Shown: one piece after another, positions 1-44,407 of the stretch
How positions within the stretch are numbered: the first letter of the stretch is position 1
How the letters are laid out: each line of letters begins with the position of its first letter
Virus record (IMG/VR): IMGVR_UViG_3300010279_000003
Span: 1-44,407 of that record
Length of the DNA stretch: 44,407 nucleotides
Direction: 5' to 3' (one strand)
DNA from: a virus
Taxonomy: Duplodnaviria > Heunggongvirae > Uroviricota > Caudoviricetes
Made by a program: the position numbers and the translations under genes
Notes under the pieces: generated by a model
Databases searched by the model: none
Seen by the model: the letters and a program-made list of their open reading frames with translations, nothing else
What the model was told of the DNA's origin: nothing

Positions 1-123
1 TCATAGACTTCTTCCAGGACGGTAACTCGAACTCCAGTCAGTACCTTATCAACCATGTAACGGTTAAAGGGTGCAGCTTCATTGTAGACCGTAGCCGGTC
101 TCTGTCTGCGGCAATAACCTTAA
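1..123. repeat. Terminal direct repeat, identical to 44285..44407
   Basis: Exact 123-nt identity read directly from both ends of the window. Confidence 0.9.
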
Positions 124-752
124 ACGGTAGTATCCAGGGCATTATTTTTCAGAATAATTTCTTTGATGTTAAGCAGGCAATGGTGTCGGAACTGCCTGAT
201 GGTCGTACCGTACAATTGAAGCGGTTCAACTGGGATAGCAGTAACATCATTGGCGACGATAATACCGGAACCCGTACCGCATTAAATCTGTTTGAGACTC
301 TTCGCGTTTCGAGCATGACAAGATGTAATATAAGTATTCATATGCGGCATCCAAGTTCGGAACTGTATAGCTTCATGTATTTCAGGCCGAACGCTACAAC
401 ATTCAGCGACTGTACCTTTGAGGTATTGCCATATAGTTGGTCTTGCACATCCGGTAATCCTATATTTTTTGACAGTACAGGTGTCCCGGCATCTGGAATG
501 CGCGTCAGGTTTCCTAAACAAATTTCGTTCACATTGTCAGCCGGGGCTAACGTCCAACGCGTTACTGCTTCGGGGAGTTATGCTTGGGTGGCCCGGGCGG
601 ACGCTCTTGACCGCCGTGGTATTTCTGGGCAATTTGACGCTCCTGCATCCTATTCCGGTTCGAGCAATGGAGAATTGGTTGGTTTGGGGTGGCAGCTTGA
701 TGGCGTACAACATACGTATGACCATAACGTTCTTTTGCAAAGTTTTACCTGA
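1..752 (+). CDS. Tailspike, C-terminal part (continues the ORF from 42871..44407 across the linearisation point; codon phase starts at position 3; stop at 750..752)
   Basis: Frame of ORF 180..752 is open back to position 3 with no stop and is in phase with the ORF that runs off the window end; 1..123 duplicates 44285..44407. Confidence 0.75.
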   Translation, partial: IDFFQDGNSNSSQYLINHVTVKGCSFIVDRSRSLSAAITLNGSIQGIIFQNNFFDVKQAMVSELPDGRTVQLKRFNWDSSNIIGDDNTGTRTALNLFETLRVSSMTRCNISIHMRHPSSELYSFMYFRPNATTFSDCTFEVLPYSWSCTSGNPIFFDSTGVPASGMRVRFPKQISFTLSAGANVQRVTASGSYAWVARADALDRRGISGQFDAPASYSGSSNGELVGLGWQLDGVQHTYDHNVLLQSFT

Positions 753-765
753 CAAATAAAAACTA

Positions 766-790
766 AGGCCCCGTTTGGGGCCTTTTCTCT
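766..790. terminator. Bidirectional intrinsic terminator between tailspike (+) and HNH gene (-)
   Basis: Stem AGGCCCC/GGGGCCT, loop GTTT, T-rich tracts on both sides. Confidence 0.6.
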
Positions 791-831
791 ACTCTTCCGA
801 TAGCTTCTCCAGTACAAACGCCAGTTGCGCA

Positions 832-1326
832 TTAGCGGCGTCTCTTGACGCCGTGGTTTTCATGAAATCCGTAAGCAGCTTCTGCGGCTTTACGAACGGC
901 AACCGCCTCTTCTAATGCGCAAAAGAATCCAAGGTTAATGTGTTCGCCGTCAACACGAATAGTTGCGCGCCACTTCGATACATCCTTTCGCCAATACACG
1001 CCGGTGTATCCCGACTTATTATTAGTTAATAGCGCCCTGTTTCTGGAGTTACCTTTATTATTCGTTTTCCTTAAATTCTCTATCCTATCGTCCGCTCTGT
1101 TGTGATTGATGTGGTCTATTTGGTCGCCTTTATTTAATTTATCGGTTGGATTATGCATCTCCCATACGATATGACTAACTTTGTACTTTTTACCCAAACA
1201 GCTAACATATCGGTATCCGTTTTTGTTCACAGAACCCGCAACTATCCCCTCGGGCTTGTTCTTGCAAGGCTTATTAACCCAGTAAAGAACTCCTGAATCG
1301 TACCGGAAAACACTATACCAATTCAT
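832..1326 (-). CDS. HNH homing endonuclease with C-terminal AP2 DNA-binding domain
   Basis: HNH_3-like motif (GDQIDHINHNRADDRIENLR) followed by AP2-like segment (YTGVYWRKDVSKWRATIRVDGEHINLGFF). Confidence 0.75.
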   Translation of the reverse strand: MNWYSVFRYDSGVLYWVNKPCKNKPEGIVAGSVNKNGYRYVSCLGKKYKVSHIVWEMHNPTDKLNKGDQIDHINHNRADDRIENLRKTNNKGNSRNRALLTNNKSGYTGVYWRKDVSKWRATIRVDGEHINLGFFCALEEAVAVRKAAEAAYGFHENHGVKRRR

Positions 1327-1466
1327 TCCACTCCACCCGTTATGATTTCAACAAATATCTGTATCTGAGAGTTTGCACTGTCGAGTTGCTGCCGTAGGCG
1401 TAGAACCTCTTCTTCAAGTTCCTTGATACGTTTTTGCAATGCAGGAATCGGGGCTATGATGTTCAT
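1323..1466 (-). CDS. Small hypothetical protein (~47 aa, coiled-coil-like)
   Basis: Short ORF with ATGA-type overlaps to both neighbours; coordinates approximate. Confidence 0.3.
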   Translation of the reverse strand: MNIIAPIPALQKRIKELEEEVLRLRQQLDSANSQIQIFVEIITGGVE

Positions 1467-2887
1467 TTCTTACCTCGTCTCTTCATGTAATTAAGCAACT
1501 CTTCCTGTACCGATTTCTTCTCGTCTGTACGCGCGGCGACAACCTCGTCCAGCGTATCTTTAGCCACGATGTGGTAGAGAAACACCGGGCGCTCGTGGCC
1601 CGCCTGTTTCTGGCGTACCGGGCCTATGCGCTCAACAACCTGCAAATAGTGCTCAAGGTTCCATCCTTGCGAAATAAACGCCAGATGATGGCCGCCGTCC
1701 TGTAAATTCAAACCATGGCCGGCTGACGCAGGGTGGACGCACAAAATCTCGATTTCGCCCCGGTTCCACGCTTCCATCTGCTTATTACCCTTAGCGCCTT
1801 TGGCAAACGCCTGCGCCTGAGGGAATCGCTTAAGGATACGCTCCAGTTCGTGCTTAAACTGATAGGCCACCAGTAACGGTGCACCCTGTAGCTCCTCAAC
1901 AATGGACTCAAGCGCATCCAGTTTCGTGTCGTGCACTTTCTCCCAGTCTTTCGTTGCTTCGCCGTCCGGTCCTGATACATACACAGCACCAGATGCAATC
2001 TGTAAACACTTCGACGTCTTTGCTGCCGCGTTAGCCGCTTCAACTTCTCCGCTCTCAAGTTCCGCGAATAACTTTTCCTCCATATCGATGTACGCCTGGC
2101 GCGCCTTCTTCGGCAGGTCGATTTCAACAGGGACGATAACGGGCGCTTCGCAGCCAAACCACTCGGCAGCGTCAATCGTGAGACTGATGTCCTTCATCTT
2201 CTGGTGAATTTCATTATCCGCGCCAGGGCGCGCATGATACTCACGTGCCATAGCCGATTTGCCTTTCTGTACTGAGTTAAACCAGCGGTCGGTGAATGCC
2301 GTGTACGACGACCCCAGGCGCTCACCCGCGTCGATAAACCAGTTCTGGCCCCACAAGTCTTTTAGGCCGTTTGGTGACGGTGTGCCTGTAAGGTTAATGA
2401 AACGCTTAACCTTTCCGAACGCCACTTTGCTAAGCGCCTTTGCCCGCTTGCTACCACCTGAACGGCTGCGGAATGATTTTAGTTTCGTGCTTTCATCGGC
2501 GACAATAACCGTAAAAGGCCAGTCGTCTTTGCCGTAGTAGTCAATCAGCCATTCAATAACTTCGTAGTTGGTGCACACCACGTTAGCGTCAGACTCCAGC
2601 GCCGCGATGCGGCGCTTTTCTGAACCGGTGGCATCGACGACACGCAGACACGGGAAACCCCACTTAGTTTGTTCTGAGGGCCATGTGCCGGACGCAACAC
2701 GCAGCGGGGCGAGGATTAACACTCGGTCGTCGTCATTAAGTTGGCCGTTGCGGAACAGTCGGTTAAGCACCCACATCGTTGCGGAACTTTTGCCCGCGCC
2801 CATCGAAGCCCAAATATTACAGCGCGGATGTTGCAACATGAACGAAGTCATGAGCTTCTGGTACTCTCGACGGATAAATTTAGACAT
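1463..2887 (-). CDS. SNF2/DEAD-like superfamily 2 DNA helicase
   Basis: Walker A (GAGKSS) and DESTKLK box; 474 aa. Confidence 0.85.
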   Translation of the reverse strand: MSKFIRREYQKLMTSFMLQHPRCNIWASMGAGKSSATMWVLNRLFRNGQLNDDDRVLILAPLRVASGTWPSEQTKWGFPCLRVVDATGSEKRRIAALESDANVVCTNYEVIEWLIDYYGKDDWPFTVIVADESTKLKSFRSRSGGSKRAKALSKVAFGKVKRFINLTGTPSPNGLKDLWGQNWFIDAGERLGSSYTAFTDRWFNSVQKGKSAMAREYHARPGADNEIHQKMKDISLTIDAAEWFGCEAPVIVPVEIDLPKKARQAYIDMEEKLFAELESGEVEAANAAAKTSKCLQIASGAVYVSGPDGEATKDWEKVHDTKLDALESIVEELQGAPLLVAYQFKHELERILKRFPQAQAFAKGAKGNKQMEAWNRGEIEILCVHPASAGHGLNLQDGGHHLAFISQGWNLEHYLQVVERIGPVRQKQAGHERPVFLYHIVAKDTLDEVVAARTDEKKSVQEELLNYMKRRGKK

Positions 2888-2889
2888 AA

Positions 2890-3084
2890 TTAACCCTTAA
2901 CGTAGAGCACCAGCTCTTTACGCCCGAACGCCGTAACGTTACCAGTTACATCTTCGATAACCAGTTTACCGTTCGACTCGACGAACACCGTATCAACGGC
3001 AACAGGACGACGGGTCTTAACGCTGAAAATCATGTCGCCTGGTACGATGTCACGTGCTGGCTTGCGGTCATATTCGTGTTTCAT
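2890..3084 (-). CDS. Hypothetical protein
   Basis: 64-aa ORF tightly packed between helicase and VRR-NUC genes. Confidence 0.45.
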   Translation of the reverse strand: MKHEYDRKPARDIVPGDMIFSVKTRRPVAVDTVFVESNGKLVIEDVTGNVTAFGRKELVLYVKG

Positions 3085-3114
3085 TTCTCAATTCCTTATA
3101 TTGTTGGTGTGTGA

Positions 3115-3399
3115 TTAACTATAATAGCTCGCTATTAGGTCGTCAACCTGTTTAAACGAACCAACGACAAAAACATTTGCACCACGTTTGCTCATCCGCT
3201 CGTGCTCTCGTAGCTGATGCGGGTCCGGCTTCGTGTTTTCGTCTTTCTTAACCTCGACAAACCAGACTATGCCGCCTGGGAGAATTACCAGCAGGTCAGG
3301 AGCGCCCGCTCTATTTTCGTAGGAAAGTTTACGAACGAGGCCGCCAATGGCCTCGAATTGCTCTTTTGCGTATTTCTGAATCTTGCCTTCCGGTGTCAT
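3115..3399 (-). CDS. VRR-NUC domain nuclease (PD-(D/E)XK fold)
   Basis: 94 aa with PD...EVK motif (APDLLVILPGGIVWFVEVKKDEN). Confidence 0.7.
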   Translation of the reverse strand: MTPEGKIQKYAKEQFEAIGGLVRKLSYENRAGAPDLLVILPGGIVWFVEVKKDENTKPDPHQLREHERMSKRGANVFVVGSFKQVDDLIASYYS

Positions 3400-3679
3400 C
3401 AGTCCGTTACCTTACACAAAACGGCAACACCTAAAAACACGGCTACGATTACCATAATAAAGGTAAGCATTGTCATAATACGCACCCCTCACGTTTCGTT
3501 TGTTCAATACCGCAGCGCGGACAGATTCGACAGTCTTCTTCATAAAACCAGTATATTTTCATTCCAGCACCCACAGATAAATTGCGATGAACATGCCCAA
3601 TACGGCAACCATCATGCCGTATTGACCCTCATGACAGTAGACACCGGCGGCGAATCCCGCCAGTACCGCGATAATCAGT

Positions 3680-5881
3680 TTACTTAGCATAGCGTTTTAA
3701 CTCCGCACCTTCCGCTACAAGAGGGAAACCCTCCGCCCACTCAGGCAGCGAACACATTAATTTTTCCAGTTCAGCCACCGTGTACTCTGGGGCATCTGGA
3801 GTTTCGCACACCAATTCATCGTGTACCGAAAGCACGATGGGGTACCCGCCGCCTTCAACGTTAATCATCGCATACGCAAGTAAATCACGGCACAGCGCCT
3901 GAACAATGTTTTCGCAGGCTTTACCGCCGTGGGTGTACAGGGTAGTCCATTGGCGGGTTAACTGGTTTTCCCCCTGATACTTGATTCGCACATTCGTGTT
4001 TACCCGTCCGTCTTCGTCCGTTTCCTTTGTCACACTAACGCCGATTCCCGGATACGAGAGGATGCGACCTGACGGCAACTCCATGCATAACCACCAACCA
4101 GGAACCTTCCTGCCGGATGAATCAAATTCTACAGTACGCCATATGCGGATAGCCCTTTCCCCATTCCTTCGCAAGTGTGCTCCCGCCCAAAATTCACGAC
4201 CAGGATTACGCACAGCGGCTAAAATTCCGTCTTTAAGGTCACGCCAGAACGCTACTGTTTCAGGGTGTGACTCACGCCACATACGCTTGATTGCGTCGCA
4301 TGTGCGCCACACTTTCTTGTCAAGAATATATGATGGTCGATCGTCCTTTTCCCCTGGATGCGGGGGGCGCTTGGCTTCCTGGATGCGAGCCCATTCATAT
4401 CCTCTCGCGGTGGCTGACCAGATGTGGTCGGGGAATGTACCGTCCATTGTTTTTGCCATCTCAATAAGGTCAAGACCTAAGTTTTTGGCGAACGTAACGA
4501 ACGCTCCTACGCCGCCCTCGTAGCCGAGGCCAAGCTCGCAAGCCTTGCCTATCTGTCTTATTTCCTTGAAGTTTTTCTTAATATCGTCGGGGTCCATGCC
4601 AAACATCTTGCCCGCGGTTACACAGTAAATATCCAGTCCGGCGCGGAACGTATCGAGCGCGGTTTCTTCACCTGCCAGCCACGCAAGCCCGCGGCCTTCA
4701 ACGTTAGAGTAATCGGCGACGACAAACTTACGCCCGGCTTCCGGTATTATGCAGCTACGCACAGTAGATGCCGTTAGTTTGGCTACATCAAAACGGCGAT
4801 GGGCGCGGCCCTTAAGTAACGCCGAAATGCCTTTATCCAGCTCATAATCGTGATAGTAACCGCGTGCCAGGTTCTGCGGCTGGAAGCCTTTACCTGCCCA
4901 TCGCAGAGTACGTTTTGCCCCACCGTACTGCAAGCAACCGCGACGGCGGTCGTCCGAAGAGCGGCCCAGCAGCAGCGGGTTATATTTCGTGGACGCCGTG
5001 GACGCGGCCCCGAGGCGCATTTCGATAATCGTGCGTGCGTCGTCCGGTAAATCATCGTCCGCAAGCAAGTCATTCAGTGTCGACTTCTGCGCGTTGTGAA
5101 TACGGTGCGCAGGCGCAAGTTCACGCAGAATCGGAAGAAAGTCCTTCCCAGTAAGCGAGCAGCCGTGTTTGCGTTGGGCCTCTTCCTGTAACTGCGCTTT
5201 GTGTTTCTCCACGGCTTCAATCGCGGCTTCCGCCAGTGCCACGTCAACCTTAAACCCGCGGTCGTTGATTAACTGGTCCAGTTCCAGTACACGGTCTTCG
5301 AACTCGGAGTTACCCCACCGCGGCAGCTTATGGAAGACTTCACGCATTGCGGTGATGTCACTCACGGCGTATTTGATGAACAGTGCCCACTCGTCCGGGT
5401 GTGTTTCAGCGGTGTAGCGACGGATTTTGTAGTTCTTCGGCGTCGGTTTAGAGAAACGCTGAATCAGCGCCTTGCCTCGTTTGTCTTTCGCGTTGTCTGC
5501 TGACACGCCCAGCACTTCGCACAACGCATCGAGGGAACCCGGCAGCGCGTGACGAAACGCCCAAATCATCGTATCAATGGTGTTGCCTACAGGAATATCA
5601 AAGTCCCAGCAGTGTTTCATGATGAGCCTATCGAACATTGAGCCGTTGTGCCATACCATCTTGATGCGACTGTTCGGCTTAACCAGACGGCGTAGAGCGC
5701 GGTGTAAATCACCCGGCATGTCGCTGCCGTCGGTGCAATCCCATACCTGCACAGGCTCGTCGTCAAAGGCATAGGTACAGATGAGCACTTCGGTTGACGG
5801 GTGTTCGGCGTAAGCGTAGGAGCCGACTTTCTTCAAATCGGCTTCGGAGAATGTTTCAAAGTCCAGGTATAAGTAGCTCAT
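3680..5881 (-). CDS. DNA polymerase, family A, with 3'-5' exonuclease domain
   Basis: Exo motif YLDFETFS; pol motifs DYSNVEGR, RQIGKACELGLGYEGG, VHDELV; start set at ATG 5881 (MSYLYLDFE) with AAGGA RBS rather than the upstream alternative start in the ORF track. Confidence 0.9.
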   Translation of the reverse strand: MSYLYLDFETFSEADLKKVGSYAYAEHPSTEVLICTYAFDDEPVQVWDCTDGSDMPGDLHRALRRLVKPNSRIKMVWHNGSMFDRLIMKHCWDFDIPVGNTIDTMIWAFRHALPGSLDALCEVLGVSADNAKDKRGKALIQRFSKPTPKNYKIRRYTAETHPDEWALFIKYAVSDITAMREVFHKLPRWGNSEFEDRVLELDQLINDRGFKVDVALAEAAIEAVEKHKAQLQEEAQRKHGCSLTGKDFLPILRELAPAHRIHNAQKSTLNDLLADDDLPDDARTIIEMRLGAASTASTKYNPLLLGRSSDDRRRGCLQYGGAKRTLRWAGKGFQPQNLARGYYHDYELDKGISALLKGRAHRRFDVAKLTASTVRSCIIPEAGRKFVVADYSNVEGRGLAWLAGEETALDTFRAGLDIYCVTAGKMFGMDPDDIKKNFKEIRQIGKACELGLGYEGGVGAFVTFAKNLGLDLIEMAKTMDGTFPDHIWSATARGYEWARIQEAKRPPHPGEKDDRPSYILDKKVWRTCDAIKRMWRESHPETVAFWRDLKDGILAAVRNPGREFWAGAHLRRNGERAIRIWRTVEFDSSGRKVPGWWLCMELPSGRILSYPGIGVSVTKETDEDGRVNTNVRIKYQGENQLTRQWTTLYTHGGKACENIVQALCRDLLAYAMINVEGGGYPIVLSVHDELVCETPDAPEYTVAELEKLMCSLPEWAEGFPLVAEGAELKRYAK

Positions 5882-6046
5882 TTCTTTTTCCTTAAATCCA
5901 GTGCCTTCGTTTCGCTTAATCTTATTTTCATACAATCACGACAAATCCACACATGTCTGTACCCGGCGCGGTACTCATCCGCGTACCACGGAAGTGGCTT
6001 CATGTATCGGTATACGTGCTTACAGAAAAACATTATTTTCGACCCT

Positions 6047-6072
6047 TAGTAAAAAGGCCCAATGAAGGGCCT
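6047..6072 (-). terminator. Intrinsic terminator (minus orientation) after the 6093..6725 gene
   Basis: Stem AGGCCC/GGGCCT followed by T-run on the minus strand. Confidence 0.45.
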
Positions 6073-6092
6073 CAGTTAAATTGGTTCAGATA

Positions 6093-6725
6093 TTAACGGC
6101 GACGACGTTCGCGGCGAGGTGCTTCATCTTTTTCATCGTCATCGTCTTCCAGGTCATTGACGCTTGCGGCGACTTTAGAACCACCAAACGCTTTACCTTC
6201 GCCAACATATTTAATTGCCAGCAGGTTAACGCCTAGAACTTTATATTTCTGGCTGAACCAGATTTCAACGCTTACATTAGCTACGCAGCCACTGTAAACC
6301 TGTTCACCTTCAATCTGTTCGCCGTCTACGTTGAAGTCCTGCTCTACCTGAGTCTCACCTTTTTTAGATGTTACAATCAGTGGCTGTTTCTGTGCCTTAG
6401 CTTTGAAGTAGAAGCCTTCCGGGAAGTCTTCAAACGGATTGTCGCGTTCAGCAATATCTTTAATTGCACATTTATCCATGTGCTTACCTTCGCCGTAGTT
6501 GGACTTCATCCACTTCTCGGCAGCGGCTGCGCCTAACGCTTCTTCAACTACAGCGTAGACAGTGTCGTAGAGCGCGTCGATTTGCGCGTGGTCAGACGGC
6601 AGGATTATAGTCGCGCTGTACTGGCCTTTAGTGATGGAGCCATCATCGTTTTCACGGTCTTTTTCGCGTTCGAATACGTTAACCCAGGCAGTGTTTACTT
6701 TACGCAGATTCAGCTTAATACCCAT
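6093..6725 (-). CDS. Hypothetical replication-module protein (possibly DUF2815-like)
   Basis: 210 aa, basic C-terminal tail RRERRRR; family assignment is from memory only. Confidence 0.55.
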   Translation of the reverse strand: MGIKLNLRKVNTAWVNVFEREKDRENDDGSITKGQYSATIILPSDHAQIDALYDTVYAVVEEALGAAAAEKWMKSNYGEGKHMDKCAIKDIAERDNPFEDFPEGFYFKAKAQKQPLIVTSKKGETQVEQDFNVDGEQIEGEQVYSGCVANVSVEIWFSQKYKVLGVNLLAIKYVGEGKAFGGSKVAASVNDLEDDDDEKDEAPRRERRRR

Positions 6726-6781
6726 ATCTCGATTCCTCAGTTTTTAGTTTACTCCGGGAAGCTGCCCGGCCAGTGATTAGA

Positions 6782-6810
6782 ACTATAATAGCCAACTATT
6801 CAGGTGTCAA
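6782..6810 (-). promoter_or_regulatory. Sigma70-like promoter, class A (TTGACA-N17-TATAGT)
   Basis: Read on minus strand; near-identical copy at 8922..8950. Confidence 0.55.
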
Positions 6811-6814
6811 CACT

Positions 6815-8056
6815 TTATTCCAAATCTTCTTCACTAACCTGATTCCACTCAGGCCGTTTGTCGTCTGCCGTTGTGATGCATGGGGCACCTGGTTTACGTG
6901 TGATGAAGTCTTTCAGTTCTTCTTCCGGCACAACTTTAACCGCTTCGGTCGGCGTCATGAGCACTTCTTTAGTCAGCTTGTCGCCGTAGAGTTCTGTTAC
7001 TTTCTCCGCGTCTTTCCACGCACGATTGCCCATCTTACCTTCAACCAGCTTGTACCCAGGAACTTTCTTACCGGAATGCAACGCGGCAGCCATAGCTTTC
7101 TCAACCTTGTCGATGTGCTGGCGCAACAACGGCAACTTCTCGTACTCAGCTACGAGTTCCTCCGGCGTAAGTTCCAGCGCAAAGTCGTCCTCCAGTTCTT
7201 CCGCCAGCACCGCGTTGACGGTTTTTGTACGCGCGGCACACTGTTCAGAGAACCGGCACCACTGACAGCCATCGACCGACGGCTTGAAATCCGACGCTTT
7301 CAGGTTCTTCTTACCGCGGAAATATGCATCTAACGCTAACAGGGCACGTTTCTGTGCAAACTTAGCGAACAGTTCCAGACCTTCAACCGAGATGTCCCAC
7401 TCCGACGCACCGCCAGCGTACGGCTGGAAGATGACCAGACGAACGGTTGTTATGTTATAACGTCTCTTGAGTCGGCGATAAACACCTAGAGCGTAGAGCA
7501 TAAGCTGCTTGTTTTCTTTCGCTTCGACACGATGCCGTCCTGTTTTCAGGTCGCCGATGATAAGCATGTGCCCGTCAGTGTTAGCCAGTTCCTGAACGGC
7601 AACAAGGTCAGCGGTTCCGAACGTCTCAACGCCTTCATACCCAGGATGCAATACCTCAGTAAGATTGACGCGCATTTCCAGCTTGGCGTAAGTTGCTACA
7701 TCGATAATCGGTTTGCAGTAGGCGGTGTACTTTCGCACCTGCTCAATCATGTCCGCCGTAATCAGTACCGCGCCTTTCATCGGGCTGATTAGCGCCTTAA
7801 TCTGGCCTTTACCCTCATCCAGCACGTAAGCACCAACTTCACGCTCTAACGGCAACGCAGTGCCTTTGATGTACTGGTTTAGGTGCATCTCAGCTATCGT
7901 GTGCATGGCGGTACCTAGTACCGCCGCTTTGCCGGATGTGTTAGGAATATCTTTTTCACAGGCCAGCGATGCAGCGCAGCTTAGCCACTTTTTAGCGCCC
8001 GACGGCGACAATAAGGCGTGCACATCATTATTGCCACCGCGTTCTTTTAGAATCAT
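6815..8056 (-). CDS. Cas4/RecB-like PD-(D/E)XK nuclease (DUF2800-like) with C-terminal Cys cluster
   Basis: C-terminal CQWCRFSEQC motif; start set at ATG 8056 (MILKER) overlapping upstream stop; ends ...SEEDLE. Confidence 0.7.
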   Translation of the reverse strand: MILKERGGNNDVHALLSPSGAKKWLSCAASLACEKDIPNTSGKAAVLGTAMHTIAEMHLNQYIKGTALPLEREVGAYVLDEGKGQIKALISPMKGAVLITADMIEQVRKYTAYCKPIIDVATYAKLEMRVNLTEVLHPGYEGVETFGTADLVAVQELANTDGHMLIIGDLKTGRHRVEAKENKQLMLYALGVYRRLKRRYNITTVRLVIFQPYAGGASEWDISVEGLELFAKFAQKRALLALDAYFRGKKNLKASDFKPSVDGCQWCRFSEQCAARTKTVNAVLAEELEDDFALELTPEELVAEYEKLPLLRQHIDKVEKAMAAALHSGKKVPGYKLVEGKMGNRAWKDAEKVTELYGDKLTKEVLMTPTEAVKVVPEEELKDFITRKPGAPCITTADDKRPEWNQVSEEDLE

Positions 8057-8325
8057 GCTCTGTTCTCCCACGGGTCAATTAAATGCCGTGTCTTGTGGTC
8101 GCAATGTAAGGCCCATCCATACATCGACTCGAAGACATAAAAGTCAGGTTTGGCGAATGTCGTGCGCTTAATCTGCGACACATGACGGCCTATATCTTTA
8201 GCCCGCGGTACTTTGCCTAAGTACGCCATCTCTTCCATCTGGTGCGCACCGGACGGCGCACGCAACAGCCACAACGCCTCTGTGTTATCCCGCCTGTCTA
8301 CGGCGCGGTATAGTTGGTAAATCAT
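8053..8325 (-). CDS. Hypothetical protein
   Basis: 90-aa ORF in operon context. Confidence 0.5.
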   Translation of the reverse strand: MIYQLYRAVDRRDNTEALWLLRAPSGAHQMEEMAYLGKVPRAKDIGRHVSQIKRTTFAKPDFYVFESMYGWALHCDHKTRHLIDPWENRA

Positions 8326-8368
8326 AATCCCGACCCTCAGTTAAAGCGGCCCGAAGGCCGCGGGATAG

Positions 8369-8890
8369 TTATTCTTCTTCGAAATACTTGTTCTTGATTG
8401 CTGTCAGGCGTTCCAGGTACTCGGCCAGGTCTTCGTCTTTAATCGCGGCAATCTTCATCTTCTTACCGGTGAACTCTTCCAGCAGTTCGTCAGAATCGTC
8501 GCACGCGGCATCGCTTGGGCCTTCGTTAATCGCATCGTCGATAGCCTGAATCTGGTCGCGCAGAGACTGATAATTGACTTCTTCCTTCTCTTCTTCCGGT
8601 TCTGGCGTCTGCTCCTCTACTTTAGCTTTACGCGGCTTGCGTTTCGGCTTCTCTTCTTCCGCCGGTTTAGTGTCAACGAGGTCTTCACCTTCGACTGGGA
8701 GTTCTTTCGCCTTCTCGACTTCTTCAAGTGCTTTAGCCAGTTCTTTTTTAACTGTCTCCACCCCAGTTACCGCGACGTCAACAGTCAATTCACCTACAGA
8801 TTTATTAGTCGGTTGTTTCACACTGTTCGCAGCAATCAGTTCATGTGCAACTACGAAACGTTCCAGTAATACTAAGAATTTCTCTAACAT
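8369..8890 (-). CDS. Hypothetical Glu/Lys-rich protein
   Basis: 173 aa; first gene downstream of class A promoter at 8922..8950. Confidence 0.55.
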   Translation of the reverse strand: MLEKFLVLLERFVVAHELIAANSVKQPTNKSVGELTVDVAVTGVETVKKELAKALEEVEKAKELPVEGEDLVDTKPAEEEKPKRKPRKAKVEEQTPEPEEEKEEVNYQSLRDQIQAIDDAINEGPSDAACDDSDELLEEFTGKKMKIAAIKDEDLAEYLERLTAIKNKYFEEE

Positions 8891-8921
8891 TATTTATTCT
8901 CCTCTCGTTTGGTATGGGCTA

Positions 8922-8950
8922 ACTATAATAGCGAACTATTCACTTGTCAA
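8922..8950 (-). promoter_or_regulatory. Sigma70-like promoter, class A (TTGACA-N17-TATAGT)
   Basis: Read on minus strand; spacer contains GAATAGTT as in the 6782..6810 copy. Confidence 0.55.
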
Positions 8951-8954
8951 TGGG

Positions 8955-8983
8955 CTTTTCTAAAATAATTAATATGGTACTAT
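8955..8983 (+). promoter_or_regulatory. Candidate promoter for the XRE regulator (extended -10 TGgTACTAT, weak -35)
   Basis: TACTAT at 8978..8983 with TG two bases upstream; lies back-to-back with the minus-strand class A promoter. Confidence 0.35.
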
Positions 8984-9014
8984 TCACATATCAACTGACT
9001 AAGGAGTAATTGAC

Positions 9015-9230
9015 ATGCAACCATCTGAACTAGGCATCCGTGTAGAACAGCGCCGTAAAGAACTCGGCATTTCCCAACGCCGTCTGGCGGTGCTGACCGG
9101 GGTTTCCCAGGGCGCAATTAACCAGCTGGCACTTGGGGTAACCCAGGACGTCCGCCCGGCAACGCTGTTTAAACTGGCGGAAGTGCTGGAGGTAGACGCC
9201 AAGTGGCTGGCGCTAGGTGAAGGGGCTTAA
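9015..9230 (+). CDS. XRE-family helix-turn-helix transcriptional regulator (Cro/CI-like)
   Basis: 71 aa, HTH_3 signature (LGISQRRLAVLTGVSQGAINQL); AAGGAG RBS. Confidence 0.8.
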   Translation: MQPSELGIRVEQRRKELGISQRRLAVLTGVSQGAINQLALGVTQDVRPATLFKLAEVLEVDAKWLALGEGA

Positions 9231-9245
9231 TGCCCCTTTCTTTTT
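9221..9245 (+). terminator. Intrinsic terminator after the XRE gene
   Basis: Stem AGGGGC/GCCCCT, loop TTAAT, T-rich tail. Confidence 0.5.
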
Positions 9246-9247
9246 AC

Positions 9248-11488
9248 CTACTCCAAATCCTCCTCTGTCACCACCAGCATTTCATTTGGTTCGTATATTG
9301 TCTTCGGTCTTAATCTGTCGCCCATCTTTTCCGGTATCCTGTATGTGCCCGGTATAACTTCACCGTTAACATCGCACCCTAGCATCAACTCACCATCTTT
9401 CAGCATCTTCTCGAGATGGTGGTTGGTGATGGCGTGGTCGCCTGAGTTCGCCACTATCTGCCGTTGGGTAAAACCGCGTCCGGTGTCGTCGGCCTGCTGC
9501 AGGTCTTCCAGCGCGGCGAGTATTGATTCCTTACGCCCTTCATCCTTCCCGCGTTTTACAGCATTCTTTACGTTTTCTTTACCTTCTTTCGTCAGCCCTT
9601 CTTCCCGCTCTTTCTCCTCGTCAGTTTTGAACGGCTCGAAGCCCCACGGCATCAGCACAAGTGCCTTATGTGGTTCTGGCAGGTCGAGGTTTACGATTGT
9701 GCCGTATTCCTCTGTGCTACCCAGGAACTCAACCGCACGGTACTCTTTCGGCGGCGGGGCTTCACGGAACTGTACCGACTCCAGCACCATACCAACCGTC
9801 TTCTGTTGAGGCCCGTGCTTAAATTTAGAGTGGTATACATTTATCTGACGGTCTGTTGCGCGTTCAATTGTCAGTTCCACATCGACGCCTGCGTACAGCG
9901 CGCCACTGCCACGGGCTTTCTTTCCACCCTTCGGGGTATGGTGGACGACGCCTACCGCGGCTTTAGTTGTGTCGCGTACTTCTTTCATGATTGCGATAAC
10001 TTTACCCATACCGATTGCCGTTGATGAACTGTTCTCGTCGAACTTATCGATCGTCAGGGCCAGCGTCTGGTTGAGGGTGTCAAACGCAACCATGCCAATA
10101 GGTTCATCCCCCGCAGTTTCGCGCATTAACTTAATCAGGCTTTTCAGTTTTCCGACTTCACCCATGTCGATGACATGTACATAATCTTTACCTTCCTCAC
10201 CATATTTAGCCGCGAGTGCGTCAATACGTGTGCGTGTAGCCGCGCCACCCTCACCGTCGATATAGAAGTGATGGCAACGCTGGGTGTCCGCCCCGGCGAA
10301 CCGGTATCCGGCGGCGCTAAGATACATCATCCCCAGCGTATAGAACGATTTGTATGTGCCCGACTCCCCGACGATATCCCAGATGCAGTCTGACGGCATA
10401 TAACCTTCAACGACGAAATCAGCCTTTACCGGTTCCGGTAGCTCGTCCTCCTCTGAGCCATCATCGTCTTCCAGGTCGTCCAGGCTGCATGAAACAGATT
10501 CACGCGCACCCCATCCGATAGCCTCGGCGACTTCACTGAACGGCAGCCCGGTCGCATCACACGCATACTTCCACACCTCTTTCGGCGACATGCCTTCGGT
10601 TGCCGTAATGTCAGTGTCGTGGATCATGGTTACGTTCGGCGCTTCGTAGCCCTCGCGCGGGAAGCACAGCAGGAAGTCGTCCGGGCGCGGCGTAGGGTCG
10701 CTGTAATTTTCTGCATGTTCCGGCGTAGCTGGCATCTTAAGGCCGCGGGGCGTCATAACACCGCCGTACTCAAACGCCAGTGCCTCAAACGCATCAGTAA
10801 ACGCGGTACGCAGTTCTTCTGGTATCTGGTAGTCAGATGCGCTGCTCACCTCGTAATCCGGGATGCCTTCCAGTAACTCTTCCGGGTCAATCAGGTCGTT
10901 TCGGCGCGACCAGATAACGGTAGAGCCAACCGGCGGCAGGTACATAGGCTGCGACAGAGTGAAACCGCTGCGGTCCGCGCCCATGCCTTTGAAGAAGTGT
11001 TCCAGCAATCCATGGCGAACACGGATGATGTCTCCGCCTTCAACCGGGCGGCCCAGCGGCATGATGACGCGAAAGCGTGGTGACTCATCGGTATGGGATG
11101 CCGTGGTGTAGAGGCACATAGCCAGGCGGCTGCGCTTAACCAGGCGCACAGCTTCCTGATACTCTTCCGGTGTTGCGCTGTCGAAGTCCAGGTACGCCAG
11201 CGACGATTTGCTTACAGACGCGTCGCAGCGATAGAAAAAGCCTTTACGCGCTTGCTTAAAGTCGCCGGTTTCCGGGTCTGTTACGGTGCTGTGTGTAGAG
11301 TCGCACGCAGCGGTGATATACCCGGGCGCGGTCTTAGGGTTAATCCCATCACGAACGGCATCGAGCGGCTGGATTAGCTCTTTCAGGTCGTCCAGTGTTG
11401 CCGTGTGTGTGGTTCTGACGTTTATATCCTTTTTCTCCGCCCGCGCGTTGCGACGTGACCACGAGTAGGATAAAATTACATCGGACAT
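9248..11488 (-). CDS. Primase/helicase (primase-polymerase-like N-terminus plus RecA-like ATPase C-terminal half)
   Basis: 746 aa; Walker A-like GESGTYKS; acidic DFD motif near N-terminus; ends ...TEEDLE. Confidence 0.7.
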   Translation of the reverse strand: MSDVILSYSWSRRNARAEKKDINVRTTHTATLDDLKELIQPLDAVRDGINPKTAPGYITAACDSTHSTVTDPETGDFKQARKGFFYRCDASVSKSSLAYLDFDSATPEEYQEAVRLVKRSRLAMCLYTTASHTDESPRFRVIMPLGRPVEGGDIIRVRHGLLEHFFKGMGADRSGFTLSQPMYLPPVGSTVIWSRRNDLIDPEELLEGIPDYEVSSASDYQIPEELRTAFTDAFEALAFEYGGVMTPRGLKMPATPEHAENYSDPTPRPDDFLLCFPREGYEAPNVTMIHDTDITATEGMSPKEVWKYACDATGLPFSEVAEAIGWGARESVSCSLDDLEDDDGSEEDELPEPVKADFVVEGYMPSDCIWDIVGESGTYKSFYTLGMMYLSAAGYRFAGADTQRCHHFYIDGEGGAATRTRIDALAAKYGEEGKDYVHVIDMGEVGKLKSLIKLMRETAGDEPIGMVAFDTLNQTLALTIDKFDENSSSTAIGMGKVIAIMKEVRDTTKAAVGVVHHTPKGGKKARGSGALYAGVDVELTIERATDRQINVYHSKFKHGPQQKTVGMVLESVQFREAPPPKEYRAVEFLGSTEEYGTIVNLDLPEPHKALVLMPWGFEPFKTDEEKEREEGLTKEGKENVKNAVKRGKDEGRKESILAALEDLQQADDTGRGFTQRQIVANSGDHAITNHHLEKMLKDGELMLGCDVNGEVIPGTYRIPEKMGDRLRPKTIYEPNEMLVVTEEDLE

Positions 11489-11546
11489 GTTGTATTTCCT
11501 TCAGCAAGTAATTTGGCCTCGGCGTTCACCGCGTCGGGGCTTTCTT

Positions 11547-11780
11547 TTATTCCAGGTCTTCTAAAGTAGCTGTCATTCCGCGAACTTCGGCAACAGCACT
11601 ATATTTCCCGCCAACATTTTTCACGACACCAGATTTAACCAGCACCTTCAACGACCCTTCAATAATGGCGGAACTATAGTACTTAAAATAACTACGCCGC
11701 AAGTCCATAACGCTGCACGACCCTTTTTTACGTGTTAGCGAAACGACCGCCGTAAATACCCGCGACTGGAACTCGGTCAT
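11547..11780 (-). CDS. Hypothetical protein
   Basis: 77 aa; ends ...TLEDLE, the same tail as two replication proteins. Confidence 0.5.
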   Translation of the reverse strand: MTEFQSRVFTAVVSLTRKKGSCSVMDLRRSYFKYYSSAIIEGSLKVLVKSGVVKNVGGKYSAVAEVRGMTATLEDLE

Positions 11781-11947
11781 TTCACGTTCTCCTTAATCCA
11801 CGCTTCCACTTTCTCCGGGTCAAACGTACCTGGCTGACGACGGCCCATAATGCGAATACAACAATCCGGGAACTTCCCACTCTTTAACCAGTTATTCAGC
11901 GTGCGACGGGTAACCCCGATGCGCTCAGCTACCTCATTCTGCGTCAT
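11777..11947 (-). CDS. AlpA/excisionase-like HTH DNA-binding protein
   Basis: ~56-aa ORF not in the ORF track (below its length cutoff); motif VAERIGVTRRTLNNWLKSGKFP; first gene after promoter 11980..12008. Confidence 0.5.
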   Translation of the reverse strand: MTQNEVAERIGVTRRTLNNWLKSGKFPDCCIRIMGRRQPGTFDPEKVEAWIKENVK

Positions 11948-11979
11948 TCTCAAACCCCCATTATCAGTTAACGAAACAA

Positions 11980-12008
11980 AGTATACATTGCGAATAATGG
12001 GAAATCAA
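11980..12008 (-). promoter_or_regulatory. Sigma70-like promoter for the minus-strand replication operon (TTGATT-N17-TATACT)
   Basis: Hexamers and 17-nt spacing read on minus strand. Confidence 0.5.
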
Positions 12009-12023
12009 ACATAATTGCACCTA

Positions 12024-12052
12024 TTGACATTATGAAAATCTTCGTTTAAGGT
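12024..12052 (+). promoter_or_regulatory. Candidate promoter (TTGACA-N17-TAAGGT) at the start of a non-coding unit
   Basis: Consensus -35, weak -10; terminator about 250 nt downstream. Confidence 0.3.
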
Positions 12053-12098
12053 GCTTCTATATCTTAGTTACTTTGATTCCTGTTCACCTTGTAAGAAT

Positions 12099-12130
12099 GT
12101 TTAACCCGTGCGTCAAGCAAAGGGTTAAAC
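12099..12130. other. Hairpin, 9-bp perfect stem GTTTAACCC/GGGTTAAAC with 14-nt loop
   Basis: Inverted repeat read directly. Confidence 0.7.
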
Positions 12131-12285
12131 ACAGGCTTACTGAACATAAGAATTATCGTAACTTTCCTTCCTTAGTATCTCCGGTTGCCCTGGGCAAGCT
12201 ATATTCTCATCGACGGCATATCTCTTAAGTATCTGATTTTCTTAAAGTGCCGTAGATTCGCAACCGTAAAAATGTAACGATTATT

Positions 12286-12313
12286 GGGCAGGCTTAAGGC
12301 CTGCCCTTTAGTT
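12286..12313 (+). terminator. Intrinsic terminator (stem GGGCAGGC/GCCTGCCC, then TTTAGTT)
   Basis: 8-bp GC-rich stem with T-rich tail in plus orientation. Confidence 0.5.
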
Positions 12314-12378
12314 ACCAAGTAATAAGAATAAAGGCACAACCTTCCCCGAAGAATCACAACGGCAGCGTAACTATTCTC

Positions 12379-12407
12379 TTGCACACCCCAATATAATAGG
12401 ATACTAT
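12379..12407 (+). promoter_or_regulatory. Sigma70-like promoter, class B (TTGCAC-N17-TACTAT)
   Basis: Spacer ...AATATAATAGGATACTATTCA; same family found six times. Confidence 0.6.
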
Positions 12408-12441
12408 TCACTTATCGAAACGAGACAGAGGAGTGAGGGTT

Positions 12442-12582
12442 ATGTTTAAGAAAGGTCAGTTGGCGAAAAAGAGGATGAATATGGTGTTGTCGCCGTATTT
12501 AGCCTTATACGGAAGAAACATGGTTACGTTCATCACAATAATTTACAGCTCATCGGCAACAATTTTAAATTCAAAGGGGTGA
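12442..12582 (+). CDS. Small hypothetical protein (~46 aa)
   Basis: Short ORF downstream of promoter with GAGG-type RBS. Confidence 0.35.
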   Translation: MFKKGQLAKKRMNMVLSPYLALYGRNMVTFITIIYSSSATILNSKG

Positions 12583-12586
12583 AGTG

Positions 12587-12790
12587 ATGGAAGAATTATT
12601 TGAAGAACTGAAACACCATAGACTGGAGAAAGTGCACTTCCAGGTAAACAGATACGAGGTTGTTTTATTAGACGGCCCGACTATTTCTTCCGGGGTATGC
12701 GAAGACTTGCTAAAAGTTTTACGTGCGCTACGAACGGCATCGAATCATGATGCTCGTGCCGAAGACTCTGAGGGAGGTTGCCGTGAATAA
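12587..12790 (+). CDS. Hypothetical protein
   Basis: ORF track 12584..12790, ATG at 12587. Confidence 0.5.
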   Translation: MEELFEELKHHRLEKVHFQVNRYEVVLLDGPTISSGVCEDLLKVLRALRTASNHDARAEDSEGGCRE

Positions 12791-12844
12791 GTTTGTTTTA
12801 ATCATCAGCGCCGTTTATGTGGTGCACGCGTTGTGGGGGTTGGT

Positions 12845-13000
12845 ATGAGAATCCGTATAACTGACCGCAGGCTTATAGATTTCGGTATCTCGGTAGGTGA
12901 TGTTTTTCTGGCGTTCAGCAGCAACCATTATGGTTTTATGATTGAGTACAAAGGGTCGTTATTGTTCGTGTATCGGGATGAATGCGAGGTTCTGGTATGA
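12845..13000 (+). CDS. Small hypothetical protein (~51 aa)
   Basis: Short ORF with overlapping stop/start to next ORF. Confidence 0.35.
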   Translation: MRIRITDRRLIDFGISVGDVFLAFSSNHYGFMIEYKGSLLFVYRDECEVLV

Positions 13001-13140
13001 GAGAAGCATTCGAACGGTGGGCCATCGTCGAGGGTTTGCCGATCAACAAGGGTTCGAAGAAAGAGTACCTGAACGTTAAGACGCGTCTCGCGTGGCGGGC
13101 GTGGAAAGCTGGTGTGCAAACTGTGATGAATAAGGTGTGA
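12997..13140 (+). CDS. Small hypothetical protein (~47 aa)
   Basis: Short ORF, ATGA overlap with upstream ORF. Confidence 0.35.
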   Translation: MREAFERWAIVEGLPINKGSKKEYLNVKTRLAWRAWKAGVQTVMNKV

Positions 13141-13143
13141 GAT

Positions 13144-13344
13144 ATGGGTAAGTGGATTAAGTGTAGTGAGCAGATGCCTGCTCCTTTCTCTCATGTACTT
13201 GTGACCGACGGGGACGAGGTTGAGATTAAATGGTTAGATGGTGATTTTGATGAGTGGGGTAGTTGGGAAGAATTCAACTCCAACATAGATAACGGGGATA
13301 TAGCGCACTGGAGGAAAGTACCTAAACCGCCGAAACTGGTGTAA
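13144..13344 (+). CDS. Hypothetical protein (DUF551-like)
   Basis: 66 aa; W...MP...HVLVTDG...W...HWRKVPKPP pattern. Confidence 0.5.
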   Translation: MGKWIKCSEQMPAPFSHVLVTDGDEVEIKWLDGDFDEWGSWEEFNSNIDNGDIAHWRKVPKPPKLV

Positions 13345-13503
13345 CAGGTCAATAGGTTACTATTTGGCTTAGTGGCTTACGCTGCTACACAGCAGCGTAC
13401 AACTTTAACCTAGTGTCGTCAAAAAGCGACACTTCTCTAAGACTCTGTTGGGTCAGGAATAAAGTGTCTCCGATTAGCGACATTAAACACTAATAAAATT
13501 TAC

Positions 13504-13532
13504 TTGCACACTGGGATAGAATAGGCTACTAT
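13504..13532 (+). promoter_or_regulatory. Sigma70-like promoter, class B (TTGCAC-N17-TACTAT)
   Basis: Followed by conserved leader AAACGAGAGGAGAGACAGAG then ATG at 13563. Confidence 0.6.
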
Positions 13533-13562
13533 TCATTTACACAAACGAGAGGAGAGACAGAG

Positions 13563-14042
13563 ATGAGTAACAAAAACGAAGTATTCGAGTACCTGATTGG
13601 CCAGTTACGGCAGCAGGTAAATGGCAACCAGTGTGAAGACCTGGCGCACGAGGTGTTGTCACTCAAGAATCAGTTACGTGATGCGTCAGAACATATTAAG
13701 GAGTTGCATAAGGCGTTGGCTACAGCTACAGGTGACGTAGGCGCTTATATAGCAGCAGAGCAATCTGGTTGCCGTAAGGAAGATACTCAGTACAACGCCT
13801 GGAGGCCGCATTATGGTGCACGACAACCTGTGCCGGATGGGACTATGGTATTTATCCGGTATCGCAACGGGGAGGAGCTGAAACACAGTGTAGCAGCAGA
13901 AAAGAGGTTGTGGATTTGGGATGGAACATACGCAGACATAGTGGAATACAAGATTGACACACAGGAATGTGAACATGACTATCGTTTGGTTCTGTGGTGT
14001 AGCGACTTACAGCAGTGCTCTAAATGCGGGGTGATCAAATGA
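13563..14042 (+). CDS. Hypothetical protein with C-terminal Cys cluster
   Basis: 159-aa ORF. Confidence 0.6.
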   Translation: MSNKNEVFEYLIGQLRQQVNGNQCEDLAHEVLSLKNQLRDASEHIKELHKALATATGDVGAYIAAEQSGCRKEDTQYNAWRPHYGARQPVPDGTMVFIRYRNGEELKHSVAAEKRLWIWDGTYADIVEYKIDTQECEHDYRLVLWCSDLQQCSKCGVIK

Positions 14043-14242
14043 CCAGCATATTATTTATCTGGGTATTGTCCGCAGGCCAGATGCAACTAGCGGCATCAGA
14101 AACGTTTTATTCGATGGAGGCGTGCCAGTCAGCGGCACGCGCCGCAGAGAACGCGCACTTTCTGTTTCAGGGTGACAAGCCCAACGACTCAGAGGTACGC
14201 GCTATCTGCTCACCTAAGCGACTTGGTAAACAGGAGAAGTGA
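14039..14242 (+). CDS. Hypothetical small exported protein (N-terminal signal-like segment)
   Basis: Hydrophobic N-terminus ILFIWVLSAGQMQLAA. Confidence 0.5.
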   Translation: MTSILFIWVLSAGQMQLAASETFYSMEACQSAARAAENAHFLFQGDKPNDSEVRAICSPKRLGKQEK

Positions 14243-14244
14243 TT

Positions 14245-14517
14245 ATGGTTCGGAAATATGAGTTAAAAGAAGACTGCGTTAATGGTCATATCGACTTAGA
14301 GGAAGATACAGACGGTGGCTGGGTTCGCTACGAAGACTACAAGGAACTGGATGACAGTTTCCAGGACTACATAACCGCTACTGACATGGAAATCGAGGGG
14401 CTTGTAGCGAGACTGGCAGAAGTAAACGCCGAGTTACAGAAATACAAAGACCAGTTCCCGGATTACGTCGAGTGCGCGAACTGTGGGTCGGTTACACATG
14501 TGGAAGGGGTGGAGTGA
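14245..14517 (+). CDS. Hypothetical protein
   Basis: ORF track 14239..14517; ATG at 14245 after CAGGAGAAG RBS. Confidence 0.5.
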   Translation: MVRKYELKEDCVNGHIDLEEDTDGGWVRYEDYKELDDSFQDYITATDMEIEGLVARLAEVNAELQKYKDQFPDYVECANCGSVTHVEGVE

Positions 14518-14711
14518 TGGTACAGAGGTATGAGGTGGAAAAATGGGGCCTGCCAGAGCCTGAGATGGCTGAGTACGCATACGGCGATTATGTAGAATAC
14601 GACGCTTATCTTAAACTGGAAGCAAAGTTACGTGAATTCGCTGAACAGGTAATGTACGAACCTTGTTCGAAAGTTACAGAAGAAATGGCCCGCGAGATTC
14701 TCGGAATATGA
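14517..14711 (+). CDS. Hypothetical protein
   Basis: ATG at 14517 overlapping upstream stop. Confidence 0.5.
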   Translation: MVQRYEVEKWGLPEPEMAEYAYGDYVEYDAYLKLEAKLREFAEQVMYEPCSKVTEEMAREILGI

Positions 14712-15001
14712 GCCTTGCAACTGACATCCTGAAACGAAGCGGCCTTGCGCCGCTGTCACCGAGAACGAACACCCGAATATACAAGCGCCGCCGTAACGCG
14801 CTGTACCCTGAGATTCAAGCCAGACGCAAAGCCATCCGCGCCTGCGGATTCCAGAGCGGGAAGGCCGTTAATCTAGGCGAGTTTAAGACGAAGGAACGCG
14901 CAGCAATCGCTAATCGGTTATTTAATTACTGGAAATCGCTGGGATATGATGATATTCCGACGAAACCGCAGAGACGACAATACATCTGGAGACATAAATA
15001 A
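14708..15001 (+). CDS. Hypothetical basic protein
   Basis: ATG at 14708 overlapping upstream stop. Confidence 0.5.
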   Translation: MSLATDILKRSGLAPLSPRTNTRIYKRRRNALYPEIQARRKAIRACGFQSGKAVNLGEFKTKERAAIANRLFNYWKSLGYDDIPTKPQRRQYIWRHK

Positions 15002-15076
15002 ACCGTTATTAAGATAATTCCTAACCGTGCTATCCTCCGGTTACTGCATACTTAATACGCACCTGGAGGATTCATC

Positions 15077-15385
15077 TTGGATAAATTTACTGAAACAGTG
15101 ACAGGCTGGCTTCTCGCTGCCGCGCTAGCCGGAGGGGTAATCGGGCTACGACAACACAAAGCCACTATTACTGGTCCTGTCGATGCTCTCTGTTTTCTCT
15201 CCACTGGATTTGCGTGCGCCGTATTTGGTGCACCTCTCGCCGCCCAATGGTTCGGTATCACCGGCGAGCGCGAGATAGCTGGCCTCGGATTTATCATCGC
15301 TGTCCTCTGGATGCCCATCTATTCCCGCCTCTCCGGTATCGTCGCCGGAGAATATATCGCACGTCGAGGAGGCACAGATGAATGA
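15077..15385 (+). CDS. Putative holin (three predicted transmembrane segments)
   Basis: 102 aa, TTG start 8 nt after GGAGGA; immediately upstream of endolysin. Confidence 0.55.
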   Translation: MDKFTETVTGWLLAAALAGGVIGLRQHKATITGPVDALCFLSTGFACAVFGAPLAAQWFGITGEREIAGLGFIIAVLWMPIYSRLSGIVAGEYIARRGGTDE

Positions 15386-15650
15386 GTTATTCTGGTTCGG
15401 TGGTATGCTGGCAATCGGAGGCGCATCGCTGTTTAATGTGTATCACCCCCGCGTGGATGACGGACTATTTGGCCGGGTGCTCTATATCCTGACTGCTATT
15501 GTCTGCGCCGCCGGAGGCATTCACCTGTTACAGGGCAGCATGTCGCCAACGTTGCCGGAGACATTAATCACATTAGTTGCGCTGCGTCAGATTCGACAGG
15601 CGTGGCTGTCATACGGAGGGCATGAGCGTGTCTCGAAATATTTCCGATAA
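15378..15650 (+). CDS. Membrane protein (second holin component or antiholin)
   Basis: 90 aa, two hydrophobic segments, overlaps holin stop and endolysin start. Confidence 0.45.
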   Translation: MNELFWFGGMLAIGGASLFNVYHPRVDDGLFGRVLYILTAIVCAAGGIHLLQGSMSPTLPETLITLVALRQIRQAWLSYGGHERVSKYFR

Positions 15651-16116
15651 TGGCTTACATTTCTGCGCCGCGTTCGAGGGATTCCGCGGAACTGCGTATC
15701 GTGCTACGCCGAATGAGAAGTACCTGACTATTGGGTACGGTCACTATGGGCCGGACGTAACACCAGGTAAGACCATCACCCCTGGCCAAGGCCTCCTGTT
15801 ACTGAATCGCGATATGGCTAAGGCCGTAGCTGCGGTTGATGCAGCAGCACACCATTCGCTGACACAGGCGCAGTTCGACGCCGTGTGTGACCTGGTCTAT
15901 AACGCCGGTGCAGGTGTGATTGCAGCTACTACTGGCACGGGTAAGGCGCTGCGTTCCGGTGATGTTGCGACGCTACGGGCTAAACTGGCGCTGTTTATCA
16001 ACCAGAACGGCAAACCGCTACTCGGCTTGCGCCGCCGTACAGCGGGTCGTCTGGCGCTGTACGACGGTAAACCGTGGCAGGAGGCTGAGGCTATTGGGCG
16101 CGCGGTGAAAGGTTGA
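15622..16116 (+). CDS. Endolysin, lysozyme (GH24-like)
   Basis: FEGFRGTAY and YLTIGYGH motifs; start ATG 15622 inside ORF-track ORF 15577..16116. Confidence 0.85.
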   Translation: MSVSRNISDNGLHFCAAFEGFRGTAYRATPNEKYLTIGYGHYGPDVTPGKTITPGQGLLLLNRDMAKAVAAVDAAAHHSLTQAQFDAVCDLVYNAGAGVIAATTGTGKALRSGDVATLRAKLALFINQNGKPLLGLRRRTAGRLALYDGKPWQEAEAIGRAVKG

Positions 16117-16183
16117 CACCTAAGACTAATCCGACGATACTTAAATCACCTCCTGTTCCATCCCTCTGCTCTCCAGTTTTATC

Positions 16184-16212
16184 CCGGCCCTGACCCAGCC
16201 GGGATTTTTTTT
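16184..16212 (+). terminator. Intrinsic terminator after the lysis genes
   Basis: Stem CCCGGC/GCCGGG followed by T8. Confidence 0.7.
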
Positions 16213-16234
16213 ATCTATTTTCTGCAATGACTAG

Positions 16235-16263
16235 TTGACTACTACCCTAGACCCTATTATATT
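16235..16263 (+). promoter_or_regulatory. Sigma70-like promoter (TTGACT-N17-TATATT)
   Basis: Followed by leader CGACAACGAGAACGGAGTAGAGAAG and ATG at 16297. Confidence 0.55.
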
Positions 16264-16296
16264 TACTCCATCGACAACGAGAACGGAGTAGAGAAG

Positions 16297-16488
16297 ATGA
16301 AAATTACTAAGATTAAGCATACCGATAACTGGGGTGATTTCCTGGAGATAGAGAAGTGCAGGGATGGTTCATTACTTATAACTTGCACCGACGGAGATAG
16401 TGACGAATTATCTAATGTTAATGTGAGCCTCGATGATTTTATGTCTATTGCTGAGCAGGTTATGGCGTTTTATGGAGATGTTAAATGA
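16297..16488 (+). CDS. Hypothetical protein
   Basis: 63-aa ORF with strong RBS. Confidence 0.5.
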   Translation: MKITKIKHTDNWGDFLEIEKCRDGSLLITCTDGDSDELSNVNVSLDDFMSIAEQVMAFYGDVK

Positions 16489-16634
16489 AAATCACAGATA
16501 TCGAAGCATTCAAAGACGCACAATTGATGGCACGCATCGCCGTTAGTAACCTGAGCAAAAGCATCCCAGCGGCCGCGTTCTGGTTCGCTGCGATGCAGAC
16601 ACTGAAAGCAGCTTATGCAGGAGAGAAGAAATGA
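16485..16634 (+). CDS. Small hypothetical protein (~49 aa)
   Basis: ATGA overlap with neighbours. Confidence 0.35.
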   Translation: MKITDIEAFKDAQLMARIAVSNLSKSIPAAAFWFAAMQTLKAAYAGEKK

Positions 16635-16789
16635 GCGAACAAGGTCAAGTAAGCCAACCGTTACGAGTAGGCCGTAAAGTCAGTCACACCCCGTTCCCGA
16701 CACGCGAGGAACTGATGAAACGAAACAGTTTCTCGGGGCCGGACAAGAACAAGTATCTCAATCGCATGTGGGGAGAGCGTAAAGAATGA
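16631..16789 (+). CDS. Small hypothetical protein (~52 aa)
   Basis: ATGA overlap with neighbours. Confidence 0.35.
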   Translation: MSEQGQVSQPLRVGRKVSHTPFPTREELMKRNSFSGPDKNKYLNRMWGERKE

Positions 16790-16974
16790 CTGACCGTGAA
16801 TACGAGAAAGCCTGTGTAGAAGCGGCACTCCGTCCCACCGACAATGGTGAATCGGAGATTGCTTGCCTGGATACTATGATTCAGTACTACGCAAATAAGG
16901 TAGACCGCCTGATGGAGCAACGTCGTGAACTGATTAACCGCTTCAACCTGAACAAAGGTGACACTAATGCCTAA
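16786..16974 (+). CDS. Hypothetical protein
   Basis: 62-aa ORF. Confidence 0.5.
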   Translation: MTDREYEKACVEAALRPTDNGESEIACLDTMIQYYANKVDRLMEQRRELINRFNLNKGDTNA

Positions 16975-17158
16975 AATCACAATCGCATCACTCGAGCGCC
17001 GTATTCTGGTGCTTGAGTCAGAGAAACAGACGTTAGGCGGGCAACTGTCAATTAACGGTGAATTTCAACTGGCGGCGTTTAAGTTGTTGTTGGAAGAACT
17101 GCGTAATAAGGCTTACGAGGAAGAACTGCGCGAACAGTATGAAGGATCAAGGTTGTGA
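16967..17158 (+). CDS. Hypothetical coiled-coil protein
   Basis: ATG 16967 inside ORF-track ORF 16958..17158. Confidence 0.5.
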   Translation: MPKITIASLERRILVLESEKQTLGGQLSINGEFQLAAFKLLLEELRNKAYEEELREQYEGSRL

Positions 17159-17337
17159 AAGCGCCTGAACCGGTAGTAATTGATGGCGTCCTGTGGAAAC
17201 CCTACTCGGTTAACCACATCGACGCCGACGGGAAGAAGTTTAGCTTCTACATTTTTGCAATTAGCCGTGAGCACGCCGCTTGTGTGGTCGATGATATACG
17301 AGAAACGGCGTGGCTTGGCGATGAGGTAGTGGGGTGA
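17155..17337 (+). CDS. Hypothetical protein
   Basis: GTG start overlapping upstream stop. Confidence 0.45.
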   Translation: MKAPEPVVIDGVLWKPYSVNHIDADGKKFSFYIFAISREHAACVVDDIRETAWLGDEVVG

Positions 17338-17339
17338 TT

Positions 17340-17510
17340 ATGTTCAGTGACATCAACGCAGCAATCGAAGAAGCAATATGGCGGCGCTATAACGGCGAGC
17401 AACAGCGGCACTTTTGCCTCGTGCAACGCGGTAACATGATTGCCGTAGTGCAGGACCGGGATAACAAATATCCGAATGCGATGTGGTCAACGAGGAATTT
17501 CTTAGGATGA
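17340..17510 (+). CDS. Small hypothetical protein (~56 aa)
   Basis: Short ORF, ATGA overlap downstream. Confidence 0.35.
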   Translation: MFSDINAAIEEAIWRRYNGEQQRHFCLVQRGNMIAVVQDRDNKYPNAMWSTRNFLG

Positions 17511-17749
17511 TTACCAGCATTCCTAACCTGATTAAAGAATTCGGCACGATGGCGGAGACATGCCGACAAACTGGCCTCAACGAAATGACGATTGCTAAGT
17601 ACAGCAAAGACGTGAAATGTGAGCGCCACGTAATTTATAACAACCGTCTTATGACGCATGTTAAGACAAGCCCGGTGTTATTCACTCGCCGCGGTATCAC
17701 TAAAACTGAGCAACGCATTGCTAAAGAGGAGAACGAATGCGGCTACTAA
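17507..17749 (+). CDS. Hypothetical protein
   Basis: ATG 17507 inside ORF-track ORF 17483..17749. Confidence 0.5.
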   Translation: MITSIPNLIKEFGTMAETCRQTGLNEMTIAKYSKDVKCERHVIYNNRLMTHVKTSPVLFTRRGITKTEQRIAKEENECGY

Positions 17750-17842
17750 TCATCCCTAACGTCTGGGCTATCGCTGTAGCTAACAACCATTACGGCGGCG
17801 ATGGTAAAAGAGCACCACGACACGGCCTGTATAACTGATACA

Positions 17843-17867
17843 AGCCCTCTACGGAGGGCTTTTCTGT
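17843..17867 (+). terminator. Intrinsic terminator at the end of the early plus-strand block
   Basis: Stem AGCCCTC/GAGGGCT, loop TACG, then TTTTCTG. Confidence 0.55.
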
Positions 17868-17959
17868 ACATCCCGCCCAATCCCCTTATATAATCCCTTT
17901 AGACGCGTAGGGCGCGTCTGGTGCGCTCTGATGGTCAGACGCATATGCAAGGGGATTAT

Positions 17960-18505
17960 ATGAAGCTGAAACTCAAGCAGCCATCGCCAGAGGTGGTGCA
18001 AGCTGCACATGAAGAAGCTGTTAGCGCAAACCGTCGCCGTAAACGACCGCGCGGTAAACAGAGCCTTTATCAATCATCCCGTAATTCCGCCGCGTTGTGG
18101 GACCCGGACTATTGCGACGAATTGATTCGTTTCTTCGACCGCACGTCGTGGGAGCTTGTGCCTACCTCCAAAGGCGACGAACGCCCGCTGATTCAGGACA
18201 AACCGCCGTCACTGGCCCGCTTTGCCTTACGCATCGGCGTCACTATCCCGATTATTAAGCTGTGGCTGCGCGAGATTCCCGCATTCGCAGAAGCATGGGA
18301 GACAGCGCAGGCATTGGAAGAGGCATACTTCACTGAGACAGGGGCCGCAGGTATCTCTGCTACGTTTGCCGCTGCGAAACTTGGCCTTGGCAAAGAGAAA
18401 CCAGTTGAATCCGCCGAAGAAACGGCACCGACTGAGATTATTTTCAGTGTTGCGGAGCCTGTAGGTAAAATTGTAACAACGAACATGGGTGAGGTAGAGG
18501 AATGA
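17960..18505 (+). CDS. terS: Putative terminase small subunit
   Basis: Position immediately upstream of terL with overlapping stop/start; basic N-terminal region; ATG 17960 inside ORF-track ORF 17921..18505. Confidence 0.5.
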   Translation: MKLKLKQPSPEVVQAAHEEAVSANRRRKRPRGKQSLYQSSRNSAALWDPDYCDELIRFFDRTSWELVPTSKGDERPLIQDKPPSLARFALRIGVTIPIIKLWLREIPAFAEAWETAQALEEAYFTETGAAGISATFAAAKLGLGKEKPVESAEETAPTEIIFSVAEPVGKIVTTNMGEVEE

Positions 18506-19752
18506 GTATTCAGCTATCCGCGCCGCAGGCACTGTTCCTGAATTGTGACAACAAATACAAGGCCTACGTAGGCGGCTTCGGTAGTGGCAAGACGTTTGTC
18601 GGCTGCCTTGACCTGCTTACGTTTATGCTCAAGCACCCCGGTACGCGCCTGGGCTACTTCGGCCCGACCTATCCCGCCATCCGTGACATCTTCTACCCAA
18701 CATTCGAGGAAGCGGCTAACCTGCTCGGCCTTGATGTGCTGGTTAAATCCGGAGACAAAGAGGTTGTGGTTACTCGCGGTAAGACGGTGCTCGGAACGGT
18801 TATCTGCCGCTCTATGGATAACCCCGGCTCGATTGTGGGTTTCAAAATCGCCGCAGCATGCGTGGATGAGCTCGATGTATTGAGCCGAGAAAAAGCTGAA
18901 CTGGCATGGAACAAAATCGTCGCCCGTATGCGTCTGGTTATCCCTGATGTAACCAACCACATCTCCGTCACCACGACGCCGGAAGGGTTCAAGTTCGTCT
19001 ACGCCAAGTTCAAAGAGAACCCGACACCGAGTTACTCAATGGTGCAGGCTTCCACCCACGAGAACGCGCGATTCCTGCCGCCTGACTACATTAGCTCGCT
19101 GACCGAGACTTACCCAGCGCAACTGATTAACGCGTACCTGAATGGGGAGTTCGTTAACCTGACATCCGGCAGCGTCTACTACGCCTACGACCGACGTAAG
19201 CATCGCAGCAAAGAGACAATCCAACCGGGCGACACGCTGTACATCGGGCAGGACTTCAACGTTACGAAGAACGCCAGCGCCGTGTATGTGCAACGTAAAG
19301 ACGGCTGGCACGCGGTAGCAGAACTGAAGGGCCTGTTCGATACGCCAGATACCGTGCGTGTGATTACCGAGAAGTGGAAGTCGCAAGGCCACCGCATCGT
19401 CGTTTACCCGGACGCCAGCGGCAAGAACCGCAAAACCAACTCGGCGTCAATCTCCGATATCGCCTTACTACAGCAGGCCGGTTTTGATGTTCGCGCTAAA
19501 TCCGCCAACCCACCGGTTAAAGACCGTGTTTTAGCCGTGAATACCGCGCTGGAAAAAGGTAAGCTGTGGGTTAACGACCACTTATGCCCTGAGATAGCGA
19601 AGACACTGGAGCAGCAGGCATATGATGATAACGGAGAGCCTGCTAAAGACGGCGTCATTGACCATATGGCGGATGCTCTCGGCTATCCTGTAGTTTATGA
19701 GATGCCGGTGGTTAAACCAGTAATCAACATCCCGGTGACTTTCGCACTTTAA
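18502..19752 (+). CDS. terL: Terminase large subunit
   Basis: Walker A (YVGGFGSGKTFVG) in N-terminal ATPase region; 416 aa. Confidence 0.85.
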   Translation: MSIQLSAPQALFLNCDNKYKAYVGGFGSGKTFVGCLDLLTFMLKHPGTRLGYFGPTYPAIRDIFYPTFEEAANLLGLDVLVKSGDKEVVVTRGKTVLGTVICRSMDNPGSIVGFKIAAACVDELDVLSREKAELAWNKIVARMRLVIPDVTNHISVTTTPEGFKFVYAKFKENPTPSYSMVQASTHENARFLPPDYISSLTETYPAQLINAYLNGEFVNLTSGSVYYAYDRRKHRSKETIQPGDTLYIGQDFNVTKNASAVYVQRKDGWHAVAELKGLFDTPDTVRVITEKWKSQGHRIVVYPDASGKNRKTNSASISDIALLQQAGFDVRAKSANPPVKDRVLAVNTALEKGKLWVNDHLCPEIAKTLEQQAYDDNGEPAKDGVIDHMADALGYPVVYEMPVVKPVINIPVTFAL

Positions 19753-19764
19753 GAGGATTATTCA

Positions 19765-21234
19765 ATGTTAACTATGAACGGTCAGAATCAGGGTGTTAAG
19801 ACAAAACACCGGGAATGGCTACATCACTTCAATAAATGGCAGAAGGTGCGCCACGCGCTGGAAGGCGACCTCATCCGTTACCTGCGCAATGTCGGGAAGA
19901 ACGAGCCTGACCCGACCTATGCGGCACAGCGCCAGGAAGAATACGAGAACGGCGCTATCTGCTACAACTTCACTAAACGTACCCTGGCGGGGATGGTCGG
20001 CAGTGTTATGTGTAAAGACCCTGAGCAGATTATCCCGCCTGAACTTGAGTACCTGTTACGCAACGCTGACGGTTCAGGTGTCGGGCTATGGCAGCACGCG
20101 CAGGATACGCTAATGGAGATTGATTCGGTGGGCCGCGGCGGGTTGCTGGTTGACGCCCCGGAGACAGCCGCGGCGACAGCGGCGGAACAGAACGCGGGGT
20201 TATTAAACCCGGTCATCGCATTTTATACCGCGGAGAACATCATTAACTGGCGGCTTACCCGCGTCGGTTCAGTTAACCGTGTGACAATGGTCGTGCTGCG
20301 TGAGGTGTTGGAATACTCAGAACCAGGGGAAGAGTTTGAAACAAAAGTCGGTGAACAGTACCGTGTCCTTGACCTGGTTGAGGGCCGCTACCGTCAGCGC
20401 ATTTACCGATTCGATGTCGAAGGTGGCGCACAGGGTGATGTAATCGAAATATTCCCGGAACTCGGCGAACAGTTACGTGGCAAAATCCCGTTCACGTTCA
20501 TTGGGGCGAGCAACAACGATGCGACCATCGACGACGCGCCTTTGCTGCCGTTGGCAGAGCTTAATATCGGGCATTTCCGCAACAGTGCAGACAATGAGGA
20601 GTCCAGCTTTGTTGTAGGGCAACCCACTCTGTTCATCGCCCCGGGCGAGAACATGAGCATGGAACAATGGAAAGAAGCCAACCCACACGGTGTGCGCATG
20701 GGGTCGCGTTCAGGTCATAACATCGGCTACGGCGGCAATGCGTTTCTGGTTCAGGCGGGAGAGAACAACCTTGCTAAGCAGAACATGCTGGATAAAGAGA
20801 ATCAGGCCATCCAGATTGGCGCACAGCTTATCACCCCGACGCAGCAAATCACCGCTGAATCGGCCCGTCTGCAACGCGGCGCTGACACGTCTGTTATGGC
20901 GACAATCGCACGTAACGTAAGCATGGCGTACACCGATGCGTTGCGCTGGGTGGCTGCGATGCTAGGGTTGCGTGAAGGCACAGAGATTGAGTTCAAACTG
21001 AATATGGAGTTCTTCCTGCAACCGATGACCGCTCAGGACCGCGCTCAGTGGATGGCTGATATTAACGCAGGCCTGTTACCGGCTACCGCCTACTACGCGG
21101 CATTGCGTAAGGCGGGTGTAACCGACTGGACTGACGAGGATATTCAGAACGCAATCGAGGATACACCGCTGCCGTTAGGTGCGGTTACTCAGGTGACAGG
21201 CGAGATTCCGCAGGAGCCGCGGCAACAGGAGTAA
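19765..21234 (+). CDS. Portal protein
   Basis: 489 aa immediately after terL, acidic C-terminus; assignment by position and size. Confidence 0.75.
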   Translation: MLTMNGQNQGVKTKHREWLHHFNKWQKVRHALEGDLIRYLRNVGKNEPDPTYAAQRQEEYENGAICYNFTKRTLAGMVGSVMCKDPEQIIPPELEYLLRNADGSGVGLWQHAQDTLMEIDSVGRGGLLVDAPETAAATAAEQNAGLLNPVIAFYTAENIINWRLTRVGSVNRVTMVVLREVLEYSEPGEEFETKVGEQYRVLDLVEGRYRQRIYRFDVEGGAQGDVIEIFPELGEQLRGKIPFTFIGASNNDATIDDAPLLPLAELNIGHFRNSADNEESSFVVGQPTLFIAPGENMSMEQWKEANPHGVRMGSRSGHNIGYGGNAFLVQAGENNLAKQNMLDKENQAIQIGAQLITPTQQITAESARLQRGADTSVMATIARNVSMAYTDALRWVAAMLGLREGTEIEFKLNMEFFLQPMTAQDRAQWMADINAGLLPATAYYAALRKAGVTDWTDEDIQNAIEDTPLPLGAVTQVTGEIPQEPRQQE

Positions 21235-21242
21235 AATAGAAA

Positions 21243-21268
21243 AGCCCCATTACGGGGCTTTATTTTAT
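21243..21268. terminator. Bidirectional intrinsic terminator between portal (+) and 21265..21447 (-)
   Basis: Stem AGCCCC/GGGGCT with T-rich tracts on both sides. Confidence 0.6.
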
Positions 21269-21447
21269 ACATCTCTGCTCGCCAGATAGTCACAGCGAGC
21301 TATGGCTAAGGATAAGCTACGGTATGCGCTATCGGATTTAGCGTGGGTAAACCCAGAAATCATTACGTAATACACCCCTTTATCGTTTAGAACCCAGTAT
21401 TTGCCGTTTTCGTGCATTATGTCTTTTTCTTTGAACATTTTAACCAC
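21265..21447 (-). CDS. Hypothetical protein, orphan minus-strand gene in the late region
   Basis: 60 aa; own class B promoter and RBS. Confidence 0.5.
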   Translation of the reverse strand: MVKMFKEKDIMHENGKYWVLNDKGVYYVMISGFTHAKSDSAYRSLSLAIARCDYLASRDV

Positions 21448-21467
21448 CCCCTGTTTAAGTTATCTGA

Positions 21468-21496
21468 ATAGTACCCTATTATATTGGTGTCTGCAA
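21468..21496 (-). promoter_or_regulatory. Sigma70-like promoter, class B (TTGCAG-N17-TACTAT)
   Basis: Read on minus strand; about 45 bp nearly identical to the copy at 24318..24346. Confidence 0.6.
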
Positions 21497-21540
21497 ATAT
21501 TATTTTTATGCGTTACACTGGCGATACTACGGGAGGGCCT

Positions 21541-22584
21541 ATGAGCTTACTTACATCTCTAATCAGCCACCAAATATGGCTGCAACGCACCGCATCCGGT
21601 GAAGTGAAAGACCTCGCACCGTTCCTTCAGGAGATGCGGGACGAAATCAAACGGCAGGTGCTGTTATTCGGTGACGACGGGCGAAGCACCGCGCGGCTGA
21701 ATAAGCTGTTACGCGACCTTGAAGAAGCACTGACAGGACTTACAGGCGACTGGCAAACAAAGCTGACAGAAGACCTTAAGGAGCTGGCGGCGTATGAGGC
21801 TGAGTGGAATGTGAAGACACTTACGGCTAATGTTAACGCTGAATTTGTTACTCCGACCGCTGAGCAGGTGTGGTCTGCTGCCGTGTTTCAACCGCTGGCG
21901 TTAAATGACAAGCCTGTCGATTTCACCAAGCTGATGGAAGGCTGGGGTGAAACAGAAGTGTCTCGCCTGGTAACCGGCGTTAAGATGGGCTTTGTACAGG
22001 GCCAAACCACACGGCAGATTGTTAAGAATGTCGTAGGCGCTGGTGGGCTGGCAGACATCTCGGAACGAAACGCAGCTACGGTAATACGCACCGCGCTGTC
22101 CCATGTATCGAACGAAGCCCGCAATGAGACGTACCGACAGAATGACGACATCATCGAGAAGTACGAATGGGTGTCAACGCTGGACAGCCGTACCAGTACG
22201 ATTTGCAGAGCCAGAGACGGAATGACGTGGGAAATTGGTAAAGGTCCGATGCCCCCCGCCCATTTTGGATGTCGAAGTACCACTGCACCGGTAATCAGTT
22301 CGGAGTTCGACTTCCTAGATAAAGGTGCAAAACGCGCGGCTAAGGGTGCGGACGGCGGTATGCAGGTAAGCGCAGACACCACCTATTACGAGTTCCTGAA
22401 ACAGCAACCGGCATGGTTCGTGGATGAAGCACTCGGACCTACCCGCGGTGCTATATTCAGGAATAGTGGGATATCCCCAGAGGAATTCCGGGTAATATCC
22501 GTCGACGCTTTTGGTAGACCTTTAACCTTGAAGGAGATGGCGGCGTTAGATAACAGGGTTGCTGAATATCTTAGGTCGGTATAA
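21541..22584 (+). CDS. Head morphogenesis / minor head protein
   Basis: Position after portal; start ATG 21541 with GGAGG RBS inside ORF-track ORF 21484..22584. Confidence 0.6.
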   Translation: MSLLTSLISHQIWLQRTASGEVKDLAPFLQEMRDEIKRQVLLFGDDGRSTARLNKLLRDLEEALTGLTGDWQTKLTEDLKELAAYEAEWNVKTLTANVNAEFVTPTAEQVWSAAVFQPLALNDKPVDFTKLMEGWGETEVSRLVTGVKMGFVQGQTTRQIVKNVVGAGGLADISERNAATVIRTALSHVSNEARNETYRQNDDIIEKYEWVSTLDSRTSTICRARDGMTWEIGKGPMPPAHFGCRSTTAPVISSEFDFLDKGAKRAAKGADGGMQVSADTTYYEFLKQQPAWFVDEALGPTRGAIFRNSGISPEEFRVISVDAFGRPLTLKEMAALDNRVAEYLRSV

Positions 22585-22640
22585 AGTATATCTAGTAGCT
22601 AGCTTTGGTCGGTGAACTACTAAAAATAGAGAAAGAATAT

Positions 22641-22698
22641 AACCCCATGAAGGTATGCCTATCTCTGGCATCGACCAATCTTCATGGGGTTTTCTTAT
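22641..22698 (+). terminator. Long hairpin (12-bp stem AACCCCATGAAG/CTTCATGGGGTT) with T-rich tail
   Basis: Inverted repeat read directly; the ORF-track start at 22655 lies inside it. Confidence 0.45.
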
Positions 22699-22708
22699 AG
22701 GGTTTAAT

Positions 22709-23278
22709 ATGGGAATTGTTTTTGGTGTGGGTATTAACGATGTTTCACCAATAAGTTGCGGAGGGGTGCATATAGCGTCCTACGCCGTATGGAAGAACAT
22801 GTTAAAGAGGTGCTACGACAAGAAATGGCAGCAAAGAAACAGAACTTATATAGGTTGCCGCGTGTCGGACGATTGGTTGGTGTTCAGTAATTTCAAGGTC
22901 TGGTTTGATGATTTTTATGTACCTGGGTGGCAGATAGATAAGGATTTACTTAACCCGGGAAATAAGGTTTACGATGCTTCTAACTGTGTTTTCATCCCTA
23001 AATCCCTCAATACTTTCCTAACAGCCCACGACGCTCTTCGAGGCGAACACCCACTCGGCGTACATTTCCATAAACAAAAGAAAAGATTCATCGCTCAAGT
23101 ATCCGTGGATGGCGTATCTGAACAAATAGGCGCTTACGAAACCGCTCAAGAGGCACACGTAGCATGGTTTCATAGAAAAATTGAATTAGCATATGAATAC
23201 AAAGGTCTTTGCGATAGCATAGACCCACGCCTTTTCGAAGGCGTCTTACGTAAGATTAACTCAATGAAAGAGGTTTAG
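22709..23278 (+). CDS. AP2-domain protein, homing-endonuclease-like
   Basis: C-terminal AP2-like segment (GVHFHKQKKRFIAQVSVDGVSEQIGAYETAQEAHVAW); no clear HNH histidines seen in the N-terminal part. Confidence 0.5.
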   Translation: MGIVFGVGINDVSPISCGGVHIASYAVWKNMLKRCYDKKWQQRNRTYIGCRVSDDWLVFSNFKVWFDDFYVPGWQIDKDLLNPGNKVYDASNCVFIPKSLNTFLTAHDALRGEHPLGVHFHKQKKRFIAQVSVDGVSEQIGAYETAQEAHVAWFHRKIELAYEYKGLCDSIDPRLFEGVLRKINSMKEV

Positions 23279-23281
23279 TTT

Positions 23282-23740
23282 ATGGGCTTTTTTAAAGTAA
23301 CTGATGTGCCGTCGCGTCGCGTAGTCCAGTACGCCCGTGTATCCGGTTCTGGTGAGAACGTAACCTACGTTGAAGATGAAAGTGTACTAGGTACACCTGT
23401 AGACGAGATGCCGTATGCGGACAAGACCGGTATCGCACTCTCTGCTGCTGGTATGCTTTATGAGATTCCGTATCTGGCAGATGCTGGTGATGTGTATTTC
23501 TCTGTGCAACCGAAAGACACCGAGCTGGTCGACGGTAGCGCCACCATCACTGTCGAAGTTAAGGCGGGTAAAGCGCCGTATGTACTGACCTGGTACAAAG
23601 ACGGGAAGGAAGTGGTGAACGCCCCGGAAGAGGCTCTGTCTCTGACTGTTAATGCGGCTGGTGAATACTTCGTTAAAGTTACTGATGCCGATGGTGCGGA
23701 GGCCGTAAGCAAAGCGGCGAAGGTCTCTAAACCAGGATGA
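23282..23740 (+). CDS. Ig-like domain protein (possible capsid decoration)
   Basis: YVLTWYKDGKEV...GEYFVKVTDADG pattern typical of Ig-like domains. Confidence 0.5.
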   Translation: MGFFKVTDVPSRRVVQYARVSGSGENVTYVEDESVLGTPVDEMPYADKTGIALSAAGMLYEIPYLADAGDVYFSVQPKDTELVDGSATITVEVKAGKAPYVLTWYKDGKEVVNAPEEALSLTVNAAGEYFVKVTDADGAEAVSKAAKVSKPG

Positions 23741-23744
23741 TAAA

Positions 23745-23773
23745 AGGCCCCATAATGGGGCCTTAGTTTTATT
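23745..23773. terminator. Bidirectional intrinsic terminator
   Basis: Stem AGGCCCC/GGGGCCT, loop ATAAT, T-rich tail. Confidence 0.6.
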
Positions 23774-24290
23774 TAAATCGCGCAGGCATTAACACCATAA
23801 AGGCCGTGTTTGAAAATTGTATTTTGCATCCTCTGGTTTGGTCCTGGAAATCGAAACGAGCAATTTCATTTTTGTATGCCTTAGAAATCTTGTACGCGTC
23901 TGCCAAATAGCGCAGAGTGAACCCTATACTGTCGACAACACCCGGTGTGATGTGCGCCACGCGTCTCCAGTCAGGAAAGTTTCCTTCTACAACATCTACC
24001 GGAAGTGTACATATAAGCGCACGATTATCGTCATAGAAAGATACACTGCCGTTGTCGTGGTTTACCTCTGCGTAGTTAAATTTAGAAGGCTCTCTCCCTT
24101 TGATGTCTATGAGAGTCCCTTTCTCAACGTTGGTCTTCACATTGTCGCAGAACAATCTATGACTGTCCGTAGACACTATCAATCCTTCAGGGTCTATGTA
24201 AAAAGCGTTCAAATAGTAGCGCACATCATTTTTAGCCCTGCATATTTTCGCCCCTACATACGCAGGGAAAGTAATTACTGTAGTAACCAT
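23769..24290 (-). CDS. Truncated beta sliding clamp (DnaN) homologue: domain II plus the C-terminal half of domain III, no domain I
   Basis: Matches to E. coli DnaN as I recall it: DVRYYLN, TDSHRL (vs TDGHRL), FPDWRRV (vs FPDYRRV), IGF..YL.D, C-terminal VLMPARF (vs VVMPMRL); own promoter and AGGAG RBS. Confidence 0.7.
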   Translation of the reverse strand: MVTTVITFPAYVGAKICRAKNDVRYYLNAFYIDPEGLIVSTDSHRLFCDNVKTNVEKGTLIDIKGREPSKFNYAEVNHDNGSVSFYDDNRALICTLPVDVVEGNFPDWRRVAHITPGVVDSIGFTLRYLADAYKISKAYKNEIARFDFQDQTRGCKIQFSNTAFMVLMPARFK

Positions 24291-24317
24291 TTATCATCTC
24301 CTGTTTAAGTTAACTGA

Positions 24318-24346
24318 ATAGTACCCTATTATATTGGTGTGCGCAA
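24318..24346 (-). promoter_or_regulatory. Sigma70-like promoter, class B (TTGCGC-N17-TACTAT) driving the DnaN-like gene
   Basis: Read on minus strand; conserved leader TTAACTTAAACAGGAG follows. Confidence 0.6.
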
Positions 24347-24399
24347 ACTATTTGTTTATATATTCCAGTTATTCCGCTCAATTGTAAATGTTGGAATAA

Positions 24400-24413
24400 A
24401 CTATTCGAATAGT
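24400..24413. promoter_or_regulatory. Perfect 14-bp palindrome ACTATTCGAATAGT (operator-like)
   Basis: Read directly; built from the ACTATTC element found in the promoter family; abuts TTGACT at 24413. Confidence 0.5.
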
Positions 24414-24441
24414 TGACTTTTCACTAAAAATATGATAAGCT
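24413..24441 (+). promoter_or_regulatory. Candidate promoter (TTGACT-N17-TAAGCT)
   Basis: Consensus -35, weak -10; same TAAG-T type -10 as the candidate at 12024..12052. Confidence 0.35.
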
Positions 24442-24447
24442 CCACCT

Positions 24448-24645
24448 GAGCTTGTGAAGTATGAGCAAGCGACCGCGGCGCGGCAGGTAACGGAGCTGGA
24501 CGTAAGTCCTGAGTGTAGTTACGCTGACGCGTTCGGAAGGGCCATACTCTATTGCTTGTGTAAAAAGTAACTGGTTTACTGAGATTACGCCGTTTCTATG
24601 TTTAAATGATAAGGACTAGCGCCCCGCTTTAAGGCGGGGCTTTAC
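24448..24645 (+). ncRNA. Candidate non-coding transcript or leader (~200 nt) between promoter and terminator
   Basis: No ORF of 60 aa or more in the ORF track; only very short ORFs or a 37-codon GTG frame without convincing RBS. Confidence 0.3.
24621..24645 (+). terminator. Intrinsic terminator upstream of the spanin genes
   Basis: Stem GCCCCGC/GCGGGGC, loop TTTAAG, T-rich tail. Confidence 0.55.
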
Positions 24646-24664
24646 TTATCGAGAAAGGGGAAAC

Positions 24665-25051
24665 ATGAATCTTAAAGCAACTGTCGTAGCCGGAGCATGT
24701 TTCGTCGTCCTAGCCTACGCACACGGCATCTATCAATACCGCAGCGGCTGGGGTGAAGGCCGTGCTAATCTCGTTTCGCAGCAACAGCAGAAAGCACAGG
24801 CTGAGCTGACGAAGAAAACACAACGGCAGCAGCAGGATGAATCAAAGGCCGCCGCCGCTGACAACGAAGGCAAGACGAAATCAGAGGTGATTACCCGTGA
24901 AGTCGTTAAGTACATTAAAACGCCTGGCCGCAGCGTGTGCACTTTCGACGATGCTCGCGTCCTGCTCAAGTCCCACGCCGTTGCCAACGCCAATTCCATC
25001 CCCGGATACGACGATGATGCAGCCGCCGTGCAAACTGGCACCGCCAAGTAG
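24665..25051 (+). CDS. i-spanin (Rz-like)
   Basis: N-terminal transmembrane segment, then charged Q/K/E-rich periplasmic region; 128 aa. Confidence 0.7.
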   Translation: MNLKATVVAGACFVVLAYAHGIYQYRSGWGEGRANLVSQQQQKAQAELTKKTQRQQQDESKAAAADNEGKTKSEVITREVVKYIKTPGRSVCTFDDARVLLKSHAVANANSIPGYDDDAAAVQTGTAK

Positions 25052-25160
25052 CGACGCTGACGAGGATTTAGCTATCGACGTTCAGAACGCCGAATGTGTA
25101 CGGCAACTGAGACTGAAAGTGTTCATGTTGCAGGATTACGTGAGGAATATTCTGGAATAG
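24897..25160 (+). CDS. o-spanin (Rz1-like lipoprotein), overlapping the i-spanin in another frame
   Basis: Lipobox LASC after basic N-region, proline-rich mature part; GTG start 24897 with GAGGTG RBS. Confidence 0.65.
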   Translation: MKSLSTLKRLAAACALSTMLASCSSPTPLPTPIPSPDTTMMQPPCKLAPPSSDADEDLAIDVQNAECVRQLRLKVFMLQDYVRNILE

Positions 25161-25242
25161 TTGCCTTGTATGTTGGAATAATTTATTCTTGACATGTAAA
25201 TCCGGGAGGCCCGGATTCCAACGTCCAGGGGACATACTGACT

Positions 25243-25944
25243 ATGAATCGTTTTTTACACTATCCGTTCCAGGAAGAAGCTGGGGCAGAAGATAAATCTG
25301 GCGGTGGCGACGCTCCAAAAATGTTCACCGCTGAAGAAGTTCAGGCGATGATTGAGAAAGAAGTTGCCGGACTTAAGGCCAATCAGGAAGCATTGCTGGC
25401 GGAGAAGAAAGAAGCCGCCCGTAAAGCAAAAGAGGCCGAAGAGGAACGTCAGCGCGCGCACCAGGAGGCGCTAAAAGCCGCCGGTAAGATGGACGAGTTC
25501 GAAAAGACGATTCGTAGCCAGTATGACCCGGTGTTAGCCGAGAAAGATGGTCGCATAACCAAAATGGCTGAGCGCATCCTCGGCAGCGAACGTAAAGCGG
25601 TGTTAGGCTCTTTCGCAGGTGACTTTATTACCCCGGAAGCAGTAGACATTCTTGCTCCGTTCGTTAAGACTGAGTTCGAAGGTGATGATGTGGTTACTAA
25701 GTTTGTTGGGCCAGACGGCGGTGTAATCACGACTGACCCTGAACAGTTCCGCAAATACCTGCGCGAACACAAAGCGTTTTCGCATTTGATTAAAGCAAAT
25801 GCAGCTTCCGGCGGCGGGGCTTCCGGTGGCAAAGGCGGCGGGGCCGCACCAGCGTTTAAAGACATGAGTGAAGCGGAGCGTTTAGCTCTGTATAAATCGA
25901 ACCCTGCCGAATTTGAACGGCAACTTAAAGCCCTGAGGAAATAA
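25243..25944 (+). CDS. Putative scaffolding protein
   Basis: Charged coiled-coil-like protein immediately upstream of the capsid gene; ATG 25243 inside ORF-track ORF 25189..25944. Confidence 0.55.
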   Translation: MNRFLHYPFQEEAGAEDKSGGGDAPKMFTAEEVQAMIEKEVAGLKANQEALLAEKKEAARKAKEAEEERQRAHQEALKAAGKMDEFEKTIRSQYDPVLAEKDGRITKMAERILGSERKAVLGSFAGDFITPEAVDILAPFVKTEFEGDDVVTKFVGPDGGVITTDPEQFRKYLREHKAFSHLIKANAASGGGASGGKGGGAAPAFKDMSEAERLALYKSNPAEFERQLKALRK

Positions 25945-25946
25945 TA

Positions 25947-26996
25947 ATGGCAATTACCACTATCGGCGATATCGTAACTGGCAACATCCCGGTCCTGGCG
26001 TCTTATATGACCGAGGACCCGGTAGAAAAAACCGCGTTCTTCCAGTCCGGTATTCTTACCCCTACTCCGTACGCCGCCGAGATTGCCCGCGGCCCGTCCA
26101 ACGTCGCTAACATTCCTTTCTGGAAAGCGATTGATACTTCTATCGAGCCTAACTACTCGAACGACGTATACCAGGACATCGCTACCCCGCGTAACGTGCA
26201 AACCGGCGAGATGATGGCGCGCGTTGCATACCTGAACGAAGGTTTTGGCCAGGCGGACCTGACTGTCGAACTGACCAGCCAGAACCCGCTGCAATCCGTA
26301 GCGTCCCGTCTGGATAACTTCTGGCAGCGCCAGGCGCAACGCCGTCTGATCGCTACCGCGCTCGGTCTGTACAATGACAACGTAGCCGCTACCGACGCAT
26401 ACCACGAGCAGAATGACATGGTTGTAGACGTGTCTGCTACTCTGGGCTTCGACGCAGGTGCGTTCATCGACGCCACCCAGACTATGGGTGATGCGCTGAT
26501 GGGCAACGGCGGAGAAGTGCTGGGTGCTATCGCGATGCACAGCTTCGTTTATGCGCAGGCCCGTAAGCAGCAGCTTATTGACTTCATCAAAGACGCCGAC
26601 AACGACACACTGTTCGCCACCTACCAGGGTTACCGCGTGATTGTTGACGACAGCATGACCGTAGTCGGCACCGGCTCTAGCCGTAAGTTCATCTCCATTA
26701 TCTTCGGTAACGGCGCTATCGGTTACGGTGAAGGTTCTCCGTCCAACCCGTTGGAATACGAGCGCGAAGCGTCTCGCGGCAACGGCGGTGGGGTAGAAAC
26801 CCTGTGGACCCGTAAGACCTGGTTGCTGCACCCACTGGGCTACAGCTTTACCAGCGCAGTAATCACCGGTAACGGCACCGAGACCGTCGCACGTTCTGCT
26901 TCATGGCAGGACCTGGCGAACGCCTCCAACTGGAACCGCGTTGTTGAGCGTAAGCATGTACCGATTGCCTTCCTGGTAACTGGTGTCGGTGCTTAA
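25947..26996 (+). CDS. Major capsid protein
   Basis: 349 aa after scaffold gene, followed by a strong terminator; assignment by position and size. Confidence 0.7.
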   Translation: MAITTIGDIVTGNIPVLASYMTEDPVEKTAFFQSGILTPTPYAAEIARGPSNVANIPFWKAIDTSIEPNYSNDVYQDIATPRNVQTGEMMARVAYLNEGFGQADLTVELTSQNPLQSVASRLDNFWQRQAQRRLIATALGLYNDNVAATDAYHEQNDMVVDVSATLGFDAGAFIDATQTMGDALMGNGGEVLGAIAMHSFVYAQARKQQLIDFIKDADNDTLFATYQGYRVIVDDSMTVVGTGSSRKFISIIFGNGAIGYGEGSPSNPLEYEREASRGNGGGVETLWTRKTWLLHPLGYSFTSAVITGNGTETVARSASWQDLANASNWNRVVERKHVPIAFLVTGVGA

Positions 26997-27012
26997 GGTT
27001 AAGCTATAATCG

Positions 27013-27040
27013 AGAGGGACTTCGGTCCCTCTTTTCATTT
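27013..27040 (+). terminator. Intrinsic terminator after the capsid gene
   Basis: Stem AGAGGGAC/GTCCCTCT, loop TTCG, T-rich tail. Confidence 0.7.
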
Positions 27041-27055
27041 ACTAAGAGGTAAATT

Positions 27056-27355
27056 ATGGCTAAGACTGGAAAAGGCTTGCCGCGCAGCCTTCAGAATGTC
27101 GATTTCGGCGACTTTGATATCCCTGTCGCACCTGCTACTACCAGCGTAGTTGGTGGGGTTAAAAAGTCAGCTACTGTGGATGCACCTGCGGCCGTTACCG
27201 CAGCCGCAGGGGAGCAGTCCGCTGCTGAACCGACTAAAGTCGAGTTCGACGCGCTTGTAGCGGAGTACAACAAACTCCTAACCGATGTTACCGCGCTGCG
27301 CACTACCGTAGCGAACCTGTTAACCGCGCTTAAAAACGCAGGAACTGTAAGCTAA
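27056..27355 (+). CDS. Hypothetical head-associated protein
   Basis: 99 aa, Ala-rich; AAGAGG RBS. Confidence 0.5.
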   Translation: MAKTGKGLPRSLQNVDFGDFDIPVAPATTSVVGGVKKSATVDAPAAVTAAAGEQSAAEPTKVEFDALVAEYNKLLTDVTALRTTVANLLTALKNAGTVS

Positions 27356-27367
27356 AGGAGATTAAAA

Positions 27368-27715
27368 ATGGTTGATGTAATTAAACGTCGTATTACCGGT
27401 GTTTCTGATGAAGACTCTGACGGTCAGGTTGAAATCGACATGGCAAACATCTCTCCAGCGTCTTTTTCTACCGCACTGAGCGCCACCACAGCAGTTACAG
27501 CCGGGCAGACTATGACACTGACCGTAGTTGTTACTGGTGGTCTGGAGCCGTATTCCTACCAGTGGTACAAGAACAACAACGCTATCGCCGGGGCAAACGC
27601 GGCTTCCTATGCGAAGGCGTCCACCACTACCGCCGATTCAGGTACGTATAAAGTGGTTGTTCACGACGTGTATGGTAATATTATCTCCAGCAGCACTAAA
27701 GTAACCGTGTCTTAA
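27368..27715 (+). CDS. Ig-like domain protein
   Basis: PYSYQWYKNNNAI...SGTYKVVVHDVYG pattern. Confidence 0.5.
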   Translation: MVDVIKRRITGVSDEDSDGQVEIDMANISPASFSTALSATTAVTAGQTMTLTVVVTGGLEPYSYQWYKNNNAIAGANAASYAKASTTTADSGTYKVVVHDVYGNIISSSTKVTVS

Positions 27716-27751
27716 TACAATGGCCCTTCGGGGCCGTAATAAGGAAAGGTC

Positions 27752-27931
27752 ATGACAGATAATTATGTAATCCGTGAAAAGTACACCCACGTCGATATTG
27801 TCGATGGCCAGGTAATGCCCGTCCGCGGTGTTGTGGAAGCGGATGCGCTGGATGCAGCACAACCGGACAACGAAGAAGCGCACAACAACGGCGGTGGCAC
27901 TAAGCGTCGTCGCCGTAAGTCAGAGGAATAA
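27752..27931 (+). CDS. Small hypothetical protein (~59 aa)
   Basis: Short ORF with AAGGAAAGG RBS. Confidence 0.35.
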   Translation: MTDNYVIREKYTHVDIVDGQVMPVRGVVEADALDAAQPDNEEAHNNGGGTKRRRRKSEE

Positions 27932-27934
27932 TTT

Positions 27935-28447
27935 ATGCCGCTAATCGTGGAAACTGGGGCAATCGTCCCGAATGCCGACAGTTACATTAGTCTGGCTGAC
28001 GCCCGCGCGTTAGCGGCTAATTATGGTCTTGAGTTACCCGCTGACGATACTGCCGCCGAAGTAGCCTTGCGCAACGGCGCTACTTATGTCGGGCTTGTAG
28101 AACCGCAGATGTGTGGTCGTCGTGTATCCGCGGAGCAGTCCCTGGCGTATCCTCGCACTGGTGTAACGTTGAATGGTTTTCCTGTAGCCAATAACGTAAT
28201 CCCTAAACAGGTAATTCTTGCGCAGGTAATCGCCGCTGCTACATATGGTGCCGGTACTGAGGTGCGGGCTAACTCTGATGGGCGTTCCGTGCAGACTGAG
28301 CGTGTCGAGGGTGCGGTAACAGTGACCTACTTCAACAACGGCAGCAGTGGTGCTACGACCGCGATTACCGCTGCAGACGACGCCTTACGCCCGTTACTGT
28401 GCGGTGGTCTTAACAATGGCTTCTCGTTTAATGTGTACCGGGGTTAA
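27935..28447 (+). CDS. Hypothetical structural protein (possible head-tail connector)
   Basis: 170 aa; position in head-to-tail joining region. Confidence 0.45.
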   Translation: MPLIVETGAIVPNADSYISLADARALAANYGLELPADDTAAEVALRNGATYVGLVEPQMCGRRVSAEQSLAYPRTGVTLNGFPVANNVIPKQVILAQVIAAATYGAGTEVRANSDGRSVQTERVEGAVTVTYFNNGSSGATTAITAADDALRPLLCGGLNNGFSFNVYRG

Positions 28448-28449
28448 AA

Positions 28450-29064
28450 ATGGCGAAGACTAAATCTGAGATATTTACCCTTATAGGGCAGGAGTTACCC
28501 GACAACACGACGGGGCTTATCACTCCGGCCAAGCTGCGCGGTGTTCTTACGCAGATGGCTGACTCACCTATTTACGCCACTCCTGGCGTTAAAGAGGTTG
28601 AAGTTCTCCGTGCCGCGTCTACCGTAACACAAGCGCCTACCGCGGTAGATACGGCATTGCAGTTAACTTTCGGTCCCGCGCAGGGTAGCGCATCTGACCC
28701 GGTAATGATTAATGCAGCGGGTCTGGTTACGTTCAACACTGCAGGCAACTACGCCGTTCGCATCAAGTTACAGGCGGGGCGCACTGGAGCGAGCGGGACG
28801 TCCGTCCTGTTATCGCGCATTCTTCTTAACGGCGCACAGTACGCCTCGCCAGCAGCTACTAAACTGGTAAGTGCTGATACTACAATCCCGATTGAATCTC
28901 GCGTCGTTATTAACACAACCGCAGGCCAGACGTTTGCTGTTCAGATTATGCGGGATAGTGCCGGGACCAACTTCGGCGGCGTATATCTGCAAGTTGCTAC
29001 CGTAACCGCATGGGGTACAGCACCATCCGCATTACTGGTTATTTCGAGACTGGAGGCCGCCTGA
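28450..29064 (+). CDS. Hypothetical structural protein
   Basis: 204-aa ORF. Confidence 0.5.
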   Translation: MAKTKSEIFTLIGQELPDNTTGLITPAKLRGVLTQMADSPIYATPGVKEVEVLRAASTVTQAPTAVDTALQLTFGPAQGSASDPVMINAAGLVTFNTAGNYAVRIKLQAGRTGASGTSVLLSRILLNGAQYASPAATKLVSADTTIPIESRVVINTTAGQTFAVQIMRDSAGTNFGGVYLQVATVTAWGTAPSALLVISRLEAA

Positions 29065-29158
29065 TGAATAAGTTCACATGTGGTGTAGTTTTTGGTTTTC
29101 TTACCGCGGTAGTCTTGCACAGTTACGGTGTTCTTTTGACGCTGCAAGAGGTGCTAAA

Positions 29159-29518
29159 ATGAGCACCGCTTTCAGTAAACGTATGCAAGGCGTCGGTACA
29201 CGCCTGCTAACCAAATTCGGTAGCACGGTATCTCTTGTTCGCGCTGGCTCGAAAGTGTGGGATGAAGTTCTCGGTGAGTATGTCCGGTCCGCGGATGAAG
29301 TGCTGCCGTTGAAAGCTGTTCCGGTTCCTGTTAACGCAGGACTGGTGAACGGTACGACGATTCAGGCGGGCGACATGATTGTTAAAGCCGATTGCAGCGT
29401 CGTTCCGAAGATGGAAGACAAGGTACAATTCGGCGGCGAGCAATGGTCTGTCGTAGGTATCGAGAAGAAGATGGTTAACGATGATGTCGTGGCGTATTTT
29501 ATTCAGGTGAGAAAATGA
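29159..29518 (+). CDS. Putative head-tail joining protein
   Basis: ATG 29159 with GAGGTG RBS inside ORF-track ORF 29078..29518. Confidence 0.45.
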   Translation: MSTAFSKRMQGVGTRLLTKFGSTVSLVRAGSKVWDEVLGEYVRSADEVLPLKAVPVPVNAGLVNGTTIQAGDMIVKADCSVVPKMEDKVQFGGEQWSVVGIEKKMVNDDVVAYFIQVRK

Positions 29519-29910
29519 GTTTCGCGCTTGATGTCTCTAAGTTCGTGGAAAAGGCGAAGAAGAATCCTGAGAAGGTGATGCGTCAGGTGTCTATTAAGCT
29601 GTTTTCCGCTATCATAAAGGCGAGTCCGGTAGATACAGGCCGCTTTCGTATGAACTGGATGGCATCTGGCGGTACTCCTGCTTCCGGGGTTACAGATGCT
29701 ACGGATAAATCAGGAAACACGGCAACCGGAAACGCTACGAGTTTCATACTGAAAGCCGCCGACTGGCGCGAGTTCACGCTGACAAATAACCTGCCGTATG
29801 CACAACGGCTGGAGTATGGCTGGTCACAACAGGCTCCCGCCGGGATGGTCAGGACTAACGTGTCTCGCTTCCAGCAACTAATTAACGAAGAAGCCAACAA
29901 GGTGAAATGA
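29515..29910 (+). CDS. Tail completion protein (HK97 gp10-like)
   Basis: PVDTGRFRMNW motif. Confidence 0.55.
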   Translation: MSFALDVSKFVEKAKKNPEKVMRQVSIKLFSAIIKASPVDTGRFRMNWMASGGTPASGVTDATDKSGNTATGNATSFILKAADWREFTLTNNLPYAQRLEYGWSQQAPAGMVRTNVSRFQQLINEEANKVK

Positions 29911-30323
29911 TGGGCTACTTTGAGGACTTAACAAAAGCGTTCGACGTGCCGCTGGTAGCCTTCGGAACCGCCAACGGCATCAAGGTTGCGCTTGAAAACA
30001 TCGACGCGCCGACGTCAACCGATACGCCGTATCTGGCAAGTTACATGTTACTTGCGGATACAGAACAGGCGGATTTGTTCTTCACAGAACAACGCTCAGG
30101 TGTTTATCAGGTCGACATTAACTACGCATCGGTGAAAGGTAGCGCGCCAATCAATAAAATGGCAGACTTACTTAACACGGCATTTAAAGCAGGTAAGTCA
30201 TTTTCACGTAACGACATCTGCGCCGAGGTTCAATCGGTAAGCCTGGGGCCGCTGATTGTAGAAAACGGATGGGCCAAACGACCATTGTCAATTAACTTTA
30301 TTGCATTCACCAAGAGGCTGTAA
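29907..30323 (+). CDS. Putative tail terminator protein
   Basis: 138 aa immediately upstream of major tail gene. Confidence 0.45.
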   Translation: MMGYFEDLTKAFDVPLVAFGTANGIKVALENIDAPTSTDTPYLASYMLLADTEQADLFFTEQRSGVYQVDINYASVKGSAPINKMADLLNTAFKAGKSFSRNDICAEVQSVSLGPLIVENGWAKRPLSINFIAFTKRL

Positions 30324-30325
30324 AT

Positions 30326-31492
30326 ATGGCTACAACTCCTTTTAAGGGCGCGAATACAGCGCAATTCTATGTGGCGGAAGTGACCCCGGGCGTAACCCCA
30401 GACAACCCTGTCTGGTCGCCGCTGCGCAATACGGGCGGTGTTCCTGCGGTAACCCGCGATGCGCTGACCTCCAACGAACTCGACGGCAGCCGAGAAACTA
30501 CATCCATCCGAACCGGCAACAAACAGGTTAGCGGGGAGTACGCCATCGAACTTAGCTCCCGTAGCCAGGATGATTTCCTCGCGGGTGCTATGACTTCTAC
30601 GTGGCAAGTTGGGGTAGAGATTACGGGTGCAGAAATTAAGGTCGCTCCAGCAGGTAAAACATTCACCCGCGCTGCTGGTAGCTTCATTACTGACGGTGTA
30701 GAAGTTGGCGACCTGATTGCGTTCACCGACTTAACCGGCGACAACGCAAAACCGTTTATCGTGACCGAGGTTTCTGCTCTTGTAGTTACGGGTTCTGGCA
30801 TTCAACACACGCTGACAGCAGAGACTGTAACCACCGACGCTAAAACTGGCGATAAACTGGAAACCGGTAACGCGTGTAAGACGTTCTCCATCCTGACATG
30901 GTTCAAAGGACAGTGCGGGAACCCTGACGCGTACATGTTAACCAAAGGCGTGGAAATCTCCGGTTTCACCATTGAACAGGCCGTAAACGCGATGGTGACA
31001 GGCAGCTTCCCGTTCATCGGCCTGAGTCAGGAGATTCTTTCCGGGCCGCCGGCAGGTTCCGACTTCTCTCAGGTCACATTCACTGACGAGCCGTTCTCAT
31101 CCGTAGATGTGTCTGTGTTCGACGGTTCTACGCCGTTGCGTTGCGATACTCTGACCATCACCAACGACAACGGTGCTTCCGCGCAGTTTGAACTTGGCAA
31201 CAGTAGCGTCGCGTTCGTGGAACGCGGCCGCGCAGCTAACACATTCTCCATCTCCGGCAAGCTGTACGACATGGCGATGATTCAGAAGTTTATCAACGAA
31301 CAGCAGGTAGAGATTAACTCTATTCTGGCGGGGGTAAACGGGGCTATGTCTTTCAGTTTGAAACGTGCCGAGTTGACCGCAGTTACGCCAGAGATTGGCG
31401 GGCCTGAGTCAATCACTCAGAGCATAGAAGGACAGTCCACAGGCAATCAATATCAATCTTCTATTGTAATACAGCGTATTAGCTACGCGTAA
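30326..31492 (+). CDS. Major tail protein
   Basis: 388 aa, Thr/Gly-rich, followed by terminator; assignment by position. Confidence 0.6.
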   Translation: MATTPFKGANTAQFYVAEVTPGVTPDNPVWSPLRNTGGVPAVTRDALTSNELDGSRETTSIRTGNKQVSGEYAIELSSRSQDDFLAGAMTSTWQVGVEITGAEIKVAPAGKTFTRAAGSFITDGVEVGDLIAFTDLTGDNAKPFIVTEVSALVVTGSGIQHTLTAETVTTDAKTGDKLETGNACKTFSILTWFKGQCGNPDAYMLTKGVEISGFTIEQAVNAMVTGSFPFIGLSQEILSGPPAGSDFSQVTFTDEPFSSVDVSVFDGSTPLRCDTLTITNDNGASAQFELGNSSVAFVERGRAANTFSISGKLYDMAMIQKFINEQQVEINSILAGVNGAMSFSLKRAELTAVTPEIGGPESITQSIEGQSTGNQYQSSIVIQRISYA

Positions 31493-31496
31493 GGAA

Positions 31497-31523
31497 AAGG
31501 CCCCGAAAGGGGCCTTACTATTT
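31497..31523. terminator. Bidirectional intrinsic terminator
   Basis: Stem AAGGCCCC/GGGGCCTT, loop GAAA; T-rich on the minus side. Confidence 0.6.
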
Positions 31524-31582
31524 ACCGTGGTTCTCGTGGAACCCTAAATCTCTTTCAGCAACTCTCCTCGCAGCAACTGCAT

Positions 31583-32014
31583 CTAGTAGCGTTTTAAAGC
31601 ATCCGATGTGTGTGTTTTTACGTTATTGTTGAATATCTGTGCATACCACAACCTTTCTTTCGCGTTCCAGTAAACCCCGGTTACTCCTGATTTATTATTA
31701 CGCTGTTTTGACATATTTTTATGATTTTCCGCATTGGACTTTTTAGCTAAGTTAAGCGGTCTATTGTTTATTCGGTTATGGTCTAGATGGTCTATTTGAT
31801 CTGACGAGGTTAGCTTATCGTTAGGATTATTTAAGTCCCAAGCTATACGGTGCGCCGCGTGCCATTTACCCCTGAAAAATATCCTTCTATACCCGTCTCG
31901 CTGTACAGTACCTGCCTCCTCTCCAGCCTTAGCCCTCCCAGACCGTGTTACTCTGTTAAATATCCTTCCTGAAATTAAGTCGTATATGAAAAATTCATTC
32001 CAGTCCATAATCAT
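31583..32014 (-). CDS. HNH homing endonuclease with AP2 domain
   Basis: SDQIDHLDHNRINNRPLNL (HNH_3-like) and GVTGVYWNAKERLWYAQI (AP2-like). Confidence 0.75.
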   Translation of the reverse strand: MIMDWNEFFIYDLISGRIFNRVTRSGRAKAGEEAGTVQRDGYRRIFFRGKWHAAHRIAWDLNNPNDKLTSSDQIDHLDHNRINNRPLNLAKKSNAENHKNMSKQRNNKSGVTGVYWNAKERLWYAQIFNNNVKTHTSDALKRY

Positions 32015-32027
32015 CTCCTGTTGCGAT

Positions 32028-32055
32028 AAGGCCCCTTTCGGGGCCTTTTTCTTTA
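32028..32055 (+). terminator. Hairpin with T-tail in plus orientation, inside the minus-strand accessory operon
   Basis: Stem AAGGCCCC/GGGGCCTT, loop TTTC, then TTTCTTT. Confidence 0.45.
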
Positions 32056-32283
32056 CTCATCAATATTATCCCTGTACTCCCGTAACTTCTCCAGACTTTC
32101 AATTGCTTCTGCTAAGTCGGTTCCGGTGTCCTTGTGTCCGCGAAGGCCCATACACAACAGCTTCTTCAATGCGTGCTGTAGCGCCGGGTCCCGGATATCG
32201 AAGGCGCGGAGCACATCATAAACATCTACTGTCATAGTGCTGCCGTGGGTATTTGTCATTGTGCGGTTGTATTTATTTGTCAC
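32053..32283 (-). CDS. Hypothetical protein
   Basis: 76-aa ORF in operon. Confidence 0.5.
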   Translation of the reverse strand: MTNKYNRTMTNTHGSTMTVDVYDVLRAFDIRDPALQHALKKLLCMGLRGHKDTGTDLAEAIESLEKLREYRDNIDE

Positions 32284-32473
32284 TGTTAACTCTCTTAAAT
32301 CGGGCTATGCCTGACTCGTTAATGCTGCCTATTTCAAAGAAGCTGCGATATTTAGGCGAATACATTCTTACGTCGCCGTTCTCTAGGGTGACCCCTTCAT
32401 ATACCGCACCTACTTCGAATCCATTTTTCTCCGCGTACGGACTCACATCGGTGCATTCATACATATCTTTCAT
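32273..32473 (-). CDS. Hypothetical protein
   Basis: 66-aa ORF in operon. Confidence 0.5.
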   Translation of the reverse strand: MKDMYECTDVSPYAEKNGFEVGAVYEGVTLENGDVRMYSPKYRSFFEIGSINESGIARFKRVNSDK

Positions 32474-33600
32474 CCCAGCATCTCCGGTGAAATAGTTAAA
32501 CGTGCGACCTCGCCATATTCGGCGCTATAAGTAATTACGTTTGCACTACGGCCCGACATCCATCCGCCGCGGGAGGCGTAGGCGTCTTTGGCCGCTAAGG
32601 TGCGGTGTTGCTCAACAATCATGTTACGGCTTTCTACAATCTTCTGGTGGTGCAGGTGGCCTACGTGGGCGTAGCTGTAAACACTCTCACCGAACGCTTT
32701 GCGGAACTTGGCAATCATAACCGGTTCAATAGCGTCGAATCGTGCTTTATGCCCGTGATGGAAGAACAGCGTAGTTTTGCCGTGTTGCACCATCTTGTAA
32801 ACATCCGGCGACGTATCGACAATCACTCGGCTGTCGTTTGAGTATAAAACCGTGAACATTTCGGCAAGCCATACGGAGCCGACAGGGTCGTGATTTCCTT
32901 GCACGATAAGCAAGCGAACATTTTTGTGCTTAACCAGCGCCATATCAACGACACGGCGTACCATACGAATCATGTAGCGTACAAGTTTCTGATAGCGGGT
33001 GTCCGCATCAAGAACATGGCGCGACTCTGGCGTAACGGCATCCAGGCTATCGAAGTGCGCGAAGTCTCCTAGCAGATTAATAACACCCGTTCCTGCGTCA
33101 GGCGCTTTCTGGAATGCTGCATCGAACCATCGAGAGAACAGGTCTTCCGCGATTTTCATATCCCAGTCGTCGCCGCTCTCGTCCGCCCATGCCAGCATAC
33201 CGAGATGAAAATCAGATACCGTGTAAAGATTGAGTAGCTTGTCGTCACGTTTGGCGCGTGCCACTTTAACAGGCGCAACGGGGGTAATCTCTGACTTCAT
33301 GCCTTCGATTACGGCCTTCATTAACTCGACCTGACGTTCTGCGTCAGTGTCGGTCTTAACCCATTGCAGTTTAGTGTTGCCGAACTCGTCCACCAGAGAC
33401 GACGTACCTTTAATCTTGTAGCCGTCAGGCACAAGGTGACTAACGTCGCGACCGTGGCCTACACCTTTCTTAGCCAGCTTCGCTTTACGGATACGGATAA
33501 CGCGGTCTGAGATTCCGTACTTACGTGCGATATCAATAATTTTTGTTCCGGCGTTCAATTCTTCCCGTAACTGTTCGTCGGTTATTTTCTTATGAGCCAT
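32470..33600 (-). CDS. HTH-domain protein fused to a calcineurin-like metallophosphoesterase (SbcD/Mre11-like motifs)
   Basis: N-terminal HTH (IIDIARKYGISDRVIRIRKAK); MPP motifs SDFHLG, GDFAHFD, GNHD, GHLHH. Confidence 0.7.
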   Translation of the reverse strand: MAHKKITDEQLREELNAGTKIIDIARKYGISDRVIRIRKAKLAKKGVGHGRDVSHLVPDGYKIKGTSSLVDEFGNTKLQWVKTDTDAERQVELMKAVIEGMKSEITPVAPVKVARAKRDDKLLNLYTVSDFHLGMLAWADESGDDWDMKIAEDLFSRWFDAAFQKAPDAGTGVINLLGDFAHFDSLDAVTPESRHVLDADTRYQKLVRYMIRMVRRVVDMALVKHKNVRLLIVQGNHDPVGSVWLAEMFTVLYSNDSRVIVDTSPDVYKMVQHGKTTLFFHHGHKARFDAIEPVMIAKFRKAFGESVYSYAHVGHLHHQKIVESRNMIVEQHRTLAAKDAYASRGGWMSGRSANVITYSAEYGEVARLTISPEMLG

Positions 33601-33639
33601 GCTTTACTTCCTCGTGTTTAGGATTTGTCCTATACTAGC

Positions 33640-33831
33640 TCACTTCTCTTTGACATTCGAGTTGCACGCCCAGATTAAAATAAATACCCACGGCAGCAGA
33701 ACCCAACCGAGAAACAGATTAGCCATGAATATCGCTAATTTAGCTTTATGGTTGCGCATATGCGCCACGAGAAATGGGATAAAATAAACTAAAACGATAA
33801 TGATTAAGAAGAACATAGTAATACCTGTCAT
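33640..33831 (-). CDS. Small membrane protein resembling the superinfection-immunity (Imm) family
   Basis: AIFMANLFLGW...W...LIWA pattern; family recalled from memory. Confidence 0.55.
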   Translation of the reverse strand: MTGITMFFLIIIVLVYFIPFLVAHMRNHKAKLAIFMANLFLGWVLLPWVFILIWACNSNVKEK

Positions 33832-33872
33832 GGGGTAGCTCCTGTTTGAGTTAACATTGTTGGTGTAAGTGA

Positions 33873-33901
33873 ATAGTATCCTATTATGTTGGGGTGTGCA
33901 A
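33873..33901 (-). promoter_or_regulatory. Sigma70-like promoter, class B (TTGCAC-N17-TACTAT) driving the accessory operon
   Basis: Read on minus strand; spacer ACCCCAACATAATAGGA. Confidence 0.6.
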
Positions 33902-33968
33902 GTAATGTGTTAGAATTATTTTGCGCCTAGTGTCGCACACGAAAAGCGGGTGGTTCCCGTCTGGCGCA

Positions 33969-34001
33969 TTAACCTTAACCTTAACCAGTAACCTCTTAAC
34001 C
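33969..34001. repeat. Tandem TTAACC hexamers (three contiguous plus a fourth copy)
   Basis: TTAACCTTAACCTTAACCAGTAACCTCTTAACC read directly. Confidence 0.7.
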
Positions 34002-34014
34002 AAAGGATTAAAGA

Positions 34015-34431
34015 ATGAAACTTTCTGATTTTTATTACGAAGCTGAGGCAGAAAAAGGCGCCCGTATGCCAATACCACTGAAAGACGGCACCGATTCAGG
34101 GGAGTGGCTGAACGTTGTTTCACCGGAGGCAGACGTTGCCGTTAAAGCTATGAGGGCGTTTACACTTGCGTACCGCGCGGCATTAGGTAAATTGAAACCG
34201 CTTCGTGATAAATGCGAGGAACTGAAAGATTTCTCGGAATACAATATTAAGATGGAAGACGCCGCGACGGACCTTAACCGCCAGTTAGCACTTGAACTGG
34301 TTAACGGTTGGAGTCTCGACGATGAATTTAATAAAGAGAACCTGAACACTCTTTTCTCACAATATAAACGCCTCGCTGAACACGTTGTTGTTTTCCACAA
34401 CGAACAGCTTCACCAATTGCAGGAAAAGTAG
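34015..34431 (+). CDS. Tail assembly chaperone (G-like)
   Basis: 138 aa directly upstream of tape measure gene. Confidence 0.55.
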   Translation: MKLSDFYYEAEAEKGARMPIPLKDGTDSGEWLNVVSPEADVAVKAMRAFTLAYRAALGKLKPLRDKCEELKDFSEYNIKMEDAATDLNRQLALELVNGWSLDDEFNKENLNTLFSQYKRLAEHVVVFHNEQLHQLQEK

Positions 34432-34436
34432 ACGCG

Positions 34437-34796
34437 TTGCTCCAGTTTGCCCGTTGGAACTTCATAACCCGCCACAAACGGCGGGAGTTTGACAGCATTG
34501 CCGACGGACATAAAGCCGCGCTAATTGCTATGGGGGTTATGCAAGACGCGCCGGAAGCAACGCAGGATACCGGGCCAGAATGCCCCCCTGAGCTATTAAC
34601 CACCTTCGAGAAGTACCGGGAAATCAAATTTACCCGCCGAGTGGATGACGACGGCATCAAGATGTACCCGCGCGAACAGTTAAGATGGTCGGATTTAGTG
34701 GCATACAGCACCGTTTCGGGCCAGAATATAGACATGTTTGAATCTGACATCATCATGAGCTTAGACGCTATTTTCGAGGGCAGAAACGATGGCTGA
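34437..34796 (+). CDS. Second tail assembly chaperone ORF (T-like), in the -1 frame relative to the G-like ORF
   Basis: Frame is open from 34380, overlapping the end of the G-like ORF; may be expressed as a frameshift fusion. Confidence 0.45.
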   Translation: MLQFARWNFITRHKRREFDSIADGHKAALIAMGVMQDAPEATQDTGPECPPELLTTFEKYREIKFTRRVDDDGIKMYPREQLRWSDLVAYSTVSGQNIDMFESDIIMSLDAIFEGRNDG

Positions 34797-37128
34797 TGTA
34801 GCTAGTTTAGTTGTAAAAGTATCAGAGCAAGGCGCGAAAGCTACCTCAGACCGTCTTGATAACCTTTCCAAGTCCGCAAAGGTAGCCGGGGCCGCGGTAG
34901 CGGGCCTCGCTTCCATCGTCGCTGCTACCGCGTACAAGGCCGCACAGGAACTGGTAGACTCCCAACGGCAACTGGATAAGATGTCCGCCAGCCTGAAAAC
35001 ACTAACCGGAAGCACGCAGGGGGCAAGACAGGCATTAAGCATCCTGCAAGACTTCGCGCGCGACACTCCGTATGGTCTTGAACAGGCAGTAGAGGGATTC
35101 CGTAAACTTGTGGCGCTTGGTCTTACACCATCAGAAGAAGCGTTGCGCTCCTATGGCAACACTGCCGCTGCTATGGGTAAAGACCTAAATCAGATGATTG
35201 AGGCCGTTGCGGACGCCAGTACGTTTGAATTTGAGCGCCTTAAAGAATTCGGCATCAAGGCTAAGCAGAACAAAGACGATGTTGAATTTACATTCCAGGG
35301 CACTACTACGGTGGTTAAGAAGAGCGCTGCCGATATCGAGCAATACCTGCTCAACATTGGTAACGTAAACTTCGCTGGGGCTATGGCGGACCAGGCTGAC
35401 ACACTTAACGGGGCCATAGCCAGTGCCAGCGACTCATGGTCGCAGTTAAAAATGACACTGGCTACCAGTCTTGATGTTGGTGCGCTCGCCGAACCTATCC
35501 GATACATCGATGATTTAATCCAGGAACTTAACGCACAGGTTGCATCCGGTGAACTTGCCGCAGAGATGCGTATGTGGGGTGACATCGCGTCGGAAGTAGG
35601 AAGCGCGATAGAGATGTCGTTCGACGCGGCATTTGGTTTTGTAGGTGACGCGATAAATGGACTGAATGAACTTTGGGATTTTAGCAGTAAAAGTATCACC
35701 GACAGCGGCGAACAAACGGCGACAACCATCGCGGAATCAGCAGCCGATGCGCTCGATTTCATCGCGGAAGAATTTACCGCGATGGAGCGCTTCTTTGAAG
35801 ATATGGTTAAAGGGGCGCAGGACGCTGGCCGGTTGGTGAAAGCAGCCTTCACACCAGGGGAATCTGTAGACGTAGCAAAAAACATTAACTTCCAGCTAGG
35901 GATGGCACTGGATACTCAGCGCGATGTTGCGGACCTGACCCGTAAAAGTTTCCGCGAACAGGTGGAGGCTCAGCAAAATATCGTCGCGCTTAAACGCGCG
36001 GCATATGACATCGACAAAGAAGCCGCTAAGGAAGAAGGGCTTAGTAAATTTAAGGTAACTGGTACTGGTGTCGGGTCCGAAGATGATAATGCTGGTGCAA
36101 AAGCCGCCAAGAAAGCTGCGGACGCGTTCGAGCGCCAGAAGAAAGCCGCGGAGGATTTCTACTACCAGTCGATTCATCTCAATGACGACGTATTCCAGAA
36201 AATAGAAGCTAATCAGGAGCAACAGTTAACCAAGCTACAAGAGTTTTACGGCAACCAGCTTCTTAGCGACCAGCAATACGAGAACGCCAAAACTCAAATT
36301 ATGCTGGAGGCGGACACCGCACGTCAGGAAGAACTCGCCAAGCGGGAGAAAGAACGGCAGGAGAAGAACCAGAAAGGCGAGGACTTCATGGCTCAGATTA
36401 TGGGCCAGAATGCTGCCGAGCTTGAGCTTCTGGAGATTCAGGAACAACAAAAACTGGACGTTGCTGATAGATACCGTGAACAGAATCTGATTAACGAGGA
36501 GCAGTACCAGGCAGCGGTTAACGCGATAAACGACCAGTACGCATTGAAACGTGCCAACGCTACCGGTAACGCTTTTGGCATGATGGCGGACAACATTAAG
36601 TCATCGCTAGGCGAGGCGTCCTCCGCGTATAAAGCATTCGCTATCGCTCAGGCCACAATAGCCACATACACATCCGCCATCGAGGCTTATAAATCTGCGT
36701 CCGCGATTCCTATTGTTGGTTGGGTGCTTGGTCCTGTGGCCGCGGCGGCAGCAGTAGCAGCAGGTCTGGCTAACATCGGCAAGATTCGTTCGGCCCGTGA
36801 ACAGGGAGGTCAGTTATCTGCGGGGCAGGCTTCCACCATCGCCGAACGCGGTAAACCAGAAGTTATCATGCCTGCTGGTGCATCGCGCGTACGAACTGCG
36901 CAGCAGATGAAAGAAATTATGGGGCAAAATGGGTCTTCTTCTGGCCCATCTAATGTTACCATTGTAAATAACACATCGAGTCAGATTGGCAACGTATCTA
37001 CCGAGCAGGATGACGAAGGCCGTTTGCGCATCATCATAGAAGAGCAGGTGGCTGCCTCTTTGCAGAACAGCAACAGTAAGATTAGCAAGGCCCGCAAGGC
37101 CACAAGAAACGCGCCTGGTTTCAAGTAA
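34789..37128 (+). CDS. Tail tape measure protein
   Basis: 779 aa, Ala/Gln/Glu-rich, hydrophobic segment near C-terminus, follows chaperone pair. Confidence 0.85.
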   Translation: MADVASLVVKVSEQGAKATSDRLDNLSKSAKVAGAAVAGLASIVAATAYKAAQELVDSQRQLDKMSASLKTLTGSTQGARQALSILQDFARDTPYGLEQAVEGFRKLVALGLTPSEEALRSYGNTAAAMGKDLNQMIEAVADASTFEFERLKEFGIKAKQNKDDVEFTFQGTTTVVKKSAADIEQYLLNIGNVNFAGAMADQADTLNGAIASASDSWSQLKMTLATSLDVGALAEPIRYIDDLIQELNAQVASGELAAEMRMWGDIASEVGSAIEMSFDAAFGFVGDAINGLNELWDFSSKSITDSGEQTATTIAESAADALDFIAEEFTAMERFFEDMVKGAQDAGRLVKAAFTPGESVDVAKNINFQLGMALDTQRDVADLTRKSFREQVEAQQNIVALKRAAYDIDKEAAKEEGLSKFKVTGTGVGSEDDNAGAKAAKKAADAFERQKKAAEDFYYQSIHLNDDVFQKIEANQEQQLTKLQEFYGNQLLSDQQYENAKTQIMLEADTARQEELAKREKERQEKNQKGEDFMAQIMGQNAAELELLEIQEQQKLDVADRYREQNLINEEQYQAAVNAINDQYALKRANATGNAFGMMADNIKSSLGEASSAYKAFAIAQATIATYTSAIEAYKSASAIPIVGWVLGPVAAAAAVAAGLANIGKIRSAREQGGQLSAGQASTIAERGKPEVIMPAGASRVRTAQQMKEIMGQNGSSSGPSNVTIVNNTSSQIGNVSTEQDDEGRLRIIIEEQVAASLQNSNSKISKARKATRNAPGFK

Positions 37129-37132
37129 TAAT

Positions 37133-37150
37133 ATGGCCCTTTCGGGCCAT
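37133..37150. other. Hairpin between convergent tape measure and endonuclease genes
   Basis: Stem ATGGCCC/GGGCCAT, loop TTTC. Confidence 0.5.
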
Positions 37151-37153
37151 AAC

Positions 37154-37900
37154 TTACTCGCTGCGTACTTTTCCGTTACATAGCTCCGTGAACTCAGCTA
37201 TTATCTCGCTGTTGGCCACCATCCACTCACTGGCCCCATCAAAGTTGCTTAGCTCCGCCGATACGTGTGTGCGGTGAAAGTATCGCTCTAACATACGGCA
37301 ACGAGCACCATTAGCGTCTTGGTATACACTAAGCACATGGAACTCAAACGGAGTGGAGCGCTCCAGTTGAGCAAGTCGTTGTTTTAACTTGTTAGTAATA
37401 CCTATTTTAAGGTATTTACCACATGCAGAAAGAAGTCCGTAAATGTACCCTGGTTTGTTAGAGTCGTAGCCGTGTCTGGCGCACGACGGACAACCATGCC
37501 TGTGCACTAAAATATTATTAACCCCTGTAGCAAACACCCCGTGGTCATTACATGCGCGTATCGCTTTGGAGTTTTTGTTTAGGTACGCGCCGCCTTCAAA
37601 ACCCACGAACGTATATCGAACATCCGCGGATTTTATTTGCTCAATAACGGCATCTGTATTCTTGCGGTAGGCAGCCGCCGCGGCTTCTCGACTGCATTTC
37701 ATACACCCGTGTCCTCCAGAGATGCTACGGGCTATAGCTGAAAATTCACCGTGGGACGGGCAAATAAGTCTAATCTTGCTAGTCGAGTCAATGTACTCAC
37801 TACCGTCATAACTTGCGGATATTGTGTACTTCCCGCCGTGTTTCTTTAAATCTAACTCGACCATTTTCTTCCGTTCTTCCCAACCAATTTTAACGCTCAT
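37154..37900 (-). CDS. GIY-YIG-related (T5orf172-like) endonuclease-like protein with Cys/His zinc-binding motifs
   Basis: PGYIYGLL...YLKIGIT motif; repeated CPSHGEF and GCPSCARHG motifs. Confidence 0.55.
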   Translation of the reverse strand: MSVKIGWEERKKMVELDLKKHGGKYTISASYDGSEYIDSTSKIRLICPSHGEFSAIARSISGGHGCMKCSREAAAAAYRKNTDAVIEQIKSADVRYTFVGFEGGAYLNKNSKAIRACNDHGVFATGVNNILVHRHGCPSCARHGYDSNKPGYIYGLLSACGKYLKIGITNKLKQRLAQLERSTPFEFHVLSVYQDANGARCRMLERYFHRTHVSAELSNFDGASEWMVANSEIIAEFTELCNGKVRSE

Positions 37901-38033
37901 ACCTACCTCGCTCCTCCTTGTTGTAGTAGCATGCTATTCGACGACGCCCTGTTTGGCAACTTAAACGCGGTGACGCTATGCTTCTCACCATGGTAACATT
38001 GACCTTAACATCCAATCTATCGAGGTTCTAATA

Positions 38034-39431
38034 ATGGGTGACTTTTATTTCCCACGTAGCCTTAAGCCTATCGTATCGAAAGGCTATTCAATGACCAGAC
38101 GCAACAACGTCTGGAGTGTAGATTTAGCTGGCGGCGGGGTGCGTCAGGGCCGTGACACGTACTACGACGTGTTCCCGGTGAGCGTAACCCTGGTTACATC
38201 CGCAATGGGGCGGCAGGCGTTTCTGTCGTTCCTTGAGAAAGTCGATGGTGGTGCTTCAAGTTTCTGGATGGCGCACGACTTCGGCATGGGTATCGAGGAT
38301 TACCAGGTAACCATTACATCCACCATCGCCGAGTCCACCGAAGACGGCATTAACTGGACTATCACTTTCACAGCAACCGCTGAGAAATCGCCGTTCCAGG
38401 ACCAAGAGAACCAGTGCCTGATTAACAATCTTCCAGATTTGTACGGTTGTTACGGGGATTGTCTGGGTAGTTTCCTGAAAATATACGCGAACTACGAAAC
38501 TACGTTCCCGCGCATCTGGAGCAATGAAGGGCCTGCCGGGTATCCACCGATTAACCTTCTGGCGTCGACTCTTGATAGCCGCATTGTTTATAACGGGCGG
38601 CAGGTCTACTACATCAACCGAAACGGCTTTCTTGTGCAGTCCTCAGGCGAATGGCCTCTTACGTTTATTGATGGTGTTGCTGTTGGGCGTGTGCCGCCGG
38701 AAAACACATCGAAAAACGAGATACTACACAACGCCGACCTGACCAACTCCGCGTGGGTTACCACGAGACTATCCGTAACCGCGGCGCAGCAAACCGAAAT
38801 GCTGGGTAATAATTGTTTTAAATTAACCCCAACAACAAATAATTCGTCCCACTATGTGGGCCAATCGCCCGCACTTAAAATCCTGGAAGGGGATGTGTGC
38901 ACATTCAGTGTTATGGCTAAAGCCGACGGATATAAGAATCTTCGCTTAAGAATAGCAAATGATGGGGTATTTGTATCAGATGCGACAATTGACTTGATTG
39001 AGGGGGTTCTTATTGGTGGTGCCGGAAATTCTTCAGTAGAAAATCTTGGACAAGGATGGTTCAGGGTCTCCGAGAGTGTAACGGCGCCAGCAGGGGGGTA
39101 CAACGCCATTAATATGCAGCTTTGGGTTCATGACAATTCGAACTCAACAGCATTTGCTGGTGATGGCGTGAAGGGCGTTCTCGTTTGCGCGCCGCAAAGC
39201 GATTCAATTGGGCGGCCAACATCGCCAATAATCACAGGACCATCGCCCGTTACTCGGTATACTGCAACTGCAAAAGTAGCAATGAACGGCGCAACAAGTA
39301 TCGACATCACCTACTCCGACAGCTCTGCGGTAAACGTTCAGGCTGTTGATGGCTACGCCGCCATACCACGGGCTAATTCAGCGTGGGGGAGTAAATATAT
39401 CACCCGTATTGATTTTAATGTGGACGGTTAA
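38034..39431 (+). CDS. Minor tail protein with C-terminal carbohydrate-binding-like domain
   Basis: 465 aa, first gene after tape measure region; GAGG RBS. Confidence 0.5.
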   Translation: MGDFYFPRSLKPIVSKGYSMTRRNNVWSVDLAGGGVRQGRDTYYDVFPVSVTLVTSAMGRQAFLSFLEKVDGGASSFWMAHDFGMGIEDYQVTITSTIAESTEDGINWTITFTATAEKSPFQDQENQCLINNLPDLYGCYGDCLGSFLKIYANYETTFPRIWSNEGPAGYPPINLLASTLDSRIVYNGRQVYYINRNGFLVQSSGEWPLTFIDGVAVGRVPPENTSKNEILHNADLTNSAWVTTRLSVTAAQQTEMLGNNCFKLTPTTNNSSHYVGQSPALKILEGDVCTFSVMAKADGYKNLRLRIANDGVFVSDATIDLIEGVLIGGAGNSSVENLGQGWFRVSESVTAPAGGYNAINMQLWVHDNSNSTAFAGDGVKGVLVCAPQSDSIGRPTSPIITGPSPVTRYTATAKVAMNGATSIDITYSDSSAVNVQAVDGYAAIPRANSAWGSKYITRIDFNVDG

Positions 39432-39434
39432 TTT

Positions 39435-39950
39435 ATGAGCCAGGAATCTGTAGAAGCCGCCTATCGCCGTAAGCTGGCCTCAAATCCCGACGGCGAGATG
39501 GACTACATCACGTTGCAAATCAGCCACCCGTTGCTGTCGAAGACGTACTATCTTGTTCGAGGGCTACAGGAACTTACGGCAACACTGGAGACAGGCGAAA
39601 CAATCACGTTCGAACCCACCCCGATGGAAGCGTCGGGAGCCGCTAACAACAGTGATATGGACCAGACGACGACGTTTACTCTACCGGATATTCTCAATCA
39701 ACTGGACGATGAGATGGATAAAATCCCGATGAGCAATACCGAGTTGCCGAAATTTGTCTTCCGCCGTTACGTCAGCACCGACCTGTCTTACCCGGCTGAC
39801 GGCCCGGTCGTGTACGAGTTGCAGGCCATTAACCAGGAGAAGGGAGAGTTTTCTGCGGACGTCGGTACACCTATGCTGAACCAACGAAGCACTGGTATAC
39901 TGATGACACCTAAAGAGATACCGTTATTACGCGGCCTGTTGACCACATGA
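39435..39950 (+). CDS. Minor tail protein (L-like)
   Basis: Position in tail tip module. Confidence 0.45.
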   Translation: MSQESVEAAYRRKLASNPDGEMDYITLQISHPLLSKTYYLVRGLQELTATLETGETITFEPTPMEASGAANNSDMDQTTTFTLPDILNQLDDEMDKIPMSNTELPKFVFRRYVSTDLSYPADGPVVYELQAINQEKGEFSADVGTPMLNQRSTGILMTPKEIPLLRGLLTT

Positions 39951-40312
39951 ATATTAACGACTACACGGGCATACCTTACGACTTTCGTAAACGTAATTGC
40001 TGGCATCACGTGCGCATTGTACGGGCGGATGCTGGGTTAGAGACACCGGCGTTCGACGTCACAAGCCCAACGGCAATTAATGAAGCGTTCGACGAAGGCC
40101 ATCGTGACACGAAGGGGCTTACAAAAATTGATAAGCCTGAAAACTTCTGCGCGGTACTTATGGGGTATCGCCGCGGGGGTCGTATCGTGTGGCATGCGGG
40201 AGTTTACTTCGACGGGATGGTTAGCCATTGCGAGCTTGCTTCTCGTCAGGTACGGCTTGACAGGCTGGCGGACCTCAGAGACACGTACACGGAGATTGAA
40301 TTTTGGCGATAA
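39947..40312 (+). CDS. Tail assembly protein (K-like, NlpC/P60-type Cys/His)
   Basis: NCWHHV motif; position in tail tip module. Confidence 0.45.
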   Translation: MNINDYTGIPYDFRKRNCWHHVRIVRADAGLETPAFDVTSPTAINEAFDEGHRDTKGLTKIDKPENFCAVLMGYRRGGRIVWHAGVYFDGMVSHCELASRQVRLDRLADLRDTYTEIEFWR

Positions 40313-42858
40313 TCCTGCACTACACGCGAAACGCTGATGGCGCTTTCGACCGTACAAAACACGTCGGGACGCCGATGGAGTTTGTCGTTAACCGTATCCC
40401 GGACGGCGTGCCGGTGCGCGTCTACCTCGGCGAGATTGGCGATGATACTGATGTAACCGACGACTTCGATGCGCTTAAAGACGAAGACGCCGTGTACCAC
40501 ATTATTGAGGGAGCTGGTAGCGGGGCGCTTGGCGCCGTTAGTAAGGTGTTTGGTTTTATCCTTAAGCCAATCGCTAAGTTGTTCGGCCTGAACATGTCTG
40601 CAAACGCCAACTACACGGCGACTAATAACCAGACAACATCGCCAAATAACAGCCTTACCGACCGCTCAAACAAGCCGCGTCCTTACGAGCGCTCTTATGA
40701 CATCTGCGGGACTGTACAGACAATCCCTAACGACCTTATGCAGACGTATAAGGCGTTCAACTCCACGGGTGCTTTGCTGGAGTATTCGTATTATGACGCT
40801 GGGCGCGGGCATCTGCATATCGAGGCTGATGGCGTCACAGAGGGCGACACCCTGATAAGCGACATCACAGGTTCCTCTGTTGCCATATATGCGCCGTATA
40901 CGTCACCGAACAACACCACATCTCCGCAACTACAAATCGGCGACATCATTGACCAGAAACTCTATGTGACATACTCCAACGACGACGTTGACGGTATTGT
41001 ACTAAAAGCGCCAAACGACATTGGGGCCAACCCAAGCGCTGATGGTACCGCAAAACGTATTTCAAACACCGGCTACATCTATGACCCGTCAGGGGACTCT
41101 GCTTTTTCTGAGTTTCTTAGCGTCGGTGATGTGGCAGTGCTGAGCAACTTTGACGTTGCTGATGTCACTAACCTGAACGGCTTGTTTGAGGTTTTATACG
41201 TTGACGACTTCGAAGTAAGATTATCCGTAAACGGCGCGTCTAACTGGGCAGCGTTGACCAGCGGGCAAACGTACGCCCTAACAGAGCGTTCAGATACGTT
41301 TATCGGCCCTAGCAACACCTATGACGTATCCCTGACAGACTGGTATTACATGGTGCGCGGAGAAGTTGACCGGGTGCTTGCTAACGTTGCCGGGCAGAAC
41401 GGCCTCTACAAATACGACGGCGGCTATAACCGCACCAGCGTAACCGTAGAACTCCAGTACCAGATGATTGACTCTCAGCGTAACCCGTTGAGCGATATTT
41501 ACACGGTACAGGCTACAATTACAGGCAACAATACGGATTACGTCGGTACGTCTATCTACGGGCAGTTGCCTACTGCATCGCGTTTCCGCGCCCGTATGCG
41601 CCGTATAACGAATTTTGATAAGGACTACGACGGAACGGTAAGTGACGAGATAACCTTCATCAACCTGTACGGTCAGTCTCTGGACACCACACCGCACTAC
41701 GGCAACCGAACTACCGTACATTGCGCCCGTAAACAGACTCCGCGGGCTGCGAGTATAGACAACCCGGAACTGCGCATGATCGCTACCGAGATGTGCTACA
41801 AATACCTCGGCAATGGGGTATTCGATACAGTAATGTCGCCAAACACTCAGGCGGTGCAATCACTAATTCGACTGGCCCGCGACCCGGCGGTAGGTAACTT
41901 AGAACTGACAACCGCAAACATGGACAAGTTACTTGCCGTGCAGGAAGAGATTGAATCCTATTTTGGCAGCGAATTAGCGGGACAATTCTGCTACACGTTC
42001 GACGACTACGACACCACGATGCAGGACATCGTTCAGACTATAGCCGAAGCCGTGTTTTGTACTGCGTACCGTAAAGGTGCAGACATTATGCTGCGTTTCG
42101 ACCGTCCGGTTGCAGGGCCTGAAATGGTGTTCACCCACCGCAGTAAAACTACCGGTACAGAGAAATGGACGCGCACATTCAACGATTCTACTACCTACGA
42201 TAGCCTGTCGTTCTCGTACATCGACCCGGATACAAACGTACAGGAAACTATTTATATCCCGGAAGAACTCGGTGCAAACACTGAGGAATACGAATCGAAA
42301 GGCGTGCGCAACTATCAGCAGGCGTACTGGCTGGCGTGGCGTCGCTATCAGCGCAATGCGTTAAGTAAAGTTGTCGTAGAGTTCGAAGCTACCGAAGAGG
42401 GGGCACTCGCTACACCGGGCGGCGTAATCAGTGTCGTTAAAGGCTCGCGTATCGCGCCGCAGGATGGCTATGTTGTTGCCGTTAATGGGCTTACGCTGAC
42501 ACTGTCACAGCCGGTTACGTTTACCCCCGGCGATGACCACTCCATCATCCTCAAGAAGCGCGATGGCTCCGTGCAGAGTATTTCTGTTATCAAAGGAAAC
42601 CACGACCGCGAAGTGATTATGCTCTCCGCGCCGGAGGAAGCAATATACACGGGGAATAGCGCACTAAAAACTGAGTTTTCATTCGGCAACGAAGCAAGGC
42701 ATAATGCACAGAAGATAGTTGTTTCTTCAATCGACCCGGGCGACGACCGCACGGTCAAGATTACAGGCTACAACTATGACGACGGATTCTATAAATACGA
42801 CGGCGTCGCTCCATACGGTAGCGGTTTCTCCGACGGATTCAGCAATGGTTTTAATTAA
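40303..42858 (+). CDS. Tail tip / host specificity protein (J-like)
   Basis: 851 aa, last gene before tailspike; TTG start in ORF track, true start uncertain. Confidence 0.6.
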   Translation: MAIILHYTRNADGAFDRTKHVGTPMEFVVNRIPDGVPVRVYLGEIGDDTDVTDDFDALKDEDAVYHIIEGAGSGALGAVSKVFGFILKPIAKLFGLNMSANANYTATNNQTTSPNNSLTDRSNKPRPYERSYDICGTVQTIPNDLMQTYKAFNSTGALLEYSYYDAGRGHLHIEADGVTEGDTLISDITGSSVAIYAPYTSPNNTTSPQLQIGDIIDQKLYVTYSNDDVDGIVLKAPNDIGANPSADGTAKRISNTGYIYDPSGDSAFSEFLSVGDVAVLSNFDVADVTNLNGLFEVLYVDDFEVRLSVNGASNWAALTSGQTYALTERSDTFIGPSNTYDVSLTDWYYMVRGEVDRVLANVAGQNGLYKYDGGYNRTSVTVELQYQMIDSQRNPLSDIYTVQATITGNNTDYVGTSIYGQLPTASRFRARMRRITNFDKDYDGTVSDEITFINLYGQSLDTTPHYGNRTTVHCARKQTPRAASIDNPELRMIATEMCYKYLGNGVFDTVMSPNTQAVQSLIRLARDPAVGNLELTTANMDKLLAVQEEIESYFGSELAGQFCYTFDDYDTTMQDIVQTIAEAVFCTAYRKGADIMLRFDRPVAGPEMVFTHRSKTTGTEKWTRTFNDSTTYDSLSFSYIDPDTNVQETIYIPEELGANTEEYESKGVRNYQQAYWLAWRRYQRNALSKVVVEFEATEEGALATPGGVISVVKGSRIAPQDGYVVAVNGLTLTLSQPVTFTPGDDHSIILKKRDGSVQSISVIKGNHDREVIMLSAPEEAIYTGNSALKTEFSFGNEARHNAQKIVVSSIDPGDDRTVKITGYNYDDGFYKYDGVAPYGSGFSDGFSNGFN

Positions 42859-42870
42859 AGAGGACTCTAT

Positions 42871-44407
42871 ATGTCAAGCGGATGCGGTGACGTTTTAAGC
42901 CTGGCGGATTTACAGACCGCCAAGAAACACCAGATTTTTGAAGCTGAAGTTATCACCGGTAAATCTGGTGGGGTTGCTGGCGGCGCTGATATTGATTACG
43001 CTACCAACCAAGTTACTGGTCAGGTGCAAAAGACACTCCCTGCGGTTCTTAAAAGCATTGGTTTTGCCGTGGCTGATTTTAGTTTCGATTCTGGGGGTAC
43101 TCTTGCATCCGGGGACGAGGACAAGATAGTGCTCTGGCCGTTGCCGGGTGGCGATGGTCAGTACTACTCCTGGACTGGTGCGTATCCTAAGATTGTTCCC
43201 GCATCCTCGTCCCCGACAACAGGATGGAAACTTATAGACGGCTCTGCATTACGAATCGACTTGTCCGAATTTAGCGGGGCTTCTCTGGTCGGGTACTCGT
43301 ACGACGGCAGCCTAAGCACCACAAAAAGAACGGTTGCTGATAAATTAGACGATATGGTCAGCCTTTGGGATTTTCACTGCGATTCATCCGGAGATGTAAT
43401 TCAGCCAGGGGTTAGCGTTGACAGTCGTCAGTATCTACAAGCAGCTATAGACTACCTGAACGCAAACGGAGGCGGCACACTACATATACCGGAAGGTGCA
43501 TGGTATCTTAACAGCCTCAGTACAGGGGCGGTATCAGGACACAGTGGAATTATACAGCTTAAAAGTAATGTTAACATTAAGATAGACGGTACTATTAAAG
43601 TAGGGTCTGCTTTGGCCTCCTCGTCATTTAAGGTGTTTGTAGGCTTTGATAATGGTGACCCTGCAAGCTCCGGTAATCTCGATAATTGCCATATTTATGG
43701 CAACGGTACGATAGACTTTGGTAGCTATGACTTTGGTGCGACATCACAGTTACGCAACGGTATCGCTTTTGGTCGCAGCTACAACTGCTCAGTAACAGGT
43801 ATTACTTTCCAGAACGGTGATGTTACTTGGGGTGTTACCCTTGGCTGGAATGGGTATGGGTCTAATTGTAAGGTATCTAACTGTAAGTTTATTAATTTGA
43901 TACAGAGTGCTAACAATGCTGACCACAGTACCGTATATGTTAACTGTCCTTTCAGTGGTGTAGATAACTGCATATTCCGTGCGGTGAGTTCAAGGGCGCA
44001 AGTTATAGCGTGTTCGGTGGAACTACATCAACATGATACTTGGTACAGAGATTCAATTATCTCTGGATACACACGCGGCTGTTATGTGGCTTTGCATGGG
44101 GCAGAATCTGCGGGAGCGGGCACATACCTGTACAATGCTGTTGTGTCAGGGGTAATTGGTGCTATTTCCGGGCAAGCAGTAATTTTAGCCGCCGGTCCGG
44201 ATTCAACAACCACTACCCACATTAACGGGGTGTCTATCGAGAACTGTCGATTTACCGCCGGTAGTCAGGCAGGTATGTGCAGCTTCATAGACTTCTTCCA
44301 GGACGGTAACTCGAACTCCAGTCAGTACCTTATCAACCATGTAACGGTTAAAGGGTGCAGCTTCATTGTAGACCGTAGCCGGTCTCTGTCTGCGGCAATA
44401 ACCTTAA
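42871..44407 (+). CDS. Tailspike, N-terminal part with right-handed beta-helix (pectate-lyase-like depolymerase); continues at 1..752
   Basis: ATG 42871 after GAGGA RBS; repeated NCxF/NG turns (NCHIYGNG, NCSVTGITFQNG, NCKVSNCKF); frame is open to the window end. Confidence 0.8.
   Translation, partial: MSSGCGDVLSLADLQTAKKHQIFEAEVITGKSGGVAGGADIDYATNQVTGQVQKTLPAVLKSIGFAVADFSFDSGGTLASGDEDKIVLWPLPGGDGQYYSWTGAYPKIVPASSSPTTGWKLIDGSALRIDLSEFSGASLVGYSYDGSLSTTKRTVADKLDDMVSLWDFHCDSSGDVIQPGVSVDSRQYLQAAIDYLNANGGGTLHIPEGAWYLNSLSTGAVSGHSGIIQLKSNVNIKIDGTIKVGSALASSSFKVFVGFDNGDPASSGNLDNCHIYGNGTIDFGSYDFGATSQLRNGIAFGRSYNCSVTGITFQNGDVTWGVTLGWNGYGSNCKVSNCKFINLIQSANNADHSTVYVNCPFSGVDNCIFRAVSSRAQVIACSVELHQHDTWYRDSIISGYTRGCYVALHGAESAGAGTYLYNAVVSGVIGAISGQAVILAAGPDSTTTTHINGVSIENCRFTAGSQAGMCSFIDFFQDGNSNSSQYLINHVTVKGCSFIVDRSRSLSAAITL
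44285..44407. repeat. Terminal direct repeat, identical to 1..123
   Basis: Exact identity read directly. Confidence 0.9.

Follow-up and report, generated by a model that had tools for sequence, protein, structure and literature searches.

Four free-standing homing-endonuclease-like cassettes of three known families in the genome of an E. coli siphophage

Four genes scattered through the window, the whole 44,407-nucleotide stretch of DNA that we analysed, are probably free-standing homing-endonuclease cassettes that belong to three known families and spread by the homing route proposed here. We call them HEG1 to HEG4 (Table 1). HEG1 and HEG2 are of the HNH_3 + AP2 type, HEG3 is an IPA-HNH gene with an AP2 domain, and HEG4 is a T5orf172 gene of the GIY-YIG superfamily. 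We infer both that the HEG proteins cleave DNA and the positions at which they cut. An earlier note on this DNA had picked out the same four open reading frames, called them homing-endonuclease-like (HNH-AP2 twice, AP2-bearing, and GIY-YIG-related) and named their neighbours. Profiles and homology bear out these identities, and the neighbours are as given there: helicase and tailspike for HEG1, tail tube and phosphoesterase operon for HEG2, head-morphogenesis and decoration genes for HEG3, and tape measure and distal tail for HEG4. Searching solved structures with HEG1, HEG3 or HEG4 as a single sequence returned chance matches only, so family profiles and predicted folds were needed. No HEG adjoins the terminase genes (18502..19752 and upstream), and on that ground a packaging-associated HNH role was rejected.

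The window comprises the entire genome of a Kagunavirus-type E. coli siphophage of the Guernseyvirinae and has about 89-93% nucleotide identity to many isolates. Within it, all four genes are separate open reading frames between other genes and lie in neither an intron nor an intein; an Rfam scan of the whole window gave no family over threshold, group I and group II introns included, and no further paralogue of any of the four is found there. The cassettes are sharply bounded and measure 531-906 bp.

Table 1. Positions of the four genes, their cassettes and associated features in the window
Feature	Positions	Strand	Basis
HEG1, free-standing HNH_3 + AP2 homing-endonuclease gene, 164 aa	832..1326	-	ORF and profile match
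HEG1 cassette, ~539 bp, within a 45-aa ORF downstream of the helicase gene	847..1385	-	Breakpoints against empty-site relatives
Hybrid 47-aa ORF	1323..1466	-	Read from sequence; matches phrog_5915
Co-converted 200-bp flank, recoded 3' end of the head-morphogenesis gene, travels with HEG3	22372..22571	+	K1ind3 against K1ind2
HEG3 cassette, 693 bp, between head-morphogenesis and decoration genes	22572..23264	+	BLAST breakpoints
Terminator-like hairpin upstream of the HEG3 start, then a small hairpin pairing with the start codon	22641..22691	+	RNA fold -40.7 kcal/mol, z-score -2.7
HEG3, IPA-HNH + AP2 gene, 189 aa from M19 (likelier start)	22709..23278	+	Longest ORF begins at 22655
Terminator hairpin copy 1 (AGGCCCC-GAAA-GGGGCCT), left edge of HEG2 cassette	31498..31515		Sequence comparison
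HEG2, HNH_3 + AP2 gene, frameshifted, 143 aa instead of 162	31583..32014	-	Profile match and comparison with relatives
Terminator hairpin copy 2, right edge of HEG2 cassette	32029..32046		Sequence comparison
HEG4 cassette, net addition ~906 bp	37130..38020	-	Sequence comparison
Hairpin directly downstream of HEG4, inside the cassette	37132..37151	-	Consensus scan only
HEG4, T5orf172 gene with two CapR/DUF723-type zinc modules, 248 aa	37154..37900	-	Profile matches
HEG4 promoter-like site	37959..37931	-	Consensus scan only

The distribution of the four genes among relatives carries most of the argument. With each HEG plus its flanks as query, and with the phage records that match each site (about 490-700) as denominator, the site is occupied by its cassette in 0 of 699 records for HEG1, 5 of 493 for HEG2, 7 of 488 for HEG3 and 3 of 495 for HEG4; in the remaining matching records the two flanks are adjacent to each other. 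L AB-2017, HSE2 and fPoEco01 are examples of HEG-free relatives. Universal, syntenic presence in relatives, which the earlier note had named as the observation that would speak against mobility, is thus not what these records hold. Carriers of HEG1 and HEG4 do occur in metagenomes, all of them with the cassette at the identical locus: the exact HEG1 protein is found there on at least 24 independent contigs, and the exact HEG4 protein on 10, in both cases with differing tailspike genes. Among 50,697 phage records, the HEG1 protein has no match above 51% identity and none holds all four genes together.

Between carriers, the inserts are 95-100% identical, mostly 98-100%, in flanks of only 70-95% identity, and the boundaries are sharp; the lowest insert identity, 95%, is that of Schulenburg for HEG3 and Ro145clw for HEG2. 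The proteins display a corresponding gap, with a few copies per gene at 96.6-100% identity in the genus and the next best, at 52% or less, in other phage groups. Furthermore, the genes assort independently: phage 536P11 has HEG2 and HEG3, fFiEco02 has HEG3 and HEG4, combinations vary between genomes, and carriers are not mutually closest relatives by their flanks. Judged by these sequence comparisons, the cassettes have clearly moved between related phages recently, and the sporadic presence of near-identical inserts at one site in diverged flanks upholds the earlier suggestion that they are mobile insertions.

HEG1 scores 35.8 bits to HNH_3 (PF13392; Pfam gathering cut-off 24.8), a C-terminal AP2 domain is present, and its predicted structure matches the I-HmuI and AP2 folds. 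Residues D71, H72, N76 and N84 are invariant when HEG1 is aligned with the HEG2 family. In eight contigs the cassette is 99-100% identical, with flanks at 70-100% and four different types of tailspike gene. Its insertion has split a small open reading frame of the backbone, which supplies the first 27 codons of the hybrid frame while the cassette supplies the remainder; ATGA overlaps couple this hybrid to the stop codon of the helicase gene at one end and to the start of HEG1 at the other, and the displaced original C-terminus of the small frame, AQLAFVLEKLSEE followed by its stop, lies downstream of HEG1.

HEG2 is a paralogue of HEG1 (41% identity) that reaches 26.9 bits to HNH_3 (same cut-off, 24.8). 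Compared with KMB36, 536P11 and Ro145clw, the gene has a 2-nt insertion in an A-run/(AC) repeat tract, which ends the protein at residue 143; for this reason its AP2 match stays below threshold (15 bits against a Pfam cut-off of 33.3, E 0.031). Relatives encode 162 residues with a complete AP2 domain, the remainder of which is still readable here in another frame (31524-31610). The cluster of intact HEG2 proteins has 98 members; the truncated product has no exact match on record, whichever of two starts is assumed, and scans of IMG/VR for the frameshifted and the intact allele matched neither. The frameshift may be either genuine or a sequencing error; the SRR5190303 assembly, which around HEG1 matches the window at 100% identity, should by its coordinates also cover this position (31600-31640). 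Since HEG2 is truncated in this genome, it is probably inactive here, and it appears to be decaying via a frameshift in its DNA-binding domain, as such elements are expected to do towards the end of their life cycle. The net insertion is 531 bp with one hairpin copy counted; HEG-free relatives have a single copy of this terminator hairpin.

HEG3 has no match to the Pfam HNH_3 profile (PF13392) and aligns instead with gp59 of the Vibrio phage ICP1 (BLASTP, 35% identity over 113 aa, E 8e-21). Its true start is more likely M19 at 22709, where the earlier note had placed it, than 22655: the structure model shows residues 1-16 as disordered, M19 is where most homologues begin, and the 54 nt upstream of M19 form a hairpin. 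In HEG-free genomes the head-morphogenesis and decoration genes overlap by 1 nt. Four relatives share the cassette that separates them here at 99.6-100% identity, and Schulenburg, a fifth, shares it at 95%. Comparison of two isolates, K1ind3 with the gene and K1ind2 without it, reveals 1 mismatch in about 1100 bp upstream and then 57 in 200 bp; across these same 200 bp, K1ind3 is identical to the window at 200 of 200 positions. From this abrupt change, the probable cut site of HEG3 falls in the final 200 bp of the head-morphogenesis gene. The idea that K1ind2 and K1ind3 differ in HEG3 alone was rejected, as their terminase-portal region also differs. Flank comparisons at the other sites gave a short tract of about 100 bp for HEG2 and no clear co-conversion tract for HEG1 or HEG4.

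HEG3 and its family have an invariant Asp-Lys-Asp where HNH enzymes have Asp-His. In a profile-profile alignment of IPA-HNH with HNH_3, the AP2 domains aligned and the nuclease cores did not; therefore the equivalence of Lys96 to the catalytic His could not be established. Because of this substitution, we tentatively consider that IPA-HNH proteins such as HEG3 may cut via a non-canonical active site or else mobilise otherwise, a possibility that we would rate below even. If true, K1ind3 and K1ind2 would provide the first easily tractable E. coli system for IPA-HNH and T5orf172 homing.

HEG4 scores above the cut-off for T5orf172 (27.6 bits, cut-off 20), MUG113 (35.3, cut-off 22.3) and CapR (27.7). 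Its score to the classic GIY-YIG profile, PF01541, is 13.9 bits, under the 22.6 cut-off, which places it in the T5orf172 subfamily and not in the classic GIY-YIG family. Across 27 homologues K165, G167, I168, N170, E205, G222 and E225 are invariant, and the family invariants include two zinc-module motifs (Cys-His-Cys-Cys) and K-I-G-I-T-N; the conserved Glu of the T5orf172 domain has been assigned a catalytic role (PMC10448857). DUEC01 and fFiEco02 have the cassette at 99.4-99.6% identity in flanks of 66-95%, and its net addition counts a duplication of about 15 bp of the junction between the tape-measure stop and the ribosome-binding site of the next gene.

The earlier note also described three of the genes as opposite in strand to their neighbours or bounded by hairpins. 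As to strand, HEG4 alone runs against the genes on both sides of it; HEG1 and HEG2 each run in the same direction as the upstream gene at a convergent junction, and HEG3 is co-directional with both. As to hairpins, two copies of one terminator bracket HEG2, one hairpin lies upstream of HEG3, another belongs to the HEG4 cassette itself, and the backbone terminator is 62 bp from HEG1. The further suggestion that the genes mark recombination-prone sites is supported locally, in that other genes reuse the junctions. A Toprim-like gene occupies the HEG1 site in phiEc3, other relatives have an IPA-HNH gene, a kinase/ATPase pair or a Roi/Ant-like gene at the tail-tube junction of HEG2, and the tape-measure junction of HEG4 holds an IPA-HNH paralogue in phage XY1. 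This reuse by differing endonuclease families counts in favour of homing. The support is local only: an identity map of the whole genome against two complete relatives is a fine-grained mosaic with breakpoints everywhere, and such a map does not single out HEGs as specific markers of recombination boundaries or as "HEG islands". Because the whole genome is mosaic, general recombination alone moves segments in this group, which counts against homing.

We propose that, in a mixed infection, the nuclease would cut a related Kagunavirus genome that lacks the cassette, close to where the cassette inserts, and that repair of the break from the cassette-bearing genome would copy in the cassette and sometimes adjacent DNA too. 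The placement of each cassette would keep the neighbouring genes expressed. HEG1 may achieve this through translational coupling to the helicase operon, HEG2 by lying between duplicated terminator hairpins, HEG3 by bringing a recoded end of the head-morphogenesis gene and preserving the ribosome-binding site of the decoration gene, and HEG4 through the duplicated junction of tape-measure stop codon and next-gene ribosome-binding site. Variable presence, frameshifts and proximity to essential genes have been described for the same families (PMC10448857), where the authors regard homing of the ICP1 relatives as unverified.

Alternatively, the cassettes may be passive passengers, spread by general homologous or illegitimate recombination, with nuclease-like proteins that do not drive the transfer. 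We hold this to be improbable, despite the breakpoints seen genome-wide in pairwise comparisons, the non-nuclease cargo at some of the same junctions (a kinase/ATPase pair, Roi/Ant-like genes and a clamp-like gene) and the want of an evident co-conversion tract at HEG1 and HEG4. Endonuclease-family domains are present in each of the four variable genes under test, the same junctions repeatedly harbour genes of three unrelated endonuclease families, and targeted insertion better fits inserts of 95-100% identity in flanks of 70-95%, with boundaries of a few nucleotides in every carrier. An ancestral origin, with all four genes in a common ancestor and deletion in most lineages, is scarcely credible. 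It would require the cassettes not to be far more alike between carriers than the surrounding DNA, as they are; carriers are not closest relatives by flanks, their gene combinations differ, and K1ind3 has both the cassette and 200 bp of foreign sequence that K1ind2 lacks, even if presence and absence data alone do not distinguish insertion from deletion.

Domestication of at least one of the proteins, which would now serve the phage as a CapR-like regulator, a weapon against competitors or satellites, or a packaging helper and no longer be selfish, seems very improbable to us. The HEGs are missing from the great majority of close relatives and are therefore dispensable, HEG2 is frameshifted, none adjoins the terminase genes, and HEG4 retains the family-invariant Glu and the KIGITN core. 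These points weigh against the CapR-homology modules of HEG4, the IPA-HNH family's lack of the canonical catalytic His, and the precedent of CapR of the cholera phage satellite PLE, which is described in PMC8096241 as a domesticated relative of T5orf172 nucleases.

Spread by homing, the reading that we prefer, has precedents among known systems. The Seg and Mob endonuclease genes of T4-like phages are likewise free-standing, home without an intron and form intergenic cassettes that lie between essential genes. Their spread takes place in mixed infections, where flanking markers are co-converted, and hairpins often regulate them. The genes of the window differ from these in their combinations of nuclease and DNA-binding domains and in the host phage group, and are known here from sequence alone. 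I-HmuI itself is intron-encoded and has a different C-terminal DNA-binding region. Among genes of the I-HmuI-type HNH_3/AP2 class, HEG1 and HEG2 are likewise free-standing and variably present and keep the D-H...N...N motif (IDHINHNR...ENL), whereas HEG2 here is without the last part of its AP2 domain. HNH-AP2 genes have been found in phages, cyanobacteria and protists (ref. 45 as cited in PMC10448857).

The IPA-HNH genes of ICP1 (gp59, gp115/116 and gp209; Barth, Dunham and Seed 2023, PMC10448857) resemble HEG3 in its LDKD...GNKxY...C...N core and C-terminal AP2, and HEG3 homologues lie mostly in Vibrio, Pseudomonas and Rheinheimera phages, matching that study. HEG3 differs in residing in an E. 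coli Guernseyvirinae siphophage (a name absent from the main text of that paper), between head-morphogenesis and decoration genes, and in having a clean 200-bp co-conversion tract in natural isolates. With the T5orf172 genes of ICP1 and T5-like phages and with CapR, HEG4 shares a C-terminal T5orf172/MUG113 domain with an invariant Glu and repeated N-terminal CapR/DUF723 zinc modules; a further likeness is its place at a tape-measure gene, which it adjoins. Most homologues have a third zinc module and a length of about 300 aa, whereas HEG4 has only two modules in 248 aa. HEG4 is also a free-standing antisense gene in an intergenic position; that of ICP1 lies inside the tape-measure gene.

Mobile nuclease genes are an ordinary, well-known and already described feature of phage genomes, and our findings leave the current understanding of phage homing endonucleases unchanged. 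Their practical value is mostly in annotation and comparative genomics; HEG2, for example, is best annotated as a frameshifted pseudogene unless the sequence errs. The four cassettes explain part of the variation in length and gene content among similar coliphages that are therapeutic candidates, and they mark junctions that tolerate foreign genes. The HEG3 tract and the reuse of junctions by three nuclease families offer test cases for the little-studied homing of IPA-HNH and T5orf172 genes in an E. coli phage.

Cassettes carrying the four endonuclease-like genes, each an inserted segment with a single gene, are sporadic among relatives of this Kagunavirus-type phage. An earlier note had read these genes from the sequence as probable mobile insertions at recombination-prone sites, and its observation and interpretation are essentially correct. 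The comparison with relatives that it had named beforehand was made by blastn, with each gene plus ~180-500 bp of flank per side as query; a cassette was scored as present when at least 80% of the query was covered, and a site as empty when the flanks were adjacent. Cassettes were rare at their sites, with the flanks adjacent in the rest: that of HEG1 was found in 0 of 699 matching records (0 distinct phages, GenBank/RefSeq duplicates being taken out), that of HEG2 in 5 of 493 (4 distinct), that of HEG3 in 7 of 488 (5 distinct) and that of HEG4 in 3 of 495 (2 distinct). The few Kagunavirus copies of the HEG2-HEG4 proteins are 96.6-100% identical, and the next best matches, in other phage groups, reach at most 52%. 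The HEG1 protein has no match above 51% in phage records; its exact sequence lies on at least 24 metagenome contigs, each time flanked by the helicase operon and a tailspike gene, with four different tailspike gene types among the listed carriers. The exact HEG4 protein is encoded on 10 contigs, each time in antisense orientation with the tape-measure gene and the next tail gene as neighbours. The genes assort independently, HEG2 with HEG3 in phage 536P11 and HEG3 with HEG4 in fFiEco02; one Logan contig, 100% identical to the window across the region compared around HEG1, also encodes an identical HEG4 protein.

Between carriers, cassettes are mostly 98-100% identical and the adjoining DNA typically 70-95% (100-bp and 500-bp bins), the exceptions, at ~95% cassette identity, being Schulenburg for HEG3 and Ro145clw for HEG2. 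Together with sporadic presence and independent assortment, this contrast bears out the reading as mobile insertions. One clear co-conversion tract adjoins HEG3. K1ind3, which carries HEG3, and K1ind2, which lacks it, show one difference in ~1100 bp upstream, then 57 over the 200 bp that adjoin the cassette (22372-22571); along this stretch K1ind3 and the window agree in 200 of 200 positions. This recoded end of the head-morphogenesis gene is 97-100% identical among HEG3 carriers except Schulenburg (92-95%), and 70-80% in HEG3-free genomes. Tract and gene together form the pattern that would be expected if break repair copied the cassette plus a cleavage-resistant flank. HEG2 is accompanied by a shorter tract of ~100 bp; binned identity comparisons with carriers gave no evident tract beside HEG1 or HEG4.

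All four predicted ORFs are present, and their family assignments hold. HEG1 and HEG2, both HNH_3 plus AP2 genes, are paralogues with 41% identity. HEG3 shares 35% identity (E 8e-21) with Vibrio phage ICP1 gp59, the protein on which the 'IPA-HNH' class was founded; in this class the N-terminal domain is HNH-like but too divergent for Pfam HNH_3 to detect, and a C-terminal AP2 domain follows (Barth, Dunham and Seed, PMC10448857). The canonical His is absent in this family. The start assigned to HEG3 in the earlier note is better than a longer upstream one because the 18 codons that precede it are modelled as disordered, missing in most homologues and located inside a strong hairpin. The gene called GIY-YIG-related, HEG4, belongs to T5orf172, a subfamily of GIY-YIG nucleases (PMC10448857); two Cys-His-Cys-Cys zinc modules, a K-I-G-I-T-N core and Glu225 are kept in 27 homologues. 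A tblastn search of the window with the four and related proteins gave no fifth copy, and no intron or other RNA family was detected there.

Hundreds of Guernseyvirinae phage genomes match the 44,407-base window, none of them identical to it; the best are E. coli Kagunavirus isolates at ~88-93% nucleotide identity. Its first and last 123 bases form an exact direct repeat (1-123 = 44285-44407); the assembly is thus complete and closes into a circle of 44,284 bp, with the tailspike gene crossing the window ends. Logan contig SRR5190303_9318 continues across the joined ends, with 100% identity to the window. The gene map was taken from annotated relatives.

Coordinates of the endonuclease genes, their cassettes and surrounding features
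Feature	Position	Strand	Size	Remark
HEG1 gene	832..1326	minus		above Pfam HNH_3 threshold
HEG1 cassette	847-1385		~539 bp	within a 45-aa ORF
HEG2 gene	31583..32014	minus		above Pfam HNH_3 threshold
HEG2 cassette			net 531 bp	one hairpin copy counted
HEG3 gene	start 22709	plus		homology to ICP1 gp59
HEG3 cassette	22572-23264		693 bp	at head-morphogenesis/decoration gene overlap (one base in empty genomes)
HEG4 gene	37154..37900	minus		above thresholds for T5orf172, MUG113 and CapR homology domain
HEG4 cassette			net ~906 bp	includes ~15 bp duplication of tape-measure stop codon/next-gene ribosome-binding site junction
GC-rich terminator hairpin	765-784			backbone terminator between HEG1 and tailspike gene; hairpin copy at 766-783
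GC-rich terminator hairpins	31498-31515, 32029-32046			either side of HEG2
HEG4 hairpin	37132-37151			
Hairpin and small stem	22585-22725			upstream of HEG3
Segment with antisense ORF	~21235-21483		~225 bp	between portal and head-morphogenesis genes
Antisense ORF	21265..21447	minus	60 aa	phrog_20712 (unknown function), E 1e-26
Antisense gene	23769..24290	minus	173 aa	within head module; phrog_3007
Tail gene	38034..39431		465 aa	downstream of HEG4
Replication module	~0.8-12 kb	minus		helicase, DNA polymerase, nuclease, primase-helicase
Early and lysis genes				after replication module
Packaging, head and tail module	~18 kb to end	plus		
Short interrupting block	31.5-34 kb	minus		within packaging/head/tail module

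At HEG1, the first 27 codons of the interrupted ORF now run on into cassette-derived codons and its original C-terminus is stranded downstream; the HEG3 cassette preserves the decoration gene's ribosome-binding site. HEG1 runs in the direction of the helicase operon with chained reading frames, ATGA overlaps joining the helicase stop to the start of a 47-aa ORF and the stop of that ORF to the HEG1 start, and it faces the tailspike gene over the backbone terminator. HEG2 is co-directional with the minus-strand block, opposed to the tail-tube gene, and flanked on both sides by copies of one hairpin, AAGGCCCC-N4-GGGGCCTT, of which HEG-free relatives have a single copy. HEG3 shares the direction of both neighbours. 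The claim that three of the genes are on the opposite strand or hairpin-bounded thus needs correcting: HEG4 alone runs against both of its neighbours, the plus-strand tape-measure and distal-tail genes, and it has a hairpin of its own and a promoter-like site in its own direction. Three copies of the GC-rich terminator hairpin are present (766-783, 31498-31515 and 32029-32046), against 0.07 expected by chance. Genomes that are nearly identical elsewhere differ in the orientation of its 4-nt loop (GAAA or TTTC), a difference suggestive of recombination inside the palindromic stem. Upstream of HEG3, a strong terminator-like hairpin precedes a small stem pairing with the start codon (fold z-score -2.7), and the two may restrain HEG3 expression; some T4 endonuclease genes are restrained by such hairpins.

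HEG2 appears damaged. An A-run/(AC) repeat tract is two bases longer here (window GTAAAAACACACACATC, against GTAAAAACACACATC in KMB36, 536P11 and Ro145clw), and the protein stops at residue 143 rather than 162, without the final strand and helix of its AP2 domain; the lost part can still be read in another frame. No record of the truncated product exists in a large protein collection; 98 sequences cluster as the intact form, and among the 15 members listed 12 have 162 aa and three 164 or 179 aa. The extra bases may be a real frameshift or a sequencing error.

The same junctions are reused by other genes. The tail-tube junction (HEG2 site), empty in HSE2 and phage 26, is occupied in fPoEco01 by an IPA-HNH paralogue on the opposite strand (L001 12559-13191), in K1G and others by a polynucleotide-kinase/ATPase pair, and in Salmonella Jerseyviruses by a Roi/Ant-like gene. 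At the tape-measure junction (HEG4 site), XY1 has an IPA-HNH gene in antisense that is paralogous to HEG3 (35% identity, E 1e-33; L032 819-1469). At the HEG1 site, phiEc3 has a Toprim-like gene (L004 965-1480), and a different HNH_3 gene immediately follows the helicase gene in Salmonella phage S142 and one metagenome contig. This reuse supports a view of the sites as insertion-prone; it does not single them out as recombination boundaries, because fine-grained mosaicism runs throughout the genome.

Other segments vary as well. HSE2 has two further HNH_3-AP2 genes (L002 9184-9675 and 33307-33777) at sites empty in the window. The ~225-bp segment is missing in all seven aligned relatives and may be another small mobile insertion. 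The 173-aa antisense gene, with a weak sliding-clamp-like Pfam match, is present in fPoEco01, fFiEco02 and Schulenburg and absent in K1ind2, K1ind3 and 536P11; it is a variable cassette outside the four endonuclease families studied. The product of the tail gene downstream of HEG4 has 465 aa in DUEC01 as in the window, against 166 aa in most relatives; the extra ~300 aa at its C-terminus correspond to phrog_11600 (unknown function) and, weakly, to a tail-protein family. The extension is not tied to HEG4, since in fFiEco02 HEG4 occurs with the short form. DNA polymerase has 1032 aa in fPoEco01 (L001 27185-30283) and two metagenome relatives (L016, L023) against 751 aa in the window, and a helicase intein is annotated in some Salmonella relatives; relatives thus bear more insertions within replication genes, absent from the window genome.

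Free-standing endonuclease genes can spread by intronless homing, as the Seg and Mob genes in T4-like phages are known to do, and this is the mechanism best supported here by the sequence comparisons. The HEG proteins would cleave DNA at putative sites near the insertions, that of HEG3 probably in the 3'-terminal 200 bp of the head-morphogenesis gene, and would be expressed by read-through or translational coupling. The same process has been proposed for T5orf172 and IPA-HNH genes of ICP1-like phages. The HEG families, siting beside essential genes, variable presence and frequent frameshifts have already been published (PMC10448857). Deposited Kagunavirus genomes already contain nearly identical copies of three of the genes, labelled there as HNH endonuclease or hypothetical protein, and the fourth, HEG1, is abundant in metagenomes. 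The four cassettes are real but ordinary selfish elements of known kinds. What our analysis adds is where exactly the cassettes begin and end, an apparent frameshift in HEG2, a co-conversion tract next to HEG3, the recurrence of three nuclease families at single junctions and the lack of a canonical His in the IPA-HNH family.

Follow-up and report, generated by a model that had tools for sequence, protein, structure and literature searches.

The window, meaning the whole 44,407-nt stretch of DNA analysed here, derives from a Kagunavirus, a virulent siphophage of E. coli. Annotations of four related genomes (L001, L002, L003 and L040) held no integrase and no second repressor, so that, going by these relatives, the cI-type maintenance repressor and integrase expected of a lysogeny switch were missing; the relative fBC-Eco01 has also been reported without lysogeny genes. 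Kagunavirus and Jerseyvirus phages have been isolated widely and suggested for use in therapy and in food safety, yet no study has addressed how their genes are transcribed: our literature search found no transcriptome or start-site data for the Guernseyvirinae. An Rfam scan of the whole window returned no matches.

Class A promoters of the replication and recombination block

Two near-identical class A promoters, TTGACA-N17-TATAGT, had been described in an earlier note, and both were recovered on the minus strand (Table 1). P6810 (TTGACACCTGAATAGTTGGCTATTATAGT) and P8950 (TTGACAAGTGAATAGTTCGCTATTATAGT) were identical at 26 of 29 positions, with all three differences in the spacer. The 29-nt pattern, with up to three mismatches allowed, matched twice in the window and not once in 100 dinucleotide-preserving shuffles, and the pair were the top two sigma-70-type matches (11/12) within the first 20 kb. 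The count of two was nevertheless one short, as a third class A promoter, P3146 (TTGACGACCTAATAGCGAGCTATTATAGT), had been overlooked within the 3' end of the VRR-NUC gene; it has orthologs in L001, L002 and the Jerseyvirus L003. The class A hexamers matched the sigma-70 consensus at 10-11 of 12 positions, the spacers were 17 bp long, and the palindrome held in each spacer was followed 36-61 nt further on by a ribosome-binding site and start codon. The genes predicted downstream were the DUF2815 gene (ATG 6725) and then the DNA polymerase gene for P6810; a 173-aa gene (ATG 8890), a 90-aa gene and the DUF2800 exonuclease gene for P8950; and a 64-aa gene (ATG 3084) and the helicase gene for P3146.

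The position of P6810 was kept in 63/63 loci from several phage clades, and the hairpin in its 5' leader showed compensatory base changes (covariation). For these two reasons transcripts very probably start at P6810, with the start site predicted at about 6775. Hexamers and spacing, placement upstream of a gene start and orthologous conservation all agreed with sigma-70 promoters, and it is well supported by the sequence comparison that P6810 and P8950 are genuine host sigma-70 promoters in the leftward replication/recombination gene block.

Table 1. Promoters, operator-like sites and candidate regulator genes of the window
Feature	Position	Strand	Elements and remarks
P3146	3118..3146	-	TTGACG-N17-TATAGT; operator AATAG-CGAG-CTATT 3123-3136
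P6810	6782..6810	-	TTGACA 6810-6805, 17-nt spacer, TATAGT 6787-6782
Operator palindrome in P6810 spacer	6787..6800	.	AATAG-TTGG-CTATT, at -25 to -12
P8950	8922..8950	-	TTGACA-N17-TATAGT
Operator palindrome in P8950 spacer	8927..8940	.	AATAG-TTCG-CTATT
Degenerate operator	8971..8984	+	AATAT-GGTA-CTATT; overlaps -10 TACTAT (8978-8983) of the XRE gene's own promoter
XRE/HTH_3 protein gene	9015..9230	+	71 aa; closest to 434 Cro; divergent from P8950
HTH_17 gene (excisionase-type, "AlpA-like")	11777..11953	-	56-58 aa; rival candidate regulator
Class B promoter	12379..12408	+	TTGCAC 12379-84, 17-nt spacer, TACTAT 12402-07; operator 12395-12408 at -19 to -6
Exact palindrome	13351..13364	+	AATAG-GTTA-CTATT; TACTAT present, no -35; hairpin follows
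Class B promoter	13504..13533	+	TTGCAC-N17-TACTAT; operator 13520-13533
Promoter with near-operator	16230..16263	+	TTGACT-N17-TATATT; ACTAG-TTGA-CTACT 16230-16243 over -35
Class B promoter	21467..21496	-	TTGCAG-N17-TACTAT; operator 21467-21480
Class B promoter	24317..24346	-	TTGCGC-N17-TACTAT; operator 24317-24330
Structural-gene promoter	24399..24441	+	TTGACT 24413-18, N17, TAAGCT 24436-41
Class B promoter	33872..33901	-	TTGCAC-N17-TACTAT; operator 33872-33885
Promoter with near-operator	37925..37959	-	TTGCCA-N17-TAGCAT; AATAG-CATG-CTACT 37925-37938 over -10 and start site

Class B promoters and other operator-like sites

CTATTC had also been placed in the -10 region of a second promoter class, class B, and was indeed found there (TACTATTC). 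Class B comprised six sites, namely five promoters and the XRE gene's own promoter, which kept TACTAT without the class B -35 and with one arm mismatch; the operators at the XRE promoter and at P8950 have their centres 44 bp apart. A gene start followed each class B element at a distance of 25-40 nt. On the plus strand, the promoter at 12379..12408 is predicted to drive small genes (ATG 12442) and that at 13504..13533 the gene at 13563 and later genes; in annotated relatives, all genes between the 12395 site and the latter promoter were on the plus strand. The minus-strand promoters at 21467..21496, 24317..24346 and 33872..33901 are predicted to drive a 57-aa gene (ATG 21438), a 173-aa gene (ATG 24290) and the superinfection-immunity gene (ATG 33831) with later minus-strand genes, respectively. 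Besides the P6810 start, transcripts are predicted to begin near 8915, 3111, 21461, 24311 and 33866 on the minus strand and near 8990, 12414 and 13539 on the plus strand.

The class B sites have been published for a relative under a different reading. PHIRE analysis of fBC-Eco01 listed "phage RNAP promoters" (PMC9825357, Table S2) with the same motif, a sequence of about 20 bp (tgAATAGTa-ccTATTat-T) found seven times upstream of genes, at the positions of the class B sites and P3146. That study ascribed the sites to phage RNA polymerase, left the palindrome unremarked and did not list P6810 or P8950; for the 14-mers themselves, PHIRE predictions were all that we found in the literature. Read on the strand opposite to the published motif, however, class B is TTGCAC-N17-TACTAT, and the PHIRE motif resolves as sigma-70 hexamers at 17-bp spacing plus the palindrome. 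No RNA polymerase gene was annotated in L001, L002, L003 or L040, and Pfam and PHROGs gave no RNA polymerase match among the window ORFs scanned, several larger unassigned ones included. The phage polymerase reading is almost certainly wrong, and host-type promoters would correct the published annotation of such sites in a genome without an annotated polymerase.

A palindrome reported in the earlier note at 24400 held up only as a sequence. AACTATTCGAATAGTT at 24399-24414 is a perfect palindrome, but its half-sites are everted, and it is not a simple extra operator copy, because the everted control CTATT-N4-AATAG was not enriched. The operator-like site here was instead the adjoining near-operator AATAG-TTGA-CTTTT (24408-24421), which lies over the -35 of the structural-gene promoter, the host promoter HP1 of the fBC-Eco01 listing. 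The near-operator at 16230-16243 had one-mismatch versions in relatives, and the promoter at 37925..37959 is predicted to drive a T5orf172/CapR-domain gene (ATG 37900).

The shared palindrome and its conservation

The GAATAG/CTATTC element shared by these promoters had been proposed as the recognition site of a regulator. Comparison supported a recognition site, but its unit was a 14-16 bp inverted repeat and not GAATAG. AATAG-N4-CTATT was present in nine exact copies against 0.04 expected and was by far the commonest 5+5 palindrome in the window. As candidate units, the hexamer GAATAG (22 matches genome-wide vs 17.7 expected) and TGAATAGT with one mismatch showed no enrichment. The palindrome occupied fixed positions, -25 to -12 in class A and -19 to -6 in class B, and the three weaker copies covered a -35 or a start site. 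The operator consensus is (G/T)AATAG-N4-CTATT(A), 14-16 bp, found in at least ten promoters and always overlapping core elements.

Conservation of P6810 was assessed over 21 unique orthologous promoters out of 48 loci. Variants numbered 2 in the -35, 10 in the linker, 3 in the left arm, 9 in the N4, 2 in the right arm and 2 in the -10; the left arm read AATAG in 19/21 and the right arm CTAT in 20/21. Across the 48 loci, the arms equalled the promoter hexamers in conservation, whereas the linker and the central 4 bp were free to vary. In the P8950 alignment (38 unique relatives), the arms were invariant across all Kagunavirus sequences and only the Jerseyvirus row had an arm mismatch (one); the pattern of conservation was the same and included a change of spacer length, to 17 or 18 nt. 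A palindrome of 14-18 bp, conserved arms, a variable centre and overlap with the core promoter are the features of 434/P22-type operators.

A palindrome at these positions might require no protein and be a by-product of promoter architecture, that is, of opposed -10-like elements or of a spacer selected for strength. The arms are A/T-rich and -10-like, one arm of class B lies within the -10 TACTAT with a -10-like TATTAT or TATATT on the opposite strand, and hexamers face both ways at the 16770 site of the Jerseyvirus S142. Two of the three class A promoters, however, lie between co-directional genes without an opposite-strand -35 and have both arms conserved, at -25 to -21 and -16 to -12. The left arm is outside both hexamers, at a position that, to our knowledge, is not read by sigma-70. 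Further against a by-product, Cornellvirus orthologous promoters retain the hexamers without the palindrome, unrelated palindromes occupy the same place in other clades, and the base at the flank changes in step with a remote part of the genome. We consider this explanation very unlikely.

The class B sites may also be two-way switches, in which one 14-bp operator lies between two overlapping opposed promoters. TTGCAC-N17-TACTAT would face early/accessory genes, the opposed promoter, with a weak -35 and TATTAT or TATATT, would face late structural genes, and occupancy by the Cro-like protein would set the direction of transcription at three points within the structural block. This proposal is doubtful; if true, it would give a virulent phage its early-to-late change without a dedicated late activator.

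Candidate binding proteins and relation to known systems

At the same promoter spot, palindromes differed by clade: L088 and L095 carried TTAGC-N2-GCTAA and L092 carried TAATAG-N4-(C/G)TATTA. An apparent absence of palindromes from distant clades was rejected as an artefact of exact matching, as altered palindromes were present. Cornellvirus has an XRE homolog, and its orthologous promoters keep the hexamers without a clear palindrome. Within the AATAG-type operators, the flank base differed between loci. Loci with a Jersey-type XRE gene (n = 13) had T..A flanks in 41/41 exact palindromes, and those with a Kaguna-type XRE gene (n = 38) had a G flank in 130/170. Three recombinants combined Kaguna-like exonuclease, DUF2815 and polymerase genes with a Jersey-like helicase-primase/XRE/HTH_17 segment, and in all three the palindrome flank followed the Jersey-like regulator segment. 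The flank base (G/T) tracked the XRE allele over 51 loci, the three recombinants included, with the HTH_17 allele shifting jointly in the Jersey-type loci. The clade-specific palindromes and the co-variation in recombinants suggest that the factor is encoded by the phage.

If the binder were instead a transcription factor shared by the hosts E. coli and Salmonella, this would explain why the arms are identical between phages of the two hosts, and the site ACTAG-TTGA-CTA(T/C)T may resemble the TrpR operator, ACTAGTTAACTAGT. Cornellvirus, a Salmonella phage too, nevertheless lacks the palindrome, and no host factor that recognises such a consensus is known to us. We give a host factor very little probability.

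The phage-encoded candidates were the XRE and HTH_17 proteins (Table 1). HTH_17 was favoured at first because it is well conserved, is missing from Cornellvirus and occurs together with palindromes. The Kagunavirus and Jerseyvirus proteins share 88% identity, a better fit to the conserved arms than the 49% of XRE; the HTH_17 gene was present in all but one of the Kaguna-/Jersey-type loci whose flank reaches the expected gene position, was found in 0/16 distant loci in a 63-locus comparison of co-occurrence with exact palindromes, and lies within the Jersey-like segment of the recombinants. Flank co-variation alone cannot tell XRE from HTH_17, because both alleles change together in the Jersey-type loci (13/13). 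HTH_17 was then downgraded on the strength of individual loci. L069 retained six exact palindromes with Kaguna-type flanks although HTH_17 was absent over 20 kb, with other ORFs instead; L044 and L060 kept Kaguna-type operators unchanged despite an HTH_17 allele with an altered recognition helix (GVS[T/P]MTLNRW); L092, with its TAATAG-type palindrome five times, and L088 and L095 had palindromes without the gene. The Kaguna K1 and Jersey HTH_17 alleles, moreover, have an identical recognition helix and a different operator flank. The HTH_17 gene's own promoter (TTGATT-N17-TATACT, 12008..11980) has no palindrome, and we know of no obvious dimerisation element in a 56-aa excisionase-type protein that would suit one. 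Small phage proteins lacking known function could be alternative binders: the conserved 90-aa, 64-aa and 173-aa proteins matched only unannotated PHROGs in family searches for DNA binders, and the 90-aa protein, the one of the three searched for solved relatives, had none. Binding by HTH_17 or by a small phage protein unrecognised as DNA-binding is, taken together, rather unlikely.

HTH_17 might act in another way, with the spacer element as an antiterminator loading site at which the protein binds between -35 and -10 and then rides RNA polymerase through terminators. The AlpA binding element does lie between -35 and -10, with -25 to -22 critical (PMC7969949), the class A left arm is at -25 to -21, and the class A promoters lead long multigene units. 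The AlpA element, however, is GGGACG-N5-GGTA and not palindromic (PMC7969949), HTH_17 gave zero Phage_AlpA matches at E<=0.01, and the class B palindrome covers the -10; L069 and L092 count against this role as well. The likeness to AlpA and lambda Q elements (spacer, about -25 to -22) extends to class A only, no AlpA- or Q-family protein was detected in the search for one, and antitermination is highly improbable. MerR-family operators are likewise palindromes between -35 and -10, and HTH_17 falls in the same broad helix-turn-helix group. Unlike MerR promoters, those of the phage have the optimal 17-18 bp spacer (vs 19-20), no full-length MerR protein accompanies them and the class B palindrome lies over the -10; HTH_17 has 56-58 aa, and its MerR_1 score (20.7 bits) was below the cut-off (21.6).

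The XRE protein matched Pfam HTH_3 (PF01381, 2.3e-12) and, among solved relatives, 434 Cro (7.9e-6), the 434 repressor (1.5e-5) and P22 c2 (6e-3). Of the two candidates, the evidence favours XRE as the operator binder; the flank base follows the XRE allele and not the variants or absence of HTH_17. Several points weigh against XRE, besides the joint change of the two alleles in the Jersey-type loci: the XRE proteins of Kagunavirus and Jerseyvirus are 49% identical while the five-base arms are identical, the recognition helix differs at 4/7 positions between the genera (SQGAINQ vs SQSLITH), Cornellvirus has the homolog without a clear palindrome, and a repressor of every strong promoter would not readily account for late genes staying on. 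On balance, we think it somewhat better than an even chance that the palindromes form the operator network of a 434-Cro-like XRE protein repressing across the genome, which is the best explanation of the data. In an XRE dimer, the two recognition helices would contact one arm each without touching the central 4 bp, and the bound dimer would block RNA polymerase. XRE would thereby turn down early and middle transcription genome-wide, as Cro does in lytic growth, and would repress its own promoter weakly, since the operator there has one arm mismatch. Binding, repression and timing are what we infer from these sequence patterns.

The proposed role is that of lambda Cro at PL/PR in lytic growth, a small early repressor acting on strong early promoters. 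Lambda Cro, however, differs in fold (it is not HTH_3), and the targets here extend to promoters of replication genes and to small units lying within the structural region. The 434 and P22 systems are closer. The 434 operators are 14-bp palindromes, and in P22 operators the central 4 bp are not contacted. As in these phages, a small HTH_3 protein is paired with a palindromic 14-16 bp operator with conserved arms, a variable central 4 bp and core-promoter overlap, and the regulator gene diverges from a promoter that carries an operator and has another, weaker operator over its own promoter. XRE (71 aa) has the chain length of 434 Cro (1zug, 71 residues), its closest natural protein among solved relatives. 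Unlike 434 and P22, the phage is virulent with no recognisable cI partner or integrase, its operators occur in at least ten promoters distributed along 44 kb and are not clustered in one or two control regions, and the half-site is (G/T)AATAG, with binding by XRE predicted from sequence. Gene control of this operator type is familiar, and its presence in this phage group is predicted here.

The regulatory map that results is testable and comprises about ten host-type promoters with predicted starts, a common operator and a single leading candidate for the repressor. Phage engineering might use the promoter-operator pairs as compact repressible parts, and the clade-specific palindromes, together with the natural recombinants, offer a compact system for the co-evolution of a Cro-like protein and its operator.

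The inverted repeat and the promoters that carry it

Region 6000-9300 of the window matched 452 phage records, with Escherichia virus fEg-Eco19 as the top match (96%) and the remainder from Kagunavirus and Jerseyvirus. We therefore assigned the window, by sequence, to Kagunavirus (subfamily Guernseyvirinae), as a virulent E. coli siphophage of ~44 kb. Replication and recombination functions are encoded by minus-strand genes from ~830 to 12000. Among these, the 90-aa protein at 8053-8325 (minus) is 97% identical in Kagunavirus and Jerseyvirus, a value well beyond those of adjacent genes; neither an annotated family match nor a solved relative was found for it.

The earlier note had described two near-identical class A promoters, and their sequences were recovered exactly at 6810..6782 (P6810) and 8950..8922 (P8950) on the minus strand. 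The 29-nt pattern matched twice in the window and in none of 100 shuffles, and the pair ranked first and second among sigma-70-type matches over the first 20 kb searched. One more promoter with this layout, TTGACG-ACCTAATAGCGAGCTAT-TATAGT, was detected at 3146..3118 (P3146). At all three, a ribosome-binding site and then a start codon follow 36-61 nt past the palindrome. Since there is no terminator between P6810 and the preceding gene, and P3146 sits within the end of its upstream gene, these two would be internal booster promoters of a single long leftward block. Just 3' of P6810, at ~+5 of the predicted DUF2815 transcript, lies a conserved hairpin (CCGGG-CAGCTT-CCCGG, 6754-6769, minus) with compensatory changes in three of five pairs (CG to UA, GC to CG, GC to AU) among 15 diverse orthologs; it could make the 5' end more stable or serve as a translational operator.

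The GAATAG hexamer, previously proposed as the shared unit, was not enriched (22 matches vs 17.7 expected). The inverted repeat AATAG-N4-CTATT, which lies in the class A spacer, had nine exact copies in the window against 0.04 expected and was by far its most frequent 5+5 palindrome, while everted half-sites showed no enrichment. These nine, together with four one-mismatch copies (one intragenic) and one two-mismatch copy, have fixed placements relative to the promoter hexamers: within the spacer in class A, over the -10 of TTGCAC-N17-TACTAT in class B, and over a -35 or over a -10 and start site in three weaker copies. Class B includes the copy at 13351 (TACTAT without a -35) and the one at 8971 (one mismatch).

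Positions of genes, promoters and palindromes in the window
Feature	Position	Strand	Remark
Helicase-primase	9248-11488	minus	
DUF2800/PD-(D/E)XK exonuclease	6815-8071	minus	
DUF2815 protein	6093-6725	minus	
DNA polymerase	3680-5935	minus	
Helicase	1463-2887	minus	
XRE/HTH_3 protein	9015-9230	plus	71 aa, small helix-turn-helix
HTH_17 protein (excisionase-type, "AlpA-like")	11777-11953		56-58 aa, small helix-turn-helix
P8950	8950..8922	minus	upstream of 173-aa gene
P6810	6810..6782	minus	upstream of DUF2815 and polymerase genes
P3146	3146..3118	minus	upstream of 64-aa and helicase genes
Class A palindromes	3123, 6787, 8927		span -25 to -12
Class B palindromes	12395, 13520, 21467, 24317, 33872, 13351, 8971		span -19 to -6
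Class B promoters	12379-12408, 13504-13533, 21467-21496, 24317-24346, 33872-33901		host-type TTGCAC-N17-TACTAT on opposite strand
Class B start codons	12442 (+), 13563 (+), 21438 (-), 24290 (-), 33831 (-), 9015 (+)		9015, XRE gene
Weaker palindrome copies	16230, 24408		over -35 hexamer
Weaker palindrome copy	37925		over -10 and start site

At 13351-13396, the exact AATAG-GTTA-CTATT with TACTAT and no -35 is followed by a hairpin (GCTGCT-ACAC-AGCAGC), and a similar pair occurs near 39139 in Jerseyvirus S142. At 24399-24441, a perfect 16-bp palindrome with everted half-sites, AACTATTCGAATAGTT, adjoins the -35 of a structural-gene promoter (TTGACT-N17-TAAGCT) that is strong and of the extended -10 type; the palindrome's centre at ~-41.5 is typical of a polymerase-contacting activator site.

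Conservation of the palindrome and orientation of class B

For comparison, viral contigs supplied 36 loci surrounding the XRE gene, and a further set of 63, up to 20 kb long, surrounding the DUF2815 gene. P6810 aligned in 63/63 loci. In the 21 unique versions from Kagunavirus and Jerseyvirus, the -35 had two variants, the linker after it ten and the -10 two; within the palindrome, there were three variants of the left arm (AATAG in 19/21), nine of the central N4 and two of the right arm. P8950 showed the same pattern, with a spacer of 17 or 18 bp. The class A left arm spans -25 to -21, positions that host polymerase is not known to read sequence-specifically. Orthologous promoters are kept in Cornellvirus without a clear palindrome. 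Two other clades have different palindromes at this promoter position: loci L088 and L095 carry TTAGC-N2-GCTAA, P6810 ortholog included, and locus L092 has five copies of TAATAG-N4-(C/G)TATTA. A TAG-N4-CTA core is common to all of these palindromes. These results suggest selection on the palindrome in its own right. An operator would show such a pattern if it were bound by a dimeric, phage-encoded DNA-binding protein with a specificity that drifts from clade to clade. The regulator recognition site proposed in the earlier note fits this pattern, with the inverted repeat rather than GAATAG as its unit.

For the relative fBC-Eco01, a paper calls seven of these elements "phage RNA polymerase promoters" and gives their PHIRE-predicted consensus, tgAATAGTa-ccTATTat-T (PMC9825357). 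On the opposite strand, each listed element reads as a host-type TTGCAC-N17-TACTAT promoter, and in class B a ribosome-binding site and start codon lie 25-40 nt past the palindrome. Conservation of the first two N4 bases, TA, is confined to class B, in which they begin TACTAT; all genes between the 12395 and 13520 sites are on the plus strand in annotated relatives; and no RNA polymerase gene was annotated in four related genomes or found among the window ORFs scanned. These observations argue for the host-type orientation, and the phage polymerase reading was rejected for want of a polymerase gene in those annotations and scanned ORFs. Class B sites may also hold a second, weaker promoter that runs as published (TATTAT or TATATT, poor -35). 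As the PHIRE consensus, the motif is already in print; in the literature searched, we found the palindrome, its placement in host-type promoters and its pattern of conservation nowhere described, and no candidate regulator named.

Candidate binding protein and proposed mechanism

HTH_17 was initially favoured as the binder: its identity between the two genera is 88% (vs 64% for helicase-primase and 49% for XRE), and it is absent from 16 distant loci without exact palindromes. However, this reading was weakened by locus L069, where six exact palindromes occur although other ORFs take the place of HTH_17, by L044 and L060, where an HTH_17 allele with an altered recognition helix accompanies unchanged operators, and by L092, L088 and L095, which have spacer palindromes without HTH_17. 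At 4445-5030 of L069, a Kagunavirus-type contig, the HTH_17 and 77-aa genes give way to a 47-aa zinc-ribbon-like ORF and another of 149 aa, with all operators kept. The ~440 nt 5' of the HTH_17 gene in the window (11954-12394) seem non-coding, with a strong hairpin at 12286-12306; this stretch had no Rfam match and is also unannotated in relatives.

XRE was found in nearly all palindrome-bearing loci whose flank reaches its gene, and in every clade with spacer palindromes. Among solved proteins, 434 Cro, 434 repressor and P22 c2 are closest to it; 434 operators are 14-bp palindromes, and the central 4 bp of P22 operators are not contacted. The palindrome flank base tracks the XRE allele: with Jersey-type XRE, 41/41 palindromes (13 loci) were TAATAG...CTATTA, and with Kaguna-type XRE a G flank occurred in 130/170 (38 loci). 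In three natural recombinants (L056, L061, L068), the exonuclease, DUF2815 and polymerase are Kaguna-like (80-100%) and the segment that encodes helicase-primase, XRE and HTH_17 is Jersey-like, with Jersey-type flanks on operators throughout the locus. Because flank type tracks that segment, sequence comparison places the gene of the putative trans-acting factor within it. Within the segment, operator type goes with XRE, of which there are two types, and not with the five HTH_17 variants or HTH_17 absence. Flank co-variation is to be read with caution, as XRE and HTH_17 alleles change jointly in Jersey-type loci; likewise, four of seven XRE recognition-helix positions differ between genera, yet the arms are identical. 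An uncharacterised small protein is also a possible binder.

With XRE as the candidate, we infer every step beyond selection of the palindrome. The XRE gene would be driven by its own weak promoter (TACTAT -10 kept, one-mismatch operator at 8971-8984), and an XRE dimer would bind the palindromes. Since each copy overlaps a spacer, -10 or -35, binding should exclude RNA polymerase, turning down replication-gene promoters, plus-strand early operons and the small minus-strand units that lie within the structural region. Between the XRE gene and P8950, a distance of 44 bp, or about four helical turns, separates the two operators, so cooperative binding could occur there. The HTH_17 and helicase-primase promoter (12008..11980) has no palindrome.

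Such an arrangement would function as Cro-operator systems of the 434 or P22 type do. The phage is virulent, though, and the operators are spread over no fewer than ten promoters instead of being confined to one or two control regions. A MerR-type spacer operator is a misfit, with spacers here of 17-18 bp and no MerR-type dimer, as is an AlpA- or Q-type loading site, for which no such protein was found here; the AlpA element is non-palindromic (PMC7969949), unlike this palindrome.

The stretch 37154-37959, among the tail genes, holds an inserted minus-strand 248-aa gene (T5orf172/MUG113 and CapR-homology domains) together with a promoter of its own, TTGCCA-N17-TAGCAT, and an operator with one mismatch. 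In the fEg-Eco19 locus (L001, 40930-41440), the block of P8950 and the XRE promoter is present twice, ~420 bp apart, with N in the sequence, and this duplication is probably an assembly artefact of that record.

Follow-up and report, generated by a model that had tools for sequence, protein, structure and literature searches.

Acidic protein tails are textbook replisome glue in T7, T4 and E. coli, and few model systems have been studied. In T7, the tails of gp2.5 and gp4 bind basic patches on gp5 (PMC12339929; bioRxiv 10.64898/2026.05.20.726333), and their ends, placed side by side, read ...EDGDF and ...NDTDF. Enc34 ORF6, a T7-type SSB, ends WDEDEV according to its cloning primer (PMC5686142), in agreement with the tails of Casjensviridae described below. 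Here we report what appears to be the same principle, with another motif, in the DUF2800–DUF2815–PolA module, which occurs in thousands of phage lineages and ranks among the most widespread modules for phage replication (11,623 DUF2800 clusters at E ≤ 1e-3). Our survey of the open-access literature found no earlier account of shared tails in this module.

The window analysed here is a stretch of 44,407 nucleotides from a Kagunavirus phage (Guernseyvirinae). A first-pass annotation had reported that three of its early proteins end in the same acidic ...EDLE, and translation of the ORFs confirmed this. All three genes lie on the minus strand, and each tail is followed directly by the stop codon: the DUF2800 / PD-(D/E)XK nuclease (6815..8071; ...QVSEEDLE), the helicase-primase (9248..11488; ...VVTEEDLE) and a 77-aa protein, p77 (11547..11780; ...TATLEDLE). 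The enzyme identities proposed earlier, a Cas4-like nuclease and a primase/helicase, also hold: PF10926 (DUF2800 / PD-(D/E)XK) matches the nuclease over its full length (229 bits, aa 18-407), and the helicase-primase belongs to AAA_25 / phrog_3228. When the whole window was translated in six frames (ORFs ≥30 aa, n = 421), only these three of the 421 ORFs had a [DE]L[DE] terminus. Their last eight residues carry a net charge of −3 to −4, and just one other gene in the window, probably TerS (17921..18505), reaches −3 over the same length. Two further, internal copies had escaped the first-pass annotation: NDLEDDDD in a gp2.5-like SSB and SLDDLEDDD in the linker of the helicase-primase. Four early proteins—helicase-primase, DUF2800 nuclease, p77 and gp2.5-like SSB—thus carry a motif with the consensus [ST]-[DE]-x-D-L-[E/x]. 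It sits at the C-terminus or close to it, in a disordered tail or a linker. The beta-clamp-binding consensus is a Gln-led hydrophobic pentapeptide of the QL[SD]LF type; a motif of that kind was rejected here, since Gln is missing from these acid-rich tails and each holds a single Leu.

A tail this short, made of common residues, might recur by chance, or the DNA at the ends of genes might itself hold a signal, be it a repeat, a tract of gene conversion or a regulatory site; promoter-like or terminator-like signals do lie close behind the gene ends. From the amino-acid composition of the window, however, the probability of one protein ending EDLE is 1.7e-5, and a 4-residue tail common to at least three genes arose in none of 200,000 simulated runs of 70 genes each; with the composition of C-termini, the fraction was 1e-5 of runs (any shared 3-residue tail: ~0.3% of runs). 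Given a simulated probability of ≤1e-5 and the count of 3/421 ORFs, chance was rejected. The three tails are encoded by GAA GAA GAT TTG GAA, GAG GAG GAT TTG GAG and TTA GAA GAC CTG GAA, so that differences between the three segments fall at synonymous positions; among orthologues, too, GAA/GAG, GAT/GAC and TTG/TTA/CTG/CTT are exchanged while D-L-E stays. The repeat therefore exists at the peptide level rather than the DNA level, and selection on the motif acts on the peptide. A DNA repeat or gene conversion was rejected on the same grounds, since both the three tails and the orthologues vary at synonymous sites. As the tails are also conserved across genera and co-vary, we give chance or a DNA signal next to no weight.

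The first-pass annotation had proposed aligning homologues as a check on the tail, and when this was done the tail proved to be kept. In the nuclease, VSEEDLE (aa 412-418; 6818..6838, minus strand) lies beyond the Pfam DUF2800 match, which ends at aa 407; across the family an acidic-hydrophobic tail comes after ...DKRPA.... Of the best-scoring 20 representatives (50%-identity clustering), 18 are full-length, and all 18 keep the D-L core. The catalytic residues and Cys cluster of the nuclease are invariant as well (D155, D174, K176, C269, C272 and C278, also C32). The helicase-primase tail, VVTEEDLE (aa 739-746; 9251..9274, minus strand), ends EEDLE or EDDLE in 115 of 120 homologue clusters and EGDLE in one of the 120. 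At 64% identity, the primases of Jerseyvirus have the tail ...TEGDLE, and primases only ~32% identical end ...YDDLE (Serratia phage Tsm2), ...DDDLKD (Dhillonvirus) or ...DEDLE (the new IMG/VR lineage L014). The internal copy SLDDLEDDD (aa 335-343; 10460..10486, minus strand) lies in the linker from the primase part to the AAA_25 helicase domain, which begins at aa 352, and the Jerseyvirus SE2 primase has EEDLDDEE at the same site. Taken together, the D-L core is kept while the flanks have diverged in Jerseyvirus, Tsm2, L014 and Dhillonvirus, and its distance from the C-terminus varies by 0–3 residues (...DLEA, ...DLSNE, ...DLKD).

The smallest carrier, p77, matched nothing in Pfam and, among PHROGs, only phrog_5169, a family with no assigned function. 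Its AF2 model (mean pLDDT 84.7) is confident for aa 1-65, which are predicted to form an H-H-H-beta-hairpin fold, that is, a winged helix, and falls below 50 for aa 66-77, the disordered tail ...RGMTATLEDLE (11550..11585, minus strand). Foldseek related the model to T4 MotA-NTD, the LexA DBD and RPA32C with TM 0.65–0.74 and E ≥ 2e-3, an assignment at the level of fold only. Relatives recovered by a word-indexed search were 86–99% identical, and tblastn added Jerseyvirus copies at ~70% identity with a PEDLE tail; E[DE]LE ends 29 of 30 full-length clusters, and EDLE is kept in both Kagunavirus and Jerseyvirus. The first-pass annotation had placed p77 in the replisome, and the common tail and the winged-helix fold suggest that it may belong there, although a role as regulator or decoy is just as likely.

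The fourth carrier, the gp2.5-like SSB (6093..6725, minus strand), matches PF10991 (Enc34_ssDNA-bd) with 57.8 bits against a curated cut-off of 26 and phrog_112 with E = 8e-42. Its copy of the motif, NDLEDDDD (aa 190-197; 6135..6158, minus strand), lies in the disordered C-terminal region just past the OB fold. D191 and L192 are invariant among homologues of 47–98% identity, and the same position reads ATDDDLEGDDD in Tsm2, SDEDLDNDDED in Dhillonvirus and TDDDLGDDDD in L014. Where an acidic terminus is usual, the window's SSB has instead the invariant basic end DEAPRRERRRR (6096..6128, minus strand; A202, P203, R204, R205, R207 and R208 invariant), an element that Dhillonvirus SSBs carry in tandem repeat. 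The motif is therefore absent from the C-terminus of the SSB in the window; in SSBs of other module lineages it is terminal.

Across the DUF2800–DUF2815–PolA module, tails differ by lineage yet match within one genome. The nuclease and SSB of YeP6 end ...ETESAESLI and ...EGADAESLI; the matching tails are ...VEDLV and ...AADLV in BPP1-like phages and ...AEFI and ...GEFV in lineage L018, and in Kc259 the nuclease ends ...DLSLD while the SSB has an internal ...DLGFD. In Casjensviridae, ...D[DE]V stands on five of six acidic-tailed proteins, TerS among them, and the helicase ends ...WDDE[ED]. We compared the last 3–6 residues, right-justified, by permutation over 33–36 lineage representatives. Tail concordance gave p = 1.5e-4 to 3.5e-4 for nuclease and primase and p = 5e-4 to 0.013 for nuclease and SSB, and polymerase controls on the same representatives were null (p = 0.14 to 0.85). 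With an offset-tolerant score the nuclease–primase median was p = 0.002, and the nuclease–SSB signal was only moderately significant (median p = 0.02, maximum 0.08). Many module lineages, including Firmicutes- and Bacteroidota-type loci, showed no common tail. A related-locus search worked from a 13-sequence alignment; IMG/VR scans with the single proteins P0166 and P0157 gave no match.

The earlier claim of a shared docking motif is supported by this pattern, since the tails co-vary within genomes and are conserved where their flanks diverge; the partner itself is putative. We consider it probable that the EDLE-type sequence is a short linear docking motif. The same data weigh against the view that there is no common partner and that each tail is an intramolecular ssDNA mimic, folding onto its own protein's DNA-binding surface and tuning binding, as described for gp2.5, T4 gp32 and Enc34 ORF6. 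All four carriers bind DNA or plausibly do, acidic tails are common on DNA-binding proteins, and removal of the Enc34 ORF6 tail altered dsDNA binding. Autoinhibition of this kind, however, needs charge rather than sequence: it fails to predict identical runs of 3–5 residues on unrelated folds of one genome, or their joint change between lineages (ESLI with ESLI; DEV on four to five proteins per genome; EDLE on three; DLSLD with DLGFD). The hydrophobic Leu, moreover, is invariant. We regard it as quite unlikely. Less probable still, and in our judgement very unlikely, is that the tail serves for degradation or sorting, as a C-terminal tag through which a host or phage protease or adaptor would shut off the early proteins together. 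Three early proteins do have the motif at the extreme C-terminus, the relatives Bas73 and SP-101 are annotated with an HslV-family peptidase, and a phage-encoded reader would account for co-variation as well; but the SSB and the primase linker hold invariant internal copies, the motif sits a variable 0–3 residues from the C-terminus, and homologous tails of gp2.5-type SSBs are documented interaction elements. We also know of no bacterial degron resembling EDLE.

On balance, we lean towards a docking motif for one phage-encoded partner, with the polymerase the likeliest, as the best reading overall. Among E. coli phages, Kagunavirus tails read EDLE, Dhillonvirus tails D[DE]DLxx and Chivirus tails DDEV. 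Different tails in the same host favour a phage-encoded, co-evolving receptor, and a host protein is less likely for the same reason, three E. coli phage genera using three different tails. The window encodes a family-A DNA polymerase (3680..5935, minus strand; PF00476, phrog_17), whose own end, ...AELKRYAK, has no such tail. It is the foremost candidate because the T7 gp4 and gp2.5 tails compete for basic patches of gp5, although on this analogy we put its being the receptor at somewhat short of an even chance. The T7 front basic patch K587-R591 aligns with a basic ERAIRIWR in the window's PolA, at ~21% identity, and the aligned hairpin is basic in many lineages, Chivirus being an exception. 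Across lineages, the charge of this hairpin did not correlate significantly with the concordance of tails (rho 0.29, p 0.14).

The motif might instead dock on the gp2.5-like SSB, in its OB-fold ssDNA groove or on the basic APRRxRR end, so that tail-bearing proteins would be recruited to SSB on ssDNA or would displace it. In T7, gp2.5 has a tail that vies with ssDNA for the protein's own groove, where AF2 also places it, and crystals of Enc34 ORF6 show the tail in the beta-sheet groove of a neighbouring molecule. Moreover, the invariant basic SSB extension has been gained exactly where the primase has a D-L tail (Guernseyvirinae, L014 and Dhillonvirus), and a nuclease and an annealing protein could pair as exonuclease and annealase (cf. 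lambda Exo-Beta). The first-pass annotation had likewise named the 6093..6725 protein as a possible target, but this SSB carries the motif itself and so looks more like a fellow client. Furthermore, a tail in the groove would have DNA as its competitor, nuclease and SSB also share tails where the SSB has no basic extension, and the AF2 model of the SSB (mean pLDDT 56, below 50 in the tail region) was too low in confidence to place aa 175-210. Docking on the SSB thus seems improbable to us, if less so than the ssDNA mimic.

If the carriers do dock on one phage-encoded partner, they would do so at the same site, in turn or in competition—the helicase-primase through its C-terminus and linker, the nuclease and p77 through their C-termini and the SSB through its internal copy—and docking would gather the enzymes of replication and recombination at the fork, where their activities could be passed on. 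A more speculative extension, which we rate as possible but doubtful, is a lineage-specific tail code, in which an acidic-hydrophobic peptide of 3–6 residues marks every protein that docks on one hub. Such a code would mark SSB, nuclease, primase-helicase, winged-helix adaptors, the SNF2 helicase and the TerS of Casjensviridae; tail and hub would co-evolve, replication, recombination and packaging would be coupled, and the code may act as a compatibility barrier to module exchange between phages. In practical terms, the motif offers a sequence-only route for assigning small proteins such as p77 to a replication hub, suggests peptides with which the receptor could be found by pull-down, and yields predictions as to which exchanges of modules among phages will not work.

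T7 is among the closest described systems, and the analogy drawn in the first-pass annotation was apt, the gp2.5 and gp4 tails both binding gp5. As in T7, a single phage has disordered acidic tails with near-identical ends on at least two of its replisome proteins, a helicase-primase and an SSB of gp2.5 fold are among the carriers, and the polymerase is of family A. The T7 tails share one receptor, gp5, for whose front and TBD patches they compete, and mediate polymerase loading and exchange; here the receptor is putative. Unlike the T7 tails, whose terminal Phe is essential, those of the window end in Glu, with the Leu at −2 as sole hydrophobic residue. The window's SSB has the motif internally, followed by a basic end, and its helicase-primase is of AAA_25 type and no homologue of gp4. 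The additional carriers are the DUF2800 nuclease and the small winged-helix protein, joined in Casjensviridae by TerS and the SNF2 helicase, and the co-variation within genomes is clear.

For the nuclease, the relevant comparison is Bas14_0045 (B14T). This DUF2800 nuclease, encoded by Dhillonvirus TheodorHerzl, is 47% identical to that of the window and ends ...ATDEDLSNE. According to the available part of its published description, Bas14_0045 is an active PD-(D/E)XK nuclease in experiment, its C-terminal part is protease-sensitive in vitro, and the protein is dispensable, so that the tail of this nuclease, at least, is not essential. That part of the account treats it as the trigger of retron-IX and does not address the C-terminal motif or protein partners; as the carriers include a nuclease that is now known to set off retron defence, its partners are of current interest.

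Like Enc34 ORF6, the window's SSB belongs to PF10991 (DUF2815), a family of T7-type SSBs with a documented acidic tail. Published work, however, ascribes the tail to the SSB alone, whereas the motif in the window is internal and followed by the invariant basic APRRERRRR. The tip of bacterial SSB (...DDDIPF) is likewise an acidic and hydrophobic short linear motif on a disordered tail that organises genome-maintenance proteins, but the tails of the window have a different sequence with no I-P-F end, and their SSB has an unrelated, gp2.5-type fold with a basic end. In bacteria, one tail carrier serves many readers; here, many carriers presumably serve one reader.

The first-pass annotation held that three early proteins of the window share one acidic ending, and the translations bear this out: the DUF2800/PD-(D/E)XK nuclease (6815..8071, minus strand; PF10926, 229 bits) ends in ...QVSEEDLE, the helicase-primase (9248..11488, minus; PF13481 AAA_25, phrog_3228) in ...VVTEEDLE and p77, a 77-aa protein (11547..11780, minus), in ...TATLEDLE. 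Among 421 six-frame ORFs of at least 30 aa, a [DE]L[DE] ending is confined to these three. Under the window's amino-acid composition, P = 1.7e-5 for one given protein ending in EDLE, and a four-residue tail common to at least three of 70 genes arose in at most 1e-5 of 200,000 simulations; the shared EDLE tail is genuine, and chance falls far short of explaining it. The tail-coding DNA differs between the three genes at synonymous positions and also varies synonymously among orthologues, while D-L-E is kept, so the tail is a peptide-level feature.

The tail-bearing genes sit within the minus-strand early/replication region, and window bases 6000–12000 are ~90–92% identical to Kagunavirus phages (Guernseyvirinae), such as Escherichia phages SZH-1 and GertrudWoker_Bas73, with Salmonella Jerseyviruses as more distant matches. 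In order of transcription, the region encodes a Xis-like HTH protein (11777..11953, minus), p77, the helicase-primase, a Cro/CI-type HTH protein (9015..9230, plus), the 173-aa protein p173 (8369..8890, minus; phrog_3127), p90, the nuclease, a gp2.5-like SSB (6093..6725, minus; PF10991/DUF2815, phrog_112), a family-A DNA polymerase (PolA; 3680..5935, minus), a 64-aa ORF without a family match (2890..3084, minus) and a SNF2 helicase (1463..2887, minus). The Cro/CI-type gene, embedded in this minus-strand region, is convergent with the primase gene, and a G+C-rich hairpin between their stops (9219..9239) is a candidate bidirectional terminator. Two near-consensus sigma-70-like promoters (TTGACA-17-TATAGT, 11/12 matches) lie on the minus strand, one directly past the nuclease stop and upstream of the SSB gene (6782..6810), the other upstream of the p173 gene (8922..8950). 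The very acidic p173, annotated in relatives as a ‘13.88 kDa late protein’, has a conserved acidic-aromatic tail of its own (...KYFEEE in the window, ...KYYEEE in Tsm2, ...TYFELED in Dhillonvirus gp48). The window polymerase is uninterrupted (751 aa); the gene is interrupted near aa 466–484 in Salmonella phage SE2 (locus L002, 14909..18008; two ORFs) and in FSL SP-101 (locus L004, 12434..15532; one 1032-aa ORF), which is consistent with an inserted mobile element.

If the tail is a docking motif, as the annotation proposed, homologues should retain it, and a D-L tail is indeed kept across Kagunavirus, Jerseyvirus, Tsm2, Dhillonvirus and the IMG/VR lineage L014. For p77, E[DE]LE closes 29 of the 30 full-length clusters made at 90% identity, and Jerseyvirus copies (~70% identity) finish in ...QATPEDLE. 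Primases end in EEDLE or EDDLE in 115/120 clusters and in EGDLE in one, with ...TEGDLE in Jerseyvirus primases at 64% identity; Jerseyvirus nucleases end in ...SEEDLE or ...TEDDLEA. Serratia phage Tsm2 carries ...KATYDDLE on its primase (32% identical to the window's and alignable over the helicase part only), ...AASDVDLA on its nuclease and an internal ATDDDLEGDDD in its SSB; the corresponding sequences are ...AAADEDLE, ...VSDSDLE and TDDDLGDDDD in L014, and ...SATDDDLKD, ...EATDEDLSNE and SDEDLDNDDED in Dhillonvirus TheodorHerzl. Among 150 nuclease-family representatives with <50% identity to one another, D-L plus one to three residues is kept in all 18 full-length proteins of the 20 best-scoring, and the remainder have ...DKRPA-(x)n-DDF[ED]D[LIV]..., a tail of related type that often has a DL[ILVF] end.

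Zero to three residues are tolerated after the Leu-x of the motif, and internal copies occur; taken together, these two features speak against a strict need for a free carboxylate and against a C-degron. Two internal copies escaped the annotation. Within ORFs of at least 60 aa, [DE]DLE has a single further copy, SLDDLEDDD at primase aa 335–343, in the linker preceding the AAA_25 domain. The SSB carries NDLEDDDD at aa 190–197, immediately past the OB fold, and then finishes DEAPRRERRRR; in an alignment of homologues (47–98% identity) D191, L192 and APRRxRR are invariant and neighbouring residues variable. Its terminus (6096..6128) has an invariant basic (D/E)EAPRRxRR in place of the acidic end usual for SSBs; Dhillonvirus SSBs (loci L006 and L016) have two to four tandem acidic/basic repeats of this APRRxRR-type element (DEAPRKSKKSKRR...), and the SSB of Kosakonia phage Kc259 a lysine-rich equivalent. 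Like the SSB, the SNF2-related helicase (...MKRRGKK) and an HNH endonuclease (832..1326; ...GVKRRR) have basic C-termini, in contrast with the acidic tails of primase, nuclease and p77.

We compared 92 sources (80 nuclease-carrying IMG/VR loci, 11 phage loci and the window), all of which carry a DUF2815 SSB and 87 a PolA match. In this set and in annotated relatives, tails differ between lineages yet agree inside one genome. Nuclease and SSB end in ...ETESAESLI and ...EGADAESLI in YeP6 and locus L041, and in ...AAAEFI and ...DAGEFV in locus L018; BPP-1-like phages pair ...ADDFVDVSGETVEDLV with ...EDEFDDITEGAAAADLV and have a 62-aa protein ending ...LDDFEAV. Staphylococcus phage Sa2wa has ...AEDDFDKL on DUF2800, ...AEDDFDELDTDDEDFL on DUF2815 and ...ESLEDLI on VirE, Burkholderia phage AH2 an acidic-x-L end on four proteins, and Kc259 ...KKDLSLD on its nuclease with an internal ...SEGDLGFDED in its SSB. 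In Casjensviridae (Escherichia phage Utah, L008; Klebsiella phage KPN U2874, L094), ...D[DE]V is found on primase, gp05/gp14, nuclease, SSB and the small terminase subunit TerS, with ...WDDE[ED] as the end of the SNF2 helicase. The acidic ...DDEV tail of TerS is thus also that of a small protein and of the primase, nuclease and SSB, which suggests a tie between packaging and the same hub.

Concordance was assessed by permutation on one representative per lineage (nuclease identity <60%; n = 33–36), with the last three, four and six residues right-justified. It was found for nuclease–primase (BLOSUM p = 1.5e-4 to 3.5e-4) and nuclease–SSB (p = 5e-4 to 0.013; identity score 5e-5 to 1e-3), with p = 0.02 to 0.08 for SSB–primase and p = 0.14 to 0.85 for the polymerase controls (nuclease–polymerase, SSB–polymerase). 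An offset-tolerant score with randomly picked representatives gave median p values of 0.002 for nuclease–primase and 0.02 for nuclease–SSB (maximum 0.08); SSB–primase and every polymerase comparison were non-significant. Only some lineages, chiefly proteobacterial ones, contribute the signal, and many Firmicutes- or Bacteroidota-type loci in the set lack a shared tail (e.g. SSB end ...NPITGQPY). Conservation and co-variation of sequence give good support to the reading of the EDLE tail as a docking motif common to these proteins.

The annotation also placed p77 in the replisome. Its Pfam search gave no match and its only assignment is PHROGs phrog_5169, a family without assigned function. An AF2 model predicts a confident winged helix at aa 1–65 (block pLDDT about 90–97) and a disordered tail at aa 66–77 (pLDDT <50), for which Foldseek returned only generic winged-helix neighbours (T4 MotA N-terminal domain, LexA DNA-binding domain, RPA32C and MCM-WH; TM 0.65–0.74, E ≥ 2e-3). 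Homologues are confined to Kagunavirus and Jerseyvirus, and in other lineages the small proteins that bear a tail are different ones (Utah gp05, AH2 gp76, the BPP-1-like 62-aa protein). Its EDLE ending speaks for p77 docking where the other carriers do; p77 may belong to the replisome, and it may act as adaptor, regulator or decoy.

Earlier work describes acidic tails of SSBs of the gp2.5 type, Enc34 ORF6 among them (PMC5686142), and the duf2800-gp2.5-polA module (PMC8093625); in the open-access literature we found no account of tails common to the module's nuclease, primase, SSB and small proteins, or of how these tails co-vary. In Dhillonvirus the window nuclease has a homologue, Bas14_0045 (TheodorHerzl gp45; L006 9012..10442; 47% identity), that is active as a nuclease and has a C-terminal part sensitive to protease. 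According to a 2026 preprint, this protein is what triggers a type IX retron on the phage side, cleaves msDNA, and is dispensable for the phage. Kagunavirus nucleases may be sensed likewise.

Among E. coli phages, each of three genera has a tail of its own; this speaks for a receptor that the phage encodes and that co-evolves with the tail, rather than for a host protein. Suppressors of a T7 gp2.5 that lacks its terminal Phe fall in gene 5. The gp2.5 and gp4 tails of T7 bind, in competition with each other, two basic patches of gp5, the front patch (K587, K589, R590, R591) and that of the TBD, an interaction used for loading and exchange of the polymerase and for displacing SSB (PMC12339929; bioRxiv 10.64898/2026.05.20.726333). 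The polymerase is the sole member of the conserved nuclease-SSB-polymerase core without the motif; on this ground, and given a gp2.5-type SSB, a family-A polymerase and different tails in the same host, we tentatively rank it first among candidate receptors. Second, and unlikely, comes the SSB, through either its core or its basic end. The PolA hairpin that corresponds, in an alignment at ~20% identity, to the front basic patch of T7 reads ERAIRIWR in the window, which is basic, and K-x-R-R in DL[IV]-tail lineages; it is without basic charge in Chivirus, and its charge showed no significant correlation with tail concordance across lineages.

T7, with tails ...EEADEDGDF on gp2.5 and ...WSNDTDF on gp4, is the closest paradigm for the window tails: the SSB is of gp2.5 fold type, the polymerase is of family A, and the motif is acidic, disordered and common to the helicase-primase. 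It lacks the terminal aromatic residue and is not terminal on the SSB, and therefore stands beside the T7 tails as a variant, not strictly within their family.

Follow-up and report, generated by a model that had tools for sequence, protein, structure and literature searches.

The 71-aa XRE protein of this Kagunavirus genome is a single-domain Cro/CI-type helix-turn-helix (HTH) regulator of the 434-Cro type, as judged from sequence profiles and a structure model, and it is probably a brake on the phage's own promoters: most of those that can be recognised contain a 14-base palindrome suited to this type of protein. As regulators go it is of a common kind, but its set of targets is unusually wide. 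The reading we favour, with somewhat better than even confidence, is a Cro-type repressor that would act on most phage promoters and more weakly on its own, and that two operator-free promoters would escape. The window (the whole stretch of DNA analysed, 44,407 nucleotides) belongs to Kagunavirus (Guernseyvirinae), a genus of lytic E. coli phages. Kagunaviruses and Jerseyviruses are among the phages most often isolated for therapy and food biocontrol, and their ‘transcriptional repressor’ gene has been repeatedly flagged in safety assessments or ignored, without a functional model. The kind of mechanism proposed here, a Cro-type repressor occluding promoters, is textbook; if it is true, one 71-aa protein and one 14-bp site would account for the greater part of transcriptional control in a 44-kb genome of a kind attractive for synthetic biology.

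A 434-Cro-like regulator inside the replication block

Mapping the annotated proteins of the Kagunavirus Bas73 onto the window places every mapped gene between 1338 and 12411 on the minus strand, so that the XRE gene is the only plus-strand gene of this block, as the original prediction had it. The span 8922-9245 comprises promoter, open reading frame (ORF) and terminator, with the ORF itself beginning at 9015 (Table 1). Bas73 carries the gene at 98.6% identity, left unannotated in its record. It is a core gene in Kagunavirus and Jerseyvirus, found in essentially all records of both, and is already annotated in relatives as a repressor or regulator, in some records under the name ‘DicA’.

The assignment to HTH_3 Cro/CI-like regulators, made earlier from the letters, is borne out by profile, sequence and fold. 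The protein matches Pfam HTH_3 (PF01381) over residues 11-65 with an E value of 2.3e-12 (47.2 bits against a cut-off of 23), its PHROG families are those of a transcriptional repressor or regulator, and phmmer places it closest among solved sequence relatives to 434 Cro (E 7.9e-6) and the 434 repressor N-domain (E 1.5e-5), at 36-38% identity. A search of a large protein database returned only relatives of at least 77% identity, which served as the alignment for the structure model. The resulting AF2 model (pLDDT 77.6) has five helices (residues 5-17, 21-28, 32-39, 48-57 and 62-66) with the helix 2-turn-helix 3 element present, and helix 3 (residues 32-39, QGAINQLA) is the predicted recognition helix. 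Foldseek aligns the model with the 434 repressor N-terminal domain and 434 Cro at TM-scores of 0.71-0.77; the wider set of matches (SinR, 434 repressor, 434 Cro, C.AhdI and P22 c2) spans 0.7-0.77. The HTH domain takes up residues 5-68 of 71 with nothing C-terminal to it, and neither Pfam nor the AF2 model gives a C-terminal oligomerisation/dimerisation or S24 cleavage domain. Across 37 distinct Kagunavirus loci, divergence at codon positions 1, 2 and 3 is 0.039, 0.003 and 0.207, which indicates purifying selection, strong enough for us to reject the reading of the gene as a decayed remnant.

In the structure comparison HipB, HigA and C.AhdI fit roughly as closely as 434 Cro does, and this, together with the ‘DicA’ annotations, could point to a protein aimed at the host or at a partner protein: an antitoxin of the HipB/HigA type, the C protein of a restriction-modification system or, like DicA, a repressor acting on genes of cryptic prophages. 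We regard this as extremely unlikely, given that there is no co-transcribed toxin, restriction or methylase gene, that a terminator follows directly after the ORF and that the best candidate sites lie in the phage's own promoters. The antitoxin and C-protein versions were rejected, as the partner genes are absent.

The terminator had been described as abutting the primase stop, and it does: the stem-loop occupies 9219-9239, the T-run TTTCTTTTT ends at 9245, and the primase stop codon (9248-9250, minus strand) lies 2 nt further on. The XRE stop codon (9228-9230) sits in the terminator loop. The predicted RNA folding energy of the hairpin region (9212-9250) is -17.2 kcal/mol (z -3.2), and the terminator diverges by 0.039 across relatives. 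With the terminator overlapping the stop codon and the convergent primase as the next gene, the XRE ORF is predicted to be monocistronic. The T-run is on the plus strand only, so transcripts coming leftward from the primase gene would probably not stop here but continue across XRE in antisense.

Table 1. Coordinates of the regulator gene, its flanking signals and the perfect and imperfect palindromes listed for the window.
Feature	Position	Strand	Details
XRE / 434-Cro-like regulator gene	9015-9230	+	71 aa; HTH_3 profile, fold, PHROG
Ribosome-binding site AAGGAG	9001-9006	+	8 nt 5' of ATG; read from sequence, kept in relatives
Intrinsic terminator of XRE transcript (predicted)	9219-9245	+	GAAGGGGC-TTAAT-GCCCCTTT then T-run; terminator scan
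Leftward class A sigma-70 promoter (predicted)	8950->8922	-	-35 TTGACA 8950-8945, 17-nt spacer, -10 TATAGT 8927-8922, expected start near 8915
O1, perfect 14-bp palindrome AATAGcgaaCTATT	8927-8940		in spacer of leftward promoter, reaching into its -10
O2, imperfect palindrome AATATggtaCTATT	8971-8984		overlaps -10 of candidate XRE promoter; within 25-nt direct repeat
Candidate XRE promoter, extended -10 TGgTACTAT	8975-8983	+	TG 8975-8976, -10 8978-8983, expected start near 8990
Alternative candidate XRE promoter TTCACT-16-TAAAAT	8939-8966	+	promoter scan
Putative operator copy	6787-6800		class A promoter 6810->6782, in its spacer; SSB-like gene 6725->6093 follows
Putative operator copy	3123-3136		class A promoter 3146->3118, in its spacer; gene 3084->2890 and helicase follow
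Putative operator copy	12395-12408		class B cassette TTGCAC-17-TACTAT, plus strand; heads rightward arm, first start codon 12433
Orphan perfect palindrome	13351-13364		7 nt past DUF551 gene; without clear promoter hexamers
Putative operator copy	13520-13533		class B cassette, plus strand, 30 nt 5' of start codon 13563
Putative operator copy	21467-21480		minus-strand class B cassette; small gene 21447->21265, opposite in strand to the late region around it
Putative operator copy	24317-24330		class B cassette, minus strand; opposite-strand gene 24290->23769
Putative operator copy	33872-33885		minus-strand class B cassette; opposite-strand genes as far as 32470 (metallophosphatase/exonuclease)

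One palindrome in the divergent promoter region and across the window

The 124-bp intergenic region holds two copies of a cassette with the core palindrome AATAG-N4-CTATT and a 25-nt direct repeat (8926-8950 and 8970-8994) that belongs to a promoter family found across the window. As sequence candidates, the expected back-to-back promoters are there: 8950->8922 on the minus strand and either 8975-8983 or 8939-8966 on the plus strand. The leftward promoter (TTGACA-17-TATAGT) agrees with the consensus at 11 of 12 positions, the joint best match in the window, and is predicted to drive the gene 8890->8369 and the replication genes downstream. Near-identical copies of it lie at 6782-6810 and 3118-3146, and across the 37 Kagunavirus loci its -35 and -10 diverge by 0.000 and 0.005. 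The divergent gene 8369-8890 encodes an acidic protein of PHROG 3127 (unknown function) that has no Pfam match and hence no HTH domain.

On the plus strand, the candidate XRE promoter at 8975-8983 has the same register as the class B cassettes elsewhere, with 31 nt from palindrome to start codon at XRE compared with 25 nt at 12395 and 30 nt at 13520. Its TG is invariant and the middle base varies (G to C in one locus, L074), and Jerseyvirus has TTGCGT-17-TACTAT at this position. O1 and O2, 44 bp apart from centre to centre, are the only two sites in this region. Both keep invariant half-sites across the 37 loci; the centre of O1 is variable (0.122), and O2 has a mismatch at 1 of the 10 specified positions. 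We propose O1 as a high-affinity XRE operator and O2 as a weaker, autoregulatory one, and graded affinity of the pair is plausible from these sequences. The share of loci that depart from the window at a column averages approximately 0.03 through most of the intergenic region, against 0.207 at XRE third codon positions, which makes conservation of the regulatory region some 5-7 times that of synonymous positions. Judged by its repeat and this conservation, the architecture of the region is more than chance.

A resemblance to a lambda-type divergent switch had also been suggested. The divergent promoter pair with its two operator-like palindromes stands, but the bistable switch does not: no second repressor of the CI kind appeared among the mapped genes and the ORFs scanned against Pfam, the protein has no C-terminal dimerisation or cleavage domain, and the putative operator is not local, with the palindrome in or next to at least nine promoters genome-wide.

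AATAG-N4-CTATT is the most frequent 5-N-5 palindrome of the window, with nine perfect copies against 0.04 expected from shuffles, and eight of the nine, plus O2, sit in a promoter cassette. O2 and a copy at 37925 are the one-mismatch versions. The half-sites are invariant and the centres vary, whether one compares the sites of the window with each other or the 116 distinct Kagunavirus sites, where at least 20 different centres occur. Two kinds of cassette carry the palindrome: class A promoters, with 10-11 of 12 consensus positions and 17-bp spacers, and class B cassettes, with poor -35 hexamers. Reading the class B cassettes on the opposite strand (-10 TATATT, poor -35) was rejected, as the genes' ribosome-binding sites and starts are found beyond the palindrome's other end, at a distance of 25-31 nt. 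Two conserved promoters, as consensus matches only, lack the full operator: 12008->11980, of the HTH_17-primase operon, and 16235-16263, ahead of the terminase and structural genes. A near-global repressor in a lytic phage needs an escape route, and it is on these consensus matches that the proposed one rests.

In the mechanism we favour, two XRE monomers would occupy the 14-bp site with helix 3 in the major groove of each outer 5-bp half-site, and the bound protein would exclude host RNA polymerase because the palindrome sits in the promoter spacer or -10. Targets would be the three strong leftward replication promoters (8927, 6787 and 3123), the head of the rightward arm (12395 and 13520) and, in the late region, four islands of opposite-strand genes (21467, 24317, 33872 and the one-mismatch 37925). 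The promoter of XRE itself would be shut last because its copy, O2, is weakened, giving negative autoregulation, and the two operator-free promoters would keep the HTH_17-primase operon and the terminase and structural genes out of reach. The net effect expected is a Cro-like turn-down of early transcription as XRE accumulates, not a lysis/lysogeny decision. Two consequences follow if this is true: XRE supplied in trans should block phage plating, and mutation of a half-site should de-repress its promoter.

Which protein may read the palindrome

Six distant homologues (38-43% identity; IMG/VR loci L089, L090, L092-L094 and L097) share the helix-3 motif SQG.I.Q. Their loci contain 14 A[AT]TAG-N4-CTA[AT]T sites compared with 0.13 expected, all flanking the repressor gene and often in the same layout of -35, operator in the spacer and -10, whereas no such site occurs in 154 kb around thirty XRE homologues with other helix-3 sequences. 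These controls are XREs with other recognition helices, from a contig scan that mostly returned such proteins. Four of the six homologues have a C-terminal extension of S24/LexA-repressor length, one has a shorter extension and one is a 72-aa XRE. For the CI-like protein of L092, the closest named relative is the uncharacterised CI of Variovorax phage VarioGold (44%), with the 434 and D3 cI at only 31%. In a sequence alignment, Q32 and Q37 of the window's XRE correspond to Q28 and Q33 of the 434 repressor, which contact bases in the 434 structures. From the palindrome census and the association of helix class with operator, we infer that XRE binds DNA sequence-specifically.

A protein other than XRE could bind the palindrome, either a host protein or the early 58-aa HTH_17 protein (excisionase/MerR-like, 11953->11777), with XRE binding elsewhere or acting only locally. 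Comparison between genera gives this reading some footing. The XREs of Kagunavirus and Jerseyvirus are 48% identical and differ in helix 3 (SQGAINQL against SQSLITHL) and yet the palindrome is common to both, so covariation between the genera does not single out XRE. HTH_17, in turn, is 88% identical between the two genera and has no detectable homologue in Cornellvirus or in Serratia phage Otaku, and the Cornellvirus palindromes are different, related but asymmetric (ATTAG-N4-GTAWT) at a like promoter position. Otaku has an XRE and no enriched AT-rich palindrome. The promoter of HTH_17 itself lacks the palindrome, and in this reading the protein would perhaps activate the class B promoters, whose ‘-35’ is weak. 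RNA sequencing of K1B4, the only such study of a Kagunavirus and a coarse one, puts an HTH gene among four ‘early’ genes and places a ‘specific DNA binding’ gene beside the AAA gene in the middle class; we infer that the latter is XRE.

Several observations nevertheless make HTH_17 or a host protein an unlikely reader of the palindrome. The class A promoters, with their near-consensus hexamers, need no activator and still hold the site in their spacer, and overlap with the -10 is the position of a repressor. In addition, the helix class that goes with the operator in six unrelated loci is that of the XRE domain specifically, and Cornellvirus retains related palindromes without HTH_17.

It could also be that the palindrome has no protein partner and is mere architecture of a duplicated promoter cassette, with the role of XRE unrelated and possibly minor. 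On either strand its half-sites coincide in part with -10-like hexamers (TATAAT/TATAGT and TACTAT), and earlier papers list the motif, tgAATAGTa-ccTATTat-T, simply as a PHIRE ‘phage promoter’ consensus, read there as a promoter for a phage RNA polymerase. No gene for a phage RNA polymerase was found in the window. We give this reading little credence: the centres vary and both half-sites do not, the orphan at 13351 is a perfect palindrome without promoter hexamers, and the conserved promoters at 16235 and 12008 do without the left half-site, so that the palindrome is not required for a promoter. Moreover, in high-GC contigs too, genes for homologous repressors are flanked by a palindrome of this type. 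If the repressor reading is true, the published motif would have to be re-read as an operator inside host-type promoters.

A probable wide-acting repressor in a lytic phage group

Among known systems, 434 Cro (71 aa) and the N-domain of the 434 repressor come closest to XRE, which has the same length as Cro and a five-helix fold. The 434 operator has the same length, 14 bp, and likewise a centre that varies between conserved outer bases, and it too overlaps the core promoter. The half-site differs (AATAG, not ACAA), and the XRE locus has no divergent cI partner, tripartite OR or lysogeny module; its putative operators lie over at least nine promoters instead of being confined to OR and OL. The SQG.I.Q homologues resemble it in having putative operators at flanking promoters, either within the spacer or covering the -35, but there the gene lies beside a divergently transcribed gene and the sites flank only the repressor gene. 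Global repressors with dispersed operators include P1 C1, gp71 of mycobacteriophage L5 with its ‘stoperators’, and the phiC31 repressor with its conserved inverted repeats. All are single regulators with many operator copies at or near promoters genome-wide, as proposed for the small XRE. P1, L5 and phiC31 are temperate phages whose repressors maintain lysogeny and come from other protein families, and the P1 and L5 sites are asymmetric, whereas the phage here is virulent and its regulator a minimal Cro-type domain.

The breadth of the target set raises the question of whether XRE could be a true immunity-type repressor that silences nearly the whole genome, giving a reversible dormant (carrier or pseudolysogenic) state or superinfection exclusion of relatives. 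Operators lie in nearly all recognisable promoters with the weakest copy at XRE's own, and no module differs more between Kagunavirus and Jerseyvirus than the XRE gene with its intergenic region, which is also how immunity regions behave. Against this, the protein ends without a C-terminal domain for oligomerisation or cleavage. Neither partition genes nor, as originally predicted, an integrase turned up in the Bas73 mapping or in the additional ORFs compared with Pfam, and no S24 or CI-like ORF appeared in the mapping or in the subset of ORFs scanned. Published relatives are reported to be lytic, with clear plaques and no mitomycin-inducible lysogens (PMC8425127), and none of the papers listed by a literature search reports pseudolysogeny in Guernseyvirinae. 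Hence, we consider an immunity-type repressor very unlikely. The broader notion of a whole-genome silencing circuit in a supposedly strictly virulent group, whether it serves reversible non-integrated dormancy or type-specific superinfection immunity, is unlikely as well, if slightly less so; were Kagunavirus and Jerseyvirus heteroimmune types, this would explain why this module is the most diverged.

The orthologous core gene lies at the same position beside the leftward replication genes in Jerseyvirus (gp55, an ‘XRE family regulator’), Cornellvirus Shemara (gp54) and Otaku (gp46), whose proteins are 41-49% identical to this one and differ from it in helix 3. In Shemara and Otaku, XRE is the first gene of an arm that runs on into the primase on the same strand, whereas here it is set apart from that arm by orientation and by its terminator. 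The antiparallel orientation is best explained, from the gene orders compared, by an inversion of the downstream primase segment in the Kagunavirus/Jerseyvirus lineage, which would have left the XRE gene solitary and antiparallel.

Genome layout and the XRE gene

The stretch 8300-9700 matched 446 phage records at 80-95% identity, with Escherichia phages P AB-2017 and K1ind1 at the top (93%), which places the window, on sequence similarity, in Kagunavirus (subfamily Guernseyvirinae), whose members are small lytic siphophages. The genes of the window were mapped by means of the proteins annotated in Escherichia phage Bas73, also a Kagunavirus. The leftward arm (1338-12411) carries helicase, resolvase, DNA polymerase, SSB-like, exonuclease, primase-helicase and excisionase-like HTH genes, and the rightward arm, from 12433, small early, lysis, terminase and structural genes, interrupted by a few islands of opposite-strand genes. 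Three HNH/homing-type endonuclease genes were seen, one at the window's left end (832-1326, minus strand) and two on the opposite strand within the late structural arm (31583-32014 and 37154-37900, both minus); a promoter belonging to the last, TTGCCA-17-TAGCAT, overlaps a palindrome with one mismatch at 37925-37938 (AGTAGcatgCTATT). Near-identical hairpins AAGGCCCC-N4-GGGGCCTT, second only to the operator in palindrome frequency, lie at gene-block boundaries (765-784, 6055-6074, 31498-31517 and 32028-32047), and some are terminator-like by scan.

The mapping bears out the original prediction that XRE alone among the genes of the replication arm lies on the plus strand; the interval proposed for it, 8922-9245, takes in promoter, ORF and terminator. 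Its identity as an HTH_3 regulator was likewise confirmed (Pfam E 2.3e-12; PHROG repressor/regulator families). Among solved structures, phmmer ranked a 434-repressor variant first (E 6.1e-6), with 434 Cro at 7.9e-6 and the 434 repressor N-terminal domain at 1.5e-5. The AlphaFold2 model has five helices (pLDDT 77.6; helix 3, residues 32-39, QGAINQLA) and no C-terminal domain, and Foldseek matched it to SinR, 434 repressor, C.AhdI, 434 Cro, HipB and P22 c2 at TM 0.7-0.77. Divergence, scored per column as the mean share of loci that differ from the window (37 distinct Kagunavirus loci), was 0.039/0.003/0.207 at codon positions 1/2/3, a pattern that reads as a clear sign of purifying selection.

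By tblastn the gene is present at ≥90% identity in 117 Kagunavirus records and below 60% in about 420 others, mainly Jerseyvirus (~48%) and Cornellvirus (~41%); in Jerseyviruses it is named among the core regulatory genes (PMC8425127). Bas73 (PQ850603.1) carries it unannotated at 34027-34239 (98.6% identity), the record giving an opposite-strand 31-aa ORF (34042-34137) instead. An 18,987-bp contig (NZ_JACVEL010000022.1) of the Bacteroidota assembly 'Taishania pollutisoli', probably phage contamination, holds a Jerseyvirus-type XRE identical to that of an IMG/VR Jerseyvirus locus (L078), with Jerseyvirus operator sites. An 84-aa homologue on a 43-kb contig (P0001) has the first 13 residues after its initiator Met tandemly duplicated (MQPSELGIRVEQRR-QPSELGIRVEKRR...).

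A palindrome within the promoters

AATAG-N4-CTATT is the commonest 5-N-5 palindrome in the window, occurring nine times without mismatch where shuffled sequence gives an expectation of 0.04. The copies share an asymmetric cassette, TAT-AATAG-NNNN-CTATT-CAC, apart from an orphan without the usual TAT and CAC flanks. Class A comprises the strongest leftward promoters, three in all, and here the palindrome takes up the 17-nt spacer and extends into the -10 TATAGT. In class B the -35 is followed after 17 nt by TACTAT, which overlaps the right half-site, with a ribosome-binding site and start codon 25-31 nt downstream. The orphan has no clear -35 or -10, and the cassette at 13520 lies 169 bp downstream of it. 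Two further promoters have sigma-70-like hexamers that are kept in Kagunavirus and Jerseyvirus without the full palindrome; from sequence, they are candidate regulator-independent promoters of the HTH_17-primase operon and the late region.

Promoters, palindromes and related loci (window positions unless a relative is named)
Feature	Position	Strand	Details
XRE ORF	9015-9230	+	71 aa, 3' of ribosome-binding site AAGGAG
O1	8927-8940		perfect palindrome
O2	8971-8984		AATATggtaCTATT, one mismatch
Class A sites	3123, 6787, 8927		-35 TTGACA/TTGACG on CAC side
Class B sites	12395, 13520	+	TTGCAC-like -35
Class B sites	21467, 24317, 33872	-	TTGCAC-like -35
Orphan perfect palindrome	13351-13364		AATAGgttaCTATT, 7 nt past DUF551 gene stop
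Operator-free promoter	12008->11980	-	TTGATT-17-TATACT, ahead of HTH_17, gp77 and primase genes
Operator-free promoter	16235-16263	+	TTGACT-17-TATATT, ahead of small genes, terminase and structural genes
XRE and primase-helicase, Salmonella phage Shemara (L038)	35330-38169	same strand	
XRE and primase-helicase, Serratia phage Otaku (L128)	26573-29341	same strand	

The 124-bp intergenic region upstream of XRE contains a 25-nt direct repeat (8926-8950 and 8970-8994) with the palindrome as its core, giving the proposed operators O1 and O2. The predicted minus-strand class A promoter is there (8950->8922, TTGACA-17-TATAGT), matching consensus at 11 of 12 positions, joint best in the window. O2 stands in exact class B register relative to XRE, and its G-to-T change yields an extended -10, TGgTACTAT, so the candidate XRE promoter does lie back-to-back with class A, each overlapping a palindrome. 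In relatives the TG is invariant and the middle base variable; at this place Jerseyvirus carries a -35-like TTGCGT. The terminator said to abut the primase stop was also found: a stem-loop (9219-9239) followed by TTTCTTTTT, ending 2 nt from the stop codon (hairpin region -17.2 kcal/mol, z -3.2). Its T-run lies only on the plus strand, so transcripts from the primase gene probably cross XRE in antisense.

In the comparison of 37 Kagunavirus loci, divergence is 0.000 in the -35 and in the half-sites of both O1 and O2, against 0.122 at the O1 centre, about 0.03 in most intergenic columns and 0.207 at XRE third codon positions. Among 116 distinct perfect sites gathered from Kagunavirus loci, at least 20 different central tetranucleotides occur. 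Half-sites that stay fixed while the centre is free to vary have the look of an operator for a dimeric HTH protein. In print, the motif tgAATAGTa-ccTATTat-T figures as a 'phage RNA polymerase promoter' predicted by PHIRE, counted seven times in Kagunavirus fBC-Eco01 (PMC9825357), and seven PHIRE promoters are given for VB_EcoS-Golestan (PMC7203180); our literature search found no paper that takes this motif for a palindromic operator or ties it to the XRE gene.

Candidate binders of the palindrome

We assign the palindrome to XRE as putative binder with moderate confidence, and the strongest support lies beyond the subfamily. Helix 3 has the form SQG.I.Q in six homologues from IMG/VR (38-43% identity): a C-terminal extension reaches S24/LexA-repressor length in four and is shorter in one, and the sixth, from an AT-rich phage, is a 72-aa XRE. 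Around them, A[AT]TAG-N4-CTA[AT]T occurs 14 times in 88 kb against 0.13 expected, always flanking the repressor gene, and several sites sit in a TTGACA promoter arranged exactly as in class A. For thirty homologues with other helix 3 sequences, the 154 kb covered held no such site (0.96 expected). The assignment therefore draws on these two sets of loci, on the 14-bp geometry, which is that of the 434 operator, and on an alignment that pairs Q32 and Q37 with two base-contacting residues of 434 repressor, Q28 and Q33.

The assignment is weakened by the palindrome being common to Kagunavirus and Jerseyvirus, yet XRE is only 48% identical between them, with a different helix 3, while its neighbour genes are 64-93% identical. 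The binder could instead be HTH_17, a 58-aa excisionase/MerR-like early protein that is 88% identical between the two. However, no HTH_17 homologue is detectable in Cornellvirus Shemara or in Otaku, and Shemara nevertheless keeps ATTAG-N4-GTAWT palindromes at equivalent promoter positions. Serratia phage Otaku also counts against XRE: it has the gene, and the AT-rich palindrome is not enriched. 434 Cro and 434 repressor, too, have operators in common with only about half of their sequence identical.

Proposed regulation and arm orientation

XRE, a regulator of an ordinary kind, already annotated, in the XRE/HTH_3 family, would by analogy work like 434 Cro. The suggested lambda-type divergent switch in a phage with no integrase stood in part: no integrase was found among the Bas73-mapped genes or extra ORFs scanned against Pfam, but XRE does not look like half of a bistable switch, since neither a CI partner nor lysogeny genes turned up in that set and the intergenic region shows two palindromes, not a tripartite operator. 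The genome-wide spread of operators resembles that of P1 C1, L5 gp71 and the phiC31 repressor, which are temperate-phage proteins of other families. The analysis adds a model, open to test, in which a Cro-type regulator has its operator inside most promoters of a virulent phage.

After infection, host RNA polymerase would initiate at every cassette, and XRE would build up from its own extended -10 promoter, filling perfect operators first; expression of the leftward replication units, of the opposite-strand islands and of the genes at the head of the rightward arm would then fall. At a higher level it would occupy the imperfect O2 and become self-limiting. The two operator-free promoters, because they lack the full palindrome, would escape control and give a route to late expression. 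The only Kagunavirus transcriptome study has a resolution too coarse for these steps (PMC12645636).

In Shemara and Otaku, XRE diverges from the replication arm and is the first gene of an arm running on the same strand into primase, then early, lysis and structural genes, which is the classical Cro position. Since primase-helicase lies downstream of XRE on the same strand in both, the primase-to-HTH_17 segment is, judged by gene order, inverted in Kagunavirus and Jerseyvirus compared with these two phages. There XRE is isolated, a terminator marks the junction, and 11954-12432 forms a second divergent control region. This 480-bp non-coding gap separates the rightward arm from the leftward HTH_17 gene. 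Within it lie a half palindrome (12370-12378) and, at 12286-12306, a strong hairpin, GGGCAGGCttaaGGCCTGCCC; the Bas73 equivalent of the gap is annotated with a 106-aa minus-strand ORF that may be spurious.

Follow-up and report, generated by a model that had tools for sequence, protein, structure and literature searches.

A gene-free stretch of 494 bp (11948-12441) in the genome of a Kagunavirus (Guernseyvirinae) was found by computation to carry a promoter, a structured transcript and a terminator, which are conserved and covary among relatives; coding is absent, and a paralogous cassette stands before the late genes. The cassette most likely gates rightward transcription rather than being a replication origin. 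Tentatively, at just short of an even chance, we read the region as the main divergent control region and the cassette as a cis-acting leader/terminator checkpoint on rightward transcription.

The window (the whole stretch of DNA that was analysed, 44,407 nt) places this region between two operons. Its left border is the ATG of a minus-strand HTH_17 gene, with a TTG-extended ORF up to 11953, and its right border is an ATG at 12442. The rightward operon downstream holds small genes, holins and the endolysin, and ends at a strong terminator near 16.2 kb. Since a separate promoter follows that terminator, the 12-kb cassette has no control of packaging or head genes. An earlier note, made from the letters alone, had listed here two divergent promoters, a hairpin, a plus-oriented terminator and a class B promoter, and had suggested a non-coding control region with a small RNA and/or an origin of replication. 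All five features were found where it had put them, each above chance or conserved. The non-coding control region stood, as did the small RNA in silico, and the origin gained no specific support. The features are as follows.

9248-11488, minus strand: helicase-primase gene, P-minus operon
11547-11780, minus strand: gene of a 77-aa protein, P-minus operon
11777-11947, minus strand: HTH_17 regulator gene, first gene of the P-minus operon
11980..12008, minus strand: P-minus promoter, sigma-70-type, TTGATT (12008-12003), 17 nt, TATACT (11985-11980)
12024..12052, plus strand: P-plus, predicted promoter of the non-coding cassette, TTGACA (12024-12029), 17 nt, TAAGGT (12047-12052)
12059..12313, plus strand: predicted non-coding RNA (leader or small RNA) of ~255 nt, from P-plus to the terminator
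12066..12163, plus strand: 5' domain, 99-nt extended five-helix hairpin (from folding and covariation)
12066-71 / 12158-63, plus strand: helix P1, AGUUAC/GUAACU
12074-79 / 12150-55, plus strand: helix P2
12081-86 / 12141-46, plus strand: helix P3, UGUUCA/UGAACA
12087-90, plus strand: bulge CCUU of the 5' domain
12091-95 / 12136-40, plus strand: helix P4, GUAAG/CUUAC
12098..12131, plus strand: P5 apex, perfect 10-bp stem (12098-12107 with 12122-12131)
12164..12180, plus strand: conserved pyrimidine-rich linker UUCCUUCCUUAGUAUCU, predicted single-stranded
12185..12253, plus strand: central domain, a hairpin and an enclosing helix
12185-12197, plus strand: central hairpin UUGCC-CUG-GGCAA
12213-18 / 12248-53, plus strand: central helix ACGGCA/UGCCGU, enclosing CUUAA/UUAAG
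12274..12315, plus strand: terminator hairpin with upper stem, U tail and lower stem
12379..12407, plus strand: class B phage-specific promoter, TTGCAC (12379-12384), 17 nt, TACTAT (12402-12407), around AATATAATAGGATACTAT
12199-12411, minus strand: antisense ORF, 70 aa, GTG start
16235-16263: separate promoter after the terminator that follows the endolysin gene

P-minus matched the consensus at 9/12 positions in the promoter scan, and both of its hexamers are conserved across Kaguna- and Jerseyvirus relatives. P-plus, with a predicted start near 12059, was overlooked by the promoter scanner because its -10 matches at just 3/6 positions. At its -35, most type-A relatives have exactly CACCTATTGACATT; in each of two sampled relatives a single base differs, outside the TTGACA hexamer, and the -10 is always TAAGGT or TAAGTT. 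The pattern TTGACW-N17-TAAGNT occurs twice in 44 kb (0.03 expected), exactly at the two cassettes, and the annotations of phages Jersey and SETP3 list P-plus as a promoter. An exact 14-mer scan with CACCTATTGACATT against viral contigs gave 120 loci, most of them unrelated, and was discarded, the pattern being too short. The class B promoter lies ~70 nt downstream of the cassette terminator, and its core is present in 5 copies in the genome (0.02 expected), all with an RBS and ATG about 25-35 nt downstream (here at 12429-12444, with small rightward genes beyond). The matching class B motif that precedes the second cassette appears in the fBC-Eco01 annotation as a PHIRE 'phage promoter'.

The full RNA was predicted to fold with an MFE of -81.5 kcal/mol (z = -5.8, 0/200 shuffles equally stable). 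In an unfitted alignment of 22 sequences, 99.5% of cells were paired versus 31-50% in slid-partner controls, and the 12 compensatory cells were reached in 0/500 shuffles. One-sided changes in this alignment were of four kinds, all yielding G·U on the plus strand; those of the central domain were U-A to U·G (n=10 sequences), A-U to G·U (n=9) and U-A to U·G (n=10). Promoter, structured ~255-nt transcript and terminator are kept jointly in two genera and in every non-homologous allele, in line with the small RNA proposed earlier.

The 5' hairpin alone folds at -37.3 kcal/mol (z = -7.05, 0/200 shuffles equally stable), with z from -3.9 to -7.05 across six variants, and its five-helix architecture is common to 32 distinct relatives. 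P3 and P4 are unbroken in 32/32 of these, pairing being preserved by compensatory substitutions and by one compensated indel: P4 closes with G-C, A-U or U-A and has A-U, G·U or G-C in its middle, and P3 shows a compensated U/A insertion between genera. P2 is replaced among relatives (UGAUUC/GAAUUA versus UUAAGUUU/AAACUUAA). The P5 apex is a hypervariable tip with five unrelated sequence families in relatives, comprising 20 distinct sequences of 38-52 nt, every one a predicted hairpin, and with a compensatory change from C-G to U-A within a family (L170). The hairpin that had been noticed earlier (12099..12130, with a 9-bp stem) is thus present, with a stem of 10 bp, and is merely the tip of the 99-nt structure. 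Apex covariation with neighbouring genes was sought and rejected: apex families i-iv all go with an HTH protein of 100% identity, families i and ii have a first-gene allele in common, and helicase identity does not track apex family. The 5' hairpin is about equally stable on both strands (mean -35.9 kcal/mol on the plus strand versus -35.0 kcal/mol, plus more stable in 20/32), and neither its MFE nor its G·U counts allowed the strand of function to be called; the only strand-informative signal was the one-sided substitution pattern.

The linker is unpaired in the MFE fold and nearly invariant between genera, save for a 1-nt indel. It resembles an anti-Shine-Dalgarno sequence and may have a functional meaning. 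An A/U-rich stretch precedes the terminal hairpin. The terminator has an upper stem of 9 bp, 7 of them G-C (GGGCAGGCU-UAA-GGCCUGCCC, 12286-12306), an imperfect U-tract (UUUAGUU, 12307-12313) and an invariant lower stem (GUAAC/GUUAC, 12274-78 / 12311-15). The site 12286-12313, the terminator of the earlier note, was the top-ranked terminator-like site in 12000-31900; its stem carries a compensatory change from C-G to U-A in 4 relatives, and its loop is free to vary. Termination here is probably partial, as suggested by the imperfect U-tract. The GTWAC motifs were considered as protein-binding iterons and rejected, as the equivalent pair covaries as a helix in the second cassette and in allele B (GUAAC/GUUAC to GGAAC/GUUCC).

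Hundreds of related phages of E. coli and Salmonella carry the cassette without annotation, and its type-A 5' module matches 376 phage records. The locus is mosaic, with 5' types A-D, 3' types 1-3 and non-homologous alleles in other phages. Every allele combination has a near-consensus -35, a TAnnnT -10 and a terminal hairpin, and the alleles share almost no sequence. Structured length across alleles is 220-290 nt (221-287), with z from -2.6 to -6.2, and the spacing between the HTH gene and the downstream sequence common to all hardly varies (387-406 nt). Module borders are sharp and lie at short shared sequences (ACTGAT; GAATCACAACGGCAACGTAACT; ATGTTTAAGAAGGGTCAG). Identity between genera reaches 90-94% at 12201-12400, which may reflect recent exchange; other patches, e.g. 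7100-8600, are equally similar between genera.

A second cassette with the same architecture was identified further along the genome.

24413..24645, plus strand: second cassette with promoter, structured leader and hairpin
24413-24441, plus strand: second-cassette promoter, TTGACT-17-TAAGCT
24621-24640, plus strand: second-cassette hairpin, GCCCCGC/GCGGGGC followed by UUUACUU

Its structured leader measures about 190 nt, and its hairpin stands 24 nt before an ATG (24665, with an RBS) with no intervening promoter. The genes downstream encode an Rz-like spanin, scaffold and capsid, within the spanin-capsid-tail genes. The type B allele, which replaces the 12-kb cassette in other Kagunaviruses, is ~80% identical to 24413-24554 and, judged by this identity, is a paralogue of the second cassette. 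In 12000-31900 no other terminator-like site ranks above the hairpins of the two cassettes. In Jerseyvirus the second-cassette hairpin has just 'UUAGCGUAU' behind it; given this and the imperfect U-tracts, the hairpins may be stabilisers instead of terminators.

In the favoured reading we infer an active P-plus, partial or regulated termination and a leader that works in cis. P-minus and P-plus, host-type and back to back, would open the region, P-minus driving the early HTH-replication operon and P-plus the ~255-nt non-coding RNA instead of a protein gene. The nascent RNA would fold co-transcriptionally into the 99-nt five-helix hairpin, the pyrimidine-rich linker and the second domain, followed by the G+C-rich terminator hairpin. 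A majority of P-plus transcripts would end at 12307-12315 and accumulate as a small RNA, and a fraction would read through to the small genes, holins and endolysin; this fraction may be increased by a phage factor or by the leader in its folded form. For the small rightward genes, an independent start would be provided by the class B promoter 70 nt further on. That promoter also counts against the reading, as it leaves those genes with no need of read-through from P-plus, and so do the weak P-plus -10, the imperfect U-tract and the near-equal MFE of the 5' hairpin on both strands, which is compatible with a DNA-level palindrome. The text of the single Kagunavirus RNA-seq paper (PMC12645636) was searched and makes no mention of intergenic or non-coding transcripts.

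In phage lambda, late control runs from the PR' promoter through a 194-nt '6S' leader RNA to the tR' terminator, which is read through under Q. The Kagunavirus cassette resembles PR'-6S-tR' in having a sigma-70 promoter, a non-coding RNA of ~200-250 nt and an intrinsic terminator before lysis genes (here in silico), and in the second cassette of the same design directly before spanin and capsid genes. A -10-like hexamer shortly after the predicted start (TATCTT 12060-12065 in Kagunavirus, aligned with TAACTT in Jerseyvirus) may be a counterpart of the sigma-dependent pause signal that lambda has at this position. The cassette differs in that no Q homologue was found: neither a Q-like nor an N-like protein came out of Pfam and PHROGs searches with 10 small proteins (9 of them rightward) and the flanking genes, and the 81 annotated genes of Bas73 include no antiterminator, though one of a novel family is conceivable. 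PDB sequence searches with the helicase-primase and two small proteins gave no matches, and a single-sequence AlphaFold model of a basic 97-aa protein (14708-15001) was set aside at a mean pLDDT of 61. Unlike in lambda, the class B promoter follows the terminator at the 12-kb locus, the promoter-free late-gene arrangement being that of the cassette at 24413-24664; the leader is far more structured than 6S RNA, with no sequence similarity; and Kagunavirus is virulent, the operon gated at the 12-kb locus ending after the endolysin gene.

The put RNAs of phage HK022 are cis-acting antiterminators of ~70 nt whose two stem-loops form a V (PMC9378689). They share with the Kagunavirus leader a folded nascent RNA just after an early host-type promoter and before terminators, no identifiable dedicated protein factor, and two copies per genome heading two operons. 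The Kagunavirus RNA differs in being one 99-nt five-helix hairpin with a second domain and has no apparent sequence similarity to put; put acts via the beta' zinc-binding domain of RNAP, and the Kagunavirus RNA was compared with it by position and predicted fold.

As one alternative, the 255-nt terminated transcript may itself be the functional product, a stand-alone trans-acting small RNA, which we regard as unlikely. Such an RNA would target mRNAs of the phage or the host, for instance by pairing of the linker (12164-12180) with ribosome-binding sites, or would act as a decoy that engages a host factor or a defence system; specificity or escape would in that case be determined by the hypervariable apex. 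In keeping with this, all alleles form a discrete promoter-to-terminator unit, and the downstream genes have their own promoter directly after the terminator, as one would predict for an RNA that is a gene in its own right. Other features that fit are a CU-rich stretch, unpaired and conserved, the A/U-rich stretch before the terminal hairpin and an apex that varies freely in sequence yet stays paired, and the exchangeable non-homologous alleles resemble an accessory ('moron'-like) locus. However, no conserved target complementarity was identified, and the alleles cannot share a seed because they have almost no sequence in common. The second cassette is moreover arranged as a leader, its hairpin next to a late-gene ATG, and allele B is its paralogue. 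Searches of Rfam at the gathering threshold gave 0 matches in the window and 5 related loci (best sub-threshold hit Hrs12, 20 bits versus a threshold of 70, E = 1.1). Mimicry of a host sRNA was rejected, since the cassette has no homologue in E. coli genomes and plasmids. Ideas of CRISPR-repeat (Racr) and retron elements were inspected by eye only and dropped.

The origin of replication that the earlier note had offered as a candidate would be of the transcription-activated or primed kind, like the T7 primary origin, T4 oriF/ori(uvsY) or ColE1 RNA II, and is quite improbable. By analogy with these, the P-plus transcript would form an R-loop or expose a displaced-strand hairpin, on which a T7-like replisome would load. 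The region resembles such origins in its promoter, its structured or A+T-rich stretch and its adjacent replication genes, and relatives have a T7-like set annotated (gp2.5-like SSB, DNA polymerase, helicase-primase, exonuclease, endonuclease VII). It includes the A+T-rich 11950-12100 (31-32% GC), and 12001-13000 is the lowest-GC kilobase of the genome (41.6%). The equal stability of the 5' hairpin on either strand is what a DNA palindrome would give, and the rest of the window, which has no iteron array anywhere, offered no rival origin candidate of the iteron type. The cumulative GC-skew minimum at about 12000 is not independent evidence, as it coincides with the switch in gene orientation and other reversals match minus-strand gene blocks. 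Against an origin, no iterons or tandem repeats were found in the region, where repeats are limited to 2-3 short imperfect copies of 8-21 nt, and DnaA boxes are not enriched (66 versus 69 expected), with no perfect box within the region. The motif TGTTCACC (12083-12090) matches the P4 alpha iteron; it was rejected as a chance-expected single copy that is not conserved in Jerseyvirus, which has TGTTTCAC. The 5' module is exchanged among phages whose helicase-primases are 85-99% identical: one phage with a helicase-primase 96% identical over the 269 residues available carries 5' type C (L047), and helicase-primases of 85-88% identity go with types A, B or C. Such non-homologous alleles, uncoupled from the helicase-primase allele, are unlike primed origins, as is the recurrence of the same architecture before late genes, to whose leader one allele is paralogous. 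The one-sided substitutions, all to plus-strand G·U, fit RNA better than duplex DNA. If the region were an origin, it would be the first mapped for Guernseyvirinae.

It is very unlikely that the cassette makes no regulatory decision and serves in RNA processing or stability, or is kept chiefly as a junction for recombination. In the former case RNase III-type processing would take place at the long hairpin, and the terminal hairpins would stabilise 3' or 5' ends, by analogy with T7 early mRNAs, whose RNase III sites are about 50-60 nt long and lie between genes. The likeness is a hairpin that is long, imperfect and interrupted by internal loops, placed towards the 5' end of early transcripts made by host RNAP, shortly after a host-type promoter; the poor U-tracts of the hairpins agree with it, but the Kagunavirus hairpin precedes a terminator instead of a gene. 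As a junction, the cassette would be a mobile promoter/stem-loop module analogous to the PeSL of T4-type phages, which are short promoter-plus-hairpin modules without a structured RNA of ~250 nt. PeSL likewise lie beside small accessory genes of high variability, at the borders of recombination, and the sharp module borders, the freely recombining alleles and the mosaic high-identity patches between genera would suit such a role. Unlike PeSL, the Kagunavirus cassette is itself the variable unit, with internal helices under selection. Conservation of specific helices, bulge and linker across genera exceeds the needs of a simple stabiliser or junction, and promoter and hairpin always occur together at constant overall length.

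A hidden small protein gene, either the antisense ORF (12199-12411) or a plus-strand TTG ORF (12073-12228), can hardly be the explanation: ORFs of 51-70 aa are present and some relatives have annotated hypothetical CDSs (the Bas73 counterpart of the antisense ORF has 106 aa), but neither Pfam nor PHROGs gave a match, the frames vary among relatives (70, 116, 106, 57 and 45-61 aa, none in L045), the antisense ORF differing in extent in every relative, the most conserved block contains 1-nt indels, and apex replacements change the length by +3, +10 and +12 nt. No ORF is conserved across the region, and both divergent promoters are kept. Conserved coding sequence in relatives, which the earlier note had named as grounds for refutation, was looked for with a negative outcome.

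The element was not found described in the literature on Kagunavirus and Jerseyvirus origins and transcriptomes, MB78 promoters, CM001 or Jersey-like phage sRNA. These ~490 bp are among the best-conserved non-coding DNA of the subfamily, and annotation in relatives is limited to predicted promoters and hypothetical ORFs, with no function given. It is conceivable, though doubtful, that Guernseyvirinae control their lysis and late operons via an unrecognised processive-antitermination or attenuation system of long structured leader RNAs. Such a system would be protein-free, like HK022 put with a different fold, or would work with a new antiterminator, and the apex would be its exchangeable specificity or escape determinant.

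Guernseyvirinae are virulent phages of E. coli and Salmonella that find wide use in phage therapy and biocontrol, and hundreds of such isolates have been sequenced. Should the leader reading be true, two RNA-based checkpoints would stand before the lysis-containing operon and before the capsid-tail operon, so far ignored in Kagunavirus annotation, engineering and minimisation. Deletion or rewiring of the cassettes could alter the timing of lysis and the yield of late-gene products. As a set of non-homologous alleles that share one architecture and an always-paired hypervariable apex, the cassette family offers a handle for finding a new antitermination factor or a self-acting leader.

The 1-kb stretch around the control region matched 298 phage records, all from Guernseyvirinae siphoviruses. 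Matches were 90–96% for Escherichia Kagunavirus genomes and more distant for Salmonella Jerseyvirus, so the window is, by sequence matching, an essentially complete Kagunavirus genome. The flanking genes are separated by a gap of 494 bp. Every promoter, hairpin and terminator that the earlier note had placed in this gap was found there, and the features are as follows:

11777–11947, minus strand: HTH_17 regulator (56 aa), left of the gap
left of the gap, minus strand: 77-aa protein of unknown function (phrog_5169)
left of the gap, minus strand: helicase-primase (746 aa; AAA_25, phrog_3228)
12008–11980, minus strand: promoter P-minus, TTGATT-17-TATACT, 9/12 match
12024–12052, plus strand: promoter P-plus, TTGACA-17-TAAGGT, with the -10 below the scanner cut-off
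12286–12306 followed by TTTAGTT, plus strand: terminator hairpin, ranked first among terminator-like sites from 12000 to 31900
12379–12407, plus strand: class B promoter (a phage-specific motif), 70 nt beyond the terminator

A strong, canonical terminator directly after the endolysin gene (~16185–16213, CCCGGC...GCCGGG and eight T) was passed over by the scanner because of its 9-nt loop; next comes a TTGACT-17-TATATT promoter (stretch to 16263) serving the next small-gene block and the terminase. To the right of the gap, small plus-strand genes begin at ATG 12442, and in Bas73, a fully annotated relative, the small rightward genes are followed by holins and endolysin and then by terminase, portal and head genes. 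The first rightward gene (12442–12587) is apparently frameshifted by a deletion relative to relatives, whose version encodes a ~60-aa protein: MFKKGQL lies in one frame and the conserved rest (...EDEYGVVAVFSLIRKKHGYV...LIGNNFKFKGVK*) in another. Either a pseudogene or a sequencing error may account for this. Directly ahead of the holin genes, a very basic, arginine-rich 97-aa protein (14708–15001, phrog_9632) is a possible candidate for a nucleic-acid-binding regulator. It had no Pfam or PDB match, its single-sequence model was too poor for use, and the ‘peptidase HslV family’ annotation of the gene in Bas73 and Jerseyvirus Ent2 is linked to it by position only.

The P-plus -35 hexamer is kept in every sampled relative carrying type A, the window's 5' allele, and the flank CACCTA...TT differs by one base in each of two relatives. 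TTGACW-N17-TAAGNT occurs twice in 44 kb (0.03 expected). The class B motif occurs five times in the genome (0.02 expected), in each case shortly before an RBS and ATG. These copies (TTGCAC-N-AAYATAATAGGRTACTAT; 12390 and 13515 on the plus strand, 21468, 24318 and 33873 on the minus strand) share a similar short leader (TCAnTTA...AAAC) before the RBS and ATG; two lie ahead of small rightward genes, one ahead of a RusA-like resolvase gene and the one at 33873 probably, judged from Bas73 gene order, ahead of the exonuclease cluster.

The RNA from the predicted start (~12059) to the terminator tail folds at -81.5 kcal/mol (z = -5.8). The hairpin noticed earlier is real, with a perfect 10-bp stem, but it forms only the tip (apex, P5, 12098–12131) of one five-helix hairpin of 99 nt (P1–P5) at 12066–12163 (z = -7.05). 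Homologues were collected from 37 loci in both genera, giving 32 distinct sequences, and helices were compared by anchoring on invariant flanks. The same five-helix hairpin was predicted for all 32, with P3 and P4 paired in each. Within P4 the closing pair varies in strict coordination (G-C, A-U or U-A) and the middle pair is A-U, G·U or G-C. In P3 one genus, compared with the other, has an extra U on one strand matched by an extra A on the opposite one, and P2 differs in sequence between the genera while being complementary in both. On a MAFFT alignment unfitted to structure, 99.5% of cells pair, against 31–50% when partners are slid by 1–3 columns, and the 12 compensatory cells were reached by none of 500 shuffles. 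In the terminator, the stem shows one compensatory pair, the loop varies freely and the lower stem (GUAAC/GUUAC) is invariant. One-sided changes give G·U on the plus strand at 4/4 positions; the minus strand would have A·C mismatches there. This is mild evidence for a plus-strand RNA, with the caveat that the 5' hairpin has about equal total folding energy on both strands.

The apex belongs to five unrelated sequence families, each forming a hairpin, and one change within a family is compensatory. It switches among these families in phages otherwise nearly identical nearby and tracks no neighbouring gene: the HTH protein is 100% identical across four families, and apex family is independent of this protein and of the first downstream gene. 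Diversifying selection, escape and neutral palindrome turnover are candidate causes.

Between the genera the 5' domain, source of the covariation evidence, is 65–72% identical, about the same as its neighbours, and the helicase-primase gene averages ~63% in nucleotides and 64–65% in protein. Block 12201–12400 reaches 90–94% identity; since other patches, e.g. 7100–8600, are equally similar, recent exchange could explain it.

Other phages of the same genus have different sequences between the same flanking genes. The alleles number at least four on the 5' side (A–D) and three on the 3' side, with short shared sequences at their junctions. A near-consensus -35, a TAnnnT -10, an RNA of 221–287 nt and a terminal hairpin are present in all combinations; each RNA is more stable than its shuffled versions (z from -2.6 to -6.2), and the HTH gene lies 387–406 nt from the shared downstream sequence GAATCACAACGG. 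The 5' allele is independent of the helicase-primase allele: 85–88% identical proteins accompany types A, B or C, and type C also occurs with a 96% identical helicase-primase (269 residues available). The helicase-primase is itself mosaic (loci L038, L040, L042–L044; hits H187–H195), some Kagunaviruses keeping the C-terminal half (76–94% identity) with a different N-terminal half and others having a helicase with only ~30% identity.

Across its promoter and the ~115 nt transcribed first, allele B is ~80% identical to a sequence elsewhere in subfamily genomes, present in most of those the search returned. Its counterpart in the window belongs to a second cassette:

24291–24664: second divergent control region
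24335–24318, leftward: class B promoter, toward the RusA-like resolvase gene 23769–24290
24413–24554: counterpart of allele B
24413, rightward: TTGACT-17-TAAGCT promoter, then ~190 nt of structured leader
24621–24640 followed by UUUACUU, rightward: G+C-rich hairpin at the leader end

The ATG of an Rz-like spanin lies 24 nt past this hairpin, with no promoter between them, and is followed by o-spanin, scaffold, major capsid and tail genes. The hairpin stem varies by phage (GCCCCGC/GCGGGGC, GCCCUGC/GCAGGGC, GCCCGGC/GCCGGGC, GCCCGAC/GUCGGGC), and the long internal hairpin has an altered apex with pairing retained; covariation in Kaguna- and Jerseyvirus indicates a leader conserved by structure. 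Just upstream of the 24413 promoter -35, an inverted repeat (TTATTCC-N19-GGAATAA, 24362–24400), also in Jerseyvirus with a changed spacer, resembles a binding site at which a dimeric protein would regulate the late cassette.

A host-type promoter, a folded leader, a hairpin with a partial U-tract and a second promoter 70 nt on form the in silico basis of the proposed mechanism. P-plus would fire from the start of infection, and most transcripts would stop at 12307–12315 and accumulate as a 255-nt RNA, while a fraction, possibly regulated, would extend into the operon of small genes and lysis genes. Either the folded leader would help RNA polymerase pass, as HK022 put does, or it would be what a factor acts on. 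The nearest known system is lambda PR'-6S RNA-tR'; against a lambda-like reading, Pfam and PHROG scans of 10 small proteins (9 rightward) and the flanking genes found no Q- or N-like protein. With the class B promoter downstream, the small genes can do without read-through, which counts against a checkpoint, and U-tracts are poor, especially in Jerseyvirus, which counts against a terminator. A search of the text of the one Kagunavirus RNA-seq paper (PMC12645636) found no mention of intergenic or non-coding transcripts.

A processing or stability element, or a recombination cassette, is possible and would leave the detailed helix conservation unexplained. The small RNA suggested in the earlier note holds as a structured promoter-to-terminator unit in silico; its discreteness, conserved unpaired pyrimidine-rich linker and variable apex would suit action in trans, which is hard to square with alleles lacking common sequence and a paralogous cassette arranged as a leader. 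The origin of replication also proposed there, in transcription-primed form, is unlikely: the region adjoins replication genes, has low GC content and relatives have an annotated T7-like replisome, but it has no iterons, tandem repeats or DnaA-box enrichment, the skew turn follows gene orientation and the alleles are uncoupled from replication proteins. A conserved coding sequence in relatives, which would have contradicted the non-coding call, was not found and a protein is effectively excluded: the antisense ORF 12199–12411 and a plus-strand TTG ORF had no Pfam or PHROG match, open frames shift in place and length among relatives (70, 116, 106, 57, 45–61 aa; none in one phage), 1-nt indels fall inside the best-conserved block and the central hairpin is swapped for sequences differing by 3, 10 or 12 nt in length.

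Searches gave no Rfam family match, no E. coli homologue (genomes and plasmids) and no paper describing the element; 376 phage records hold the type-A module, mostly unannotated or at most with a predicted promoter or hypothetical ORF. The element is an unnamed, not previously described form of phage promoter-proximal leader or small RNA, a familiar category. Its structure is solid, as is the two-cassette design, and annotation had given no reason to expect either; its function we infer, and the strongest clue is that the genome carries two cassettes built alike and that some relatives have a copy of the second in place of the first, which favours reading the 12-kb cassette as a cis-acting leader over reading it as an origin.
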